64,000 nucleotides of DNA from Psilocybe cubensis (Eukaryota). Position numbers and translations under genes: made by a program. The stretch covers positions 2,232,001 to 2,296,000 of the forward strand of contig CM039004.1 of NCBI GenBank assembly GCA_017499595.2, read 5' to 3'. A model generated the notes under the pieces. That model saw nothing but the letters and a program-made list of their open reading frames with translations, did no database searches and was not told where the DNA came from. Shown one piece after another: positions 1 through 64,000 of this stretch (positions within the stretch are counted from its first letter, which is position 1; each line of letters opens with the position of its first letter).

Positions 1-371
1 AGCAGGACCCATTGCCAGTGACCAAACCTGATTTCAAGGTGGTCCATAATCAACGGCGGGTCTACGATACATCCGCTGTCCCAAGATGTCCTCATTGTAA
101 AGGCCCAAGGGTGTTTGAATGCCAGCTCATGCCCAACCTTATCAATATTCTTCGTCCGTCAACATCAGCAGACAACAAAAAAATGACAGACGAAGAACGA
201 CGCAAGGCGGTTCAGCAAGCGCTTAAAAATGAAGACAAGTTGGCAAAAACTGGCATGGATTGGGGTACTGCTATGATTTTTTCGTGTGAGAATGACTGCT
301 GTCAAGAAGACGGAAAAGACCTCAAAGATTGTTGGAGGGAGGAAATTGTGTATATTCAGTGGGATGTATAA
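1..371 (+). CDS. TSR4: PDCD2_C domain protein (Tsr4-like, uS5 chaperone), 3' end only
   Basis: CPHC..RVFECQLMPNLI and GMDWGT.MIFSC...C..W.EE motifs typical of the PDCD2 C-terminal domain; stop at 369-371. Confidence 0.8.
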   Translation, partial: QDPLPVTKPDFKVVHNQRRVYDTSAVPRCPHCKGPRVFECQLMPNLINILRPSTSADNKKMTDEERRKAVQQALKNEDKLAKTGMDWGTAMIFSCENDCCQEDGKDLKDCWREEIVYIQWDV

Positions 372-1393
372 CGTCCAATACTAATGTAGTCATATATGTC
401 CAACAATTACTTGTTTAGATACGAGCTTCGTCATATGTACAGGACCCTTCACTATGTATCCATTGAAGGATCAGCGAACCCTTCTTTGACGGCGCAGATA
501 CCATAAACAGAAACTGCCTCATTGGGTATGTCGGCTCTTCGGGACCAGATCATCCTGAAGCTCAATACGATTTACAAAACACGCAAAAAACAGAGCTATG
601 CGGGTATTTAGCACGTAATGCCATACATTTTGCGACGTGGGTCCCCATCCAAATAAAATACGGCAAACAAATGGACTGCGCTTCAAGTTGAGCCGCGAAC
701 ATTATTAGAGCTATACAAAAATGGCGAGGCACTTGTTAGCTAACGGCTCAAGAAACATCCAGTCCTTTCTTTTGGTTCATACCTTCTCAAAGCGGCATTG
801 CTGGTTAGATTATAGAGCGCCTCATGATACATATCAGGAGTAGATATAACCGTTAGGTGCAGAGACAATCCCCAAGGCGGACAACGGCAGCCACAGAAAG
901 CTGAAAACACGTTGGAAGATAAGACACCGGGTCGTGAGTGGTGAATTCCCATAGCAAAGTTAACTGGCGTGCCGGCGCTAAAGACAGAGGCTTCTCCGTC
1001 TTTGAAATGAAATGCCGTTGCACAAATAGCGAAGATTAGCCTGAGTCGGACCGCAATAGAAGAACGGACAGATGGCCTACGAGAGGAACGCATGTTGCGA
1101 TTGCGAACGGACAGACGCCGAGGTATATTGAAATCTCACGACCATATGGAAAAGGCCTAAGTTGGAGCGGACCCGTGGTGAGCTCGGTGTTTGAAAGATG
1201 GATCAGAAACTGGCCCTTGCTGTGAGATCAGACATTTCAACAGAATGAAGAGGAATAGTATAGATATCAGTTTCTGAGTTTTGAGGTATAGATAGCCAAA
1301 TGCCACTTGACAATATCCGGTACAACGAAGGGGTCGTGGATCAAAGAATAAAAATAGGGGCTTCCGTGTTTGCTAGAAACAAACGTCCAAGTA

Positions 1394-1421
1394 ACGCGTC
1401 ACGCAGTTACGCGTCGCGAAA
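1394..1421 (+). promoter_or_regulatory. MCB/SCB-like cell-cycle box cluster upstream of BRN1
   Basis: ACGCGT at 1394 and 1409 plus CGCGAAA at 1415, 50-75 bp upstream of the ATG. Confidence 0.5.
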
Positions 1422-1469
1422 ACGCTATCACGTGGTACCAACCAGTCTTTGTTGAAGACGTCGATAATA

Positions 1470-4404
1470 ATGGCCCCCGCGCGTCGAGCTCGCTCGCCAT
1501 CTGCTGCTCAGCCCAACTACGCGGACACTACAGACGAGGACTCAGAACAAGAAACACCACGGCCCCATAAATCCCTTCTTAAGAAACGCCTCAGTGAGGT
1601 GTACCACCCAGATAACGATGGAGCCTCAGGCTCAGATCAATCTAACCGCCCGCCACTGAGGGCAGTTAATATCAACGACGATGCGGCTGAGAAGAGGAGG
1701 AGGAGGAAGAGTACTAAGCATGCTGTTATTGATAGCAGTGTGCTTGCTGGACCTTCTTCTGAGACGATGCAAACCCAGGAAGTCCCCGAACCTGCGCGAG
1801 GGGGCAAGCAAAAAACACTTCAATCAATCACACCCCTTTCCATTAATGTGGATATGGATGTAATGTCTTCAAATTTTGAAGAATGGATGAAAATGGCGAC
1901 GGACAATGTGTGTTTCTTTCATAAACGTTATTCGAGACACGCTAACGGATCCTTTGATTTAACAGAAAATCAATGCGTCAAACTCATGGAATTTCGCCCT
2001 CATTGATTATTTCCATGATATGTCACTGCTTAGGAACAATGACGACAATTCCATCAACTTTCAACGCGCTTCATATACCCTTGATGGTTGCGTGAAAATT
2101 TGGACAAGTCGCGTGGATAGTGTTGGAACAGAAACGGGCAAACTACTCAGCAATCTTGAAACTGGCGGAAAACTAGATGAAGGAGACGATGGCGATAACT
2201 CCGATAATCCAGACGGCGACGGCACGCAAGCCAAGAAGCGCAAAGCCAATCGTGGCACCGGTGCAACTTTGGCCAAAGATCCTGCTTCGTTGAAGAACAA
2301 GAAACCAGATTTAGAGTTTGCAGTTGATCCTTTGTTCAAAAAAACCTGCGCAGACTTCGATGAAGGTGGTGCTAGTGGCTTGCTGCTGAACCACTTGTCT
2401 CTGGGTATTGGCTCAGAAGGTTGCATGCGGGTCATTTTCGATGCTAGTGACCCTATGGGCAAAGTTGAAGAAGAGGACATCATCGAGGAACCAGAAGATG
2501 AAATTGATCTAACTTTCCTGCGAAGTATGTTATATTCTCGATTCACGACAATTATCCTTGTCCTAATTTTCTTTAATAGAACATTTCTTGCCCGATTTGT
2601 CTGTACTTGAAGACAAAGCGATTTCGCACTCCCTTTCCGAGTTTGCATTTGCCAAGGGTCCCATAAATCTTAATGATATGACATATCTGAACAACGCAGT
2701 GCTCGATAATGATGATGATGATGAAAGCAATGATCAAAATTTCGGCACAAACATGGACGGAGTTGGTGGCAACGAACCTCCGGTCGAGGATTTCTTCATT
2801 GGAGCTGATGCAGTAAACGATGACTTCGGAGGCGACATGGGAGATGACTACGGTGGCGATAACGGATCGAATAATGGGTCGGTCGGTCCTATTGGCGATG
2901 CTGAACAAACAGCGGCAGGTCCGATGGGAATCGTGCCATTTGACCCAAGATACCAGCCAAACACGCGTGAACTTACGCTTGCTATGAATGCAGATGGAGG
3001 TGCCTTTGATTACTTTGATCCAAACCTACTCAAGAACTGGGCTGGTCCGGAACATTGGAAGCTGAGGAAGAATATTCGTAAACGTAAGTGGATTTTTTTA
3101 TCTTATTCTACGACCAATCTAACAATGTGATTGCTATCAGCGGAAGCAGAGGCGGGTGCTGCCAAACCTAACAAGAGGCAGAAGAAAGAGGCCGTCAAGA
3201 TCGACTTTACGACACCATCAGCAAAAGACGCTAAAGAAATTGCTAAAGATCTGTTTGCTCCTGTAACTGGGAAAGGTGCGAGTATCAACCTTCCGGGCAC
3301 AGGTACAACCGCGGGCAAAAAAGGCAAAAAGAAGAAAGAGAAACGGGACGATCATAGATTACCAGATGATATGCATTTCTCCGACCAACAGCTCGTCTCT
3401 TTGTTCTTGAAGCCTAAATTCAGGGTTTGTCATTTTATCTTTATTTCATTTTCTTTCCAACTGACTATTTCTTTCAATAATGAATTTGGCTAATAGCTTC
3501 AAATGCGCGGTACCAGCAAGAGAGGAAATGTCGCTGAAGGTGAAATCGACGAAAACTTCTGGGCTCAGGCAGCCGCCAATCAAGCCGCCAATCGTGACTA
3601 TGACCCTGATGCCGACGAAAGTAAGCAAATCCCCATAATCGAATAAAATACCATCGTATTTAAATAGAATCTATAATATTCTGTCTGTTTTAGGCGCTCC
3701 CGCACCCTTTAACACACAATTCTTCCATGAAGATGACTTTGGTGGAGGGTTCGACGATGGGTTCGACGCTGATGTGGGCGGAATGGCAGACGAAGATGCT
3801 GGAGAACAAGATTTGCTGGCTGCTACTCAAGGTCAGACAAGACGTGTTAAACCACAAGCCGTAAATTACACGAAACGGGCGAAACGCGTTGACGTAAGGA
3901 AGTTGAAGGAGAACATCTGGAAAGGTCTTGATATCGTTGTGGCCAAGAAAAAGCCGCGTGTCCGTGAAGAAGATGGCATGGTAACTACTTTCATAGCACC
4001 TACCCTACGAAACAGAATCTTACATCATATTCCCTCTTAGGATGTGGACCCAGAAGATGAAGAAGGCCAGACTGGGCTCACTGATCCCAACGACTCACGA
4101 CAATTCAGTCAGGTCATCTCAGGCCTGCAACAATCTTACCCACCCGACAAAATGGAGGAAATCAGCACGAGTTTCTGCTTCATTTGTCTACTTCATTTGG
4201 CTAACGAACAAGGTCTCAAGCTTGAATCAACTGCTCAGGACAAGCCTACTGTCAATGAACCTGTTCAGGAAGAATCTGATGAGTCAAAAATTGGGAATAT
4301 CTGGGATATCAAGGTGTGTTTTTACTCCAATTTCTCAGTAATCACTCCTAATCTTATTTCCTTGTTAGATATATCGAGACCCAAATGCGACGCAGTCAGC
4401 ATAA
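1470..4404 (+). CDS. BRN1: Condensin kleisin subunit (Barren/Cnd2/CAP-H), multi-exon
   Basis: FEEWMKMATDNKIN...NFQRASYTLDGCVKIWTSRVDSV, VDPLFKKTCADFDEGG, WAGPEHWK, AKRVDVRKLKENIW and ISTSFCFICLLHLANEQGL motifs; GT-AG introns. Confidence 0.93.
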
Positions 4405-4990
4405 TGCGAAGTCTGTATGATATTTTACATTACATTAAGTTATATCTTTCCATCCATCCATCCATTCTATCTTGTCTCTTTCTCAGGTTATCGATCGAAC
4501 ATACAGTTATAGGCACCCCTAATCTTTTGTTGTATAACACCGTAAATCAAAATCTTGGAACCATATTTCGTTCAAGCGCCTTTCCCGTGCATTGTACCAT
4601 ACTTCTTTTGATATACATTGTTGACATCATTTGATGTAGACTTATCATACTTGTGTGTATAAATTAAGGCATTAACTGTGATATATATCGGTTTTCTATC
4701 TATTTACGTTGCATAGGCATGTAGGTTTGTTTTTTTTTTTTTTTTCTTTTAATTTTCTGAGCAGACATAGAGGGGACACAAGTTCTAAAAATACAAATTG
4801 GCAGACAGGATACTAAAGCTACAGATGGAGGAGACTCAAGAGGCTGGTTATATCGATACAATGTCGAGAATGCTACACAACCCAAAGGAGGAATCCAAGG
4901 GTCGAAAGACGATGTGGTGGTATACAAGGAAATGATGGATCATGGAGGTTTGCGTGAAAGCGTTGTTGAAATCAAAGAGGTTACTGGCGC

Positions 4991-5379
4991 TCAGTGCTTG
5001 GAGACCCATGCACTCCAGAGACTCTCATAGCGTTTCTGGTGGCGAGAGCTGTACTCGATGTACTTGGAAAACGCCTTTTTGGGAAGCTCAAGTATGCCTT
5101 GGGAGGCGATGCGGCTGGCGTCCATGGGCGGGAGGACAGTCAAAAGATCGGAGGAGCAGATGCGCGCAATGGGGACCTCGGTGGGGAGGAAAACGCCCTC
5201 TCCGAAGGGTGTGTAAGTGCGGACCTCGAGATATTTCTCGCGTGTGGTGTGTGTGCGCGCAGCTATGAGCATAGAATAAGCTTGGTTGCTATTACGGATA
5301 GCATGCGCTGATAATTACCTTGAACGATCATGACTTGGTTCTTGACAAGAGCCACAGCGATGCTTCCGTCGGCGAACAT
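4991..5379 (-). CDS. Uncharacterised 110-aa protein (2 exons), copy in left repeat arm
   Basis: ATG 5379; exon 1 MFADGSIAVALVKNQVMIVQ, 56-nt GT-AG intron, exon 2 in frame to WVSKH*; TATATAA upstream. Confidence 0.75.
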
Positions 5380-6341
5380 GGTGGTGGTGTGGTGGATTAT
5401 GGGTATGTATGGGTATTATATAGCTCGTAAACGAGTATGAAAACTGCCGCTTTAAGTCTGTTGGAAAGAGTGACAAGAGACGGAGGCAATCAGAGGGCTT
5501 GGATTTGATCATAATCCACACAGTACCTTTATAGATTGCCAGGTTATTGTTTTCTCTCCGGAGAAGCATTGACAGATTCACTGAGCGAATATTGTAGAAC
5601 AAGGCACCTAGTGCCGGCCAGCTTCCGGAGATTGAACTAGTGGATATTTCGTGTTCCAGGTATCACCGGAGCGAGCGGACAAGGGAAAGGGCATGAGGTA
5701 GCGCGAACAAGGTAAGAAGCATAGTGGCGTGCCTTATTTAGATGAAGGCACAAAGTAGACTCTCTGTTTGGCTTGAAAGTCTACTTACAACGAACAAACA
5801 CTTTCCTCTCCTTGACTCTTACTGCATCTGTCATTACCTATGTTCTTGTACATTATCTTTCACTTTATGCACAGTCACTCTCCCATAGCTTTTCCCCCGC
5901 TTCAAGTCGACGCCCAATCTACAACTCCAAGATTCCTATCGGAAAAGACTCGGTTCTCAGGCATCCCCGATTCCTGTTCTTTCCTATTGTTCGACGATTG
6001 AACAATAAACGTTATACAATTAGGTCACTCGGTCTCTTCTGTTGTATCGGATTTCTTGCGCCTCTCTTGGATGCTTGCTTTGTATCAATACGAGTTGCAC
6101 CATCGTCGAATGAGCTCCAGCCCTTGGGTTATTTTCTCTTCCAGCATCTACGGCCTGTCAGTTACCGCCCCACTGTATTCCGTCTCACTCCACCCTGAAA
6201 CGTCAGCCAGTTATTTTGGCTTTTCGCTACCGAAGCAGCAATATGGATATGATTCATGATCTATGTATTATGTATAGCATACACGCTCTAGATCTTGAAT
6301 CCGTTTAACCTCAAGCTAACTTCCTCTCTCGACGGTACAAC

Positions 6342-7337
6342 ATGAAGACCTTCACTGAGATGCCGCCGTTTGTGATTTCCTTCATACAAAAACAGCATAT
6401 GTTCTGGGTGGCTACGGCGCCTCTTTCTGCAGATGGACATGTTAATCTTTCACCAAAAGGATTATCTGGTACTTTTCATATCAAAGATGAAAACACCGTT
6501 TGGTATGAAGATATGACTGGTAGTGGTATGTAAATTTGTCCTCGAATGTTTCGAGTCGCTCTAATTTGACCTTGGCGTAGGCGTCGAGACCATTGCACAC
6601 TTGAGAGAGAATGGACGGATGACTATTATGTTCTGCGCATTTGAAGGACCTCCTCAGATCGTGAGGCTACATGGACGCGGTAGGACTTCGTATCGTAAAC
6701 CGTGTTGAAAGCACTTTAATCAGCATTGTAGGCAAAGTTTACGAGTACGACTCGTCGGAATACAACAAACTTATTCCTCTGAACGAAAGGCAGCCGGGCT
6801 CACGGTCTGTCATCATGCTACACATACACAGAGTGGGGACGGTGAGTCGATTATGCTTGGGATTGGTGAAGTTACGTCATAAATCATTACACATAGTCCT
6901 GTGGATTCTCTGTTCCGTTCTACACCTTCAAAGGCGATCGCATGCGCCTTCATCAATATTGCGCCAAGTCAGAACGAGCAGATCTGGCAGCGGCTGACGC
7001 ATCTCAGCCAAGTTTGAATGGACTCGCGACATCATTCCCCGACGAGATTGCAGACAATGGCGTCAGGCGCTACTGGGCAGTTCTCAATAAAACCAGTATT
7101 GATGGTCTTCCTGGAATCCAGGACGCGCATAAATCGAAGACGCTCTTCGACCGCGATATTGCTAACAAAGAGTGGAAACAAGAAAGCCTCTCGCGCGCAG
7201 CACACCAGCAACATTCGCAGCATCAGACTCTCGGGGTGACAACCTGGGTAGACCCAAAACTTTTAGTTGTATTTGTGCTTGGTGCTTTGACTACTGGATT
7301 ATGGCGCAACATTATCGTGTCATTGTTCCAAAAGTAA
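6342..7337 (+). CDS. Pyridoxamine 5'-phosphate oxidase-family (FMN-binding split barrel) protein, copy A
   Basis: FWVATAPLS.DGHVNLSPKG, YEDMTGSGVETIAHLRENGRMTIMFCAFEGPP, SCGFSVP and SIDGLPG motifs; C-terminal hydrophobic segment; 3 introns. Confidence 0.88.
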
Positions 7338-7563
7338 ACCAATGATAAAATGGTAGAAGGCCCTTCAGCTCGGAAGCCGCGCACCGACGTGCACAGGCTG
7401 TTGAACGTGGCATCATTAAACACGACATCCTGCCACGTTCCTGATGCCGCCGGGCAGAAATGGCCTGATCGTCTCTAATTATCTAGTTCCCCTTTAAAAG
7501 AGACGAATTAAGCATTCGCACTGATTTCCCAACGACTCTCAAGTCTCAACTTGACGCGTTGAC

Positions 7564-8706
7564 ATGGTCTCCGATGCTTTTGCTCACAAGCCTTTAAAAA
7601 AACTCTATCTTTTCGATGTAGACAACACCTTAACTCCTGCACGTCACGTAGGTCGTTGATTCTTTGAACATCTTATCGTTCACCTTTGATCCATTCACAG
7701 CCTAGAAGTTTGACACCAGAGTTGCAACAAACATTGTGCGCCCTTCGGGAGAAGGTTGCGATTGGGTTCTTAGGAGGCTCGGATTTTACTAAAATTACCG
7801 AGCAACTTCAAACTGGTGATGAAGTCGGTGAGTGTAATTCGTGATGCATACTGTTGAACTTTGACTCAATGCTGATTTATAACGACTTTCCGTGGTACTC
7901 ATCAGTTCTAGATCAATTCGACTATGGATTCGCTGAGAATGGACTTATTGCGTACAAGCTTGGAAAGCAGCTTCCATCTCAATCCTTCATCGAATTCATT
8001 GGGGAAGAGCGCTACCAACTCATGGTGAACTTTATTCTTCACTATATCGCTGATCTCGATATCCCTATCAAGAGGTACGCTATGGAATTCCGTTAATTTG
8101 ATTGATCAACCTGACATGATATATATGTAGGGGCACTTTTGTAGAGTTCCGTCGTGGTATGATAAACGTCAGCCCTATTGGACGTAATGCATCGTACGTG
8201 ATGTTTCGAAAGAATTTTCAGCAGAACGGGTTTACCTTTCACTTAGCCTACAAGAACGGAAGGATTTCGAAATTCTTGACAATGTGAGCTCCATAACATC
8301 CATGTTTTGGTTTTGATGGCTGAATATTTATCGCAGAAGAAGGGCTATCGCAAAGCCATGATTGAAGCCTTGAAAACCAAGTTCCCTGATTATGGTCTGA
8401 CCTATTCAATCGGAGGACAGCTTTCTTTCGACATATTTCCCATCGGATGGGACAAGACATTTGCCCTCAGTCATGTCGAAGATGAGAATTTTGAAGAGAT
8501 TCATTTCTTTGGGGACAAGACACACAAGGCGAGTTTCGTTGGATTCTCTTCAGTTGCTCTTTCGGAAATTGATCATTTGTGCTTGTTGGAAGGGAGGGAA
8601 TGATCATGAGATTTATGTCGACCCGAGAACCATCGGACACCATGTAGAGAATCCTGAGGACACTCTCCGCATTTTGAAAGCATTGCTCGCCCAGAACACA
8701 GTATAA
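7564..8706 (+). CDS. SEC53: Phosphomannomutase paralogue A (HAD-IIB)
   Basis: [45 protein letters not shown] and HFFGDKT..GGNDHEI motifs; reading frame intact across exons; one GC-AG intron. Confidence 0.88.
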
Positions 8707-9295
8707 AACAACAGCTGATTGGAAATTTGAACGAGGGCTGACAATACCTAAATGCTATTGATGTAATGAAATTGTAGCCTGTTAAGAATTATGTATTAAG
8801 GTTGGGTGGGCCATCCTAGATGTTTTGAATTAACTAAGTTTCAATAGCAAATACTAGTAGTATGGACTCCGAGGAGACATAAAAGTTGTCGACATTATCG
8901 AAGTAGAGTAGAAAAGTATTACCAGTAGCAAATAGGTGATTGTTAATCCCCTGTGGCATTAAGTGACTGGTGACTGACGAGTGACTTGTCCAAAGAGGCC
9001 CAAACATCACGCTTGGTTGACTGCCAGGGCCAACCCATCAATATATTTAAATCAGTTGACCAAGGACACGCTCGCTTATTGCCACCCCCGTTCGCGTCAC
9101 TTTCTGCACTCCTTTTTGCGCCAGAACACGACATAGAGACGTGTATTGATCTCGTACGACGAACAGAAATGCCTTCTGAAACGTTATCACAAAGTAAAGA
9201 AAATCTACCATTGACACGGGCAAGGTGCGTAAAATATTACTATAGTAGCACTCGCGACGCGTCTCATCGAGCGCGACTTTAGAGGGGAAAACGAC

Positions 9296-12200
9296 ATGGA
9301 GACATTTCCAGTAGCTAAAAAACGTAAAATTGAGGCTACGAGCTCCTTTGCAAGTCAACTTCCCGCGTCACAACAAACTTCATTCGCCGAAATACTTGAA
9401 CGCTTGAAAGAAGAAGGCGCTGCGGGGTACATTGGTGTGTATTATATGGCACTCGCTCAGACCTAGTTTCTGAGAGAATGTAATTGTACAGGCTCCGAGG
9501 GTGGCGAGGGGGAATGGGCTAGACCTACCCTCCGTAATATAAATGAGAAGAAGGATTCAATAAGTATGAACCTATTGACATCTCACCTTGTGCCATACCT
9601 GACTACTACACACAGTTTTTCAGCAGATTGATATCGAAACTGCCTCAAACAGTGATGGGTCCGTCATACTACGGATGTTTGGAGTAACAGAGGTGTGTCA
9701 GATATCTATGTACTCTAGAGTGATGATTGAATTTGGATTATAGGAAGGCCACAGCGTTCTTGCGAGCATTACAAATTTCAAGCCATACTTCTACGTTCCT
9801 GCACCAAGGGGATTCACGTCAGACGATTTGGAACCATTCAAGAATTACTTGACTGTAAGATAGGGAGATGTGCTTCAACGCAGCATTCAAACTTAACGAA
9901 GGTGTTATCAGGGTCAACTCGAATCCGGAAGCCTGGTGATCAGCATTGAAACTGTCATGCAAAAAAGCTTGTGGGGATATCGCGGAGACGACCAAATTCC
10001 ATTTCTCAAGTTTACGCTATCAGATCCAAGAAGCGTACCGAAATTAAGAGATGAGTTCCACAAATTATCGTTGAGTGTGCAAATCCTGATTCCCCCTTAC
10101 GTCTCTTTGATAAAGGAGAATGCCAATATGAGGGTTTTTTCACTGAGCCCACTTTTACCTATGAGAGCAACATTGTATTCACACTACGATTCATGATTGA
10201 CACCAAGGTATGGACATGGTACTAGTACTCTGGAGTATCTTCCTTACATTTTGCAAACAGGTTGTTGGTATGAACTGGATTGAAGTTCCTGCCGGAAAGT
10301 ATCAAATTACACCTCCCTCAATGAAACGTTCATCATGTCAACTTGAAATCACTCTTCGGTAAGATATTACATATCTCTATCTATCCTGCCCAAATCTAAG
10401 CGTTGCCTGGCTTTCAGCTACGATGCTTTCATATCTCATGCTCCTGAAGATAGTTGGTCTAAGATTGCTCCCTTGAGAATCTTGAGCTTCGATATTGAAT
10501 GCGCTGGTCGGCAAGGAGTTTTTCCCGAAGCCAATGTAGACCCTGTAATCCAAATAGCTAATATGGTGACCCGGCAAGGTATGTTAATTGGTATTTTCAA
10601 TTACTACATATTTAGCATATATTGCAGGGGAATCAAAACCTTTCATTCGTAATGTCTTCACGCTCAAGGACTGCTCACATATCGTTGGATCTCAAGTGCT
10701 ATCTTACGAGGAAGAAGAAGACATGTTACAAGCTTGGAGGGATTTCGTAGAAGAGGTCGACCCTGATGTAGTTATTGGATACAATATCTCCAATTTCGAT
10801 TTCCCCTATTTGATCGACAGGGCCAAGGCTCTCAAATGCTTGAAATTCCCTTACCTTGGACGCATGAAAGGTCAGAAACATCTGAAAAGCCCCAAAAATA
10901 TTTATTGATCATAAATTTACAGGTGTCAAAACGGAAACGAAGTCGACCCACTTTTCTTCCAAGGCCTATGGTCAACGGGATTCCAAGGAAACACCTCTTG
11001 ATGGAAGGTTACAGCTCGATCTACTCCAATATATGCAAAGAGAACACAAGCTCCGCAGTTACACTCTTAACGCCGTATGTGCTCAATTTTTGGGCGAGCA
11101 GAAAGAGGACGTACACTATTCGGTTATTACTGAATTACAAAAAGGTTCGCCTGAATCGAGGCGTCGTTTGGCTGTTTATTGCTTAAAGGCGAGTGTAGTT
11201 CAATTCAACAAAATGAGCCACTAACACCCCCCAATAGGATGCATACCTTCCGCAGCGTTTACTCGACAAACTAATGTGCCTGGTCAACTATATTGAAATG
11301 TCCCGTGTTACTGGAGTTCCATTCAACTATTTACTTTCGCGTGGCCAATCGATCAAAGTTTTATCCCAGCTCTATCGAAAAGCAAACGCAGAAGGCTACT
11401 TGGTACCTGCTGGAAAGGGAGAAGGTTGTGATTGTCTTTCTTTTGTTTGATGCCTTGTTAAGTCATTGTTCTAGGTACCGACGAACAGTACGAAGGAGCA
11501 ACTGTTATTGAACCCAAGAAGGGTTACTACGACGTCCCGATCGCTACTCTAGATTTTGCCTCTCTATATCCCTCCATCATGATGGCTCACAATTTGTGCT
11601 ACACTACTCTTCTTGAGAAAGCAACCATCGATCGACTTGGGCTACAGAAAGATGTTGATTACATTCAAACCCCTAATAATGGTATGTTTTAACATTTCTG
11701 CAATGTTTTTACATAGTGCTAATATGATTCTAGACTTGTTCGCCACTTCTTCACGACGGAAGGGGTTGCTTCCTACGATCTTGGAGGATTTAATCTCCGC
11801 AAGAAAGCGCGCTAAAGCAGATTTAAAGAAAGAGACAGATCCTTTCAAAAAGGCCGTCTTAGATGGTCGACAGTTGGCATTGAAGGTGCGATCTTTTGCA
11901 ATTAAAGGCCTTGCTTTGTTTGTTCATCTCATGATTTTAGATCAGTGCTAATTCTGTGTATGGTTTCACTGGAGCAACAATAGGAAAATTACCTTGTTTG
12001 GCTATTTCATCGAGTGTCACGGCATATGGTCGTCAAATGATCGAAAAGACAAAACAAGTTAGCGTCTTCATGTTGGCATTTTTTCAACTCGACTGACTTT
12101 TTTCATCAATAAAGGAAGTTGAATCGGAATACAGCATAGCCAATGGCCATAGTCATGATGCCGAAGTAATCTATGGTGATACCGATTCTGTCATGGTCCG

Positions 12201-13660
12201 ATTTGGGCCTACCGATCTGGCGACAGTCATGGACTTGGGTGGGTTTCGAAAGGTTGATACATAACCGGCCCATTTATCTTAATATTTTTATCAGGTCGCG
12301 AGGCTGCGAAGCTTGTCACCCAAAAGTTCATCAGACCGATCAATCTTGAATTTGAGAAAGTTTATTATCCCTACTTGCTTATCAGCAAGAAGCGTTATGC
12401 CGGCCTTTACTGGACAAAAACAGAGAAATATGACAAAATGGATGCAAAGGGTATTGAGGTAAGGGCTCTTTGTATTAGAGCCATGCATTCTTAGTGATTT
12501 TTCTAGACTGTGCGTCGAGATAATTGTCGCTTAGTGTCAACGGTCATCGAAACATGTCTCCATAAAATGTTGATCGACAGAGATGTTAAAGGAGCGGAAG
12601 AGTTAGTAAATATTTCTTCTCAAAACACCATGTTGAGTTGACTATTTACTTGAAGGTATACGAAACGTACAATTTCCGACTTGTTGCAAAACAAAGTCGA
12701 TATGTCACAACTTGTCATCACAAAGGCGCTTTCTAAAACTGGTGCGTTCCGGTCTTGCGTTTCCAAAATCACAACTTTTAACATGAATACTACAGATTAC
12801 GTTGGTAAACAGGCTCACGTAGAGCTGGCGGAGAGGATGAAGCAGCGCGACGCAGGTTTGTTTAGCCACTCATAATCGAGGCCACTGATATTCATTTGAA
12901 CATCTCTTCAAAGGTTCTGCTCCCACTCTCGGTGATCGGGTTGCCTATGTTATCATCAAGGGTATCAAAGGAGCGGCAGCATATGAAAAGTCAGAGGATC
13001 CGATATATGTTCTAGATAACAACATACCCATCGACACCAAATACTACCTCGAAAATCAACTGTCAAAGCCACTCCTTCGTATCTTCGAGCCCATCTTGGG
13101 TGAAAAGGCATCCTCATTATGTCAGTGATTGCTTTGAGCTTCCTTCCTTGATCTGATGGCATTTCGTTGCAGTGTCCGGTGACCATACACGTACAATCCA
13201 GATCGCCACCCCTACGGTCGGTGGTTTGATGAAATTTGCCGTAAAAACTGTCACTTGCCTTGGTTGCAAAACGCCCTTACGAGGCAAGGAAGCTAGTAAG
13301 ACGCGACTGATCAATTGAGTTATTTTATATCATTAACTTTTGATGGCACAGACGGTGCTCTATGCAAAAACTGTAAACCTAGAATGCAAGAATTTTATTA
13401 CAAGCAAGTCATGGCGGCATCAGAGCTTCAAGTGCGCTATTCAAGATTATGGACGCAATGTCAGCGTTGTCAGGGTTCCTTACATCAGGTATGTAAATTT
13501 GCTGTCTCATCCACTCCGTCGTTCGCTCACCAATTACATTATTCAGGATGTCCTCTGTACCAGTAAAGACTGCCCTATTTTTTACATGCGGAAAAAGGCC
13601 CAAAAGGACGTGGAGGATGCGAACGCGGTTCTCGACCGCTTTGATGGTACCGATTGGTGA
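9296..13660 (+). CDS. POL3: DNA polymerase delta catalytic subunit, many exons
   Basis: [37 protein letters not shown] and YGDTDS motifs, C-terminal CysA/CysB ([23 protein letters not shown]); MCB box ACGCGT at 9257. Confidence 0.97.
10051..10100 (+). other. Non-canonical AT-AC intron in POL3
   Basis: Removing ATGAGT...CCTTAC joins PKLR-G to LFDKGECQY and restores the frame to [15 protein letters not shown]. Confidence 0.75.
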
Positions 13661-13818
13661 TTTTTGTGACTCATTTACCTTGCTGTACGATTATACTCTC
13701 TTGCTTTCGACCTTCTGTTTTGTATTTTTGTAGCTTAATCATTGTTAAAACAAAAGACGCTGTCATGGATTTTATCCAAATATCCTCAATGTTTCTTCTG
13801 CGTGGAGCGTCAGTGTTA

Positions 13819-14564
13819 TCAACCGGACTGGCTTTGTTTTGCCTCTATAATCCATGGGCTGACGTATCCTCGTGCTAAAAGATCTTGTAGCGAAAGGTAT
13901 TTTGCACCTTGGATGGTACCAAGGCAAGTCTGTGGATAGTTCCAGCAACCGGCAGATAGCAATATATATACGAAAAATACTTACTGGAGCACGGCATTCA
14001 CAGGTGAATGGTTGTGACATCTCCCACTCTGTGCTTGGATAGAAGAAAGTCACTGTCGAAAAGAAAGTGAGTGACCTGCAGGAAATACTTGTTACAGTTG
14101 ATCACTAACAATGGTCTCCTGCGTCGATTTTCTTCAAAGCTTTGAGATGCCATTTGGCTCGATCGCTGGCGGAAAGGTCGAAGGCAACATTGGGCTCGCA
14201 GGAGTGGTTCACTTGAGTAAATATGGATGTCACTTTGTAAGTTGGTTGGGATAAATTTATTTTCAGCTTGCGTACCGTAGAGGAGGTCACTGTTCAGTTC
14301 AATATGGTCATTTGGACCGTTACCGCATTGCACGGATGAATAGGCTTTGACTCCCTTGGATATACCCGTCAGTAAAGCGAGAGTCTCGCCTGCTTGGAAC
14401 GACTTCGCTAGTAGTGGTTAGGGACAGTTCAAAATATAATACTAATAGGTAAATCGTCGCACCTTCAAGCTTTTAAGTGAAGATCTATATTCTCCAGGCA
14501 CAAACTCCACGAGGAAGCTTCCGGGATGCGTAGGCACATATGTGTTAGGGGTGGCGGCTCCCAT
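13819..14564 (-). CDS. Small stand-alone SET/post-SET domain protein
   Basis: VNHSCEPNV, LTFFYPSTEW, PFTCEC and CLGTIQGA motifs across 5 exons. Confidence 0.85.
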
Positions 14565-14984
14565 TACAAAGACACTCTAGTTATGGATAGTTGAAAGAGG
14601 TTTTGGTTTTGAACACAGCGGGCCAAGTTTTCTGCTTTATAGCACCCTGGCATGGGTCGTAATGTGTCGTCATCGCGTGATAATGTCCGCCATGCGCAAC
14701 TACCGAGAGGTAATTTGATCATGGGCTCTCAGCCCTGCTGGAACCAACCTGGGCGCACAGCAAGCCGAGCCGGTCGACAACCAGTAGCAAATTCAGATTC
14801 TAATGCTGACACTCGCCTACGTGAGATAGATAACGCCGAACGGTCAATACTTCCTCAGTCATTCAACGTTGTGTGAAGCATTAATTTGCAAGCGTTTGTA
14901 ATAATACAAGTATATGTTTCACAACGAGCGTAGTTTGGTACATACATAATAAAGAGATGACTACATACAACAGATGTGGGGTTG

Positions 14985-15069
14985 ATTCCACGTTAATGGA
15001 GGTTCAAGGCTTGGAACTTCTGGTGGTGTTAATTCCACGGTAAAGGAGGTTCGGGGCTTGGAACTTCTG
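14985..15069. repeat. Imperfect 38-bp direct repeat (period 47)
   Basis: attccacgttaatggaggttcaaggcttggaacttctg versus attccacggtaaaggaggttcggggcttggaacttctg. Confidence 0.8.
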
Positions 15070-15073
15070 CTAT

Positions 15074-15445
15074 TTAGACAAATTTCGACGCGCTCGGTTG
15101 AGCACCTTTAACATTGGCGTTTTTGGCTGGATAGGTAACGGCATAAACAGCGTCAGTCGAGGTATAATCGTGACGGCCCGGTGGTTCTGAAGCAAGCAAC
15201 GAGATATATCAGTGACAACCCTATGTAAGGAGAAATAAATAGCGCACTCGGTGGCTCTCTCAATCGTGCTTCTTCGTTGACGTTCACCAAGGCATAGTAT
15301 GAGAGCAGACAACCGCCTACGACAATGGCACCCTAGAAAGGTTTATTCAGTGTCATTCTGAAAGGATGGCGTATTTATCCCAACGCACAATCGTCTTTCC
15401 ATGAGGTGTTGTGAATGAGTAGCGTCCAGCGTTAAGTACAGCCAT
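15074..15445 (-). CDS. Small (about 84 aa) single-TM hypothetical protein, 3 exons
   Basis: Spliced frame MAVLNAGRYSFTTPHGKTI/GAIVVGGCLLSYYALVNVNEEARLREPP/KPPGRHDY...SKFV* with GT-AG introns. Confidence 0.6.
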
Positions 15446-15922
15446 GATGCAAATCGCAGAAGAACGACGGTGAGTTAAAACGTTTTTAAGTGGACCTCAA
15501 TGCCCTGGTACATATTATCACCGTCAATTATGTTCCCGAGACATAGTGACGAAGATCTGAATCAGTTGTGGATACTATGCGGATACATGACAATCCAGGG
15601 ATCGATCAGGTCACCAAATAACGAGTCAATTTCCTGAGCAGCCAATTAAAAACCGATTCAATCGAGGTGCCAGAGGTGGTTTGGGTGTCCTCCATACAGT
15701 AGTGCAATATTGTGGGGCTTTTGACTCGTTAAATATTGCCCCTAGTCAAGTCGCGTCCAAGTAATTACAGGGTCATGTGATGGCGTATGCTGGGATCATT
15801 TGCAGATTGAAGCGGAGATTCAACAATAATAACGTAAACTGTACAGTTGATGCCGGGAATCTGTCCGCAAATTATTGCCGCAATCAGTATCGACAAGCCC
15901 AACCTCGACACCGACAAAAACA

Positions 15923-16419
15923 ATGGCCCCCACCAAGAAATCAAAAGCCGCGAAGTCCACCGAGTCCATCGCCGCCAGGCTCGCGCTCGTCGTCAAGTCG
16001 GGTCAGTACACCCTGGGCTACAAGTCGGCACTGAAGCAGATGCGCAACGGCAAAGGTGAGCACTCTTTTGAACGTCTCTCTCGGGGACTGGAGCGTGAGG
16101 CTGAGAAGGTCCCTTGACTGATGCATATTTTTGTTTTGTTTCTGTTGAATAGCTAAGCTCGTGCTGATCGCTGGCAACTGCCCTCCTCTCCGCAAGTCCG
16201 AGCTTGAGTACTATGCCATGCTTTCCAAAACCACTGTACACCACTTCGCTGGTACCAATGTAGCCCTTGGAACCGCTGCCGGAAAGCTCTTCCGTGTCGG
16301 GTATGTGAACCTGATTGTGGTCCTCTACTGTTGTTCTGATCAGTTTGTTTAGTGTCATGACTGTCAGCGACCAGGGAGATTCCGATCTCCTCAACTTCGC
16401 TGAGGGTAATGCTGCTTAA
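15923..16419 (+). CDS. RPL30: 60S ribosomal protein eL30
   Basis: [37 protein letters not shown] and [11 protein letters not shown] motifs; introns 16056-16152 and about 16302-16352. Confidence 0.97.
16083..16114 (+). promoter_or_regulatory. Putative eL30-binding kink-turn element in RPL30 intron 1
   Basis: GGGAC-UGGA-GC[GUGAG]GC-UGAGA-AG-GUCCC resembles the yeast L30 pre-mRNA autoregulatory site. Confidence 0.65.
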
Positions 16420-16787
16420 GTTTCGCAGACATTATTATTTTTGTATCCCTACATGCTTGTTGTCGAGTCACGCGTATATGTATATGCATTACCATGGATC
16501 CATTGCTTGAGTTATGTAGCCGACAATCTTGGTGAGGTTCCACGCATCTATTCTCTGAGTTCGGGCACGTTTCCGCCGACGGTCCACTTGTGCATTGGGT
16601 TATGTTCGGATGTGATGTAAACTGTTTTCCACCTCAACACTGCAAGAAACGTTATGTTTTGAATTTGGATACTTTGGCGTTTCCTTCCACGGTTAATACA
16701 TTGAGATTTTGTGGACTTTACTTTCGCTGGTATAGTTTGCAAGGGCAATGAAGAACGCAATATATTTTTATTAAAAAACAAATCATC

Positions 16788-17097
16788 AGCCACAGAGCTA
16801 GCATAGTTGGTGTAGCGTCACCGGCCACCGCGATACTCAGTGCAATGCGGTCGTTCGTTCGAACCCCACGCAGAGCAATTTCGTGGACCGGTTAAGCTCC
16901 AGCCGCAGCCATGGTTAGTCCCGAGACAAAGGGGCGCATATGACGAAGCGTGTAGAAGTGAAACCTTCCACGTTCAGAGACATCCAGTGGACCAACATCT
17001 GCAGATGCATACCGTTAAGGCGAACGAGATAAAGATATATGCCATTGAGCACAGACACAAGGACGTAGGCAGCGCTAAGAGCGCACCGAACCTTTTT
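16788..17097 (+). ncRNA. Putative Pol III structured ncRNA, unit 1 (about 310 nt, family unknown)
   Basis: A-box TAGCATAGTTGG 16799, B-box GTTCGAACC 16857, 3' stem with GUA/GAA internal loop, T5 at 17093; motifs shared with unit 2. Confidence 0.55.
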
Positions 17098-17188
17098 GGT
17101 TTTGAAATTAACCTCGCTATTAATCCACAACATTTTTCTTTCAAGTGAAAGAATAATTATATAACATGGGAATTGGCTAGATTCTGAT

Positions 17189-17606
17189 GTGCAAGTTAGT
17201 TTGCGCCCTCTCTTTGTGAAGTGGATCCGCGTGAGTTGATGCCGTGGTACTGATTGGACGTGGTCGTTCGTTCGAACCTCACATTGTTCAACTCTGCAAT
17301 CAATGTCTGCACCATAGACCATTGAGGGGGGTTCGTCCTGTGACGAATTATTGGCCCTCTTCAAGAGGGGCAGATACCGAGAAAGGTGACACGGGTCTTG
17401 TACCTGTTCCCAGATTTCTCTGACATGCACTCGGCCAGTGGCGCCAGGCGGAAGTTGCCCTCTGTAGGACGCTATGGAGTCACATTCGCTGCTTGCACTC
17501 TTGGGACGCCTTGAGTCGCATGAAAACGCTGCTTAAAGTGCGAGAATCTCGTTCACAGGACGTGATATACAGGATGTAGGCCAATTAAATTGGTCGAACC
17601 TGTTTT
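17189..17606 (+). ncRNA. Putative Pol III structured ncRNA, unit 2 (about 420 nt, family unknown)
   Basis: TATATAA 17158, 5' hairpin, A-box-like TTGTGAAGTGG 17214, B-box 17270, long stem 17334-17346/17549-17562, same 3' module, T4 at 17603. Confidence 0.55.
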
Positions 17607-18187
17607 GCTCGACGTTGTCGAAACCATAGTTTGTTGTATGTATGTATGTCCACGGCGTCGCTTGGTCGGAAATGTGTCAGTTGCTGTGGTGGTGGTGCAA
17701 TGTGTGTGCTGGTGTGGTGGAATCTCTCGTCGGATTCGATTCACGCTCAGTACTAGGTTCTTCCCTTAATAACGTTTGCAAAGCCGAGGGCAATACTTCT
17801 GAGATCGTTATGTATACATGCGAGGCAGATTTCCAGACATTTATAAATATATATTAACCAGAACGACATGCCTTGTAATGTGAAGCGAGGCTTGTGATAT
17901 CACAATATTGACCACTCATAAAACAGAGGTCGTTGTTCAAAATCTCTCGGGCACAGGGATTTCAGGTTTAAGAAGGGATAGTCTACCCCTTGACCTGTTT
18001 TGTCCGATTGTATTTCTCATCAATTTAGTGCTTGGACAACACGAGACTCGACTTTTTGGTTTCTGCGCAGTTTTGACTTGTACATCTGAGAACTTGAAGT
18101 CCTTGTAAATATTCAATAAAGCAACTACAAACACCAGCATGAAAACAGTGAGGTGTATTACAAGAAAGCTCTTATGGCAGGGATATT

Positions 18188-19954
18188 CTACAGTAGGGAA
18201 GGGGTCATCTCGATGATAGAATGAGGTCCCTTTAGAGTGTAGTCCGCTTTGGAGACAAAGTTCCTTCCATTTGGCTCGCTGAAAATAATCTGAAAGGAAA
18301 AAGAAAGTCATTCAATTTAGCACGATTTCGCCAAGATATATTGACCACTCCAACTCACTTTGGCAGTAATACTGGACCCAAGGAATGCAGCGTAGCCATT
18401 GCCGGTCTGTTGGTATTCTGCATAATACTCGGGCACGGAGAGGACGCGGATTGAGCGGGGTTGTATATCAGTCAAAAGGTCGGGGTTGTTAATAAAGGAA
18501 GCAAGACGGGATTGTAGTGCCACGCCGATGCCTGATATCAAATGGACATTAGTAGATAAATTGATTAAGACTATGACTACCACATACCCTTGATATGTCT
18601 GGTAATATCTCCGGTAACGAACAAGCCATGCCAAATGTATTGACGTTGGTCAACTTCCGTTTGATTGACGACATGGCCAACGACCTCCTGCAACGCAAGA
18701 GGCTTTTCTAACGCAGGATTCAATGCCGCCGTGCCAGGTAAGTCAAGCAACAGACTAGGATCAAAGAGCGGCTCGCAGAATCGGTGTCTTTCCTTTCCTA
18801 TTGTCAGCGAATGCTCCCGGAACTGCACAGTGATTAGATCCATCGCCTCAACGTCGCGTTCGCGCTTCCGCTCTGCCTCAGTCTGCTTTGTCGCGTTCTT
18901 TTTCTTCTGTGTGCTTTCGATGACAGCTTTTTCACGTCCGGCGACGACGACAGCCGCAATGTCCATTACACCTTCGTCCTCTGGTAGCGCGGTCTCGCCG
19001 TCGGAGGGAATTTTGATATGGTCTTCCTTCCAGAGTTGCTTGACTAGCTCGAGGAGCGTATCATGGAGCGTTTTCGGGTCAAGTGGATTCTCGGGTGGCG
19101 AAAGTGCGTTCACTACGAACTGGTTGGCGCGCAGAAGGTTGGCGACGTAGTTTTGGCAGTGACGGATGCCAAGAGCCACGCTGGATCGCGCGTTGTGCAA
19201 GATGAACCCATCGTAAATGGGGGTGATGTCAGTGACCTCGTCACCAATGTCAACTACGACACCACTGAGGCTGTTCGCCGCGTACAGCTGGGCCATGGGA
19301 CGTTCAAGGATGGCGAATCCGGCGACGTTGAATCGCTCGAAGAAAATCTGGCAGATACGTTCGTAAGTGTCGCGTGAGGCGCCTGCTGTAATGGAGAAGA
19401 GGATAGGAGATTCATTCTGCACACGGCGCCGTTGAAGCTGGTTAAAGAGCACGTATTTCCTTTTGAATGGATGTAACACAGAGATCAGTATGTGGATATC
19501 AGTTATAAGTAGGTCAACGAACCATATAGCTTCTGCTTGTGTCCAGTCGTTGACACCACCATCGGCAAAAGGCCATGAGACTACGATGTCCTGGCCGTTC
19601 GCCAGAGCTTCGTCCAGCTGTGATCCAACAAGGTAGTCTTTCACAGCTGCAGTTGGAGAAGCCATCTGTGGAAACGCCGAAGTCGCGCGGCTCGTTGAAG
19701 CCAACGGTTCATCAGAGCCGTGTAAGCCTCCGTTCAGTTGCGACTCAGAGTTATCACCCAATGCATTTCTTCGTAGACCCACTCGGGCAGGAATTTCCTG
19801 AGGAAGATGCAAATGTTATAAGTATGTTGACGCGCCTGAGCCAAGGAACACGTACGACGGTTGGGGTTTTCAAAAGATCGTGAAGGCCCAGTCCAGCTCG
19901 AACAACTGTTCTGCTGACCTCAATGATAACGACGTTTGCGTCGCGGATTGACAT
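18188..19954 (-). CDS. ARP9: Nuclear actin-related protein (Arp9-like, RSC/SWI-SNF)
   Basis: Actin-fold motifs: QIFFERFNVAGF, LYAAN..SGVVVDIG...TDITPIYDG, IGKERHRFCEPLFDP, VPEYYAEY, AAFLGSSITAK. Confidence 0.75.
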
Positions 19955-20187
19955 AGGTATTCGTGCGGAGTGAGCTTGTATGTATACAGGGTTGGGTTTG
20001 CGACGAGGACCAGCGCTAGAGCGTTTGGGTTAGGGTTTAGACTGATCCAATTATGGAAGAACATTTATTGAAAATCGTAAGATCAATCTAACCGTGTCAG
20101 TTAAATTATTGACAAGACTATATATTATGGTCAGTTCTGTACTTTCCCCTCTTTCCCAAACACTCATTCTCTTTTCTCATTTAAACT

Positions 20188-23058
20188 ATGTGGAACGCGT
20201 TAGATGTTCCTGACAGCCCCGCGGAACCATTCACAGACTACAATCGGTGGAGGCTGCTTGTGAACGATGGGGGTCGCCATACATGGCATTACCTCCGCAC
20301 TGACGAGGAAGTTGAGCGGTGGCCGCAGAATGAAGTCGACAGATTCTGGCTAGGTCTCAAGACCGTGCGTAAACCTATCTTTCCATATACATGGATATAC
20401 GCTCATTCTTCCGTTATATAGAGTATGCCGGACTTACCCCCTGCAAAAGATGCTCTTGACGCTGCCCGGAACGGATACAAGTTCTACAAACATCTGCAAT
20501 CTCATGATGGGCACTGGGCAGGCGAATACGGTGGCCCTATGTTTATTCTTCCTGGACTTGTCTTTGGAACGTACGTTACTGGAATGAGCTTCAAGTTGGA
20601 GGAACGACTGGAGATGGCTCGTTACATCATGAACCGCGCCCATCCAGAAGATGGCGGGTGGGGAATGTAAGTCTTAATTTTAGAATTATGTTTGTTTAAG
20701 ATCTGACTGGAGATACGCGTCCCTAGGCACGTTGAAGGACATTCAACTGTGTTTGGCACGGCTTTAAACTACGCGGCGCTTCGTATTTTAGGGGTCGACA
20801 AAGACCACCCTGTTTGTGTTCGCGCTCGGGCAAAGTTGCACCAACTTGGTAAGACTCAAGTTAATTCCTGTGAGTTAATGACTCTTATATGCGTTCAGGT
20901 GGTGCGACGTCTATCCCTGCTTGGGGAAAGTTTTGGCTTTCGATTCTTAATTGTTATGATTGGGCCGGAAATAATCCTGTTCCACCAGAGTTGTGGTATG
21001 TCAGTGCTTATTCCAAAGTCTATATATCTTAACTTGGTACGTAGGCTACTTCCTGACTGGGTTCCTTTCCATCCCCACAAATGGTGGATCCACGTCCGTA
21101 CTGTTTACGTGCCGATGAGCTATCTTTATGGTGTCAAATACAAAATGGAAGAGAACGATCTCATCCTTTCACTCCGAGAGGTATATATTTGCAATCCAAA
21201 TATTGAGTATGACTGTAATTTATGCCCCGCCAGGAACTATATACACAAAACTACTATACCATTGATTGGCCGGCTCAGCGGAACAATGTTCATGAAGTCG
21301 ATATGTACGCCCCCCACACCGCTCTCTTTGACATGATCAACGTTGTTCTTTCCTCTTATGAGAGCTGCATCCTCCCACCCCTCCGTCGCGCAGGCTGTGA
21401 TGCCGCCTACCGTCTCATTGTAATGGAAGACGAAAACACTGGTTACCAAACTCTTGCCCCTATATCCAAGATGTTCAACCTCATCGCCCGCGCACATGTT
21501 GAAGGCCCAGAAAGTACCGCATATAAAATGCATGCTATCAGGAGGGCAGACTTCATGTGGGTTGGCGCAGACGGAATGATGATGACTGGTACGAATGGAA
21601 GTCAGGTGTGGGATACAGGATTCATTGCACAGGCATTGGTGGAGACTGGGTTAGCGAATGAAGAAGAGAATAAGGAGAGCTTGATTAAGGCGCTTGGATG
21701 GATTGATCAAGCACAAATTCAGCATAACCCAAAACATTACAAGGAAGCATATCGACATAGGACGAAGGGCGCTTGGGGTTTCAGGTTTGCCTTTTCACAT
21801 TTAATGTTATTTTCGACGCACTAAATACTAACTTATAATCCAAACTAGTACGACTGAACAGGGATACTCTGTCAGCGATTGTACGGGAGAGGGTCTGAAG
21901 GCAGCATTGTACATGCAGTTCAACCTTGAGTAAGTATGTCTGAAATGTATTCTCTCTCAAATGATCTCATTATATTCGTGAAGCTTTACACCCAAACTAA
22001 TATCAAAACAACGCCTTTGCGATGCCGTTGATATGATGCTCACTCTCCAGAATCCAGATGGTGGCTTCGCCAGCTATGAGTTGATTAGAGGTCCTGCATG
22101 GTTGGAATGGTTGAATCCTGCAGAAGTCTTCGGTTGGTCCTTTCTGAATCATTGACTTACAAAGTATGCTCACTCTTCTGGGATCTCTAGGTAATATTAT
22201 GATCGAGTATAACTACCCTGAATGCACAACATCCGTAATCACAGCCCTCGCTATCTTCCGCAAACACTTCCCAGATTACCGAAAGGATGATATTCAGTGA
22301 GTATTATTTACATCCTTTCTAGTTCTGAGGTTGTTGAATGTTATGATGCTTTTAGGCGGACTATCGACGGTGCAATCATGTTTTTGCACAAGGCACAGAC
22401 CCCCGAAGGCGGCTGGGTCGGCTCCTGGGGTATCTGCTTCACATACGCTTGCCAATTCGCACTAGAGAGTTTGTCGCTCGTTGGAGAAACATACGAAACT
22501 AGTGAATACTCGCGTAAGGCTTGCGAGTTCTTGCTGAGCCATCAAAGAGAAGACGGTGGGTGGGGCGAGAGCTACAAGGTAAGTTATATTTTCAAATGTT
22601 CTGCTCCTTGTTCTGATATATGTATATTTCTCTGCGGATGTAGTCATGTGAATCTAGTACTTGGGTGGAACACGAGAACACACAGAGTGTACAGACTTGT
22701 TGGGCCGTTCTAGCTCTCATGTACGCCAAGTACCCTCACCCTGAGCCCATTGAAAAGGCCGTCAAACTAGTTATGTCGCGTCAGAAACCCGTAAGCCTTT
22801 TCGGTCAGGACATTCATGATTTAATCTCATTTTCTCGTTTGTTTGATGATGTAGGATGGATCGTGGCCGCAGGAAGCCATCGAAGGTGTATTTAACAAGA
22901 CATGCGCGATTGCCTATCCAAATTTCAAGTTCTCTTTCGCTATTTGGATGCTGGGCAAGGCCCACTATTATTTGCAGGATCTCAAAGCTAAGAAGCTAGC
23001 TAATGCGAAATTGAATGGGGTCAATGGCAACGGCAAGGCCAATGGCCACCATTACTAG
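20188..23058 (+). CDS. ERG7: Oxidosqualene cyclase (lanosterol synthase)
   Basis: [29 protein letters not shown], catalytic VSDCTGEG and QW repeats ([17 protein letters not shown]). Confidence 0.95.
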
Positions 23059-23667
23059 TAAAAGTATACCATCTATCTAATCCATGTTTTTTGTTATAAG
23101 TAGTAGTACTAGTTGGACTTTTTTTTAAATATTTTTAGTTATGTAATGGAATGTTACTTTTCGTTTGCTTGCCCGGTGGAAAAAGAGGTAATCACACCGT
23201 CTTCATGGTCGCTTTGTTCTGAGACGTGGAACCAACATCTTTTTCTTCCTTATATTCGTACAATTTTACAGTCTTGTAAGCTTTTTTCGATCCAATTGTC
23301 TGCCTTCTGAGGAAAGGAGTCGGGAATTCCTTTTGATCACATTTGTGAGCAGGTAGTGCCAGTCGATATCAACCGACGGTCGTGTCCTGGATAAAATATA
23401 ACATCCCACTCATTTGAGGAACAAGGTCGCTGGCGGAGAAAAAGTTGGCAGAAGCAGCTCCTTTGTTTCTAACTAATTTATACATATTAAAGTCAGCAGG
23501 CGTGAATTGTCGGAGCAAGGCTAGTGTATAAAGAAGGCTCATATGTGCCATCCTCTGTTGATTGCTTTGACCAAAGGTTATATACGTGAAATTGCCGCTA
23601 CACATTGTATCTTTATAAGTACTATGGTTGGCTGTCATATTCATTGTTTTATGTTACATTGTTGCAC

Positions 23668-25820
23668 TCAAACTGAATGGAGTTGTTCCATATTGATAAC
23701 CTGTCTAAAGATCTCCAATGCAGCTTGCGGTTGGAAGGCCGGCTGCGAATGATATGTTGTATGAGAAAAGTTATCGCAATCAATAAAAAAGCCCACAAAC
23801 CACTTCATGTCCGGCTTGGAAGACTCTCCTGATGTTCACCAAAATAAAATTGAACAAGTTAAAGGAGATGGAAATCATCAGACTGAAACTTACGCGAAGG
23901 AGAAGTTATCCACATTTTGAATGGCTGCCACAGGTACTCCGTTGATTGTCATGTTTGTGAATGGTGTTGCTGCGAGGCGCCCTGCGCCATACCAATCCAT
24001 CGCAAGGGCAGATGCATGACCACCTAGCCAGTTGCAACTTTTCTATGTGATTAGACGACATTCATCTGTACTCGAATGTCACTAACTTAATATCAGCATC
24101 TCCCGCCTAGAGCAAGTTGTAAGCATGTATTTGGGCGAGAAAGACACAAAGAACTGTTGACATACCCAAAGGAGGATCTTGAGGGTAGAATTAGCCAGGG
24201 CACCCAACTGTGGGAGCAACGTCCTTGCATCCTAAATAAATAGCCCTTCGTCAGTGTTTTACTACGATTTGCTATTTCATAGCGCAACATACGTCTCCAG
24301 TTGTAGAGAATAAATTAAATGGTGCATTGGCACATTCGTGATAGGTGCTCTCCGCGCCAATCTTTGCTTTCACTGTTGGTGATTTCAAGAAATTGAGATA
24401 GAATTCAGGAGGAAAGGGATTCGGAGAAGATGCATTTTGACGGAGGTCGTCCGAATCTCGATTACCCACAGCGGGAGAAAATACATTTTCCACCTGTTTC
24501 GACATTGTCAGAACTCATGACAAAGACCTTGAAAGAAGGAAGGGAGAAGAAGGTACGTACACAAAAGTTGTCTGCTTTTTTGCATATAGCATCGGAATCC
24601 GGACCTGTACCAGCCGCATAACAAGCTTCTTCCTGGTCTTTACAACCTCCTGGTTCAAAGTATGACTGGTTTAGTTTGGCAAGCACATTGTCGGGTTGCA
24701 ATTGTCCATATCCAGGAGCATTGAATGCGAAATCGACGTAGGCTTTATTTTGAATGAGAGGATCGTACCATCCACTGAATCATAATTTGTTAGAACACGT
24801 ACACTCACACCAACCATTTTGGAACATACTTGTTGATCATAAGTGCGCTGATGGTCACAAGCTCTCCTTTCAAAGCTCCCGCTTTAATAAGCGCGTTCTG
24901 TTGATCAAAGAATGTCACCATAGCAGGGCCGTAGTGGCCACCATAACTTTCTGTTGCAAAAATGAATCTTATGGGAAACAATTGAACATAAAAAGGATAT
25001 CAAAAAGTGGGTCAACAGACTAGCTACTCACTCTCTTGATTGGTATTTCGCGAACTCATTACTCTCAAAGAGTACCTGGAATGCTTGCCACACAAAAGGC
25101 GATGCTGCAAGTGTACTGTTTACTGTATCGGTGCCAAAAGAGAAACCGGTGCCAATAGGCTGGTCGATGTAAATCACTGCCATCAAGAATAAGCATTTTC
25201 AGAAAGGTGGTATTCCAATGAACTTACTATTGCTGATGTTATTCCAACTGATGTAGAAATAAAGAAATTTCAATCATTCGAGGTTGATGAATTTTTAACC
25301 TTGACGATTACCTGAAGGGATTCAATACCGTTGTTGCGCCGTCGGGATTGACCTGACAAGGACCGTTCTCTTGGAAAAGGCCAATCATGGAAGAGCACCC
25401 AGGTCCACCATTTAGCCTTCAGTTCATGGGATCAATTAAATCACTATGCGTGTGTGTGCGTTTCATATTCACCAAAGTGTAAACGGCGCAGTTTCAGGAC
25501 TTTCTCGAGATTCGAAGAACCAAAACCACTGCAATCAAAATTATGTCAGACAAAGCATTACTTTCAGGGAGCATTTCATTTACCATCGACATATTCGTTC
25601 CAACGTCAATATATCCGGACATTTGATGGACACCGGGGGTTGTTTCGCAGACGCCCGAGTCGGAGACAAATCGCAGTGATACATCTGGGTTGTTAACTGA
25701 AGCGAACCTAGTGAATATGGCTTTCTGTTCGACATCCAGAACTGGAGTTGCTTGAACGAAGGAAGCCAGAGCAACCAAGACACTGATAACCCGTATACAC
25801 GCGATCCCGAATTGACCCAT
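23668..25820 (-). CDS. Secreted serine carboxypeptidase (peptidase S10)
   Basis: Signal peptide, [40 protein letters not shown], catalytic [15 protein letters not shown] and AGHEV motifs. Confidence 0.92.
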
Positions 25821-26463
25821 AATGGTGTAGACAAGGTGAAATGCGAATTTCTGCTTAAGTGGGCAGAATCGCTGACCTTTATGTCATTTACTATCTATAA
25901 TATATATGCACAACTGCAAAAGATCGACCTTCGTCGCATAAACCACATGGGTTTGATAAGTAATGCTGCCCTACCAATCCTTTACGCGATTATTTTGAAT
26001 ATTTGACGTCCTATTTATATGTTCCAGGCAATTCGACCGCGCCGCCATGAGAAAATGGGTAGTCCTGTGTTCCGGTAAAGGGCATGAGATACTATGATGA
26101 CCTTATCCGAAGCTTGCTAAGCGTGTACACCGAGGCTATGAAGAGAAGACCATGCGGCTTTCGAAGGGTGATCTGCGAAACAAATGTGTATACATAGCTC
26201 TGTGAACGGCCTTGAAGAGATAAGAAAACGTGTAGTTCTTAAACAGCCTTGATATCAGTGCGTACGAGTGAACCAAAGACCAGATATGCGATGACCCGCA
26301 CATGCCCATGATAAAAGAGTATTTTCTTTGGCGTCATGTCTAGAAACAATCTGGAGACACTCGGTACAAACATACGGTGCCAAAATAGTACAACTAGAAG
26401 CAAGGTCAGTGAACGATTAGTCACTAGATAAATGTTGAGGATTTACACACCTCGTACATTTAA

Positions 26464-27489
26464 CTAGACCATTATTCTTCCCGACCCTTTAGTAAGACTA
26501 TTCCAAAGCACGCTGACAGCCACACCCAGCGCAACGCCCGATAAAAGCTTTGGGTCTATCCAATTCGTGATATAGGGCATCAATTTAGCTCGTAACGCGT
26601 CCATGAACGTGTTTTGTTGTTTCCATTCCTTGGATGAAATTCGCCGATCAAACGTAGTACCGGACTTATAAGCCGTCTGAATTCCTGGTAAGCCATCGAT
26701 GCTCTCCTTGTTTCTGACAAGCCAATAGTTTTTGACTCCATTCTCAGTGACAGGGTATCGCGGCTGTTCGCCTTTGCTATCATCCTGGTCTTCCCCAATC
26801 TTCGTAGCATTGACTTCAGCCTCAATATCTGCCATTTCCTTGTTTGCGAAAAACTGATGCAGTCTCATACGTTCCGCTTTGAAGGAGTAGAAGGGAATTG
26901 AATACCCGCAGGACTAGATAATAATTATTCGTGCGTTTTCAAAATAAGGTGACATATGATTTACTTACAGTTCCCACTCTGTGGATATCCAATACAATGA
27001 CTGAGCGGGACCCCGGCTGCCGTTTATCCAATGGTACAAGTTCATTGTACTCCGGGGTATCAAACTCAAAGACTTTTCCTGGGACGACAGTCAAGGATGG
27101 ACGAATCAATAGGTGAATTCTGCTCTTACCATGTCCGAACAGCCTGACTATCTGAGGTGGTCCTTCAAACGCACAGAACATAATGGTCATTCTTCCATTT
27201 TCTCTCAAATGTGAAACAGTCTCTATTCCTGAGGTAGATAAGTACAAGCCAAATTAAGATACATTGTAAGTACAAGGAAAGCTAGGAGTACGGATGACGT
27301 ACCACTGCCAGTCATATCTTCATACCAAACTGTCTTCTGGTCAACGATGTGAAAAGTCCCTGCAAAGCCTTTGGGAGAGACATTGACGTGACCAGTTTTG
27401 GAGAGAGGAGCCGTAGCAACCCAAAACATGCGCTGTTTCTGTATCCATGGAACAACAAATGCAGGAATCTCGTCGAAGGTCTTTCCCAT
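26464..27489 (-). CDS. Pyridoxamine 5'-phosphate oxidase-family protein, diverged paralogue B
   Basis: Same motifs and intron positions as copy A (FWVATAPLS..GHVNVSPKG, LRENGRMTIMFCAFEGPP, SIDGLPG). Confidence 0.88.
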
Positions 27490-28185
27490 GTTGTTCACGT
27501 ATCGCTAAACGTAGCCGCGGTGGTGAAGGTTGAATACAAGAACAAACGTATAGTACGTTTATAGACGCTCGAAGAACAATCTGAGTCATTTGTTCGAGTG
27601 AGATTTGAATCATATGCCCATTTGCTTGTTGACTGGAGGTCTTGTCACCTGAACCCTTCTTTACTCCGTTATCGGAGAAGAAACCCGATTTTCAGACTCA
27701 AACCTGCGACAGATGCATTTTCACTGTTTTTTTTTATGATTTGACGTGATTAAAAAATCGAGAACAAGAAAAAGTCCCAGAGAGGTCGAGTCAATACAGT
27801 GGTTGAGTTAGGGACTGTTAAGGATGAGTTGGAGGGCTAAGCTGGAGTGATGCGTCGCGTGATCGCACGACAGTGTGACCGATCGCGTTGGATTGATGGA
27901 TTTGATGGACACTTTGAAGACGCGACGCAAACAGATTGAATGGATTATTATAAATTATATGCGACGCAAACGTCTGAAGCATAAATTTTATGGGGTCTGC
28001 CTTGAGTCGCGCACAAGCTACAAGATAGTATTGCAAAAATGATTTTCTATCATACATTTAGAAAATATGTGACCTTAAACAGTACTTAAACAGTACTGTT
28101 GCATTCATTTCAAGCGGGGGTAAGCTGAGTGCGCGTTGGTGCGCGTCTTCCGATCTGAAGGGTCTTCTAAAATTTTACCATTGGT

Positions 28186-29181
28186 TTACTTTTGGAACAA
28201 TGACGCGATAATGTTGCGCCATAATCCAGTAGTCAAAGCACCAAGCACAAGTGCAACAAAAAGTTTTGGGTCTACCCAGGTTGTCACCCCGAGAGTCTGA
28301 TGCTGCGAATGTTGCTGGTGTGCTGCGCGCGAGAGGCTTTCTTGTTTCCACTCTTTGTTAGCAATATCGCGGTCGAAGAGCGTCTTCGATTTATGTGCAT
28401 CCTGGATTCCAGGAAGACCATCAATACTGGTTTTATTGAGAACTGCCCAGTAGCGCCTGACGCCATTGTCTGCAATCTCGTCGGGGAATGATGTCGCGAG
28501 TCCATTCAAACTTGGCTGAGATGCGTCAGCCGCTGCCAGATCTGCTCGTTCTGACTTGGCGCAATATTGATGAAGGCGCATGCGATCGCCTTTGAAGGTG
28601 TAGAACGGAACAGAGAATCCACAGGACTATGTGTAATGATTTATGACGTAACTTCACCAATCCCAAGCATAATCGACTCACCGTCCCCACTCTGTGTATG
28701 TGTAGCATGATGACAGACCGTGAGCCCGGCTGCCTTTCGTTCAGAGGAATAAGTTTGTTGTATTCCGACGAGTCGTACTCGTAAACTTTGCCTACAATGC
28801 TGATTAAAGTGCTTTCAACACGGTTTACGATACGAAGTCCTACCGCGTCCATGTAGCCTCACGATCTGAGGAGGTCCTTCAAATGCGCAGAACATAATAG
28901 TCATCCGTCCATTCTCTCTCAAGTGTGCAATGGTCTCGACGCCTACGCCAAGGTCAAATTAGAGCGACTCGAAACATTCGAGGACAAATTTACATACCAC
29001 TACCAGTCATATCTTCATACCAAACGGTGTTTTCATCTTTGATATGAAAAGTACCAGATAATCCTTTTGGTGAAAGATTAACATGTCCATCTGCAGAAAG
29101 AGGCGCCGTAGCCACCCAGAACATATGCTGTTTTTGTATGAAGGAAATCACAAACGGCGGCATCTCAGTGAAGGTCTTCAT
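28186..29181 (-). CDS. Pyridoxamine 5'-phosphate oxidase-family protein, copy A' (in right arm)
   Basis: Identical to 6342-7337 except a few C-terminal residues (LFVALVL versus LLVVFVL; IIAS versus IIVS). Confidence 0.88.
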
Positions 29182-30183
29182 GTTGTACCGTCGAGAGAGG
29201 AAGTTAGCTTGAGGTTAAACGGATTCAAGATCTAGAGCGTGTATGCTATACATAATACATAGATCATGAATCATATCCATATTGCTGCTTCGGTAGCGAA
29301 AAGCCAAAATAACTGGCTGACGTTTCAGGGTGGAGTGAGACGGAATACAGTGGGGCGGTAACTGACAGGCCGTAGATGCTGGAAGAGAAAATAACCCAAG
29401 GGCTGGAGCTCATTCGACGATGGTGCAACTCGTATTGATACAAAGCAAGCATCCAAGAGAGGCGCAAGAAATCCGATACAACAGAAGAGACCGAGTGACC
29501 TAATTGTATAACGTTTATTGTTCAATCGTCGAACAATAGGAAAGAACAGGAATCGGGGATGCCTGAGAACCGAGTCTTTTCCGATAGGAATCTTGGAGTT
29601 GTAGATTGGGCGTCGACTTGAAGCGGGGGAAAAGCTATGGGAGAGTGACTGTGCATAAAGTGAAAGATAATGTACAAGAACATAGGTAATGACAGATGCA
29701 GTAAGAGTCAAGGAGAGGAAAGTGTTTGTTCGTTGTAAGTAGACTTTCAAGCCAAACAGAGAGTCTACTTTGTGCCTTCATCTAAATAAGGCACGCCACT
29801 ATGCTTCTTACCTTGTTCGCGCTACCTCATGCCCTTTCCCTTGTCCGCTCGCTCCGGTGATACCTGGAACACGAAATATCCACTAGTTCAATCTCCGGAA
29901 GCTGGCCGGCACTAGGTGCCTTGTTCTACAATATTCGCTCAGTGAATCTGTCAATGCTTCTCCGGAGAGAAAACAATAACCTGGCAATCTATAAAGGTAC
30001 TGTGTGGATTATGATCAAATCCATAGCGCTTTTGCTTTTCCACCTTCGAGGCCTTCAATCGCAAGCCCTCTGATTGCCTCCGTCTCTTGTCACTCTTTCC
30101 AACAGACTTAAAGCGGCAGTTTTCATACTCGTTTACGAGCTATATAATACCCATACATACCCATAATCCACCACACCACCACC

Positions 30184-30572
30184 ATGTTCGCCGACGGAAG
30201 CATCGCTGTGGCTCTTGTCAAGAACCAAGTCATGATCGTTCAAGGTAATTATCAGCGCATGCTATCCGTAATAGCAACCAAGCTTATTCTATGCTCATAG
30301 CTGCGCGCACACACACCACACGCGAGAAATATCTCGAGGTCCGCACTTACACACCCTTCGGAGAGGGCGTTTTCCTCCCCACCGAGGTCCCCATTGCGCG
30401 CATCTGCTCCTCCGATCTTTTGACTGTCCTCCCGCCCATGGACGCCAGCCGCATCGCCTCCCAAGGCATGCTTGAGCTTCCCAAAAAGGCGTTTTCCAAG
30501 TACATCGAGTACAGCTCTCGCCACCAGAAACGCTATGAGAGTCTCTGGAGTGCATGGGTCTCCAAGCACTGA
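30184..30572 (+). CDS. Uncharacterised 110-aa protein (2 exons), copy in right repeat arm
   Basis: ATG 30184, intron 30245-30300, stop 30570-30572; TATATAA at 30141; one residue differs (QGM versus QGI). Confidence 0.75.
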
Positions 30573-30988
30573 GTGCCAGTAACCTCTTCGATTTCAACAA
30601 CGCTTTCACGCAAACCTCCATGATCCATCATTTCCTTGGATACCACCACATCGTCTTTCGACCCTTGGATTCCTCCTTTGGGTTGTGTAGCATTCTCGAC
30701 ATTGTATCGATATGACCAGCCTCTTGAGTCTCCTCCATCTGTAGCTTTAGTATCTTGTCTGCCTATTTGTATTTTTAGAACTTGTATCCCCTCTATGTCT
30801 GCTTAGAAAACCAAAGGAAAAAAACAAACCTACATGCCTATGCGAAGTAAATAGACAGAAACCCGATATATATCACAGTTAATAATTCAGTACCGCGAGA
30901 GATTCGTAACACGTATCAATCACCGGAGAGGTATTTGCATTTGAAATTGGGTTTAGGTATTGAATGCTACAAATCCACTTCATGTTTT

Positions 30989-32088
30989 TCAATCTTGAAG
31001 GAACAATTCCTTGAGAATTCGAATGGTGTCTGCAGGACTTTTGACTGCGTGCCCAATTGTTCGGGGATCTGTATAGATCTCGTAGTCATTTCCTCCCTGT
31101 TTCAAGCATAAATGAGGTTCTTTGCAAAAAACAAAAAGTTCTTTCAGTTTCACCTTGTAAGTCTTGTCACCAAAGAAATGAATCTCCTCAAATTGTTCAT
31201 CTGCTACGAGACCAAGAGCAAAGGTCTTATCCCATCCATTTGGGAAGACATCAAAGGAGATTTGGCCGCCAATGGAATAAGTTAGTCCATAATCGGGGAA
31301 CTTTTCTTTCAAAGTTTGGACAAGAGTTGCCCTGTAGCCATTTTTCTAACATAAAATAGGTTGGTATGTGTTAAGGTCAATACAGAAAACTACTCACGAG
31401 GTCCAATAACTCGAAGTCATTTCGTTCTTGTATACTATGTCCATTTCCAGTTAATTAGGGGCTCCGCAAAGGATATGAAAGACACCGACGATGCATTGCG
31501 ACCAATGGGACTAACGTTCAACATTCCTCGACGGAACTCCAGAAATGTGCCTCTATCCGCAATGCTGAGATATCTTACAGCACCGTTACACGAAAAACAT
31601 ACCTTTTAATTGGAATATCAAGGTCGGCGATATAATGAAGAAGGAAATTGACCAGTTTCTTGTAGCGTTCCTCGCCTAAGAAATTGATGAATGACTGGGA
31701 TGGAAGCTGTTTTCCAAGCTTATAGGCCGTCAACCCGTTCTCCGCAAACGCATAATCAAACTCGTCGAGAACTGTAGACACAGTATGTCAGAGTCAACGC
31801 ATGCAAACACTCTCCGGTTCACTGACTATTTTCCGACCCAACTTGGAGCTGTTCAGTGATCTTCACAAGATCAGACCCGCCAACAAAACCAATCGCCAAC
31901 TTCTTGCGCACAGCCGCTAATGTTTCAATCATCTCTGGCGATGCAGACTGTAGGCATTGATGAGAAACTGCAGCGCATTTAGGAGAGCCAGGGGAAGAAC
32001 AAACCTGACGTGCAGGAGTCAATGTACCATCGACATCGAACAAGCACAATTTCTTCAGAGGCCTGTTAGAAAATGCTTCGGATACCAT
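30989..32088 (-). CDS. SEC53: Phosphomannomutase paralogue B
   Basis: [43 protein letters not shown] and [15 protein letters not shown] motifs. Confidence 0.92.
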
Positions 32089-32343
32089 TTTGACGCGTTG
32101 TGGCGGGGTGTTAAAGGGTATTGAACGGGTATGGCGCACCTCGAACAATGTTCGTTCGTTGGGACTTCCTAAATCGGGGTTCGAGATGAATCGGCAATCT
32201 CCGGCTATCGAGCCAGTATTGTAAGTACCTTGGGCAAGTCATCTGAAGTTGTCGCGTCCGTCATTATCTCAAATTTCATTCCGTTATATACCGACTCCCT
32301 CATAGGCCTGAAGTAATTTCTCACACATAAAGGTATACCAGTT

Positions 32344-34553
32344 ATGCAGACATCACAATATCACATCTTTTCTCTCCCACCTGAACTCTTAGAGTCGTTG
32401 ACGCCGCGTAATCTTGTCAACAAAGTCGCTTCCCGATCCCATACACCAGAACCTACCGTAATTACATCAAAATCTGGCCCCAGAGCATGCGCTATCTGCA
32501 ATGGCATAGCGTTTCTGGACGTTGAGGAACAACGTGCCCACTTTCGGTCGGATTGGCACCGATACAATGTCAAGACGCGGTTGAACGGCGGTAAAACCGT
32601 CTCTGAAGCAACATTTGCTCAACTAATTGAAGGTCTATATTCTTATTTCACTGCTTTGGTCATGCTGACAATTTTTTGTAGGACTGGACGATTCCTTATC
32701 TGGATCAGCGTCCTCAGATGATGAAGATGAAAATTCAGACGCCGTGAATGCCTTAGTTGGGAAGACAAAGCGTTTAAACACCCGATCTCCTTCCCCTGAT
32801 TCCTCAATAAAAAGCCTACCTGTCACTGCTCTTACATGGTTTCACTCTCCACCATCCACACAACTTGGAATATATCGCTCTATTTTCCCTCTAGAGACAG
32901 AACCAACCCAATACCTCTCGGAGCTGAAGAATCTTCAACAAAGGCGACCGGAAGGACGGACATGGGCTCTGTTTATGATCGCTGGTGGCCATTTTGCCGG
33001 AGCAGTGGTCAGAGTCAGTCAAAATGAGGATGAAGATGAAGAACCGAGCGAAGGACAGAGGTCGCGGAAAAAGAGACCCAAGAGACCCAAACCGGACACT
33101 GAAGTCCTTCTGCACAAAACATTTCATCGATACACTAGTGAGAACTCTTACCAGATATTCGTGTTCTGCATTTGTTGACCGCGACGTTAACAGCTCGACG
33201 GAAACAGGGTGGATCTCAGTCAACCAACGATAATGCCAAAGGACCCGCCAATAGTGCTGGGGCTTTACTTCGACGTTATGGTGAGCAGGCCCTGAAAGAT
33301 GTATGTGGTTCAGGTTGATCTCTCAATTCCATATCTCATCGAAACCTAGGATATTCGAGGCTTGCTCCAGGAATGGAAAGACGAATTGGTTGAATGTGAG
33401 AGGATATGGATCCGTGCAAGCACATCTAATCGCAGAATATTCTACGACTACGATGATGCGCCTTTCAGTCATCGGGATGAGCGATTGAGAACGTTTCCGT
33501 TTCCAACGCGTCGACCGGTACAACTTATTTAACTATTCCATTTTTACAAGATATTGATGGTTTACTCCCTAACAGACACAATCCGAACTGACACGATGTC
33601 TGATGGAACTTACTCGCTTCAAAATATCACATTATACCGAAGAAGAACTGCGTGAACAAGATGAAGCATATCTTGCTTCCCTGACAAAGCCTAAACCAGT
33701 ACCGACAGTAGTTCAAGCAACGCCGCCGGAAAAACCCAAGCAAAGGCAACCGAAGCTCTCGAAAGAGGAGGAGGTTTTGCGCGAAAAATGGAATCGCATG
33801 CTAGAAATGGCCATCAAGGGGCGCCTCGAAGCTTTGAAATCGTTCTTTGCCAGGGAAGGTGAAGCACTTGGTGGGGTTGATGCAAGGATTCCAGAATGGA
33901 CAGGAGAAAAACGAGCAACACTTCTGCAACTCGCTGTTCAGTATGGGCATGAAGACATGGTACAATGGTTACTGGAAGAAGCTCGTGCAGACCCAACAAT
34001 CCCTCTCCCCTCTATAACGGCAGGACATGACTCTATAACGGCAGGACATGAACAGGAGAATGTCAACGTAGGCAACAAGTCTGACGACTCAGATTTACTC
34101 CGCTCCGTTCCAGTGGGCTCACAAAAAACGGCTTACGACCTTGGTCGTACTAAAGCCATTCGGGATGTCTTCAGACGTTGTGCCGCCTTGCATCCGGATT
34201 GGTGGGACTGGTTGGGTGCCGCTCATGTCCCAAGCGCGTTGAGTCATGACATGGAGCATGAGCGCGACGAAAAGAAAAAGGCCAAACGAAAAGGATTGAA
34301 AGATCGGGTTAAGGAACGCGAGGCAAAGGAGCGGGAGAAACAGAAGGACAGACCAATTACACCACCAGTAGTAGAAACCAAACCCACAGTACGCGAAATC
34401 GTTGATTCGAATTCAACGTCGCGGCGGCTCGGAGGTGGATCGGGTGCCGCTCAGGGGATCACAGGACTTACTCCTGAAATGAGAGCGAAAGTAGAGCGGG
34501 AACGTCGAGCGAGAGCAGCTGAGGCACGGTTGAAAGGTTTGCAGACAAGCTAG
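32344..34553 (+). CDS. VMS1: Vms1/ANKZF1 (C2H2 finger, VLRF1 domain, ankyrin repeat)
   Basis: CAIC...QRAHFRSDWHRYN, GGHFAGA, HKTFHRYTTRRKQGGSQS.ND, SAGALLRRYGE and FPFPTRRPT motifs. Confidence 0.92.
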
Positions 34554-35068
34554 ATGCTGTACTAATAACATAGGGCAAGTGGTAGAACTTTCAATATTAA
34601 TAATTTGGATAGCCCTGACTCAGACCTGATCATCAATTCATGTTAGCAAGTTGTTGACATTAATCTACACAGACTGTGATTGAGCTAGTTCTAGAACACC
34701 ACACTCATCATTATCATATGTTACAGAGTAATTGTATTGTTTACAACTTCCTTCTTCCCTTTATTGTGATTTTATATTCCTGCAAAAAGTTGTGGTCCAA
34801 AAGAGGAAATATGGATTTGTTCAGCAACAGCGAGGCTCTGCCATCCATTCTCTGTCCATTCTTGCATCTTTCCCCCACAGTGCTTGTGTGTGTGCTTCAT
34901 TCCTCAAATACTTGGACCCACAACAACACAACTTTCAACACATCTCTAAACACTCTACAATATAATTACACTGAATCCTCCAATCTTTCACAACTAAACA
35001 CGGTCACTTGGGTCTTTGTTCTGCTCTGGAGTTCTAAAGATTTGTTCAACTTTTGTTAGAAGATCTGT

Positions 35069-36374
35069 GTGGATATTCAAGGATATGCTATGCCTACATC
35101 CACCGTCAGGCTATGTCAAGAAGATGTTGTGAATGTTTCAAAAGATCTGATCAGACCTTCTGGCTGGCAATGTGAATGGAACATTACTGGTCATTTCAAC
35201 AAACCTGTCATGTGTAGGATCATGCTCACTAGCTGGCAGGCATATTTAAAGGTGTGTATAGGCCCTTTATATCTTTTTTGATTTTATGGGCATGTTTTTC
35301 TTCCTGTGAATGGAGTGGAAACATTATACTTTTCGTTCTGCTTCAGATTCCTGTTGAAACTCATTTACCTTTGTTGAGTGTCACATGACCTTCTCTCATT
35401 GACCACAACATCTCAACATCAGCTCACAATATCCTCTATAGCATCTACTTATTCATTGCAGAGAGTACCGCCATGAGAACAAGGTTAGTTTATTTGATTG
35501 CATCAATGCTCACCTCTAAATAAAATATCAGAACACTTATGGTTGTCGACTACCTCGCTGCTCTCTAGCCTCCGGCATCACACCAACTTCCTACAACGAC
35601 CTGATCAAGCATCTCGAGCATTCACACCTAAATCGTTCGGCGCTCCAATGTCCTATAAAAGGCATGAATTTACCCTTTCTGCATAAACTAGAAATGCAGT
35701 AGCCTAATTGTTTATCAGGATGCAATTCTGTATCTTTTACAAGACATACTGCTCTAGAGAAACATTTTATGGATGAACATCCTGAAGTGTTGGATACGAT
35801 CGTAACTCGTCCGTCACCCCTTCTCCAGCCATCATGGAAGCCCTTCTATCCCATACACGTGGAAATTCCTCCGCTTCCCACATCTGTTCTACCAGGATTG
35901 GTAATTCTCCCAGCAATTCAAGGTTCATGGCGAGGTCGCCCATCCACACCTAAGAATTTGGTCAATGAAAATGGAGTGAACAGCTCACCGAAGAAACTTG
36001 CAAAGATGGACTCATGGGAGGTTAAGCCAAAGCCGAGGGAAGAATCTCCAGACGAAGCGCACGATTTTGAGTTTGATGACCTTGAAATTCAATATATCAA
36101 GCAAGGCGATCAGATTCTCCCCAAATTTTTGACTGCAGAACAGTGTGTTATTCGTCCCGAAGGACCTCATTACGATCTGGCGCGTCCGCAACCCCAACTT
36201 GATCCTAACGAATACGGGCATCGTGTACTTCCTGCTACCATTCTATATGACGCTTGGCGGCGCCAGCACGAAAGTGAATTTGTGTTTACAAGTAGTGAGG
36301 ACGAGAAGGACGAGGGTGAAGGGGGATGTGAAAACGAAAACGAAAACGACTCGACAGCAGGTGCCTCCAGTTGA
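35069..36374 (+). pseudogene. C2H2 zinc-finger protein gene, possibly degenerate; 5' end uncertain
   Basis: Three finger-like segments (WQCEW..C..LTSW..YLK/HLLIHC; YGCRLPRC..YNDLIKHLEHSH; CLSGC..F.....LEKHFMDEH); apparent in-frame TAG at 35700. Confidence 0.5.
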
Positions 36375-36838
36375 CATCTTAAAAGAACACTCGTTGTCTT
36401 GGATTTTTCTTTACACTCCATACTTTAGCGCACGACATACGACTTTCATATTATGATGTGGTTCACTCAACAATTGACATCCGACATCATTTCTAGACAA
36501 CGCTCTCAATAAACTATACGCATAATATGCAACCATCATTATATTCCATCATCATTCATACTACAATGCATAATTGCTACTCTTTTAAGGTTGGATACGC
36601 TACTTCAGTAAAGGAAATCAAACAAACATTAATTAATCGTAGATATGCGTAAGATATGGGCGCGTACCCTACGCGACGCGTTATTTGGCATCGTTTTGAG
36701 GATGAAACAAATGGGTCTGAGGCGTGCCCAATAAGGCATTCCAGAATATTTTCTTTGCCCCTGCTTCGTTTTTCATTCTTTCGCGTCATACTTGCCCGTT
36801 CTTGATCTTGCTCAAGAAAAGGGTTTCAGGTCTTTTCC

Positions 36839-38806
36839 ATGGCTCCGACACGTATGCCATTGATAAAATTCCATGTTATCAGCTATTAACTCTTTTAATA
36901 CACTCAGGCATATCGTTAGCTCAACAAATTGCTCAGCTTGAGGAACCCGCTCCTGCCGGTGCGTGTCCTCCAATATCAGTGTGTTAAAATGCACTCTAAA
37001 GCTTAATCTCGACCAGATTATGACCCAGAAGATTTACAATCGCAGGGAGCTGAAATAAATGATGATATGCGCATAGATTTAACGGGGTCTCGGGAACATT
37101 ACGTCGATGTGGGGTGCGTATACCATATGTTTTGAGGTTATGGATGATCGTCTGATCCTTATATTCTTAGGCCAAGTGATCTTCGAAACAAATTACCTAG
37201 CATTGCCCATCCAAAGTACGAGGGTATACGGGTATCGAGGAGTCAACTGCTACAGGACTCTGACGATGGACATGAAGATGAAGAAGAAGAAGAAAAAGAA
37301 GAAGATGGACAGGATGGAGGACAAAAAGAGCGGGAAGATGACAATGACGAAATTCCTTCAGAAAATAGCGAAAATGAGGGTAGCCAGAACTGGGAATCAG
37401 CGGATCGGGAACCCTCAGAGAGCGAAGCAGAAGAAAGTGAGGATTCTGAAGGAGAAACGTCTATCTCTAAATCCTCTCAGCAACGACAAACCGAAGTGGG
37501 ACGAGAGAATTTTGAGGATCTAGCCTCAACCCTGAAAAAGACTAGAGAGAATGACTTGACAAAAGGGCAAGCAATCAAAAGGCAGATAGTGCGTTAACAT
37601 CTTAATCCCATCTCTTGTGTTCAATTTATGGTTCATTTCAGGCTGTCTGGGATACCCTTCTTGATACGCGAATTCGTCTTCAAAAGTCAATATTATCTGC
37701 AAACAGACTTCCCCCAGTATGTCGGACTACTATTCTCAAACTTGTTATACCCTGACGTCCACCTAAATAGCCTTCAGAAATAAAGGCATATCTTCAAGAC
37801 GCATCATGTTATGATGCAATTTCAGGATTCCTGAACGAAGCTTCATCATTGGCAGACGAAATTTTAGAGTTACAAGAAGTCAGTGTAATCCCTCTCATAG
37901 AGACTTATTGACTCCTCCTAACGTAGTATTCATTGCACTTGTAGAATCTTTTAAAACAAAATAACATTGTTGAATTGCCACCTCGGAAACGCCGAAGACT
38001 GGACGCCGAAGCGCCTTCCATCGAGGAGTACAGTGATTCAGTTTCCGCTGCTTCAGCGAATGTCGTCGTCTTAGAACAAGTGTAAGCAGCTTATATGTCT
38101 GCAAGTAGCTCACCCCAGCCTAAGGATTTTTTTAAAGTTTCCACCCATACCTCCTTCAGACATTATCCAAATGGTCATCGAAAATCCAAGCAGTCGCTCC
38201 TTCAGTGCTCCTACCCTCTAACCGTGGGACCTTTTTGAAAGGATCACAAAGTCTGAAATCTGTTGTCCAACTCATTGACGAAAACCTTGCCGAGCATGAC
38301 AAACTCTTGGCTCGCACCCAAGTGGCAAGAGTTAAGAAGTCGAGGATTGGTGCGAATCAACAAGAAACGGACAAAGATGAAGAAGATGCACTGGATGCTG
38401 AAGTATTCGACGATACCGACTTTTATCAGAAATTATTGAGAGATATAATTGATTCCCGGGGTAATGGAACGAAGAACGAAGATTGGATGGTCATTCAGAA
38501 GCAGAAGAAGGCAAAGAAGAAAGTTGACACCAAAGCGAGCAAAGGACGAAAGCTTCGGTTCGTTTCCGCCTCTGTACCTGCTTTGTAGGGGTTTATTTCT
38601 GATGCATTTACAGATACGAGGTTCATGAGAAACTTCAAAATTTTATGGTCCCGGTTCCCAATTCGGCTGGTGCATGGCACGAAGAACAAGTTGACGAATT
38701 ATTTGCTTCTCTGCTAGGAAAAGGATTTGAGGGTATTGAGATAAATTCTGAAGATGTCCCAGTAGATAAACCTGTTGAACTTGGTGGATTCAGGGTGTTT
38801 GGGTAG
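36839..38806 (+). CDS. BFR2: Bfr2/AATF nucleolar protein
   Basis: SLAQQIAQL, acidic tract, [34 protein letters not shown] and [25 protein letters not shown] motifs. Confidence 0.92.
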
Positions 38807-39188
38807 ATTGTAGTTTGCTGTCTCTAGTATTGACAATTACATAGCCCCTCAAGAGTCGTGCCGAGCATTGACATCAATTCGCCACTGAAGTGGAACAAAG
38901 CCAAATACAGACATAGTATCGAAAGTGTTTAACACATCCCGCAGTACATAACTTTCGTTCGACGATAAAGGTCCCTTCTACACCACGAATATTGTCCATA
39001 CGCCTCCGTATTAAGGAATTTGTCGTCGTTGCTTCATTTCGGTAAGAAGTGACGGGATTGGTGAACAGTGACTGCTCTAACTTTAGCTTCAACTCCAATC
39101 CGAACGCTTTGACAGACTCCAGAGCCTACCACGTACAGTGAACACTAGTCTATCAGTCTGCCGAAATTCGAGTCCACAATCTGGAAAT

Positions 39189-41308
39189 ATGAACGCCCTG
39201 GATGATTACGAAGAGCAAAATCCGTTTGAGCACGAAGGGGCCGACCATATCACATCGGAGACGTCGTCAACGTCCCAAGTAGGTCTCTATGAACCGCCAT
39301 CTCCTCCTCATACTACACGACAGCTTTCTCCTTCAATATCTAACCGACCACCCTTTCCGAGCCCTGGGTCGCACAAGCAAGCCCATGTCAACTACAAAAC
39401 GGACTTTTGCTGCACTCGCGACCGTGTCCTTCATTCTGGCGATGACGTTGAAATCCTGGTAAGAGCACAAAAGAGCCACTGAAATTCTGCGTATTTAACC
39501 TTTCTTCACTACAGATCATTGACGCTCAGAAAACTTCTGTTAATTCTAACTCACCATATATAACATACGTCATCCGGACAGGAGTGCGTTTCTCATCTAT
39601 TGCTCTCACTGTTTAAGGCTGACATCTTTGATACAGAATGCAGAGGCTCGGCACAGGTACTCTGAGTTTGAGAGTCTCCGAGAGAATTTATCTCGACTAT
39701 ACCCCACTCTTATCGTGCCACCAATTCCCTCGAAGCAAACAATCGGCGATTATGCTGTGAAGCAAGGCAAGGCTAAAGAAGACGCAACTCTCATTTCGAA
39801 GAGGAAGCGACTGCTTCAGACATTTTTGAATCGCCTCGCACGACACCCAATTCTTTCAAACGAACACGTCTTCCATCGCTTCCTTGATGGAGAGGTATCC
39901 TGGGTGAGTAATTCTCTTTCATGTCGTGTCGCCTCATTGTTATTAACAAAAGTAGGCGGAAGTACTGAACTCACCTCCGTTATCCCTTCTTCCTAAAAAC
40001 ATATTGAAAGCTCCTTCACACAATCCTACAGATCAGAATGCTTCCCCAGCTTATGCTGCTCTCCCTAATCCCTCGTCTGCGCATCCACTTCGTCACCCCG
40101 ATCAACGCTTCCTCGATTCCGAAGCTTTCACTCACAAATTTGCAAATCATGTTGGAGGTCCAATGGAAAAGGTTACTCGTCGTGTTGTGAAGAGATGGTC
40201 AGGTGTGTGCCAGTTCAGTACGGAAGTGATACGATTTAACCATCTTTCCCTTAGATTATGCACAAGACCATGCAGATCTTGGTGCTGCTCTCAATGGATT
40301 CAGTTTAAATGAAGCAGATGCCTTGGCCAGCGCGATTGAGAAAACAGGACAAGCTGTGGACGCTACGTACATGTCAACGACCAAATTGGTAAGTTCCTTC
40401 GCATGTATGGTTTCACTCCTGTTCAGTGAAAATATGCATTTAGTTGCAAGACCTGGAGCAAAACTGGGCTGAGCCATTACACGAGTACACCCAATTTGCG
40501 GCTATTATTAAGAAACTCCTCGCTTACCGTCATCAGAAGCATGTACAATATGAGATGACACAGGATGCCCTCGAGACAAAGAAGGAGCAATTGGAAGACC
40601 TTGAGAAGAGTGAGCGTGAAGCACGACGATTGGAGGAGGCACTTGGAAGAGGGAGGATTAACGGATCGGGGCCTCCAGTCAATCCAAGATCTGAAGGAGA
40701 AACAGAAGATAACGGGGAAGGTAGTACGCCGAATCTTAACTCATCTTACCTGCCACCGCACCCCGGACCCAACCCTGCACGTCGAAGAACAAAAACGCCT
40801 GGGATGGGTCTACTGAATGCATTGAGCTATACATTGCACGGTATGATGGATGTGGATCCCGAAACTGCACGCCGGAATGGAATAACAAAAACGCGAGAAA
40901 ACATCTCCCAGGTTCGTTTACTTGCTCAAGGTATTATTGGGTTGTTAATGCCATGTCATACCAGCTGGAAGATGCACTTCATCTAGCGGCCCAGGATCTC
41001 AAGTATTCTAGCTCCACCATCCAGGCGGATTTAGACCGTTTCCAGCGCCAGAAAGTAGCAGATTTAAGAGAGATGGCTATATCTATGGCTCGGAGTCACA
41101 GAGATTGGTGCAAGAAAGTAAGTCTCTTCACACTTACCACCATGGTGTTTCTCGCTCACGTCATTTTCAGAATCTGGATGCTTGGGAAGAAGCCAAAAGA
41201 GAGATTGAGAAGATACCTGATCATCCCAACAAAGCTCCGCCACCTGCTGAAATACCTGAAGGGCCTTCTGCGAGAAGGAACTCATCCTCCACCGTCAATG
41301 GGCGCTGA
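39189..41308 (+). CDS. PX-BAR sorting nexin (Snx41/Atg20 family)
   Basis: PX motifs RHRYSEFESLR..L..LYPTLIVPPIPSK and FLNRLARHPIL; BAR region EPLHEYTQF, IQADLDRFQRQK. Confidence 0.88.
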
Positions 41309-41617
41309 CCTCAGTCATGGGGATTGAGCTGGTTGGTCTCGGACGAGAGGTGTTTCTGCCGCTATCGCAGATGCAACAATATGAATGAAATACCTTTTTA
41401 CTATGCGTTATCGTCCTTAAATTCAGTTACCACACTTGTCATTGACTAGCCGGGCCCGGATCGTCTTTCTTAGCGCCGTGAATATGACTGACTACTGATG
41501 TAAATGCTTACCGATTAGATCTTTAGGTTTGTGAGAAGTAAGAACTATTTTAGTCTTATCAAATCTAAACTGTTTTATTTAAACTGTAATTGTACTACAA
41601 CCAAAACCAGAACAATC

Positions 41618-42791
41618 ATGTCGGCATCCCCCCGGACTGCAGCCACAGATGTTGTGGAAAGTTCAGAGTTCCAGATCCCTGGTGGCAAGATCGTTCTGAT
41701 CTTATGTGGACTAGTCGCTTCCGGCAAGGTAAAGTTTCCTTGTCCTCGATTTGTCTGTTTGAACTGTATTATGACAGACGCTTGTATGACCAATGTTAGT
41801 CAACCTTCGCAATTGCGTTGCAGAAACACTATCCACAGTTTCGCAGATGCAATCAAGACGACCTGGGCGACCGACGCGCAGTAGAACAATTAGCGCGACA
41901 AACTCTAAATCAAGGGCTTTCTATCTGTATTGACCGTACAAACTTTAACGCTGCGTGAGTCCCGCTGTTGCTTTTCCAGGTATACTTCATACATGACTGA
42001 TTTGGAAAACTAATCACAAAACTTACAAAGGCAAAGGTCATATTGGATTAAGATCGCCCGCGAATTTCCCGGTACTGAGGTATGGGTTATTGTCTTTGAC
42101 ACTCCATACGAGGTCTGTACTGGCTTGATATCATATATCGTTACAAATCCTAAGACAACTTCCCTACAAAGATATGCGCAGAACGTCTCCGGCATAGTAT
42201 GAATCGAAATGCTAGAATATGTTGGATAATCACTAATAGACTTCCGAATTGAAAACAGGAGCTTTCCACCCCACGATCAAAAGCCCAGAGCAAGGGCTAT
42301 CCATCCTCTCGCGCTTCTACGCAGATTTTCAGTACCCCGCCACCCATGAAGGCTTCCAGAGAATTCTGTATGTCAAACCATCCGACCATAGTTCTCCCGT
42401 TTATACTCGCTCCGATATCACCGAGACCCTAATGCGAGTGAAAAGTTCATCGCTTATACCTACACCTGGATCGCATCGAGGCAATTACGGAACAGCGCAC
42501 CCGTCTGCTCGAGGGAATTCTCTTCGTGGACGTCATAACAAATGGCAAACGCCCAATCACCCCGTTTTCAATCCTACCAACCATGGTCGAGGCCGCGAGA
42601 ACTATTCCAATGTCGGGCCGACTAATGAAAATCAACTGAGTCCATCACATCATGCAAAGAATTTGGGCATAAATGGAACAGAATGCGGGCAAGTGCGGTA
42701 TCCTTCTGGGGTTCACAGGGATCAAGGTAACTCAATAATGAGCGTGGGTCAAGGGAGTGGCTCAATACAGGATCCCTTCGTAATTGAATGA
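41618..42791 (+). CDS. P-loop kinase (AAA_33-like)
   Basis: LILCGLVASGKST Walker A, RCNQDDLG, CIDRTN and HPTI motifs. Confidence 0.8.
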
Positions 42792-42999
42792 CAACAATGT
42801 AGGTCGATAATTTTTGCGCTATTATGGTCCATCAGGCGAAATGCGGAAATCTTGTGCCTGGAAATGGATTATAAAAACTATTTTCGCTCCAAATTATACT
42901 GCAATCGATTTCCATAGGAGCAATATAATAAAGATAATCTTCCCAATGACACGGTGAGCAATGCCGGGCACCCTATGACCTGGTAGCACAAAGTCGTAA

Positions 43000-44090
43000 T
43001 CATCCATCCACCTTTTCGGATGAGGCTGTCCGCTGCATTAGAATCTTGGCGCTAATCTATTGAGATTATGAGAAATTGTATAAAATATAAATGATACCGA
43101 ACATACGTTTCGGATATGTATGACGGCGCGGGAGACACCAAATTGTTCAGCGAGCTTGTACTTTTCGAGAGCTTCTTCCAGCCTGTTGGCTTCAATTCAT
43201 TGATTTGTCAATATGACGGCATACATGGCGGGCACAGCAGCACATACATGCTTCCAGAACGGCGGCGTGGTTGAACGCGATTTCCGCGTCCTCCGGGGAC
43301 AGAGAGGAGGCGATCCTATGAAGGATTTTCTTCAGCCGTGTGTACATTTCAGTGATAATATTTGAATTACTCCAAATGATGTAAGGCAAGGTCCGGCCTA
43401 GACACTACAAAGGGAAGATGAGATTGTTGACGATATACAGAACGATCCCTCTTGCCTGTAGTCAGTAGGTATGCACTTGCGAGATCTATGAAAGTCATAA
43501 TTAAAATCAGACTGACGAATGTGTATTAGAAGATTACTCACTTGTGTGAGCATCAGCACTTGAAGGCTGCATTGATATAGACTCCTTCCATGCGGCAATA
43601 GCATCATCATATTCCTCTGTTGGAGTTTACTACGCGAGTTGCATTCACAACTAAATTCCACTTACTAAGATGGAAATGAGTGACTCCCAAATTAAATAAT
43701 GAGCTGGCATTGCGATGAATTTCACAGCTTCGTAGATAAAGTTCTTTTGCTCCTTGAACGTCTCCGTCTTCTAACTTGGCGGTTCCCTGTTCGAGGCAAC
43801 GCAAAGCTTCAGCTTCGGCTGGGTCTGAAGCAGAAGACTGCGGCGTAACAGATGACGCCCATCCTGAAGGTAAACAAGGAATCAGATGATTGAAAGTTGA
43901 ATAATTTCATAATATTGTACTGACGTTTTGAAGTCTGAAGTTTTCCAACAACTCCGTTCTGGGTGAAAGGAGAAGAGGTAAAAGTTATTTTTCGACATAA
44001 CGGGTGTATTGACGGTGTCGAAGCTTTAAACGACACGTTGAGTAGACTTGGAATCCGTCGAGCTACTCTCAAAGTAAGAGAAGAGGCCAT
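43000..44090 (-). CDS. TPR-repeat protein with likely mitochondrial presequence
   Basis: Arg/Ser-rich N-terminus; TPR-like LEQGTAKLEDGD, SLFNLGVTHFHL and SPEDAEIAFNHAAVLEA segments. Confidence 0.75.
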
Positions 44091-44318
44091 TTATATTGCT
44101 GTACCAAGCTATGCGGACAAAGAAAGTGGAAGTGGTGAATGGCAAACGCGTTCGGCATTGTGTGATAACCACGTGACCTTCGGGCTTCTTCGTTGGCGTG
44201 TCGCGGTCTTTGAAATTTGTAACACTTTTTTGAGAGTTCTCCGTCACCAGCAGCTCTGTTAGGTCCATCCCTAATACTCCAGCTTTTCTGTCCTTTTTTC
44301 TAGTTTCATTCCTTTCCA

Positions 44319-45235
44319 ATGGCCTCAAACTCGCATTCCGAAGCTTCTTCATCTCAAAACCCTACTGACGTCCTCCGAACTGCCACTTTTTCACGTACGG
44401 AAGGTTCTGCGTCACCAGAAAATGCTGTTACATCTTCCGACCTGCTCATGGCGGCATACGACCCCGCCAGGCTTCACCCGTTAGCTGACTTGGGGGATAA
44501 ACTAGACTACCTACTTCTTGATGATGACAAGACAAGCGAACTTCCTGGAGCTGGTACGGCAATACCCTCCAGGGGGTGGAGTGACGACCTTTGTTATGGG
44601 ACGGGTACCATGTATCTCGGTGGTGAGTTGAATCTCTTTCAAATTACTCTTTTGGAGCATCTATGTTCGCTTAAGGCCTCGTTTTCTCCTAAACATCTCA
44701 CCTTATCTTAACATCCCCAAAGACCCATGTTTAGGCCTCTTATTGTTCTATTTTGTCACATGTTCACACTTTTCTACAGGTTTGGCCCTTGGCGGTGCGT
44801 GGGGTGTGCGTGAAGGTGCTCGAAGGCCACTTGCCGTATCAAATACGAGACTACGGATCAACAGCATCCTGAACTCTGTTACTCGTCGAGGTACTTTCAT
44901 TGGCAACTCGGCCGGAGTAATGGGTAAGCTTCCACCATTACCGATCAACTTGATGCCGCAGGTCCATTGAAATCGCATTTTATTAGCCCTTATGTACAAT
45001 GGGGTTAATTCTTCCATTGACGCATTGAGAGGAAAACATGACACAGCAGGCAGCATGGCAGCTGGCGCAGTGACAGGCGCCTTATTCAAATCCACTGGTA
45101 CGTTTCTTGACGAACTTCTGGCCTTTTCTCATCTTTGTTTTTCTTTTGTCAGCTGGCATCAAGCCGGCCATTGCTGCTGCTACTTTAGTGTCAGGCATGG
45201 CAGGAATCTGGAGTTATGTGAAAAAGAACATTTGA
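44319..45235 (+). CDS. TIM23: Mitochondrial inner membrane translocase Tim23
   Basis: PSRGWSDDLCYGTGTMYL, LRINSILNSVTRRG..GNSAGV, RGKHD and GALFKST motifs. Confidence 0.95.
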
Positions 45236-45699
45236 TAGGATTTCCTAATGTATCTACAACCTTAATTCCTCCCTTATCCCGGCTCTCGAATCTTGCAAGA
45301 TCTGTGAAGTTTCCCGAAGTTACATGCATGAAAGTCCAGTCAATGGTTTGTTTTACCAGGCGCTTTCAGAAGATTGTTCCCAGCAATTTGGCGGTAGATG
45401 AACCTTAATATGGTCTTGTAATCGCTGACATACTTCCAAATTTATAGATGATGAGTCGCTTAGTTTTTGTTTCGAGCATATCAGATTCAATGCCGTTCCT
45501 CAACTGGGTACTATAAATGTTCTCGTCTCCAACATGGGATCGTCCTCCAGTAACTCCCAATTTTTTTCTTCGAGCTAGCATCGTCTATTGCCCGACGATG
45601 TCACTGGTTGACTCGGACCTCCTCCCTTCCGTTATCACTGCAAATTTTTTATGTATAACCTTTCATGTTCATAATGCTTACGAGTCGAAATGCCCTCTC

Positions 45700-47034
45700 A
45701 TGTCATCAGACGAAACCAAACTTATACGTGGATCCACCCGCCGTATTAACACTAAGGTCTGTTTCTAACTACCCTTTAAAAATTATGCTTCTCTCAACCG
45801 AGAGATTCTATCGTAAAAGCTTTTCTGGCACTGGATCGTGAAGGTTTCCAATTACTTGCAATATACGTCCGAACCAATCACCTTGCCTACTTCCATTCAC
45901 TGGCATCGAAAAAAAGACCATCATGGGGAACTATCAGGGCATAAATCCTACTTGGGTCAATGTCGTAATTCTTCAACGCACCCTCAACCTTCTTGTTGCA
46001 GTAGTGGATATTCGTCACCACAGTCCTCAATTGGGTCACTGACATCTTCATCTCGTACATCAGCCTCCACCCAAAGCCCTCCCTCCAGTCAAAGTTCACT
46101 GGCAGATCTGACTTCATTTTCTCCTGTGTCTTTTGCTCGTTCGCAACCTCGCATTCAAGTGTCCTCACTGTTGGCTGATCCGCACACCAGGTAGGTTGGT
46201 CGTTTCACCACAATTATTTGGTGTCGGTCCTTAAATCGATCTAGGTCTTACGAACTAGAAATTGTGCAGCATCCACTAAGGACAGCGGAATTTGGGGCGG
46301 CATATCTATCCAGAGTGCCTTTAACCCCGCCAATTATTGCAAGATTGACAGTCAGAGATTCATCTCGCAACTCCGTCATTCCGTAGGTATTTTGATTCGA
46401 TTACTCGCTGGGCAATTAATCGTTGGTCTGACTGAAGACTGTCATTTCTTTTGTTCGACTTTCCAAATGCTTTTCTTTTTTTAGAGTGGCAGAGTTACCG
46501 TTCCTTGTTGCGCATTTGTCATTATATTCTGGAGACGGTGCGACTGCCCTTGACATGGGTTCATTCATTGGGAGAGGCGTTTTACAAAATCCACCTACGC
46601 TTTACGGGCACCTTGTTTCTACTGTGGAACAATTAGAAGACTTGCAGGGAAACACGGGTTTGTTCTTTCTCTTCCCTGATGTCAGCATCCGCCTGCGCGG
46701 CCGTTATCAAATTCAGGTCACCCTTTCCAGACTTAGCAAGTAAGTTACAGAGATAGTAGCATACAGACGTGCGAACTTGGTGATAATGCTTGCATTCAGT
46801 TCTGGATTACCGGGCCTAGCTGAACATGGTACATACCTCGCTGAAGCCCGGACCAGGCCATTCGATGCGCTCCCTCTTCATGAATACATCGTTGCGCGTG
46901 TGTTGATTCCATTCACCCGTCAATTAATCGAAAACTAATACGTTTCTTACAAAGCCTCAACGCGCTTATCTCAAAGTTTCATTCGACAGGGTGCACGAAT
47001 GTTTGCAAACGCCTCCTACCCACCTCACCGGTGA
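45700..47034 (+). CDS. Velvet-domain transcription factor (start uncertain)
   Basis: YELEIVQHP, PLTPPIIARL, LYGHLVS....L.DLQG..G.FFLFPDVSIRLRGRY and STRLSQSFIRQG velvet motifs. Confidence 0.8.
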
Positions 47035-48557
47035 TCATTAAATCACTCTTTCAGGGTGGTTCAGTCAAAGGAAAACCTTTCGATCACTTCGTGACGAAAT
47101 TTCATGACCCTGAATTATGTGTATACTTAACTTTAAAAGGTCTCACCTTCGTTCATAATTCCTGTCCACAGTGTAGCAACAATTTGTACTTTCGAAATCC
47201 TATCTGTACTCCGTTTGGCATGGTTTTTGCAGCACGTTTTCAAATTTGTACCGTTTGACTTGTCAATCTATGCTTCTTTAAAATTTGTTTTGAGCGTTGA
47301 CATCACGAATGAAAGATTATATGCGAAGCGATTACAGCAATTAGAACTTAGTAGTGTATATACAAACCATCGGCAACGGGTATATGTTTTTTCTCTTTTC
47401 TGAAATGTTCTATTAATAGCATAACATGGTGCCTTTATCAATGACGTCACAGCACAGAGCTATAGTCATGGATTTTGGTGAGCCGCATAATATTACGACG
47501 ATGTGCAGCTGTTTTAGCTAACCGTCATAGCCTGCTTGAAGGTAGACATTGAGATGCGTCAACACTGCATCCGTAAGAATGTCAATCACGTCTACACGAG
47601 CATAACAACCGGTATATCCTGCACCTCTTATTTTATCAACACCCACGAGTGTAAGGCGAACTCGGAGGAGTGATGGAAGATTACCTTGCAGTGATATGAC
47701 AGATTGATACTGTTATGTTGTGTCAACCGTGGATAGTGCAACGTTTAGTCTGGAGACTCCCAAGAACAGAGTGCAGAGGGGCTTGGTACACATGGGTCAT
47801 TTGTTATCCGCAAAATTTGTTTTTAAAACCTTTGCCTTTAATTCCAGCAACACAGTCATAACGAAAAAGAGAGGATTTTCTAGAGGAAGGAAGAAAAAAA
47901 TCCCATTTGCGACGATATGCTGCTGTGAATCAATTCACGGGAACGTATTTTAGTAATGTTCTTGGGGTCAATGAGGCGAACTGCCGGGGCCGGAAGATGT
48001 AGTACAGGTGCTCTTGACCTGGCTTGTCTTACTCTTGACTTTTTCTTGAACCCACACCGTGTCCCCTCGGCAAAGACTCCGGCTGAGGTAAATTCCAGTA
48101 TAAGATGTATCCGAACGTCTCCGCAGAATGAATAACAATGAAGTCAGTTGGAAGCCAGAATGAAGAGGTTCAGATTGTGCGCAGTACACAGCATGTTAAA
48201 AATTGTACCGCTTTTTTTCTCTCTCCTAAATACCTGTTGGAATTGGCGGATGTCACGAAATCGATATCTTGTCATAGTGAGGTTATTTTGCCGTTGCTCT
48301 TGGTTTTGATACACGAAAAAAGAATCAGAGCGGTCGCTCCAGATAGCGTTATGCATACAAAAATGGCAGCGAGGCGGTGGGCACGCTGCGGGCCATGCGG
48401 AATGCTCGTGATTCAACTTGTACAAATAAGAGCCGATCGTGCTCTTCTAGTCTTCTTGTATCCGACACCTTTCTTTCTCATTCTCTAACTCGACTCTTTG
48501 CTATTCTCCTCTTAATACGCCTCATATACCACCCTTCCCCGCTTATTTCATCGGACA

Positions 48558-49225
48558 ATGAGTGCCAACGATTACTATAATGCAGGAAAGCCTCAGGAGC
48601 AAGGTGGATACTACCCCCCTCCCCAAGGTATGTCTGCCAAACTTGCTATCCACTGAGTGAATGCATACCAGTCCGGCATCTGTGGTATTCTATTCTTCTG
48701 TTTTGTCGCAATTCACCAATGCCGATGCTGGAAATATTGCATTTACCCTGATGAACAGAATTCATCTGCCTAGAATTAAATCTGATATCTTTGTGTTTCC
48801 CACAGGAGGACCACCAGGCGGAGGTTATTACCCCCAGGTATGCGTGAACACTCGGAGATACAGGTCATGGTTCTGAAATATACTTCTGGCAGCAACCCCA
48901 GCAATCCTACCAGGGTGGTTACAACGGTCCTCCCCAGGGGTACCCTCAGCAGGGCTATCCCCAGCAAGGGTATCAGCCTCAGCCTGGTCCCCAAACCATT
49001 TATGTGTATGTTATTGTGACTTTGAACACTTTTGAAGTAGCTGACTTGCGTATAGTCAGCAACAACCTGAGAAGAGCTCGGGATCAGGAGGATGCATGGC
49101 CTGCTTAGCCGGCATGTGTCTGTGTTGCTGTGCGGAAGGTCAGTTACTAACGTCAGTCAAATGGATACATCTGACTTAATCCTTTGCCCTTCTCCCCCAA
49201 AGAAATCTGCGACTGCTTGTTCTAA
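48558..49225 (+). CDS. CYSTM tail-anchored Gln/Pro/Tyr/Gly-rich protein
   Basis: GYPQQGY repeats and C-terminal GCMACLAGMCLCCCAEEICDCLF; 5 exons. Confidence 0.88.
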
Positions 49226-50097
49226 GGAACGACCACACATCCATTTTTGTCGCACTGGCGACTTCGGACTCGGACATCACCACCGGATTTATTTCCAGCA
49301 GTTAACTGCTGTAATATGTTTTTTTTTCTTTCTCTTTCCCTTCTGCTTCGCTCCGTCCAGTTACGAGTTTAGTGTGTATTCATAGTGTTTTCCATCTCCT
49401 CTGAACATGAACTTTGCGGATTTATCAAACACTGCTTTTGTTGTGACACCCCTGTCTTCTTAGATCGATAGTTAACTACCCCCGTCAGGTCAATACAGCG
49501 TTGATAGAACACAACGCTGGGGTAATTATGGGCCTGACTATTCGCACGTATTTGTGAAGAGGTTCAACAAGCAATCGCCGTTTAAATGGAAGGGCTCAGG
49601 CTTGTCAGACAAAGTCCGAGACCCTGCGCAGTGGCTACGGAATGGCGACAGCAAAGAGTAATATGAAAGGTAAGCGATGTGAACTAGGGTAATTGGAAGA
49701 TAAGTGTCCCTAAAAGCGTGGATGAAAGCGTCTCAAAAAGTCGTAATTGAACCTTTGTAGATGGGTTAGCCGTTAAATGATGCCTACGTAGATCATGGCC
49801 CAAGATTTGGGCCTGGCAGTTGGAGTACTGGGAAACCAGACAACAAAAGACCAAGTTTTCGGACTGTGACTTGTCCGAAAATCCGAGTAGAGCAGGCCTG
49901 AGGCATTGCGATAGAGGATTGGGAAGATGATTACGGTGAGTAGTGTATAAAGTCCAGGCCACTCTAGTTTCACGTGTAGGAGGAATAGGAGGGTCATGAT
50001 TGGCCGCAAGGTATTCTCCGATTCATTCCGTTTGGTAGGGTCACGCGTTACCGGGTCACCCTAGCTCTCCTTCCTCCCCCAAAACCTTGCAACTAAA

Positions 50098-51423
50098 ATG
50101 CTGTCAAGGCTCTCTGCTGGAGCCTTCAAGAAAGCCGCCAGCGCGGGGCCTTCTCGCTCCTCTAATCTGCTTTATGGCGCTCGTTCGGCCTCGGTGCGTC
50201 GTTGCGAAGCGAGGAGGCCGTTCAATTTCTTACATGTCATCTCGATTTTGTTGAACAGGTCCGTTTCGCGTCGTCGAAAGCGTCTGGCTCCAGTGCCTTT
50301 GAGGTGCGCATTATTAGCAATAATTAAGACCGTGGTGCTCATTTATGTTGCAGTCTATCGTGAACTCCAAGATCACTCTTGCCTCCGCGTCACTTCTTGG
50401 TGTCGGTTCTATCGCCTGGTATACCCACCTCTTTGGCAATCTCCCCTTCCTCGGCGAAGTCCACGCCAGCCATCTTAGCGATGAGGGTCTCCACCCCGTA
50501 GCCTACCCATGGTCTCACAAGGGTCTCCTAGATACTTTTGATCACGCCAGGTAGGCATCCATCCCGGTATTGTATTTAATACGCGTCGGAGATAACTCAC
50601 ATATATATCTTCAGCATTCGGCGAGGCTATCAAGTCTATCGCGAAGTCTGCGCTGCTTGCCACTCTCTGGACCGCATTGCCTGGCGTAACCTCGTTGGTG
50701 TATCACACACCGCTGACGAGGCGCGTGCCATGGCTGAGGAAATTGAGTACACTGATGGCCCTGACAGTGAAGGCGAGATGTTCCAAAGGCCAGGAAAGTT
50801 GGCTGACTACATGCCTCCACCCTATGCCAATGAGGAGGCAGCCCGTGCTGGAAATGCCGGTGCTCTTCCTCCCGACCTGAGTTTGATTGTCAAAGCTCGT
50901 CATGGTGGTGCTGTGAGTTATGCGTATCTCTTTTAAGATTATAAACTAATTCTGTGGTAGGACTACATCTTCTCCCTTCTGACTGGTTATGTCGATCCCC
51001 CTGCCGGCGTCGAAATTCGTGAGGGTATGAATTACAACCCTTACTTCCCTGGTGGTGCTATTTCTATGGCTCGTGTTCTGTTCGATGGTCTGGTGGAATA
51101 CGATGATGGTTAGCTTAGTTCCCTATGTTTGTGTAATCTCGGTCTAACAGTGTGATAGGCACACCCGCTACCACCACCCAAATGGCTAAGGATGTTGTGA
51201 CTTTCCTTAACTGGGCTGCTGAGCCTGAACATGATGAGAGGAAGAAATACGGTATTAAAGCCGTGATTATCTTCTCTGTCCTCACCGTGATCAGCATCTA
51301 CGTTAAGCGCTTCAAGTGGGGTCCTATCAAGAACAGGAAAATCAGTTAGTCGCACCTTCTTTTCTGTCGAATATTACACTCACCGCGCTTTTAGTTTACA
51401 ATCCTCCTAACAAAACCCACTAG
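50098..51423 (+). CDS. CYT1: Cytochrome c1
   Basis: [16 protein letters not shown] haem motif, [24 protein letters not shown] and [14 protein letters not shown]. Confidence 0.97.
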
Positions 51424-51746
51424 AGCGCTCTCTCATACAGTACATTCCTTTGTAGATGACTATGGAGCGTTGCTATTTACCTTAATAGAATCGAGTGAAA
51501 CGAACACTACCCCGCTTTTTGAGGATACATGTCCGTACTATACATACTCACAAGTTCATTGTCCAATTACGTAATTGCATGCTTGATAGCATGCCTTTGG
51601 TAACATTTCAACTTCGTATCATTTTCTGCTTTCTTTGCTTTCTATTTCATTTCCGATCGGTTCACTCGCGACGCGTTTCAATACTGAGGGCCCCTTCAAG
51701 TGCCGTGCTTGAGAACCTATGAGCTTCCATAGTTAATGTAGATTTT

Positions 51747-54700
51747 ATGGCGGTCTCAAGGGAGCAATCGCTGTACGGAAGACGAAGGTCCAACACCGCT
51801 CAGTCCAATTTCCGGGCAGTCCCCACATTTGTCGTACCAATCTCAATTGGAGAATCGAAAGTCTTGAACGCATGGGTACACGATGTCAAAGAAACACAAT
51901 CTGTTGTTTTTAACCACTCGTTCTGGCCGGGCGTTCAGGAGGGGGACTGCTTAAAGGTTTCAGGTAGTAATGTCGAAAATCCGGAGGCAGGATTTCTCTT
52001 CATAGTGCCGAGAGAGGATTACTGCCCGAAGCCACAGCTACAGGTGTGTATGTACATTATGATACTTATGCTTTCAGTTCTTGAGCTCGCATTTCGTTTC
52101 CATTGTGCATAGATCTCAATACCGCGTCCCATCGCCGATGTTTTTGGGCTCCCCAACAACAGTCAGGTCACCCTCACAAAGGCTAGCTAAATTCCTCAAC
52201 GATTCTTTGATGTAACTTTAATTATTTCTTATTTAGGTCGATAAAGCAGGTTGTTCAGCGGACTATGTGGAATTTATGTTCCAAGACCAGTATCTCGGTC
52301 GAAATGAGATGTGGCGTCTGGGAAAGCATCTCTCGGGACAATGTATTTACACTGACCAAGAAATATCATTTATTGGGGGCATCGCTGCCAAAATTCAGAA
52401 TATCTACATTAGTGGACAGAAAGTAAGAGTCATTCCCTTACAGTTGCTTTACTTGTTTTCCTGATACAAGATCAGGTTTCTTCAGCATGTATGACTGCTG
52501 CGACGAAAGCTATATACCGCTCATACTCGGCAAAGATAACTATTTTCATACAAGTTTGCAGGGAGCTTTGGGAGTTCGCAGGAGACGGGGAACGGTACAA
52601 CGAAAAGATCGTGCACTCTTTCCTTCCTAGCTTATTCAACAAATGGAAAGAATCCGGGACTAACCACACAGTAACCATTGTCCTGATATCTCGTGTATTC
52701 TACGACGAATCAGAGATTGACTATGCAGCTGGTCCCCTTCGCCGAGATGAGGAAGGACACTGGTACAAGGACTTCTTCAAGGTCATCACAGACTTGCAGG
52801 TACTGTACGAATGGAAGCCAACACTTGTCAGCTTGAAGAACTCGTTTTGGGATTTCCAGCGCGATATCTTGCTCACCCACCATTACCACCGGGCAACATT
52901 GGATTCTGGAATCGGTGCACCTGCGCAGGTTCGTCTTGTTGGACGGCTGTCATATGCACAAGATGGGCCTATATTAGAAGCTCTGAACCTCGGACTCAAC
53001 CCGACTGAAACTCACTATATCGATCGCTCGCTCAGTCTAACTGGGGCCACTACTCTTCTGATATCGCCCGGGACAGGCTATTTCAAGGTCTCTAAGCAAC
53101 TTCTCCGTTTAACAACGACGCGGATGCTGGATCAAGGCTTTGTGCTTGATTTAATCTTGCTCACAAAACAGCCATTGCACCAAAGTCCGATATTTAGTTT
53201 TCGGGGAAGCGACCCGGTTTCTCCAGCCAGATCGTCGGAGAAGGATGGGTTTGAACCGGGGAAATATGAAAAGGAGAGAAAATTTGATCCACTTGTGATG
53301 GATCCTCTGTGGGCAGCGGACGAGGATTCGAAAGGCGAGCCGAGACAAAAAAAGACAATTTGGTGGGAGCCGTTTTGGATCTCGACTACGTTTTGGGACA
53401 AACAGATGGATTTGCCGTTTAGGCAGGACAGGTAGGTGTTATCTTGCTCAAGTATATATTGTCCATTCAAAGTGTCTACCAAAAAGATTTATTGCTCGAG
53501 CGAAGATGCATGAAATTCAGATGCTTGGATTGCTCGAACACGACGTTCTTTCTAGCATAGAGGTCCCTTTTATGCAGCATAAATCCGACCCCTCCACCGG
53601 ACCTGCAGAATCAGAGGAGACACTCAATATAAGCAAGAGCGAGGCAGACCAGTTTGACCTCAATATCTTCTCGTTGACTACCAACTACAACACGAGCTCT
53701 CTTCTTGCTCCTGCCGGTGGTGTAACGCCTCGTCCGGGTAACGACAAGCGCGGTTCTCACCGACATTCGACTATGAGTCGTATTGACACAATCGAAGAGA
53801 GCCCTAAGCAACGGATTTTCAAGGAGTTGCCTTCCGAAGGTTTGCCAAACAATGAAATAAGCGCCCCTTCGTCCGTTTCAGGTCCTGGTACCTCGCCTTC
53901 CCAGTCTTCTGTCAGGTCGGGTAGATCGGAAAACTCGAGCTCGTCGAAAACACCTTCAAAAACGGCAAGTATATCGAAGACATCACTCGCGTCTAAATTA
54001 GCGCCTTCATGGCTCTTCAATCCGTTCAGAAGCGGGCCGAGTGAACCTCAGACGAGTCAGGTTTCGGCGTCTGCGTCTGCATCTTCATCTGCATCTTCAT
54101 TTACTACGTCTACCCCTCAGAATTCGCAGAGTGAGAAACCTTCACGATCATCTGTGTCATCCATGGCACCACCGTCTTCCCCTATACGCATGGCCCCTGC
54201 AAAACCTACTGTCGCATCCACCCAACAAATTCAACCAGTTGCTATCAAGAACAAACCTGCCAGTCGTTCCAGCCTGAGTCGAACGTTTGAAGAAGAAACG
54301 TTAGCACCCCATAGAGCGTCGTTCTTACGACGTTCGCCTATCAATACTCCTCCCCGTGACGAGATTCTTTCAGGAAAGCGACGAAGCGCAGGTTATGTCC
54401 ATGGTTTCCCTTCATCGTCTTCTCCTGGCGCAATCATAAACCCAACGCGTCCACAGTTAGCGGTAGCGTACCCCGAAGCGTCTCTTGCTCGTCGCTGGCA
54501 ACACATGTTTCCACACCCGACATACAAGTACGACATGAAGTGGAAGTCGATAGTTACTCCTGGCTGTCTTCCGCTAACGGTTGAGCATTTTCCATCTCAT
54601 GCTGAACTCGAATCCACGTATGAGCTGACTGGGTACGAGTTTCTTGTGGAGCCTGGGGAAATGCGTTCTTTCCTTATCAAACCACCTAATGTGAAAGGGT

Positions 54701-56896
54701 CTCCGGAAGAAGTAAGGCGCGCATGGGCACTGGTAGTCATGCGTGGGATGGCGGCTGTACGGCTTGCGCAAGGCTTCCAGTTTGTTTTGAAGCCCCAGAA
54801 GACTCCAAGCGAAGAAGAAAAGGAAAAGGAGAAAGAGAAAGAAAAGAACACGAATAATTTTAGACGAAATAAATCGTTTGTTGGGGAAGGGGAATTCGAT
54901 ACATGGCCTACGGGTGCGGCGGAAGTGTTGAGCTCGACGACGAACCCGGTGTATTTGAGCATGACGAATGAAATCCATCGAATATCCTATACAGGAGAGG
55001 CTATTCAGGTGAAGCGTTATGTGCGCCGGTTGCATACTACGCGACCTTTCAGCTACCAATGCCTGATCTGGCCAAAACTTGGAGGTAAGGTGTTTCCACT
55101 TTTCTTTTTTCATATTAATCCAGTTTCGTCCTTCGAAGGTGGCTACACGGAATTGTCTACAGAATTCCAGTCTCACGGATTGGAAAATTATTCGTGGAAC
55201 AGGTCAGTAATTTTTTTAAATCCGATATCTAGGTTTACAGATGTATTTTGACACAGGTTGGACATGCTTGTAGCAGGATACGAGCATCACTTTAACGAAT
55301 CTCTTCGTTATTGGCGTACGCGCTTCGTGGTCATTCCAACTGCCGAACGCCCTCAAGTCACTATTGGTCCATCAGGCGAGAAATTGAATGATGAAGAAGC
55401 CCGTCTTCTAGGGATTGAAAAGCTTGCAGAACAGTTTACCAAGCTCCGGTGGCAGCCCCCGGATGAAAAAGTTGTCCATCCGCCTGTGCGCTTCCTGCCC
55501 ACAACGCTGGACCCAGCACTGTCAATTCTCGACGAGTCGTTGATGGACCAATTGGATCAAATCCATGCACAGGGCCCACTGAAGAAGAAGATGAAGAGCG
55601 AGCGTGAGATTGGAAATATGAACCTTGCTGCAATTGCGAAAGCCATGAGGGAGGAAGATGGGGTGCCTATCAAGACGTATCACTGGCATCGGTCGCAGTA
55701 TCCTGATTCATTTATCGGCTACGACTTTGTGTCATGGCTGGTCAGAGAGTTCAGGGATGTTTCATCGAGGGCTCAAGGGACTGAGATAGGGATTAAGCTT
55801 CAGGAACAAGGGTTATTTGAGCATTGTAGAGGATACCATAATTTCCTAGATGGGTGAGTCTTTTTAAACATAGATTTGAAGGTAGCATGCTGATACTTGT
55901 AAAGACATTATTACTACAGGTTGAAGGGTGAATTTTCGCTGCACACCACACCAAAGTATAACAATTGGTTCTTGAAGCGACACCTAGACTCAGACTCTGC
56001 TATTCGACCCTCATACCACACATCATCTAATTTGAGATCGAGCTCCAAGTCTACTGGCCTCAACAGCAATAATCGGACGAGGAACAAAAAGACGTTGATC
56101 CTTAGTCAGACAATGGTTATTGACATTGATCCCAATAAGGTTTGCATTTTTCTGAAGAATTCTCAAAGGAGTCCACTGATCTATTCATTGTCTACAGAGA
56201 AGTGACCAAGCAGAATCGGTCATCCTTCATCATGATATCATCCACAATCCTGCGACCGTGTTCCACTTTGAGCTGCAATGGATAGGAACCACAGCTCGAT
56301 GTATCGAGGATCAATTACGCCTCTGGAGTCGGACTATCGATCGCTACGGATTGAAGCTCGTTGAAGCATACGTGACTCAAATCAGCGACATCCGAGAGCA
56401 CAACGCATTTCAGTCGTGCTACCCAATGCGTCTCTCACACCCTCCCCCATATGTTCCGGATCTGGAGAAACGACTTCCCGAAGGTACACAAGCTGTCAAA
56501 TATTTTGAATACGCGCTACTCCAGAAGTTCGGATTTATTGTAGATGTGGAAGCTGCGGATCTATACCCAGAGCAAATTGATGTTGTCTACTCGTATCGTC
56601 GATCGCCATACAAGTATTCACAGTTTGTACACCGATCGGGGGTGGCTTTTATCCAGGTGCTGGGTGGTTATCGTGGATTTTTGTTCCTCACGAACCGGCT
56701 GATGGGACCAGGAAGGATGGGATCAGCTATCAAGAATAAAGATCATCTTCCAGCGGTTGCCGCAGAGAGAATGAGAGTGGAAATGGCGGAATTTTGTTTG
56801 GACAGAGAACGATTGCAGCAATTCTATGACGAAAAGATTGCTGACTTGCCTCCTGCTCCTATCATGCCCGAGGAACCGCCTCCGCTTGTAATTTAG
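51747..56896 (+). CDS. IML1: Iml1/DEPDC5 (SEACIT/GATOR1 subunit)
   Basis: FQDQYLGRNEMW, YRSYSAK.TIFIQ..RELWEF, WKSIVTPGCLPLT, DEP domain FIGYDFVSWL and FVHRSG motifs. Confidence 0.93.
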
Positions 56897-56950
56897 GGCG
56901 TTTTAGTATAAGCAGTAATTAAAAGAATATGATTTACTCTCTTTCGGGTA

Positions 56951-57735
56951 TTATGATACATCGGTAGCAGGGACCACGATATCTCTGCCATTTGCCCTCA
57001 CTGAACGACGAGCGGTATCTCTGGGTAAGGGTTTTCGCATATCTAGAAATCTGTGAGTATGTCGTATACTTGAATAATATTTGGGTATTAGACCCACCAA
57101 ATGCATCCTCTTCATCTTTTCCGCCTTTCCCTACACCTAATGTCCCATAATATTCTCGCACTCTTCGATACACACTATATCCCATCTTTTCATACATTTC
57201 AATGGCTACAATATTTGCGCATCGCACGTATAGATCGACGAAGAAACCCTGGTAGATTCGTTCTGAGACCATTTCGAGGAGGGTCATCATCTTGTGTGCT
57301 AAAGACAAGCGACGATACTCTGGCGCGACCGTGATAGCTGTAACGTGTCCATGCCATTCGGGACCAGCGCCTTCCGCCTTTCCTAAGACTGTCACATACA
57401 CCAGATAGTTCAGGAATGTGGAAAAGGCAGTCATCCATAATGCACGCGCACCATATCCCATCAGTCGACCGCTAGGTGCCGCCTGAACGCAGCACAGGTC
57501 CGGCCAGCGAGCCAGATAGCTAAGGTAGAAACCAATTCCGTACTAGTGACATCTACCGTCAGACATTCAGGCATAATGACAATAAGTTATGATAGAGTTC
57601 ACAGTTTCGGTCCAAATGTCCAAATTTCTGAGATGTGATCGTGAGCGGGACATATGGGACCTTCCGATGCAAAAAACCTCACATGTTATTGAACTTGAAC
57701 ATGTCAGTAGCTTTGAATGGTCGTAGGACACTCAT
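56951..57735 (-). CDS. NAT3: NatB N-acetyltransferase catalytic subunit
   Basis: FKFNNINLDIWTETY, WHGHVTAITVAPEYRR, FFVDLYVR and EDAFDMRKPL motifs. Confidence 0.93.
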
Positions 57736-58137
57736 TGTTAGATATTGAAGTTGGATAGATAAGCGCAATGGTAAGAGTTTGGAGTGTAACTGTTGCAAAC
57801 CGGACTGCGTGTGAGGTAAACGGGCCGAGCCTATCGTGCTCTAAACGGTTCTCTTCAGTCATACTTCGTCAGACTCGTATTTTGTCCATGAAGGTATATA
57901 CTTGAGATAAAATAGAATTCTACAACGGAATAATACAAAAATCAGAATATAAAATTGTGGAGGAGTCTTTGAGAGGAGCAGAGTTTGGCCGGTCGGCTTG
58001 CTTCGGGGTTCCATTTGTCAAGGCATTTTCCGGACAGGCACAATAGACACATGGCACAGGGCCAGTCATTCCTTACTCCTGCAATCTCAATCACTAACAA
58101 CCAGCTAGTATCTTCGTTTCATCTTCTTACTTGCACT

Positions 58138-59939
58138 ATGTCCACAGAGTCGTGGCCTCCTCCTCTAAAGTGCGTAAATCATCCATGAATCTAAGGGATA
58201 ACTATTCTTAACATCGTATCTGCCCTGCAGAGAATGGGTTGCAAAGTGCCTCGGACAAATCACAGATTCCAACAGAGCAGAAGTTCAGGCCGAACTTAAA
58301 CAGGTAATTTCTGAAGCTTTCGCTGCCCAAACACTATGGACGACAGACTGGGCTGGTGTTCAATTGAAAAGGTGCCATTTGTATTCTGGATCACATTGCC
58401 ATTCTCTTGCTACTCAGACCCACTTCACTGCAGTTTGTTACCCAAACCCCCTCCAGTGTTCAACACCTTGAAACGCAAGAGGCGAGCCTCTTTCTCACAT
58501 GCCATGTTTTGCAGACTCAATGTGCATTACTTCTTTGCAGCATCGAAACAGCTCTTCCTACTACCAATTCCAAGAAAGCCAAGAAGGAAAAGCTCAAGAA
58601 TGCAGCAGCAACTTACACTACGGATTTCAATGATCAAGCCGCACTTAACAGACGGGCCGAACGTTTCCAGCGTGAGCATGAAATCGAAAAAAACAAGAAT
58701 GCACGGAATGGGGGTGCTGCTGCAATCAAGGCGAATCAGCAAAATGGGCACCTGTTCAACAACCGGTCGTTATCTTCAAGGTCAGGGTCACCCTATACTG
58801 CCCAGGACGAGCCCGAAGGGGACCCGGTGAGTTATTCTGTTCTCAGCTACAAGAAGTTCATTTAAAGTATCGCACCTAGAATGTAATTGATTGGGATCGA
58901 TACACAATCGTTGGGACGTCTCAAGATATATTCAAAGACTATTTACGATTGACAAGCGAACCTAAACCTGAGACGATACGTCCTTATGCCGTCCTCCAAA
59001 AGACTCTTACAGAACTCAAATCTCGATGGAGGGAGCATCAGGTTAAATACCCTTGGATTTGTAATCAATTTAAGAGTCTGCGACAAGATCTTACAGTATG
59101 TTAACTCACACTGTCATTTTAACTGTTCTGCTCATATTTTATAGGTCCAACGAATAAAAAACGAATTTACGGTACAAGTATACGAAATCCACGCCCGTAT
59201 AGCCCTTGAGAGCGTACGTTTTCCTTCGCTCTTTTCAAACCTTTCCCAATGCTGAAAATCATTGATAGAATGATATGGTTGAATACAATCAGTGTCAGGC
59301 AACTCTAAAGACACTTTACGAGTTGGGAATTCCCGGTAAAGTCGAGGAGTTCACTGCCTATCGCATTCTCATGCTCCTACACGGGCGAAATAGAAGCGGT
59401 AGGGCTCCCTGTGTTTTATTTCGAAGTAGTGTTCTTACCTTGTATCCAGAGCTTAATCTTTACGTAGGTCAACTAACCCCCAAACAGAAAGCGGATAAGG
59501 CTGTGCAGCATGCTCTGGCTGTGCAGAGGGCGCAGTCGATGGGCAATTATCATAAGCTTTGTGAACTATACTTGCAAGCGCCGAACATGGGTGCATACAT
59601 CATGGATCACTTCATTGACCGCGAACGCATCAAAGCTATGATGGTCATCACAAAAGCGTACGCCTGCTCCCTCCTTTGTTACACGCTAAAAGTTCTTCCT
59701 TTAAATTTCTTTCTTTCATCAGTTATAAAACGATACCCCTTTCGTTCTTGCAGTCTACCCTTGCTTTCGATAATCTGGAAGAAGCGAGGACATTCCTAGT
59801 GGAACACCGCATCACATTTTTCACCAATCCGAACAGCCCCGATTCGGAGAAGGTGCTCGATTGCAAACCAGCGATGGCAGAAGTCGCGCGGGTATTCGAG
59901 GACAAGTATCGCAAAGTCACAATCAAGGGTGCAATATGA
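58138..59939 (+). CDS. THP3: SAC3/GANP-family PCI protein (Thp3/LENG8-like)
   Basis: IVGTSQ...[49 protein letters not shown] and EYNQCQ motifs. Confidence 0.88.
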
Positions 59940-60472
59940 GTCCCAAATTTTTATCTTCTTTTCCCCCGTTTTTCGTCATCGACACAGCATTTTTATCTTT
60001 TTTTTTTTTTGCTTTGGAATTCACTGTCTGAGCACATTATTCGTCTTTCATCTTTATTTTATGATCACCATCGTCCTGTCGAGCACATTATGATTTGCGC
60101 TAGCCGTCATTCACGCTCCCATCCGCTTTATTCAGGAGGAGACTGCGAAGGATCACGCCAAGGACCTCGTCGGGTTGAGAGGTTAAGGAGTGTTTTGTAT
60201 TTGCACGTTTTCCTATGGGTAATTACTTGTCATATGTCCCAAGGGGTGGACTACACCATAGAAGTATGGCGGTTGGAGTAGAAGAGAGAGGTGTATAATG
60301 TATCGAAGAGGTGAAAAGACATTATGATCTGTAGCATGGAATGGATAACATCACATTAATAAGGTTCAGGGGTTTGAACAAACATAGATGCCCCCAGATG
60401 ATATGTGATTTCGTGAAATGGTAGTCAATCCACAGTGCTCGGTATGAAATACAGTAGCTGAGGATGACCAGT

Positions 60473-61935
60473 TTAATCTCGCATTCGAGCTGGAATGAAC
60501 CGCCGAAGAACGACCTCTCGAACAGAATAATGAGCAAGGCAAGCAGGAGTCAGAAGCACGCTTTGTGAAACCCGTGTTTTGGCTGGTATGGTAACATAAA
60601 CCAGTATAAGTGTCTGATGAAGAAAGCAAAACAAAAGTGTAAGAGTCTGACTATCGCCACGCAAAAAAAGAAAGTGGAAGGCATAACAAACCTTTTGGAC
60701 TTGAGAATTCACACGATTTATTGTGCTCAGCCAGGACCATGCGAAGGGAGATGAATTGTGCAGGTCAATGGAGGACGTTTTTTGGTCTTCGATGTCTTCG
60801 TAGACAGGCATAACAACGAGGGCAAGTCTATCCAACAGACCGTTGTTAGATAAGATAAAACAATGTGCGGCAATTCAGGGATGTACGTACTCAGCGTGTG
60901 CAAACACAGGTCCTCGCTTGTATAAAAGGTAGTCGACACAAAATTTGATTCCGCCTTTCACGACCCATCCCAGAGAGCGGTAGTGATGATACACCGCATA
61001 GTTAATGAGGAAGGGATTGTCGAATTCAAGCGACTCTACGACAGTAGATGGAGAGGAGGTGAACAGTGGAAGTTCAGCCTTTTGAAACGCTATCCATATT
61101 TGTTGTAAGGTCATAGGTTCCATCTGATAATTCACCTTGGTTCAATGAATTAGATGATTAGTGGGCATGGTAACTCACCGTGGTAGGGTCGAAGACCGTC
61201 AAGCAATCAAGATTCCAAAGCAAAAAGAAAGCTTCCTGCAGCGTTAACTGCAGGTGTTCTACATCAACCAACGGTGCCTCATCCTCAAGAATTTCGGTTT
61301 CGCCTTCTGCTGGTGAAGGGGATTCTTCAGGTTGAGGTTGTGAAGTCGGTCTCCATGTCGCAGCTGAAGGAATTGCAGGACCAGAAAGAGCAGGCGCGAT
61401 AACGCGACCTTCAGATGCGAAGATAGCCTCTGCTTCTTCCGCAACGGCTGCAATGGCGGCTGCTCTGTCGCGTTTGAATTGTTTGCGCTCTGCTCTGCGC
61501 CGAGCTGTGATTTCTTCCGAAGTCAATTCTGAAAATAATGTGCATGTTCAGATATGATTATGTAGAGATACTAACAAATTACCTACGCTTTCCTCCCGAC
61601 TTTCTTATGTTAATTTGTCTTGCGAGCCAGCTGGGTTCACTGCGCGACAAATCACCTTTGCCAAAGAAACCCCTCCTCCATAGAATCATTGAATGGGCTG
61701 AGTTGGAAACCCAGACGGAACGAGTTATAGGGTCAAAAATGCCTTCGCAGTGCGGATTCTCGACACGAGTGAGCGAGAGACCAAGCAAACCGAGTACAGA
61801 GCCTATCCGACTGGGAGGAGGCTCAACGAACAAAAGAGGTAGCGGGTTAGCATAGATTCTGTTATTCTCGTGTTTTCTGGCGCCAGCTTTACCGCCGCCA
61901 CCTCTGGAACGCGAGCTTGGTGTTATGAGGGACAT
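60473..61935 (-). CDS. SEN2: tRNA-splicing endonuclease subunit Sen2
   Basis: GFFGKGDLSRSEPSW, EHLQLTLQEAFFL, YHHYRSLGWVVKGGIKFCVDYLLYKRGPVFAHAE and RRFIPARMRD motifs. Confidence 0.95.
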
Positions 61936-62183
61936 GAGAGATTGGGAGAAGCATTTCTTTTCTGACTAGACTGGCAGATCAATCATCTCCTTCCGTCTTT
62001 CTCTTGATTCTAATGCCCTATCGGCTTCAAAAATCAATAATGACAATCGCGGTAAGCTTGCTGGCACCGCCACTGCATGCACTCCACCAGGGCTGCAATC
62101 CCGACGCGTCGATCAAGCCTTCTACCGAGTTTATGATCCATCTATCGTCTTTTTCCTAATCAATCACATATACAACTACTACC

Positions 62184-64000
62184 ATGGATAAGAGGAGGCA
62201 AGAAATTGAAGCAAAGAGGGCAAAGCTCGCAGAACTACGGAAAGCAAGAGCCGATCGTCAGCGTGGGGAGGTTGAAAGAAGAAACGAGCTAGTATGTAAT
62301 CGCAATTCAAGCTTTCACGACTTTTCTTCAATTTAATGTCATTCCGCTCAGGCAGCCGGTCCTTCTGCTTCGAAGAAAGATGTAGACGACCTCGTAAATG
62401 CTCTCGTGGGCGGTCGCAGTGGCTTAGACAGCGGCGAACTGACACCCTCGTCTTCGATGCCCGGGACACCTTCTGTAGGGCGCCATATTAGCCTACCTGG
62501 CATTGTAAGCGGGATTTCTCCACGATCAGGATCGGGAAGGGCAAGCAGGCAAAGTGACTTTGCAGAGAGGCTGAGCGCAGAAGGGAGCGTAGCGGTGCCT
62601 GGATCAAGTAATGCGGCTACGGACAATGTCATTGAGCGGTAGGTCTGTCTGTTCCTTTGTGAGTATATTTACGATCCTTATGTCCATTCCTTGTGTACAG
62701 CTCTATGACACCTAGAACTCTCCCTGTTCTAGTGGATATTGAGCAAGAACTGTTCGAGTACCCCCAGAAAGTCTGCACCCTTCCTTGCACATTTGAGACA
62801 TCCATCTTATCTTACTGTAATCTTAGGAACGCGTCATATATAACAAAGAAGTACAGACGACTTCTGTGGAAACAGAACCTTCAGCAGACTATGAAGCTGA
62901 AATTCGTCAGCGCATTGCTAAAGAAAAGGAAATCGAATTGGAGCGGGTTGCGCGCGAGAAGGAACTTGACGAAGAAAGTGTAAAGCTTGACCAAGAAATT
63001 GAGCAAGAGATTCGCGGTATGTCTCATAACTAAATATAAGATCGCCTTGATTGACGTGCTTTCGTATTGTTAGAATTATCGGAAGAAGAAAGGGCTAGCA
63101 TCCTTGCTGCCCCTGAGTTTCTTGAATTCGTAGAACAGTCCTCAAAGATCGTTCAAAGAGCTCTTAATGATGGTTATGATTATATTCGTGATTACACCGT
63201 GGACGCTGAGTCTGGGGGGTGGGTATTGGTTCTATAATAAATTAAACTTGACTGATAGAACTATAGAGATGACTCGGAGGGAAAGCGCGTCAAGCGTGTC
63301 TGCGAGTTCTGGGACGAGCGCTATGGAAAAAATCGGTCCATAACGGACATCGATTGGTCTCCAAAAGTGAGATTTATGACTTGCTGCTTGTGGCATTTCT
63401 GACGCATGATCCCAGTATCCCGAACTAAGCGTGGCGTCCTATAATAAAAATTCTGCAGCGTTGAACGAACCAGATGGCATAGTAGCAGTTTGGAATCTGC
63501 ACATGTTGGAACGACCTGAATTCATCTTCCATTCGCAGGTACGAATTGGTTTGATAGACCTTTGACCGAAACATTAACAATTTTTTTCCCTGTAGTCGGA
63601 TGTACTCTCCGTCACATTCTCACCTTTCCATGCCAATTTAATATTTGGTGGTACCTACTCAGGTCAAATCCTTTTATGGGACACGCGATCCAAACACCTT
63701 CCCGTGCTGAAAACACCTCTCTCCGCTTCGGGGCACACGCATCCAGTATATGCTATGCAAATGGTTGGCACCCAAAACGCGCACAATCTAATTACAAGTA
63801 GTACAGACGGGACTGTATGCAGTTGGCTGGTCGACATGTTGGCTCAGCCACAGGTGCGTTTTTCCTTCTTCAACTCTTTGGCCCCGAGCAAACATTCTAT
63901 ACCTAGGAAACCCTTGAACTCGTTCACGCAGGGCACAACAAAACCGCTGAGGTGTCAATAACGACGCTCGATTTCCCTGACAATGAAACGACTACCTTCT
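62184..64000 (+). CDS. PAC11: Cytoplasmic dynein intermediate chain, 5' part
   Basis: MDKRRQEIEAKRAKLAELRK, YNKEVQT, DWSPKYPEL..ASY and WD40 repeats (GGTYSGQILLWD, GHTHPVY). Confidence 0.9.

What the first reader, a model, noticed from the sequence alone, without database searches (positions are those of the whole stretch)
4671..30883. 2.7-kb gene-containing inverted repeat flanking a 20.7-kb block: candidate flip-flop invertible segment
Seen: 4671-7394 and 28129-30883 are reverse complements. Each carries a 110-aa gene and a PNPOx-family gene on a divergent promoter, with no transposase or TIR/TSD signs. The enclosed 7395-28128 holds PMM-A, POL3, a SET gene, RPL30, the two putative ncRNAs, ARP9, ERG7, a carboxypeptidase and PNPOx-B. 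Knowledge: recombination between kb-scale inverted repeats inverts the spacer, as in flip-flop mating-type switching in Ogataea and Komagataella, whose repeats and spacers also carry ordinary genes. No mating-type gene or recombinase is visible here. Inference: the block may exist in both orientations; a one-off inversion with staggered-break duplication, or an assembly artefact, are alternatives.
Basis: partly seen in the sequence, partly recalled or inferred. Interest (0 to 1): 0.8.

Follow-up and report, generated by a model that had tools for sequence, protein, structure and literature searches.

The report
Gene-bearing inverted repeat marking an old inversion
Two near-identical 2.7-kb gene-carrying copies in opposite orientation bracket a 20.7-kb block of housekeeping genes in a Psilocybe cubensis chromosome; they look like the scar of an old inversion whose two copies still exchange sequence, not a proven genetic switch.

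Summary
It is not an assembly artefact. Four independent public runs show about twice the depth over the arm, and reads carry both sets of flanks.

Each arm holds a conserved 110-aa gene (X) and a 277-aa PNPOx-family gene.

All 30 mismatches lie at the arm edges, and 2,030 nt of core are identical. Strains differ in which arm-specific letters both arms carry. This points to gene conversion between the arms that continued after the strains diverged.

Eleven contigs from related fungi each carry one X. It lies ERG7-X-BRN1(reversed) in some and ERG7-X-other genes in one group. In the window, X_L keeps the BRN1 side and X_R keeps the ERG7 side, and BRN1 and ERG7 have the opposite relative orientation. 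So the block was inverted at least once, with X+PNPOx duplicated at the breakpoints.

No mating-type gene, recombinase or transposon was found. Whether both orientations exist today could not be tested, because short reads and k-mer contigs cannot bridge the identical core. A programmed flip-flop is unsupported; occasional toggling remains possible.

The parts
4671..7394 (.). Left arm (L) of the inverted repeat
   Evidence: about 2x depth in 4 runs
28129..30883 (.). Right arm (R), reverse complement of L
   Evidence: its flanks are seen as loose read ends in X11/X12
5094..7123 (.). Mismatch-free core of the arms (L coordinates), 2,030 nt, interrupted only by the indel at 5500
   Evidence: 0 of 200,000 permutations gave a mismatch-free run this long
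30024..30063 (.). About 38-40 nt present in arm R but missing from arm L at 5500. The 2x-depth contigs of X6 and X9 carry it, and so do many reads of X11/X12
7395..28128 (.). 20,734-nt spacer. Holds PMM-A, POL3, RPL30, ARP9, ERG7, S10 carboxypeptidase and PNPOx-B. Inverted relative to related fungi
   Evidence: Pfam; synteny
4991..5379 (-). Gene X, left copy (110 aa, 2 exons, no Pfam domain; conserved in Agaricales)
   Evidence: P0002, 100%
30184..30572 (+). Gene X, right copy (1 aa different from the left copy, I77M)
   Evidence: P0139, 100%
6342..7337 (+). PNPOx-family gene, left copy (277 aa, 4 exons)
28186..29181 (-). PNPOx-family gene, right copy (4 aa differences in the last exon)
26464..27483 (-). 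PNPOx-B, a diverged paralogue (45-71% aa identity), in tandem with the right-arm PNPOx copy
   Evidence: (D1/I3)
7555..8700 (+). PMM-A (phosphomannomutase), about 160 nt inside the inner edge of arm L
30989..32097 (-). PMM-B; its stop lies about 106 nt outside the outer edge of arm R. Matching exon order and layout with PMM-A (7 paired HSPs)
1395..4455 (+). BRN1/condensin subunit 2 (approximate limits), convergent with the left copy of X as in relatives
20167..23058 (+). ERG7 (oxidosqualene cyclase). In relatives it lies 0.9-3.5 kb from X on the same strand

Best explanation
The repeat is the footprint of a historical inversion in the lineage of Psilocybe cubensis. The species name comes from names attached to identical proteins.

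Inferred ancestral order: BRN1 -> <- X, PNPOx ->, PNPOx-B ->, carboxypeptidase, <- ERG7, ARP9 ... POL3, <- PMM-A, <- PMM-B. The segment from X to PMM-A was turned round. The 2.7 kb holding X and PNPOx ended up at both ends in opposite orientation.

This happened either in one step or in two. The one-step route is staggered breaks around X+PNPOx, fill-in and end joining, as in the Drosophila model of Ranz et al. 2007. The two-step route is an inverted duplication followed by one crossover between the copies. I favour the one-step route about 60:40, on parsimony only.

Since then the arms have kept exchanging sequence by gene conversion. This keeps the core identical, keeps both gene pairs intact, and leaves only the edges diverged.

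The structure is a passive substrate for homologous recombination, not a programmed switch. A crossover in the core would flip the spacer without breaking a gene. I take today's orientation to be essentially fixed, because no evidence for the other one exists.

Shown: two copies; edge-only divergence; strain-to-strain differences in arm homogenisation; opposite BRN1-ERG7 orientation in relatives.
Inferred: the mechanism of origin; ancestral adjacency of PMM-A and PMM-B; fixation of the present orientation.
For: (1) Two real copies. Depth is about 2x over the arm in 4 of 4 runs laid, and R-arm flanks appear as loose ends.

(2) Conversion signature. All 30 mismatches lie in 4692-5093 and 7124-7390. 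Divergence is 8.0% in 4671-4808 and 11.7% in 7318-7394, against 0 of 2,030 nt in the core. 0 of 200,000 permutations reach such a mismatch-free run.

(3) Strain comparison.
- X6: one 2x-depth contig spans 4809-7317 and carries R-type letters at all 10 diagnostic sites (4849-5093, 7124-7272).
- X9: both arms carry a mosaic. Sites 4799, 4808, 4924, 4974 and 4989 are R-type; 4849, 5093 and 7124-7272 are L-type.
- X9 also has three private variants at full 2x depth (6624, 6654, 6660), and four variants in one arm only (6531-6591).
- Arm-specific letters at the extreme edges are shared between X6 and the window (contigs 1, 3 and 4 of X6). So the duplication predates the divergence of these strains.

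(4) Synteny. 11 related metagenome loci each carry one X.
- ERG7 lies 0.9-3.5 kb upstream on the same strand in 6 loci (L003, L005, L006, L007, L008, L010).
- BRN1 is convergent about 0.4-0.5 kb downstream in L001, L011, L006 and L010. In L008 this rests on one weak HSP.
- On L006 and L010, ERG7 and BRN1 have the opposite relative orientation to the window.
- In the window, X_L keeps the BRN1 junction and X_R keeps the ERG7 side.

(5) Undoing the inversion makes both old paralogue pairs tandem: PNPOx with PNPOx-B, and PMM-B head-to-tail with PMM-A. Two PMM paralogues lie on one contig in Galerina, Hypholoma, Coprinopsis marcescibilis, Calocera viscosa, C. cornea, Abortiporus and Artomyces, judging by equal contig lengths.

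(6) X looks single-copy elsewhere. There is one protein per named relative, and one P. cyanescens X on a 120.7-kb contig.

(7) Ranz et al. 2007 (PMC1885836; abstract and passages read) report inverted duplications of genes at 17 of 29 Drosophila inversions and give the staggered-break model.
Against: The second breakpoint (PMM-B next to PMM-A in ancestors) was not seen directly. Only same-contig linkage and close protein numbers in other species support it.

Strong evidence for ERG7 and BRN1 together on one contig comes from one group of related contigs (L006/L010, 84-93% identical). L008 is weak for BRN1.

One group of five loci (L002-L005, L009) has X joined not to BRN1 but to the genes found at window 36.9-45.3 kb. 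So ancestral order is not uniform among relatives, and their phylogeny is unknown.

None of the relatives has PNPOx or the carboxypeptidase between ERG7 and X. The immediate ancestor's gene order is therefore extrapolated.

The 2.7-kb duplication is longer than any in the Drosophila set (at most about 1.9 kb).

'Both arms identical' in X6 and X9 is read from k-mer contigs at 2x depth, not from phased reads.

The roughly 50% variants in the core of X11/X12 (5936-6885) could be haplotype differences or arm differences.

Fixation of the present orientation is assumed, not shown.
Confidence: 0.6

Rival explanations
1. Recurrent, unprogrammed toggling. Crossovers between the arms flip the 20.7-kb block from time to time, so both orientations segregate among P. 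cubensis strains or nuclei. The model is the human inversions mediated by inverted repeats.
For: Inter-arm recombination continued after the strains diverged. The 2-kb identical core is ample homology. A flip breaks no gene, because the arms contain whole genes. The block has been inverted at least once. A second lineage (L002-L005, L009) has an independent rearrangement using the same X|BRN1 interval. Human IR-mediated inversions show high recurrence (PMC3961182; title and abstract start seen in the listing).
Against: No observation of the alternative orientation exists. The named P. cubensis annotation gives the same gene order as the window, but its proteins are letter-identical to the window and so are not independent. 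Gene conversion without crossover is enough to explain the homogenisation.
Confidence: 0.28
2. Programmed flip-flop switch, as in mating-type switching of Ogataea and Komagataella. Regulated inversion would change the expression of genes at the arm ends.
For: The geometry resembles the yeast case (abstract of PMC4238957: two MAT loci about 18 kb apart, inversion induced by nutrient limitation). Here 2.7-kb repeats bracket 20.7 kb.
Against: None of the 54 window ORF pieces scanned hit a homeodomain, HMG/alpha-box, pheromone-receptor, recombinase or transposase family. The genes next to the arms are BRN1, two PMM genes and PNPOx-B. The surroundings are ordinary housekeeping genes with even composition and no sign of centromeric or telomeric repeats. 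The duplicated genes are identical on both sides, so a flip would exchange nothing but the neighbours.
Confidence: 0.03
3. Duplicative insertion without any inversion. X+PNPOx at the right end is original, and an inverted copy was pasted between BRN1 and PMM-A.
For: X_R lies in tandem context with PNPOx-B and on the ERG7 side as in relatives. One group of relatives (L003-L005, L009) has ERG7-X followed by the genes of window 36.9-45 kb, collinear with the right side of the window.
Against: The insertion would have had to recreate by chance the convergent X-BRN1 junction found in L001, L011, L006 and L010. BRN1 and ERG7 would also still be in the opposite relative orientation to L006/L010.
Confidence: 0.06
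4. Assembly artefact: a single-copy segment placed twice.
For: None found.
Against: About 2x depth in 4 of 4 runs from at least 3 studies. Both pairs of arm-flank junctions are present in reads or contigs. Arm-specific edge variants appear at about half depth.
Confidence: 0.01

Closest known systems
Inverted duplications at inversion breakpoints (staggered-break model; Ranz et al. 2007, PMC1885836; abstract and passages read)
   Same: Ancestrally single-copy, non-repetitive gene sequence is present in inverted orientation at both ends of a segment that is inverted relative to outgroups. Only one of the two breakpoints is duplicated. No transposon lies at the breakpoints.
   Different: The duplication is 2.7 kb (the Drosophila maximum is about 1.9 kb). 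It holds two complete, intact genes with their shared promoter. The copies are about 99% identical with an identical core, whereas the Drosophila duplicates average about 88% and are often decayed. Here the copies are kept alike by gene conversion.
Polymorphic and recurrent inversions mediated by inverted repeats (human IR-mediated inversions, PMC3961182; FLNA-EMD on Xq28, bioRxiv 10.1101/2020.04.20.051185; both seen only as listing and abstract start)
   Same: Kilobase-scale, high-identity inverted repeats flank a block of ordinary genes. The arms evolve in concert. The repeat is a passive substrate for homologous recombination.
   Different: Both orientations are documented in humans. Here only one orientation has been seen. 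The organism is a basidiomycete mushroom, and the repeat is much shorter than most human examples.
Flip-flop mating-type switching in Ogataea (Hansenula) polymorpha (Maekawa and Kaneko 2014, PMC4238957; abstract read); Komagataella is recalled, not read
   Same: Inverted repeats flank a roughly 18-20-kb region that contains ordinary genes. Inversion occurs by recombination between the repeats, with no dedicated site-specific recombinase needed.
   Different: No MAT genes lie at the ends, there is no evidence of a silencing position, no induced inversion is known, and the phylum is different. Membership is not supported.
Palindrome and inverted-repeat arms kept identical by arm-to-arm gene conversion (primate X/Y palindromes, PMC8327919, listing only; plastid inverted repeats, recalled)
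   Same: Near-identity of the arms is maintained by conversion, and both gene copies are preserved.
   Different: Scale, genomic setting, and the 20.7-kb single-copy spacer full of essential genes.

Membership tests
Yeast flip-flop mating-type switch (Ogataea/Komagataella type) | Pair of inverted repeats flanking an invertible chromosomal segment | tested here: met
   2.7-kb arms, 20,734-nt spacer
Yeast flip-flop mating-type switch (Ogataea/Komagataella type) | Mating-type genes at both ends of the segment, next to the repeats | tested here: not met
   The genes at the arm ends are BRN1, PMM-A, PNPOx-B and PMM-B. None of the 54 window ORF pieces scanned hit a MAT-type family. Not every ORF was scanned.
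Yeast flip-flop mating-type switch (Ogataea/Komagataella type) | One end lies in silencing chromatin (centromere or telomere), so that position decides expression | not testable with these tools
   The window shows only housekeeping genes and no repeat arrays. The chromosome position is unknown because no genome is held.
Yeast flip-flop mating-type switch (Ogataea/Komagataella type) | Both orientations present in one strain; inversion induced by starvation | not testable with these tools
   Only short reads and k-mer contigs were available. Neither can bridge the 2-kb identical core, and a flip creates no new short junction.
Inversion with inverted duplication at the breakpoints (staggered-break type) | The duplicated sequence is single-copy and non-repetitive in outgroups | tested here: met
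   One X on each of 11 of 11 related loci. One X protein per named relative. One P. cyanescens X on a 120.7-kb contig. No other copies in the window.
Inversion with inverted duplication at the breakpoints (staggered-break type) | The segment between the copies is inverted relative to outgroups, and each copy keeps one ancestral neighbour | tested here: met
   L006 and L010 have ERG7(same)-X-BRN1(opposite). L008 is the same but weak for BRN1. L001 and L011 have X-BRN1. L003, L005 and L007 have ERG7-X.
Inversion with inverted duplication at the breakpoints (staggered-break type) | The second breakpoint is contiguous in outgroups (PMM-B next to PMM-A) | tested here: inconclusive
   Only indirect evidence: two PMM paralogues on the same contig in 7 species, and Galerina protein numbers 5 apart. 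In Panaeolus cyanescens, X and a PMM are 11 locus tags apart. No sequence context could be fetched.
Inversion with inverted duplication at the breakpoints (staggered-break type) | No transposon or dispersed repeat at the breakpoints | tested here: met
   Sharp arm ends without terminal repeats. No other repeat families in the window. No transposase hits in the ORF pieces scanned.
Recurrent inversions mediated by inverted repeats (NAHR type) | High-identity inverted repeats with evidence of arm-to-arm exchange | tested here: met
   edge-only divergence; X6 and X9 are homogenised differently from the window
Recurrent inversions mediated by inverted repeats (NAHR type) | Both orientations segregate, or inversion recurs on the phylogeny | not testable with these tools
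   Orientation cannot be read. An independent rearrangement at the X|BRN1 interval in L002-L005 and L009 is suggestive only.

The most novel reading that the evidence does not exclude
The 20.7-kb block is a naturally toggling inversion. Crossovers in the 2-kb identical core flip it recurrently, so both orientations segregate among strains or nuclei of P. cubensis. The BRN1|X interval would then be a reused breakpoint, since a second lineage (L002-L005, L009) rearranged there independently. This would be a tractable fungal model of IR-mediated recurrent inversion and concerted evolution.
Probability: 0.25. Interest if true: 0.55.

Novelty: new member of a known kind. Interest (0 to 1): 0.35.

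Why it matters
This case ties three things together in one locus of a mushroom-forming fungus: an inverted duplication, a dated-by-synteny inversion, and arm-to-arm gene conversion since strain divergence. It shows that the breakpoint-duplication mode of inversion described in Drosophila also operates in Agaricales. It also shows that such duplicates can persist as intact gene pairs through conversion.

In practice, the repeat will break or misorient short-read assemblies. Any strain heterozygous for orientation would have suppressed recombination over about 10 essential genes.

It is not evidence for a new switching system.

Tried and rejected
**Searches that returned nothing**
- The whole genome of the window is not held.
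- A metagenome scan with the PNPOx protein P0001 matched 191 patterns, but none encoded a relative.
- Five look-ups of earlier findings of this scan returned nothing.

**Searches that did not settle the question**
- The records behind L004, L008 and L010 could not be searched for PMM. The second breakpoint stays untested.
- Pfam on 6 ORFs in the ERG7-X gap of L010 and on 4 window pieces gave nothing.
- The PMM homologue search returned 120 of 4,294 hits without genomic context. Two top hits (P0016, P0017) appeared to be double-PMM proteins from apparently distant organisms, and P0100 is a PMM fused to unrelated sequence. None is informative for Agaricales gene order.
- Named P. cubensis proteins reproduce the window's gene order, but they are letter-identical to the window. 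I therefore rejected them as independent evidence of orientation.

**Literature**
- Search 'Psilocybe cubensis' + inversion + 'genome assembly' found 5 papers. I opened one, and its only 'inversion' is a tube-mixing step.
- Search 'inverted repeat' + 'gene conversion' + inversion + basidiomycete found 25 papers, 15 listed. None is about this locus, judging by title and abstract.
- I did not find this repeat described in those searches.

**Idea considered and dropped**
- Using edge SNPs to read orientation. Outer SNPs stay with the outer flank and inner SNPs stay with the inner flank after a flip, so they carry no orientation signal without spanning the core.

Full report
**1.

The repeat finder reports two collinear inverted pairs (5500-7394/28129-30023 at 99%; 4735-5508/30055-30828 at 98%). 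blastn and a global alignment join them into one repeat, 4671-7394 against 28129-30883, with a 20,734-nt spacer.

The arms differ by 30 mismatches, a 9-nt gap (4730-4738) and about 38-40 nt present only in the right arm (30024-30063, opposite 5500). The ends are sharp and carry no terminal repeats.

**2. It is not an assembly artefact**

Twelve public runs were offered for window 2001-12000, and nine hold most of its words. I laid four on window 2001-10000: two raw Illumina runs (X11, X12) and two contig sets (X6, X9).

| Run | Flank depth | Depth over 4671-7340 |
|---|---|---|
| X11 | about 30 | about 68 |
| X12 | about 34 | about 71 |
| X6 | 13.5 | 25.3 |
| X9 | 86 | 152 |

Loose read ends at 4671 and 7394 are the flanks of the right arm (30884-30913 and 28099-28128). 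X6 has separate contigs for the L-inner and R-inner junctions.

**3. Gene content**

Names on identical database proteins place the window in Psilocybe cubensis.

- Each arm carries gene X: 110 aa, two exons, no Pfam domain, 61-76% identical in Flammula, Gymnopilus, Agrocybe, Panaeolus and Pholiota.
- Each arm also carries a divergently oriented 277-aa PNPOx-family gene of four exons.
- The two X copies differ by one residue. The two PNPOx copies differ by four residues in the last exon. All four genes are intact.
- Inside the spacer next to the right arm lies PNPOx-B, a 45-71% identical paralogue in tandem with the arm copy.
- PMM-A lies just inside the left arm and PMM-B just outside the right arm. 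Both show the same seven paired coding segments in the same order.
- Pfam on ORF pieces confirmed BRN1, POL3, RPL30, an actin-related protein, ERG7 and (more weakly) an S10 carboxypeptidase.
- SET and the two ncRNAs were not confirmed.
- The rest of the window is housekeeping: VLRF1/ankyrin, TRAUB, PX, Tim17, IML1/DEPDC5, GNAT, SAC3.
- No mating-type, recombinase or transposase family appeared in the 54 window pieces scanned.

**4. The arms exchange sequence**

All 30 mismatches lie in 4692-5093 and 7124-7390. Divergence is 8.0% in the outermost 138 nt and 11.7% in the innermost 77 nt, and it falls to 0 of 2,030 nt in the core. No permutation out of 200,000 produced a mismatch-free run that long; the longest was 1,271 nt. 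A single recent duplication would scatter differences evenly, so this gradient is the expected mark of gene conversion.

The strain data agree:

- **X6.** One 2x-depth contig runs 4809-7317 and has the right-arm letter at all ten diagnostic sites between 4849-5093 and 7124-7272. At the extreme edges it has the same arm-specific letters as the window.
- **X9.** Both arms share a mosaic of L- and R-type letters. They also share three private variants (6624, 6654, 6660) at full depth. They differ from each other at four sites (6531-6591) where the window's arms are identical.
- **The 38-nt segment.** It is missing from the window's left arm but sits in the 2x contigs of X6 and X9.
- **X11 and X12.** These runs are heterozygous in the flanks. 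They show diagnostic sites at intermediate and mutually different fractions, for example 13% against 43% at 7124.

So conversion has run in both directions since these strains diverged, while the duplication itself is older than their divergence.

Caveats:
- Identity of the arms in X6 and X9 is inferred from k-mer contigs. These did keep 50:50 bubbles elsewhere.
- The roughly 50% core variants of X11/X12 may be differences between haplotypes or between arms.

**5. The block has been inverted in evolution**

A metagenome scan with an alignment of X proteins returned 11 loci. By nucleotide similarity they fall into four groups. Every locus has one X.

| Neighbour of X | Loci | Detail |
|---|---|---|
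| ERG7 upstream, same strand | L003, L005, L006, L007, L008, L010 | 0.9-3.5 kb away; L008 also has ARP9 |
| BRN1 downstream, convergent | L001, L011, L006, L010 | 0.4-0.5 kb away; L008 shows it with one weak HSP (seen, not) |

On L006 and L010, ERG7 and BRN1 have the opposite relative orientation to the window. In the window the left X keeps the BRN1 junction. The right X keeps the ERG7 side, with the carboxypeptidase, PNPOx-B and PNPOx in between. The two ancestral neighbours of a single X are now 26 kb apart, each with its own X in opposite orientation. That is what an inversion with duplication of the breakpoint sequence produces.

Undoing the inversion also puts PNPOx next to PNPOx-B, and PMM-B head-to-tail with PMM-A. 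Two PMM paralogues share a contig in seven other species, which is compatible with this but proves nothing about adjacency.

One P. cyanescens X on a 120.7-kb contig suggests that the duplication is younger than that split. This evidence is weak.

**6. A complication**

Five loci of one group (L002-L005, L009; 95-98% alike) have ERG7-X followed not by BRN1 but by genes collinear with window 36.9-45.3 kb. That is the neighbourhood to the right of the right arm, minus PMM-B and two further genes.

I read this as an independent rearrangement that reused the X|BRN1 interval. Shared ancestry followed by gene loss cannot be excluded. It does not remove the need for an inversion in the P. cubensis lineage, because the convergent X-BRN1 junction is found in three other groups.

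**7. Mechanism and comparison**

The closest described kind is the inversion-coupled inverted duplication of Drosophila. [quoted passage not shown] This case differs in three ways: its size (2.7 kb against at most 1.9 kb), its two intact genes, and its maintenance at about 99% identity by conversion.

In behaviour it resembles inverted segmental duplications that mediate recurrent human inversions (listings only).

It shares geometry with the Ogataea flip-flop. It fails the tested defining feature, MAT genes at the ends. The other defining features could not be tested.

**8. What remains open**

Present-day orientation is the main gap. A flip by crossover in the core leaves all short junctions unchanged. 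Neither 151-nt reads nor k-mer contigs bridge 2 kb of identity, so says nothing for or against the alternative orientation.

The named annotation has the window's gene order but is sequence-identical to the window.

My odds:

| Reading | Odds |
|---|---|
| Essentially fixed historical inversion with continuing conversion | 0.6 |
| Unprogrammed toggling or polymorphism | 0.28 |
| Duplicative insertion without inversion | 0.06 |
| Programmed switch | 0.03 |
| Assembly artefact | 0.01 |

Noticed in passing
window 8944-8946: Runs X11 and X12 show clipped reads on either side of this point. Their 30-nt consensus ends are exact reverse complements of each other. This points to a heterozygous insertion with terminal inverted repeats (a transposon-like element) between PMM-A and POL3. 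It is absent from the window, and its end sequence is not found elsewhere in the window.
   Followed up: partly
L002-L005 and L009, against window 36892-45286: In one group of related fungi, X is followed within 0.6 kb by genes collinear with window 36.9-45.3 kb instead of BRN1. This is an independent rearrangement that uses the same X|BRN1 interval, so a possible case of breakpoint reuse.
   Followed up: partly
window 23100-29181, against L003, L005-L008, L010: Relatives have only 0.9-3.5 kb between ERG7 and X, with no carboxypeptidase or PNPOx similarity. The three genes between ERG7 and X_R in the window therefore look like a lineage-specific gain.
   Followed up: partly
window 26467-29181 (minus strand): A named public protein of 543 aa (P0136) is a fusion of the right-arm PNPOx copy with PNPOx-B, which is probably a gene-model error. 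The left copy is annotated separately, as 258 aa in one source and 277 aa in another.
   Followed up: yes
window 5500 / 30024-30063: The left arm of the window lacks about 38 nt that the right arm has. The collapsed 2x contigs of X6 and X9 also carry it. It is either a strain-private deletion after the last conversion or an assembly slip in the window.
   Followed up: partly
window 4991-5379 and 30184-30572: Gene X encodes a 110-aa protein with 22 invariant residues among 14 homologues and no Pfam family. The named hits were all Agaricales. Its function is unknown.
   Followed up: partly
window 7555-8700 and 30989-32097: Two phosphomannomutase paralogues occur in many Agaricomycetes and in Calocera, often on one contig. 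This points to an old linked duplication.
   Followed up: no
RPL30 lies at about 15920-16350 on the plus strand.
   Followed up: partly

What the first reader, a model, noticed from the sequence alone, without database searches (positions are those of the whole stretch)
16788..17606. Tandem pair of unassigned, structured Pol III-type RNA genes downstream of RPL30
Seen: two units of about 310 and 420 nt share GGTCGTTCGTTCGAACC (16849-16865 and 17262-17278; 21 of 23 nt identical when extended), which contains a B-box. Each has a tRNA D-arm-like A-box 56-58 nt upstream, an AT-rich or TATA element further upstream, a hairpin before the B-box (ACCGCG/UGCGGU versus GCCGUG/CGUGGU), a central CCATTGAG, and the same 3' module ending in a T-run. 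Interiors differ in length and sequence but are rich in stems, and G-U pairs indicate the + strand. Knowledge: internal A/B boxes plus T4-5 define type-2 Pol III genes. I do not see hallmarks of tRNA, 5S, U1-U6, U3, SRP, RNase P/MRP or a telomerase template. Inference: a paralogous pair from an undescribed basidiomycete ncRNA family (tRNA-derived head, variable body, conserved 3' module); an old SINE family is the alternative.
Basis: partly seen in the sequence, partly recalled or inferred. Interest (0 to 1): 0.85.

Follow-up and report, generated by a model that had tools for sequence, protein, structure and literature searches.

The report
Paired unassigned Pol III-like RNA genes
Two neighbouring stretches behind a ribosomal-protein gene look like a related pair of small non-coding RNA genes of the kind read by RNA polymerase III; they appear in RNA data and match no known RNA family, but their function and their presence in other fungi could not be tested.

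Summary
The core observation is real. An exact 17-mer (21 of 23 nt when extended) holding a B-box core occurs twice, 413 nt apart, on the + strand only (0 of 100 shuffles give two copies). Each copy lies in a GC-richer block (0.53, 0.51) set off by AT-rich spacers (0.31-0.42). Each block has no T4 run inside and ends in one. Unit 1 has an exact tRNA-type A box 58 nt upstream; unit 2 has only a weak one.

Several claimed details are chance or unsupported. CCATTGAG is not collinear. Single-sequence folding is no better than shuffles. The head is not tRNA-like beyond the boxes.

New support:
- The two 5' domains share a long-hairpin consensus (25 pairs, 8 compensatory, z about -3).
- Two further blocks sit at matching offsets (20/2000 and 38/2000 shuffles).
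- Contigs on both units occur in two runs that hold spliced RNA.
- A second strain shows no differences across the units while the flanks differ by about 1.2%.

Rfam and ARAGORN find nothing, so RNase P, MRP and SRP RNAs and tRNA are unlikely.

Best reading (0.45): a paralogous pair of Pol III type-2 small-RNA genes from an unassigned family. Strand, polymerase, RNA ends, copy number and cross-species conservation remain untested, because no fungal genomes were in reach.

The parts
16759..16779 (+). AT-rich / TATA-like stretch upstream of unit 1, starting about 38-40 nt before the A box
   Evidence: read; spacer GC 0.41
16788..17097 (+). Unit 1, predicted transcript of about 310 nt running to a T5 run. 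Start and strand are inferred.
   Evidence: GC 0.53 against 0.41 and 0.31 in the spacers; no T4 between 16770 and 17092. Contigs 16798-17009 (X1) and 16850-17055 (X2) from runs that hold spliced RNA.
16799..16810 (+). A box TAGCATAGTTGG, exact to TRGCNNAGTNGG
16801..16906 (+). Unit 1 5' domain: extended hairpin with the shared block at its apex
   Evidence: RNAalifold consensus on the MAFFT alignment, 25 pairs, 8 changed on both sides. Column-shuffle z -3.06; z -2.9 without the apex. Unit 1's own MFE fold has the same helices.
16847..16869 (+). Shared 23-nt block (21 of 23 identical); B-box core GTTCGAACC at 16857-16865
16913..16930 (+). Conserved block GGTTAGTCCCGAGACAAA, 47 nt after the B box (51 nt in unit 2)
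   Evidence: banded test, 20 of 2000 shuffles
17060..17097 (+). Unit 1 3' module: AGGACGTAGGC, hairpin GCGCT/AGCGC, CGAACCT, T5
17152..17165 (+). TATA-like AATAATTATATAAC upstream of unit 2
   Evidence: read; spacer GC 0.31
17200..17606 (+). Unit 2, predicted transcript of about 400 nt running to a T4 run. Start and strand are inferred.
   Evidence: GC 0.51; no T4 between 17138 and 17602. Contig 17220-17394 in X1.
17214..17224 (+). Weak A box TTGTGAAGTGG (2 mismatches), 56 nt before the B-box core
   Evidence: aligns with unit 1's A box in A3
17216..17319 (+). Unit 2 5' domain: extended hairpin, consensus with unit 1
   Evidence: Unit 2's own MFE fold uses partly different partners.
17260..17282 (+). 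Shared 23-nt block; B-box core at 17270-17278
17330..17347 (+). Conserved block GGTTCGTCCTGTGACGAA
17571..17606 (+). Unit 2 3' module: AGGATGTAGGC, hairpin 17579-17595, CGAACCT, T4
   Evidence: In strain X5 one allele has T>C at 17594, turning a G-U pair of this hairpin into G-C.

Best explanation
These are two adjacent, paralogous small non-coding RNA genes on the + strand, about 310 nt (16788-17097) and about 400 nt (17200-17606). RNA polymerase III most likely transcribes them from an internal tRNA-type (type-2) promoter.

Inferred mechanism:
- TFIIIC binds the A box and the unusual extended B box (GGTCG-TTCG-TTCGAACC).
- TFIIIC places TFIIIB on the AT-rich/TATA-like stretch upstream.
- Pol III starts a few nt before the A box and stops at the T5 or T4 run.

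The promoter-bearing 5' domain of about 105 nt does not fold as a cloverleaf. It folds as an extended hairpin with the B box at its tip, and it is still joined to the body in the RNA that was assembled. The bodies have diverged except for one block 47-51 nt after the B box. A common 3' module follows: AGGAYGUAGGC, a hairpin, CGAACCU and a U run, which would be a likely La-binding end.

Function is not shown. My best guess is stable RNP-forming RNAs of the BC1 / 4.5SI type, in which a tRNA-type promoter domain has become a stem-loop.

Shown: the sequence features, the shared consensus fold, presence in runs that hold spliced RNA, and low polymorphism.
Inferred: the strand, the polymerase, the RNA ends and any function.
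For: SEQUENCE SIGNALS
- The 17-mer occurs twice: 2 of 2 matches in the window, 0 of 100 shuffles give two copies. It extends to 21 nt at 95% identity.
- Unit 1's A box is exact. The B-box core is exact in both units, 58 and 56 nt downstream of the A boxes.
- The units are GC 0.53 and 0.51, against 0.41, 0.31 and 0.42 in the spacers. T4+ runs occur about 5 per kb in the window, yet 323 nt and 465 nt on the + strand are free of them and end in T5 and T4. On the minus strand, unit 2 has an internal T4 (17523-17526) and no terminal run.

SHARED STRUCTURE AND COLLINEAR BLOCKS
- An alignment of the two 5' domains made without regard to structure gives a 25-pair consensus hairpin. Eight pairs changed on both sides and 50 of 50 cells are paired.
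- Column shuffles: z -3.06, 3 of 500. With the shared apex removed, z -2.9, 4 of 500.
- Collinear conserved blocks: 20 of 2000 shuffles after the B box and 38 of 2000 before the T run. Tail local alignment: 6 of 500.

RNA DATA
- Runs X1 and X2 (one study) skip the two GT..AG introns of the upstream L30e-family gene and the introns of the downstream actin-family gene. DNA runs X3 and X5 do not, so X1 and X2 hold spliced RNA.
- They carry contigs at 16798-17009, 16850-17055 and 17220-17394, each bridging head and body with 0 other letters.

POLYMORPHISM IN STRAIN X5
- Contigs cover the units with 0 differences from 16323 to 17593 (1240 covered nt). The laid flanks carry 20 substitutions and 4 indels in about 2060 nt.
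- The first difference, 17594 T>C, converts G-U to G-C in unit 2's 3' hairpin.

COPY NUMBER
- One 19.6-kb contig of X3 spans the whole region, so no near-identical copy broke the assembly.
- Neither the head model nor nhmmer finds a third copy in the window.

PRECEDENTS FROM PAPERS
- Yeast RNase P RNA carries its promoter elements in a 5' part of the transcript (PMC5095917, passages).
Against: - Contigs cannot show strand, ends or level, and the RNA status of X1 and X2 is inferred from spliced contigs in a single study.
- The units' contig depth is low (7-19), against about 610-665 for the ribosomal-protein gene.
- The minus strand gives an equally good consensus fold (z -3.84, 1 of 500).
- Single-sequence folding is not better than shuffles.
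- Unit 2's A box has 2 mismatches. Its terminator is only T4, below the 5-6 reported as the minimum for yeasts (PMC5095917, passages).
- Upstream of the 17-mer, sequence similarity is not significant (377 of 500; 264 of 2000).
- The low-polymorphism stretch also covers the 316-nt spacer 16472-16787, so it is not specific to the units. It also rests on a single strain comparison.
- The structure argument rests on two sequences only.
- No homologue from any other genome was obtained, so conservation is unknown.
Confidence: 0.45

Rival explanations
1. ETC-like TFIIIC sites. The two conserved 21-23-nt extended B boxes would bind TFIIIC as chromatin boundary or tethering elements between convergent genes. 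The RNA seen would be incidental Pol II read-through or cryptic transcription.
For: - The strongly conserved part is a 23-nt block around a B box, while most of the rest is barely alignable.
- Yeast ETC sites are defined by a 23-bp extended B-box consensus conserved among species (PMC3395662, passages).
- The upstream gene is very highly represented, at about 610-665 depth against 7-19 for the units. A few percent read-through could therefore give such contigs.
Against: - An exact A box at tRNA-like spacing, terminal T runs, GC-rich block boundaries, collinear blocks far from the B box and a shared hairpin consensus are all unnecessary for a bare TFIIIC site.
- Yeast ETC sites lie mostly between divergent genes (PMC3395662, passages); this intergene is convergent.
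Confidence: 0.15
2. Relics or master copies of tRNA-type SINEs. A head with A and B boxes, a family-specific body and a shared 3' tail recognised by a partner LINE, with two elements inserted next to each other.
For: - The head / variable body / shared 3' hairpin architecture resembles tRNA-derived SINEs (general knowledge, recalled).
- tRNA-related SINE families with target-site duplications are described in a fungus (PMC5063351, abstract start in the listing).
Against: - No third copy in 64 kb.
- One 19.6-kb DNA contig spans the region unbroken, so there is no near-identical repeat family.
- No A-rich or simple-repeat tail.
- No direct repeats flank the units. The only nearby pair, GTTTTGAA(A)TT at 16656 and 17099, would enclose 120 nt of extra 5' sequence.
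- There is 1 difference in about 717 nt of the units against about 1.2% in the flanks in strain X5, which is unlike neutral relics.
Confidence: 0.12
3. Leader-type Pol III genes, as in yeast RPR1 and SNR52. The 5' domain would be only a promoter-bearing leader that is cut off, and the mature RNAs would be the bodies of about 230 and 330 nt. In the extreme version these are divergent RNase P and MRP RNAs lying in tandem.
For: [quoted passage not shown]
- The block GGTTNGTCCYGNGAC faintly recalls the CR-I region of P/MRP RNAs (recalled consensus).
- Unit 2 has a 10-bp long-range complement, 17334-17343 with 17553-17562, and a GAGAA loop.
- Tandem P/MRP genes are reported in some protists (recalled; paper not seen).
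Against: - No RNaseP_nuc, RNase_MRP or SRP match even at E up to 10 on single units. Rfam models do find these RNAs in Auricularia and Inocybe with highly significant matches (PMC9849065, passages).
- The conserved GNAA of CR-I is absent, and unit 1 can form only 4 bp of a P4-like helix.
- A 10-nt inverted repeat is expected about once by chance in 1.5 kb.
- The assembled contigs join head and body.
Confidence: 0.1
4. Minus-strand or Pol II transcripts: an unannotated lncRNA or a small protein-coding gene.
For: - The consensus fold is as good on the minus strand.
- A T6 run lies just beyond unit 1 on the minus strand, at 16773-16778.
- A 205-codon stop-free frame runs on the minus strand, 16915-17532.
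- The runs may be poly(A)-selected (unknown).
Against: - The 205-aa frame has no Pfam match above threshold; the best is RecC_C at 14.5 bits against a cut-off of 22.6.
- No splice joint was found in the units. All 4 joints listed belong to the two flanking genes.
- On the minus strand, unit 2 has an internal T4 and no terminal run.
- The A box and TATA-like elements fit the + strand only.
Confidence: 0.1
5. Chance: one duplicated 21-mer in ordinary intergenic DNA, with everything else read into it.
Against: The combination with the contigs and the polymorphism pattern.
Confidence: 0.05

Closest known systems
Rodent BC1 RNA and 4.5SI RNA (tRNA-related, Pol III-transcribed small RNAs)
   Same: - Internal A and B boxes plus an upstream TATA-like element (4.5SI: PMC10137851, abstract start in the listing).
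- A tRNA-like 5' end that folds as a single extended stem-loop rather than a cloverleaf (BC1: PMC3976132, passage).
- A unique body and an oligo-U end.
   Different: - The units are two to four times longer (310-400 nt against about 100-150 nt, recalled).
- The head here cannot be traced to any tRNA.
- The host appears to be a fungus; there is no sequence similarity; function is unknown.
S. cerevisiae RPR1 and SNR52 (leader-type Pol III genes)
   Same: A and B boxes lie in the 5' part of a transcript several hundred nt long, upstream of the functional body (PMC5095917, passages).
   Different: - The leader is removed in yeast; here contigs join head and body and processing is unknown.
- The bodies match neither the RNase P model nor any snoRNA model.
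Yeast ETC (extra-TFIIIC) sites
   Same: A conserved extended B-box block of about 23 bp in an intergene (PMC3395662, passages).
   Different: - ETC sites lack an A box, a terminator and a stable transcript, and lie mostly between divergent genes.
- Here there are an A box, T runs, RNA contigs and a convergent intergene.
tRNA-derived SINEs (for example AfuSINE2 of Aspergillus fumigatus)
   Same: A head with A and B boxes, an unrelated body and a shared 3' end.
   Different: - No dispersed copies were seen, no target-site duplication and no A-rich tail.
- Polymorphism is low.

Membership tests
Pol III type-2 (tRNA-like internal promoter) gene | A box TRGCNNAGT(N)GG near the 5' end (consensus recalled) | tested here: inconclusive
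   Unit 1 matches exactly at 16799-16810. Unit 2 has 2 mismatches at 17214-17224.
Pol III type-2 (tRNA-like internal promoter) gene | B box GGTTCGANNCC about 30-60 nt after the A box | tested here: met
   The core GTTCGANNC is exact in both units. The full 11-mer has 1 mismatch (unit 1) and 2 mismatches (unit 2). Start-to-start spacing from the A box is 58 and 56 nt.
Pol III type-2 (tRNA-like internal promoter) gene | Oligo-T terminator with no T4 inside the gene | tested here: met
   T5 at 17093 and T4 at 17603, with none inside either unit. T4 is short by the yeast standards quoted in PMC5095917.
Pol III type-2 (tRNA-like internal promoter) gene | Occupancy by TFIIIC, TFIIIB and Pol III; uncapped oligo-U-ended + strand transcript | not testable with these tools
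   Only contigs of public runs were available. They show presence, not strand, ends or polymerase.
tRNA | Cloverleaf with anticodon arm | tested here: not met
   ARAGORN found 0 genes in the window. Relaxed runs gave no call that uses the A and B boxes as D and T arms. No Rfam tRNA match at E up to 10.
Nuclear RNase P / RNase MRP RNA | Match to the RNaseP_nuc or RNase_MRP covariance models | tested here: not met
   No match at E up to 10 on 1.2 kb or on the single units.
Nuclear RNase P / RNase MRP RNA | CR-I / CR-V forming helix P4 (consensus recalled) | tested here: not met
   Unit 2 has a 10-bp complement. Unit 1 has only GUCC/GGAC, and the GNAA of CR-I is missing in both units.
SRP RNA | Match to the SRP covariance models | tested here: not met
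tRNA-derived SINE | Many dispersed copies | tested here: inconclusive
   No third copy in 64 kb. The region lies in one unbroken 19.6-kb DNA contig. The whole genome is not held.
tRNA-derived SINE | Target-site duplications and an A-rich or simple-repeat tail | tested here: not met
   No direct repeats at the unit borders. The units end in T runs.
ETC (extra-TFIIIC) site | Extended B box bound by TFIIIC without Pol III and without a gene | not testable with these tools
   A conserved 23-nt block is present, but occupancy is unknown. The A box, T runs and RNA contigs argue for a gene.

The most novel reading that the evidence does not exclude
An undescribed family of 300-400-nt Pol III-transcribed RNAs in a mushroom-type fungus. 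Its tRNA-type promoter domain, with a B box expanded by a TTCG duplication, would have been converted into an extended hairpin and kept in the mature RNA, making it a fungal counterpart of BC1 / 4.5SI. The family would be held under purifying selection and maintained as a tandem paralogue pair with a common 3' hairpin and oligo-U module, implying a shared protein partner.
Probability: 0.3. Interest if true: 0.6.

Novelty: new member of a known kind. Interest (0 to 1): 0.45.

Why it matters
The known set of Pol III transcripts in fungi is small: tRNAs, 5S, U6, SRP RNA, RNase P RNA and snR52 in yeast (PMC5095917). My five literature searches found no description of further Pol III ncRNAs in Agaricomycetes or other basidiomycetes.

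A conserved, expressed pair of new Pol III RNAs would add to that set. It would also give a fungal example of a tRNA-type promoter domain reused as an RNA stem-loop, and a compact Pol III promoter that could be used for guide-RNA expression in such fungi.

If the blocks are instead TFIIIC-only sites, they would be a first hint of ETC-like boundary elements outside yeasts. In either case the claim is cheap to test with one northern blot and one genome-wide search.

Tried and rejected
1. Own genome. None is held, so copy number could not be counted.

2. Homologues.
- The 21-mer pattern in metagenome contigs gave 2 hits (read) and in genome contigs 1 hit, a Gemmataceae MAG. The 17-mer in viral contigs gave 3 hits.
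- All 6 loci are unrelated; the three I could check are high-GC or bacterial DNA.
- Head model R1 gave 7 matches on these loci. Six cover only the shared block or a short stretch around it. The seventh (L006 4559-4615, 7.5 bits, E 4.7) is noise. No locus looks like a unit.

3. Sequencing runs.
- No RNA holder is listed on record.
- X1 and X2 have no cover at 16472-16797, 17056-17219 or 17395-18227, and no contig bridges the ribosomal-protein gene and unit 1. I do not count this as evidence of separate transcripts.

4. Earlier notes of this scan. Nothing for this genome or for look-alike sequence. A word search gave only other genomes.

5. Literature. Searches found no paper describing such RNAs. 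The 13-nt core appears only in an unrelated parvovirus PCR paper. Supplements were not consulted.

6. Whole-unit consensus folding. It gave z -6.5 (0 of 200). I do not trust it: the alignment has long gap blocks that column shuffling scatters, and MAFFT misaligned the 3' modules.

7. The MAFFT tail alignment gave no consensus pairs, because the two hairpins were put out of register.

8. The weak SNORA44 match on the minus strand (18.8 bits against a gathering score of 55) is rejected as chance.

9. Protein-coding reading. Of the 3 longest frames scanned, 2 had no Pfam match at E up to 1. The third, the 205-aa minus-strand frame, had only RecC_C at 14.5 bits, below its cut-off of 22.6.

10. Telomerase template. 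None was seen by eye; only CTAACC occurs on the minus strand.

11. Bacterial-type promoter and terminator scan. Not above shuffles and not relevant.
Full report
SETTING

The finding lies in a 1.7-kb intergene between two convergent genes.
- Upstream on the + strand is a gene whose second exon matches Ribosomal_L7Ae/L30e (E 7e-10). Downstream on the minus strand is a gene with an Actin-family domain (E 5e-28).
- Public contigs skip introns in both genes. The upstream gene has two GT..AG introns, at about 16056-16152 and 16301-16352. The downstream gene has two CT..AC joints on the + strand.
- I did not verify the organism.

Confirmed:
- The 17-mer GGTCGTTCGTTCGAACC is exact at 16849-16865 and 17262-17278. 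These are the only 2 matches in the window on either strand at up to 2 mismatches, and 0 of 100 dinucleotide shuffles give two.
- The repeat finder extends it to 21 nt at 95% identity, spacing 413. By reading it is 21 of 23.
- It contains GTTCGAACC, an exact match to the B-box core GTTCGANNC. That core has only 5 matches in 128 kb of both strands.
- Unit 1 has TAGCATAGTTGG at 16799, exact to the tRNA-type A box with the one-base insertion (consensus recalled), 58 nt before the B-box core.
- Both units are preceded by AT-rich/TATA-like stretches.
- T4+ runs occur about 5 per kb in this window. Even so, the + strand is free of them for 323 nt and 465 nt, ending in T5 (17093) and T4 (17603).
- The two units are GC 0.53 and 0.51. 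The spacers before, between and after them are 0.41, 0.31 and 0.42.

Weaker than stated:
- Unit 2's A box, TTGTGAAGTGG at 17214, has two mismatches.

Features that do not hold up:
- Apart from the 17-mer, shared words of 7 nt or more number 10, against 6.0 +/- 2.5 in 300 shuffles.
- CCATTGAG sits at quite different positions in the two units.
- Unrestricted local alignments of the region upstream of the 17-mer and of the bodies are not above shuffles (377 of 500 and 320 of 500).
- Neither unit folds better than its shuffles on either strand. The z-scores are -0.80 and -0.91 on the + strand and -0.10 and +0.37 on the minus strand.

EVIDENCE OF RELATEDNESS BEYOND THE 17-MER

If the units are collinear homologues, similarity should lie near the diagonal once they are anchored on the shared features. 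A banded test (+/- 8 nt, 2000 shuffles) gives:
- GGTTNGTCCYGNGACNAA at 47 and 51 nt after the B box: 20 of 2000.
- AGGAYGTAGGC at the same distance before the T run: 38 of 2000.
- The stretch before the 17-mer: 264 of 2000, not significant.

The tail also shares CGAACCT followed by the T run (6 of 500). Between AGGAYGTAGGC and CGAACCT each unit has a hairpin with a different stem sequence: GCGCT/AGCGC in unit 1 and GGCCAAT/ATTGGTC in unit 2.

The 5' domains give the strongest result.
- A MAFFT alignment made without regard to structure (16795-16915 against 17210-17332) gives an RNAalifold consensus of one long hairpin. It has 25 pairs, 8 of them changed on both sides, with the shared block at the tip. 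All 50 cells are standard pairs, which is partly by construction.
- Column shuffles of the same alignment give z -3.06 (3 of 500).
- With the apex columns held fixed, z is -2.5 (11 of 500). With the apex cut out, z is -2.9 (4 of 500).
- The reverse complement does as well (z -3.84, 1 of 500), so this supports a conserved hairpin but not a strand.

Two sequences are a thin basis. I treat this as moderate support for paralogy and for a structured 5' domain that is not a cloverleaf.

EXPRESSION AND POLYMORPHISM (runs found)

- No run is on record as RNA.
- In X1 and X2 (one study, two samples), however, contigs skip the four introns of the flanking genes. The DNA runs X3 and X5 read through them. 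X1 and X2 therefore hold spliced RNA.
- They carry contigs identical to the window at 16798-17009 (X1, depth 18.8), 16850-17055 (X2, depth 10.1) and 17220-17394 (X1, depth 7). Each joins the head to the body.
- Contigs cannot give strand, ends or level, and the depths are low beside 610-665 for the ribosomal-protein gene.
- X3 holds the whole stretch in one 19.6-kb contig and may be the source of the window. An unbroken contig argues against a family of near-identical repeats.
- X5 is another strain. Its contigs cover 15500-17164 and 17196-17593. All 8 substitutions and the one indel of the first contig lie at or before 16322, and the second contig has none.
- So 1240 covered nt (16323-17593), including both units, carry no difference. 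About 2060 nt of flanks carry 20 substitutions and 4 indels (about 1.2%).
- The first difference, T>C at 17594 in one of two alleles, turns a G-U pair of unit 2's 3' hairpin into G-C. Differences become dense just beyond the T run.
- This fits constraint. However, the quiet stretch also includes the 316-nt spacer before unit 1, differences cluster, and it is one comparison.

WHAT IT IS NOT

- Rfam finds nothing at gathering thresholds in the whole window. At E up to 10 on 1.2 kb or on each unit alone, the only hit is a chance-level minus-strand SNORA44 match.
- ARAGORN finds no tRNA. Relaxed runs give only inconsistent low-score calls.
- I considered RNase P and MRP RNAs with leader promoters seriously, for four reasons: yeast RNase P RNA has its promoter in a cleaved 5' part (PMC5095917, passages); the block after the head faintly recalls CR-I; unit 2 has a 10-bp long-range complement; and tandem P/MRP genes are recalled from protists.
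- Against that reading: Rfam models detect P, MRP and SRP RNAs in Auricularia and Inocybe with highly significant matches (PMC9849065, passages); unit 1 can form only 4 bp of such a helix; and a 10-nt inverted repeat is expected about once in 1.5 kb.
- No third copy of the head or tail exists in the window. No flanking direct repeats or A-rich tails are present.
- The open frames have no Pfam match above threshold.

BEST READING

The best reading is a paralogous pair of small-RNA genes with a type-2 Pol III promoter in a 5' domain that has become an extended hairpin. The bodies have diverged, and the units share a 3' hairpin plus oligo-U module.

The nearest functional analogues are BC1 and 4.5SI. 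BC1's tRNA-like 5' end folds as one stem-loop instead of a cloverleaf (PMC3976132, passage). 4.5SI has A and B boxes plus an upstream TATA-like box (PMC10137851, abstract start seen in the listing).

I put this at 0.45. The rivals are:
- ETC-like TFIIIC sites with incidental transcription: 0.15. The 23-bp extended B-box definition is from PMC3395662, passages; the lead came from earlier notes.
- SINE relics: 0.12.
- Leader-type genes, including divergent P/MRP RNAs: 0.10.
- Minus-strand or Pol II transcripts: 0.10.
- Chance: 0.05.

LIMITS

- No genome of this organism and no fungal genome collection was available.
- Scans of metagenomic, prokaryotic and viral collections with the shared block returned only chance hits.
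- The decisive comparative and strand-specific tests therefore remain to be done.
- My claim that no such family is in print rests only on the searches.

Noticed in passing
window 17630-17720: A GT-rich stretch with a 22-nt direct repeat (17671-17692 and 17699-17720, 82% identity). Just upstream, strain X5 is heterozygous: two alternative contigs cover 17564-17694, with indels at 17632, 17635 and 17645. This is a polymorphic microsatellite-like spacer right after unit 2.
   Followed up: partly
window 16915-17532, minus strand: A 205-codon stop-free frame spans both units and the spacer. It has no Pfam match above threshold and no start codon near its beginning. It is probably chance, but it is long for intergenic DNA.
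   Followed up: partly
window 17165-17195: Contigs of strain X5 break here, between 17164 and 17196, in the AT-rich spacer just upstream of unit 2. This suggests a heterozygous or divergent stretch in what would be unit 2's promoter-proximal region.
   Followed up: no
window 16656-16666 and 17099-17109: GTTTTGAATTT / GTTTTGAAATT is a direct repeat 443 nt apart. The second copy directly follows unit 1's T5 run. It could be a chance AT-rich match or an old duplication border.
   Followed up: no
window 17132-17157: An AT-rich near-perfect inverted repeat (ATTTTTCTTTCA / TGAAAGAATAAT, 2-nt loop) lies in the spacer between the units, just before the TATA-like element of unit 2.
   Followed up: no
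window 17590-17601 compared with 17262-17278: Unit 2's 3' end carries GGTCGAACC, which is the shared 17-mer minus its internal 8 nt (TTCGTTCG). This gives a second B-box-like element at the tail. Unit 1's tail has only CCGAACC.
   Followed up: no
window 18475-18739: RNA run X2 differs from the window at 5 places in the actin-family gene, but at none in the ribosomal-protein gene or unit 1. X2 therefore comes from a different strain or allele than X1.
   Followed up: no
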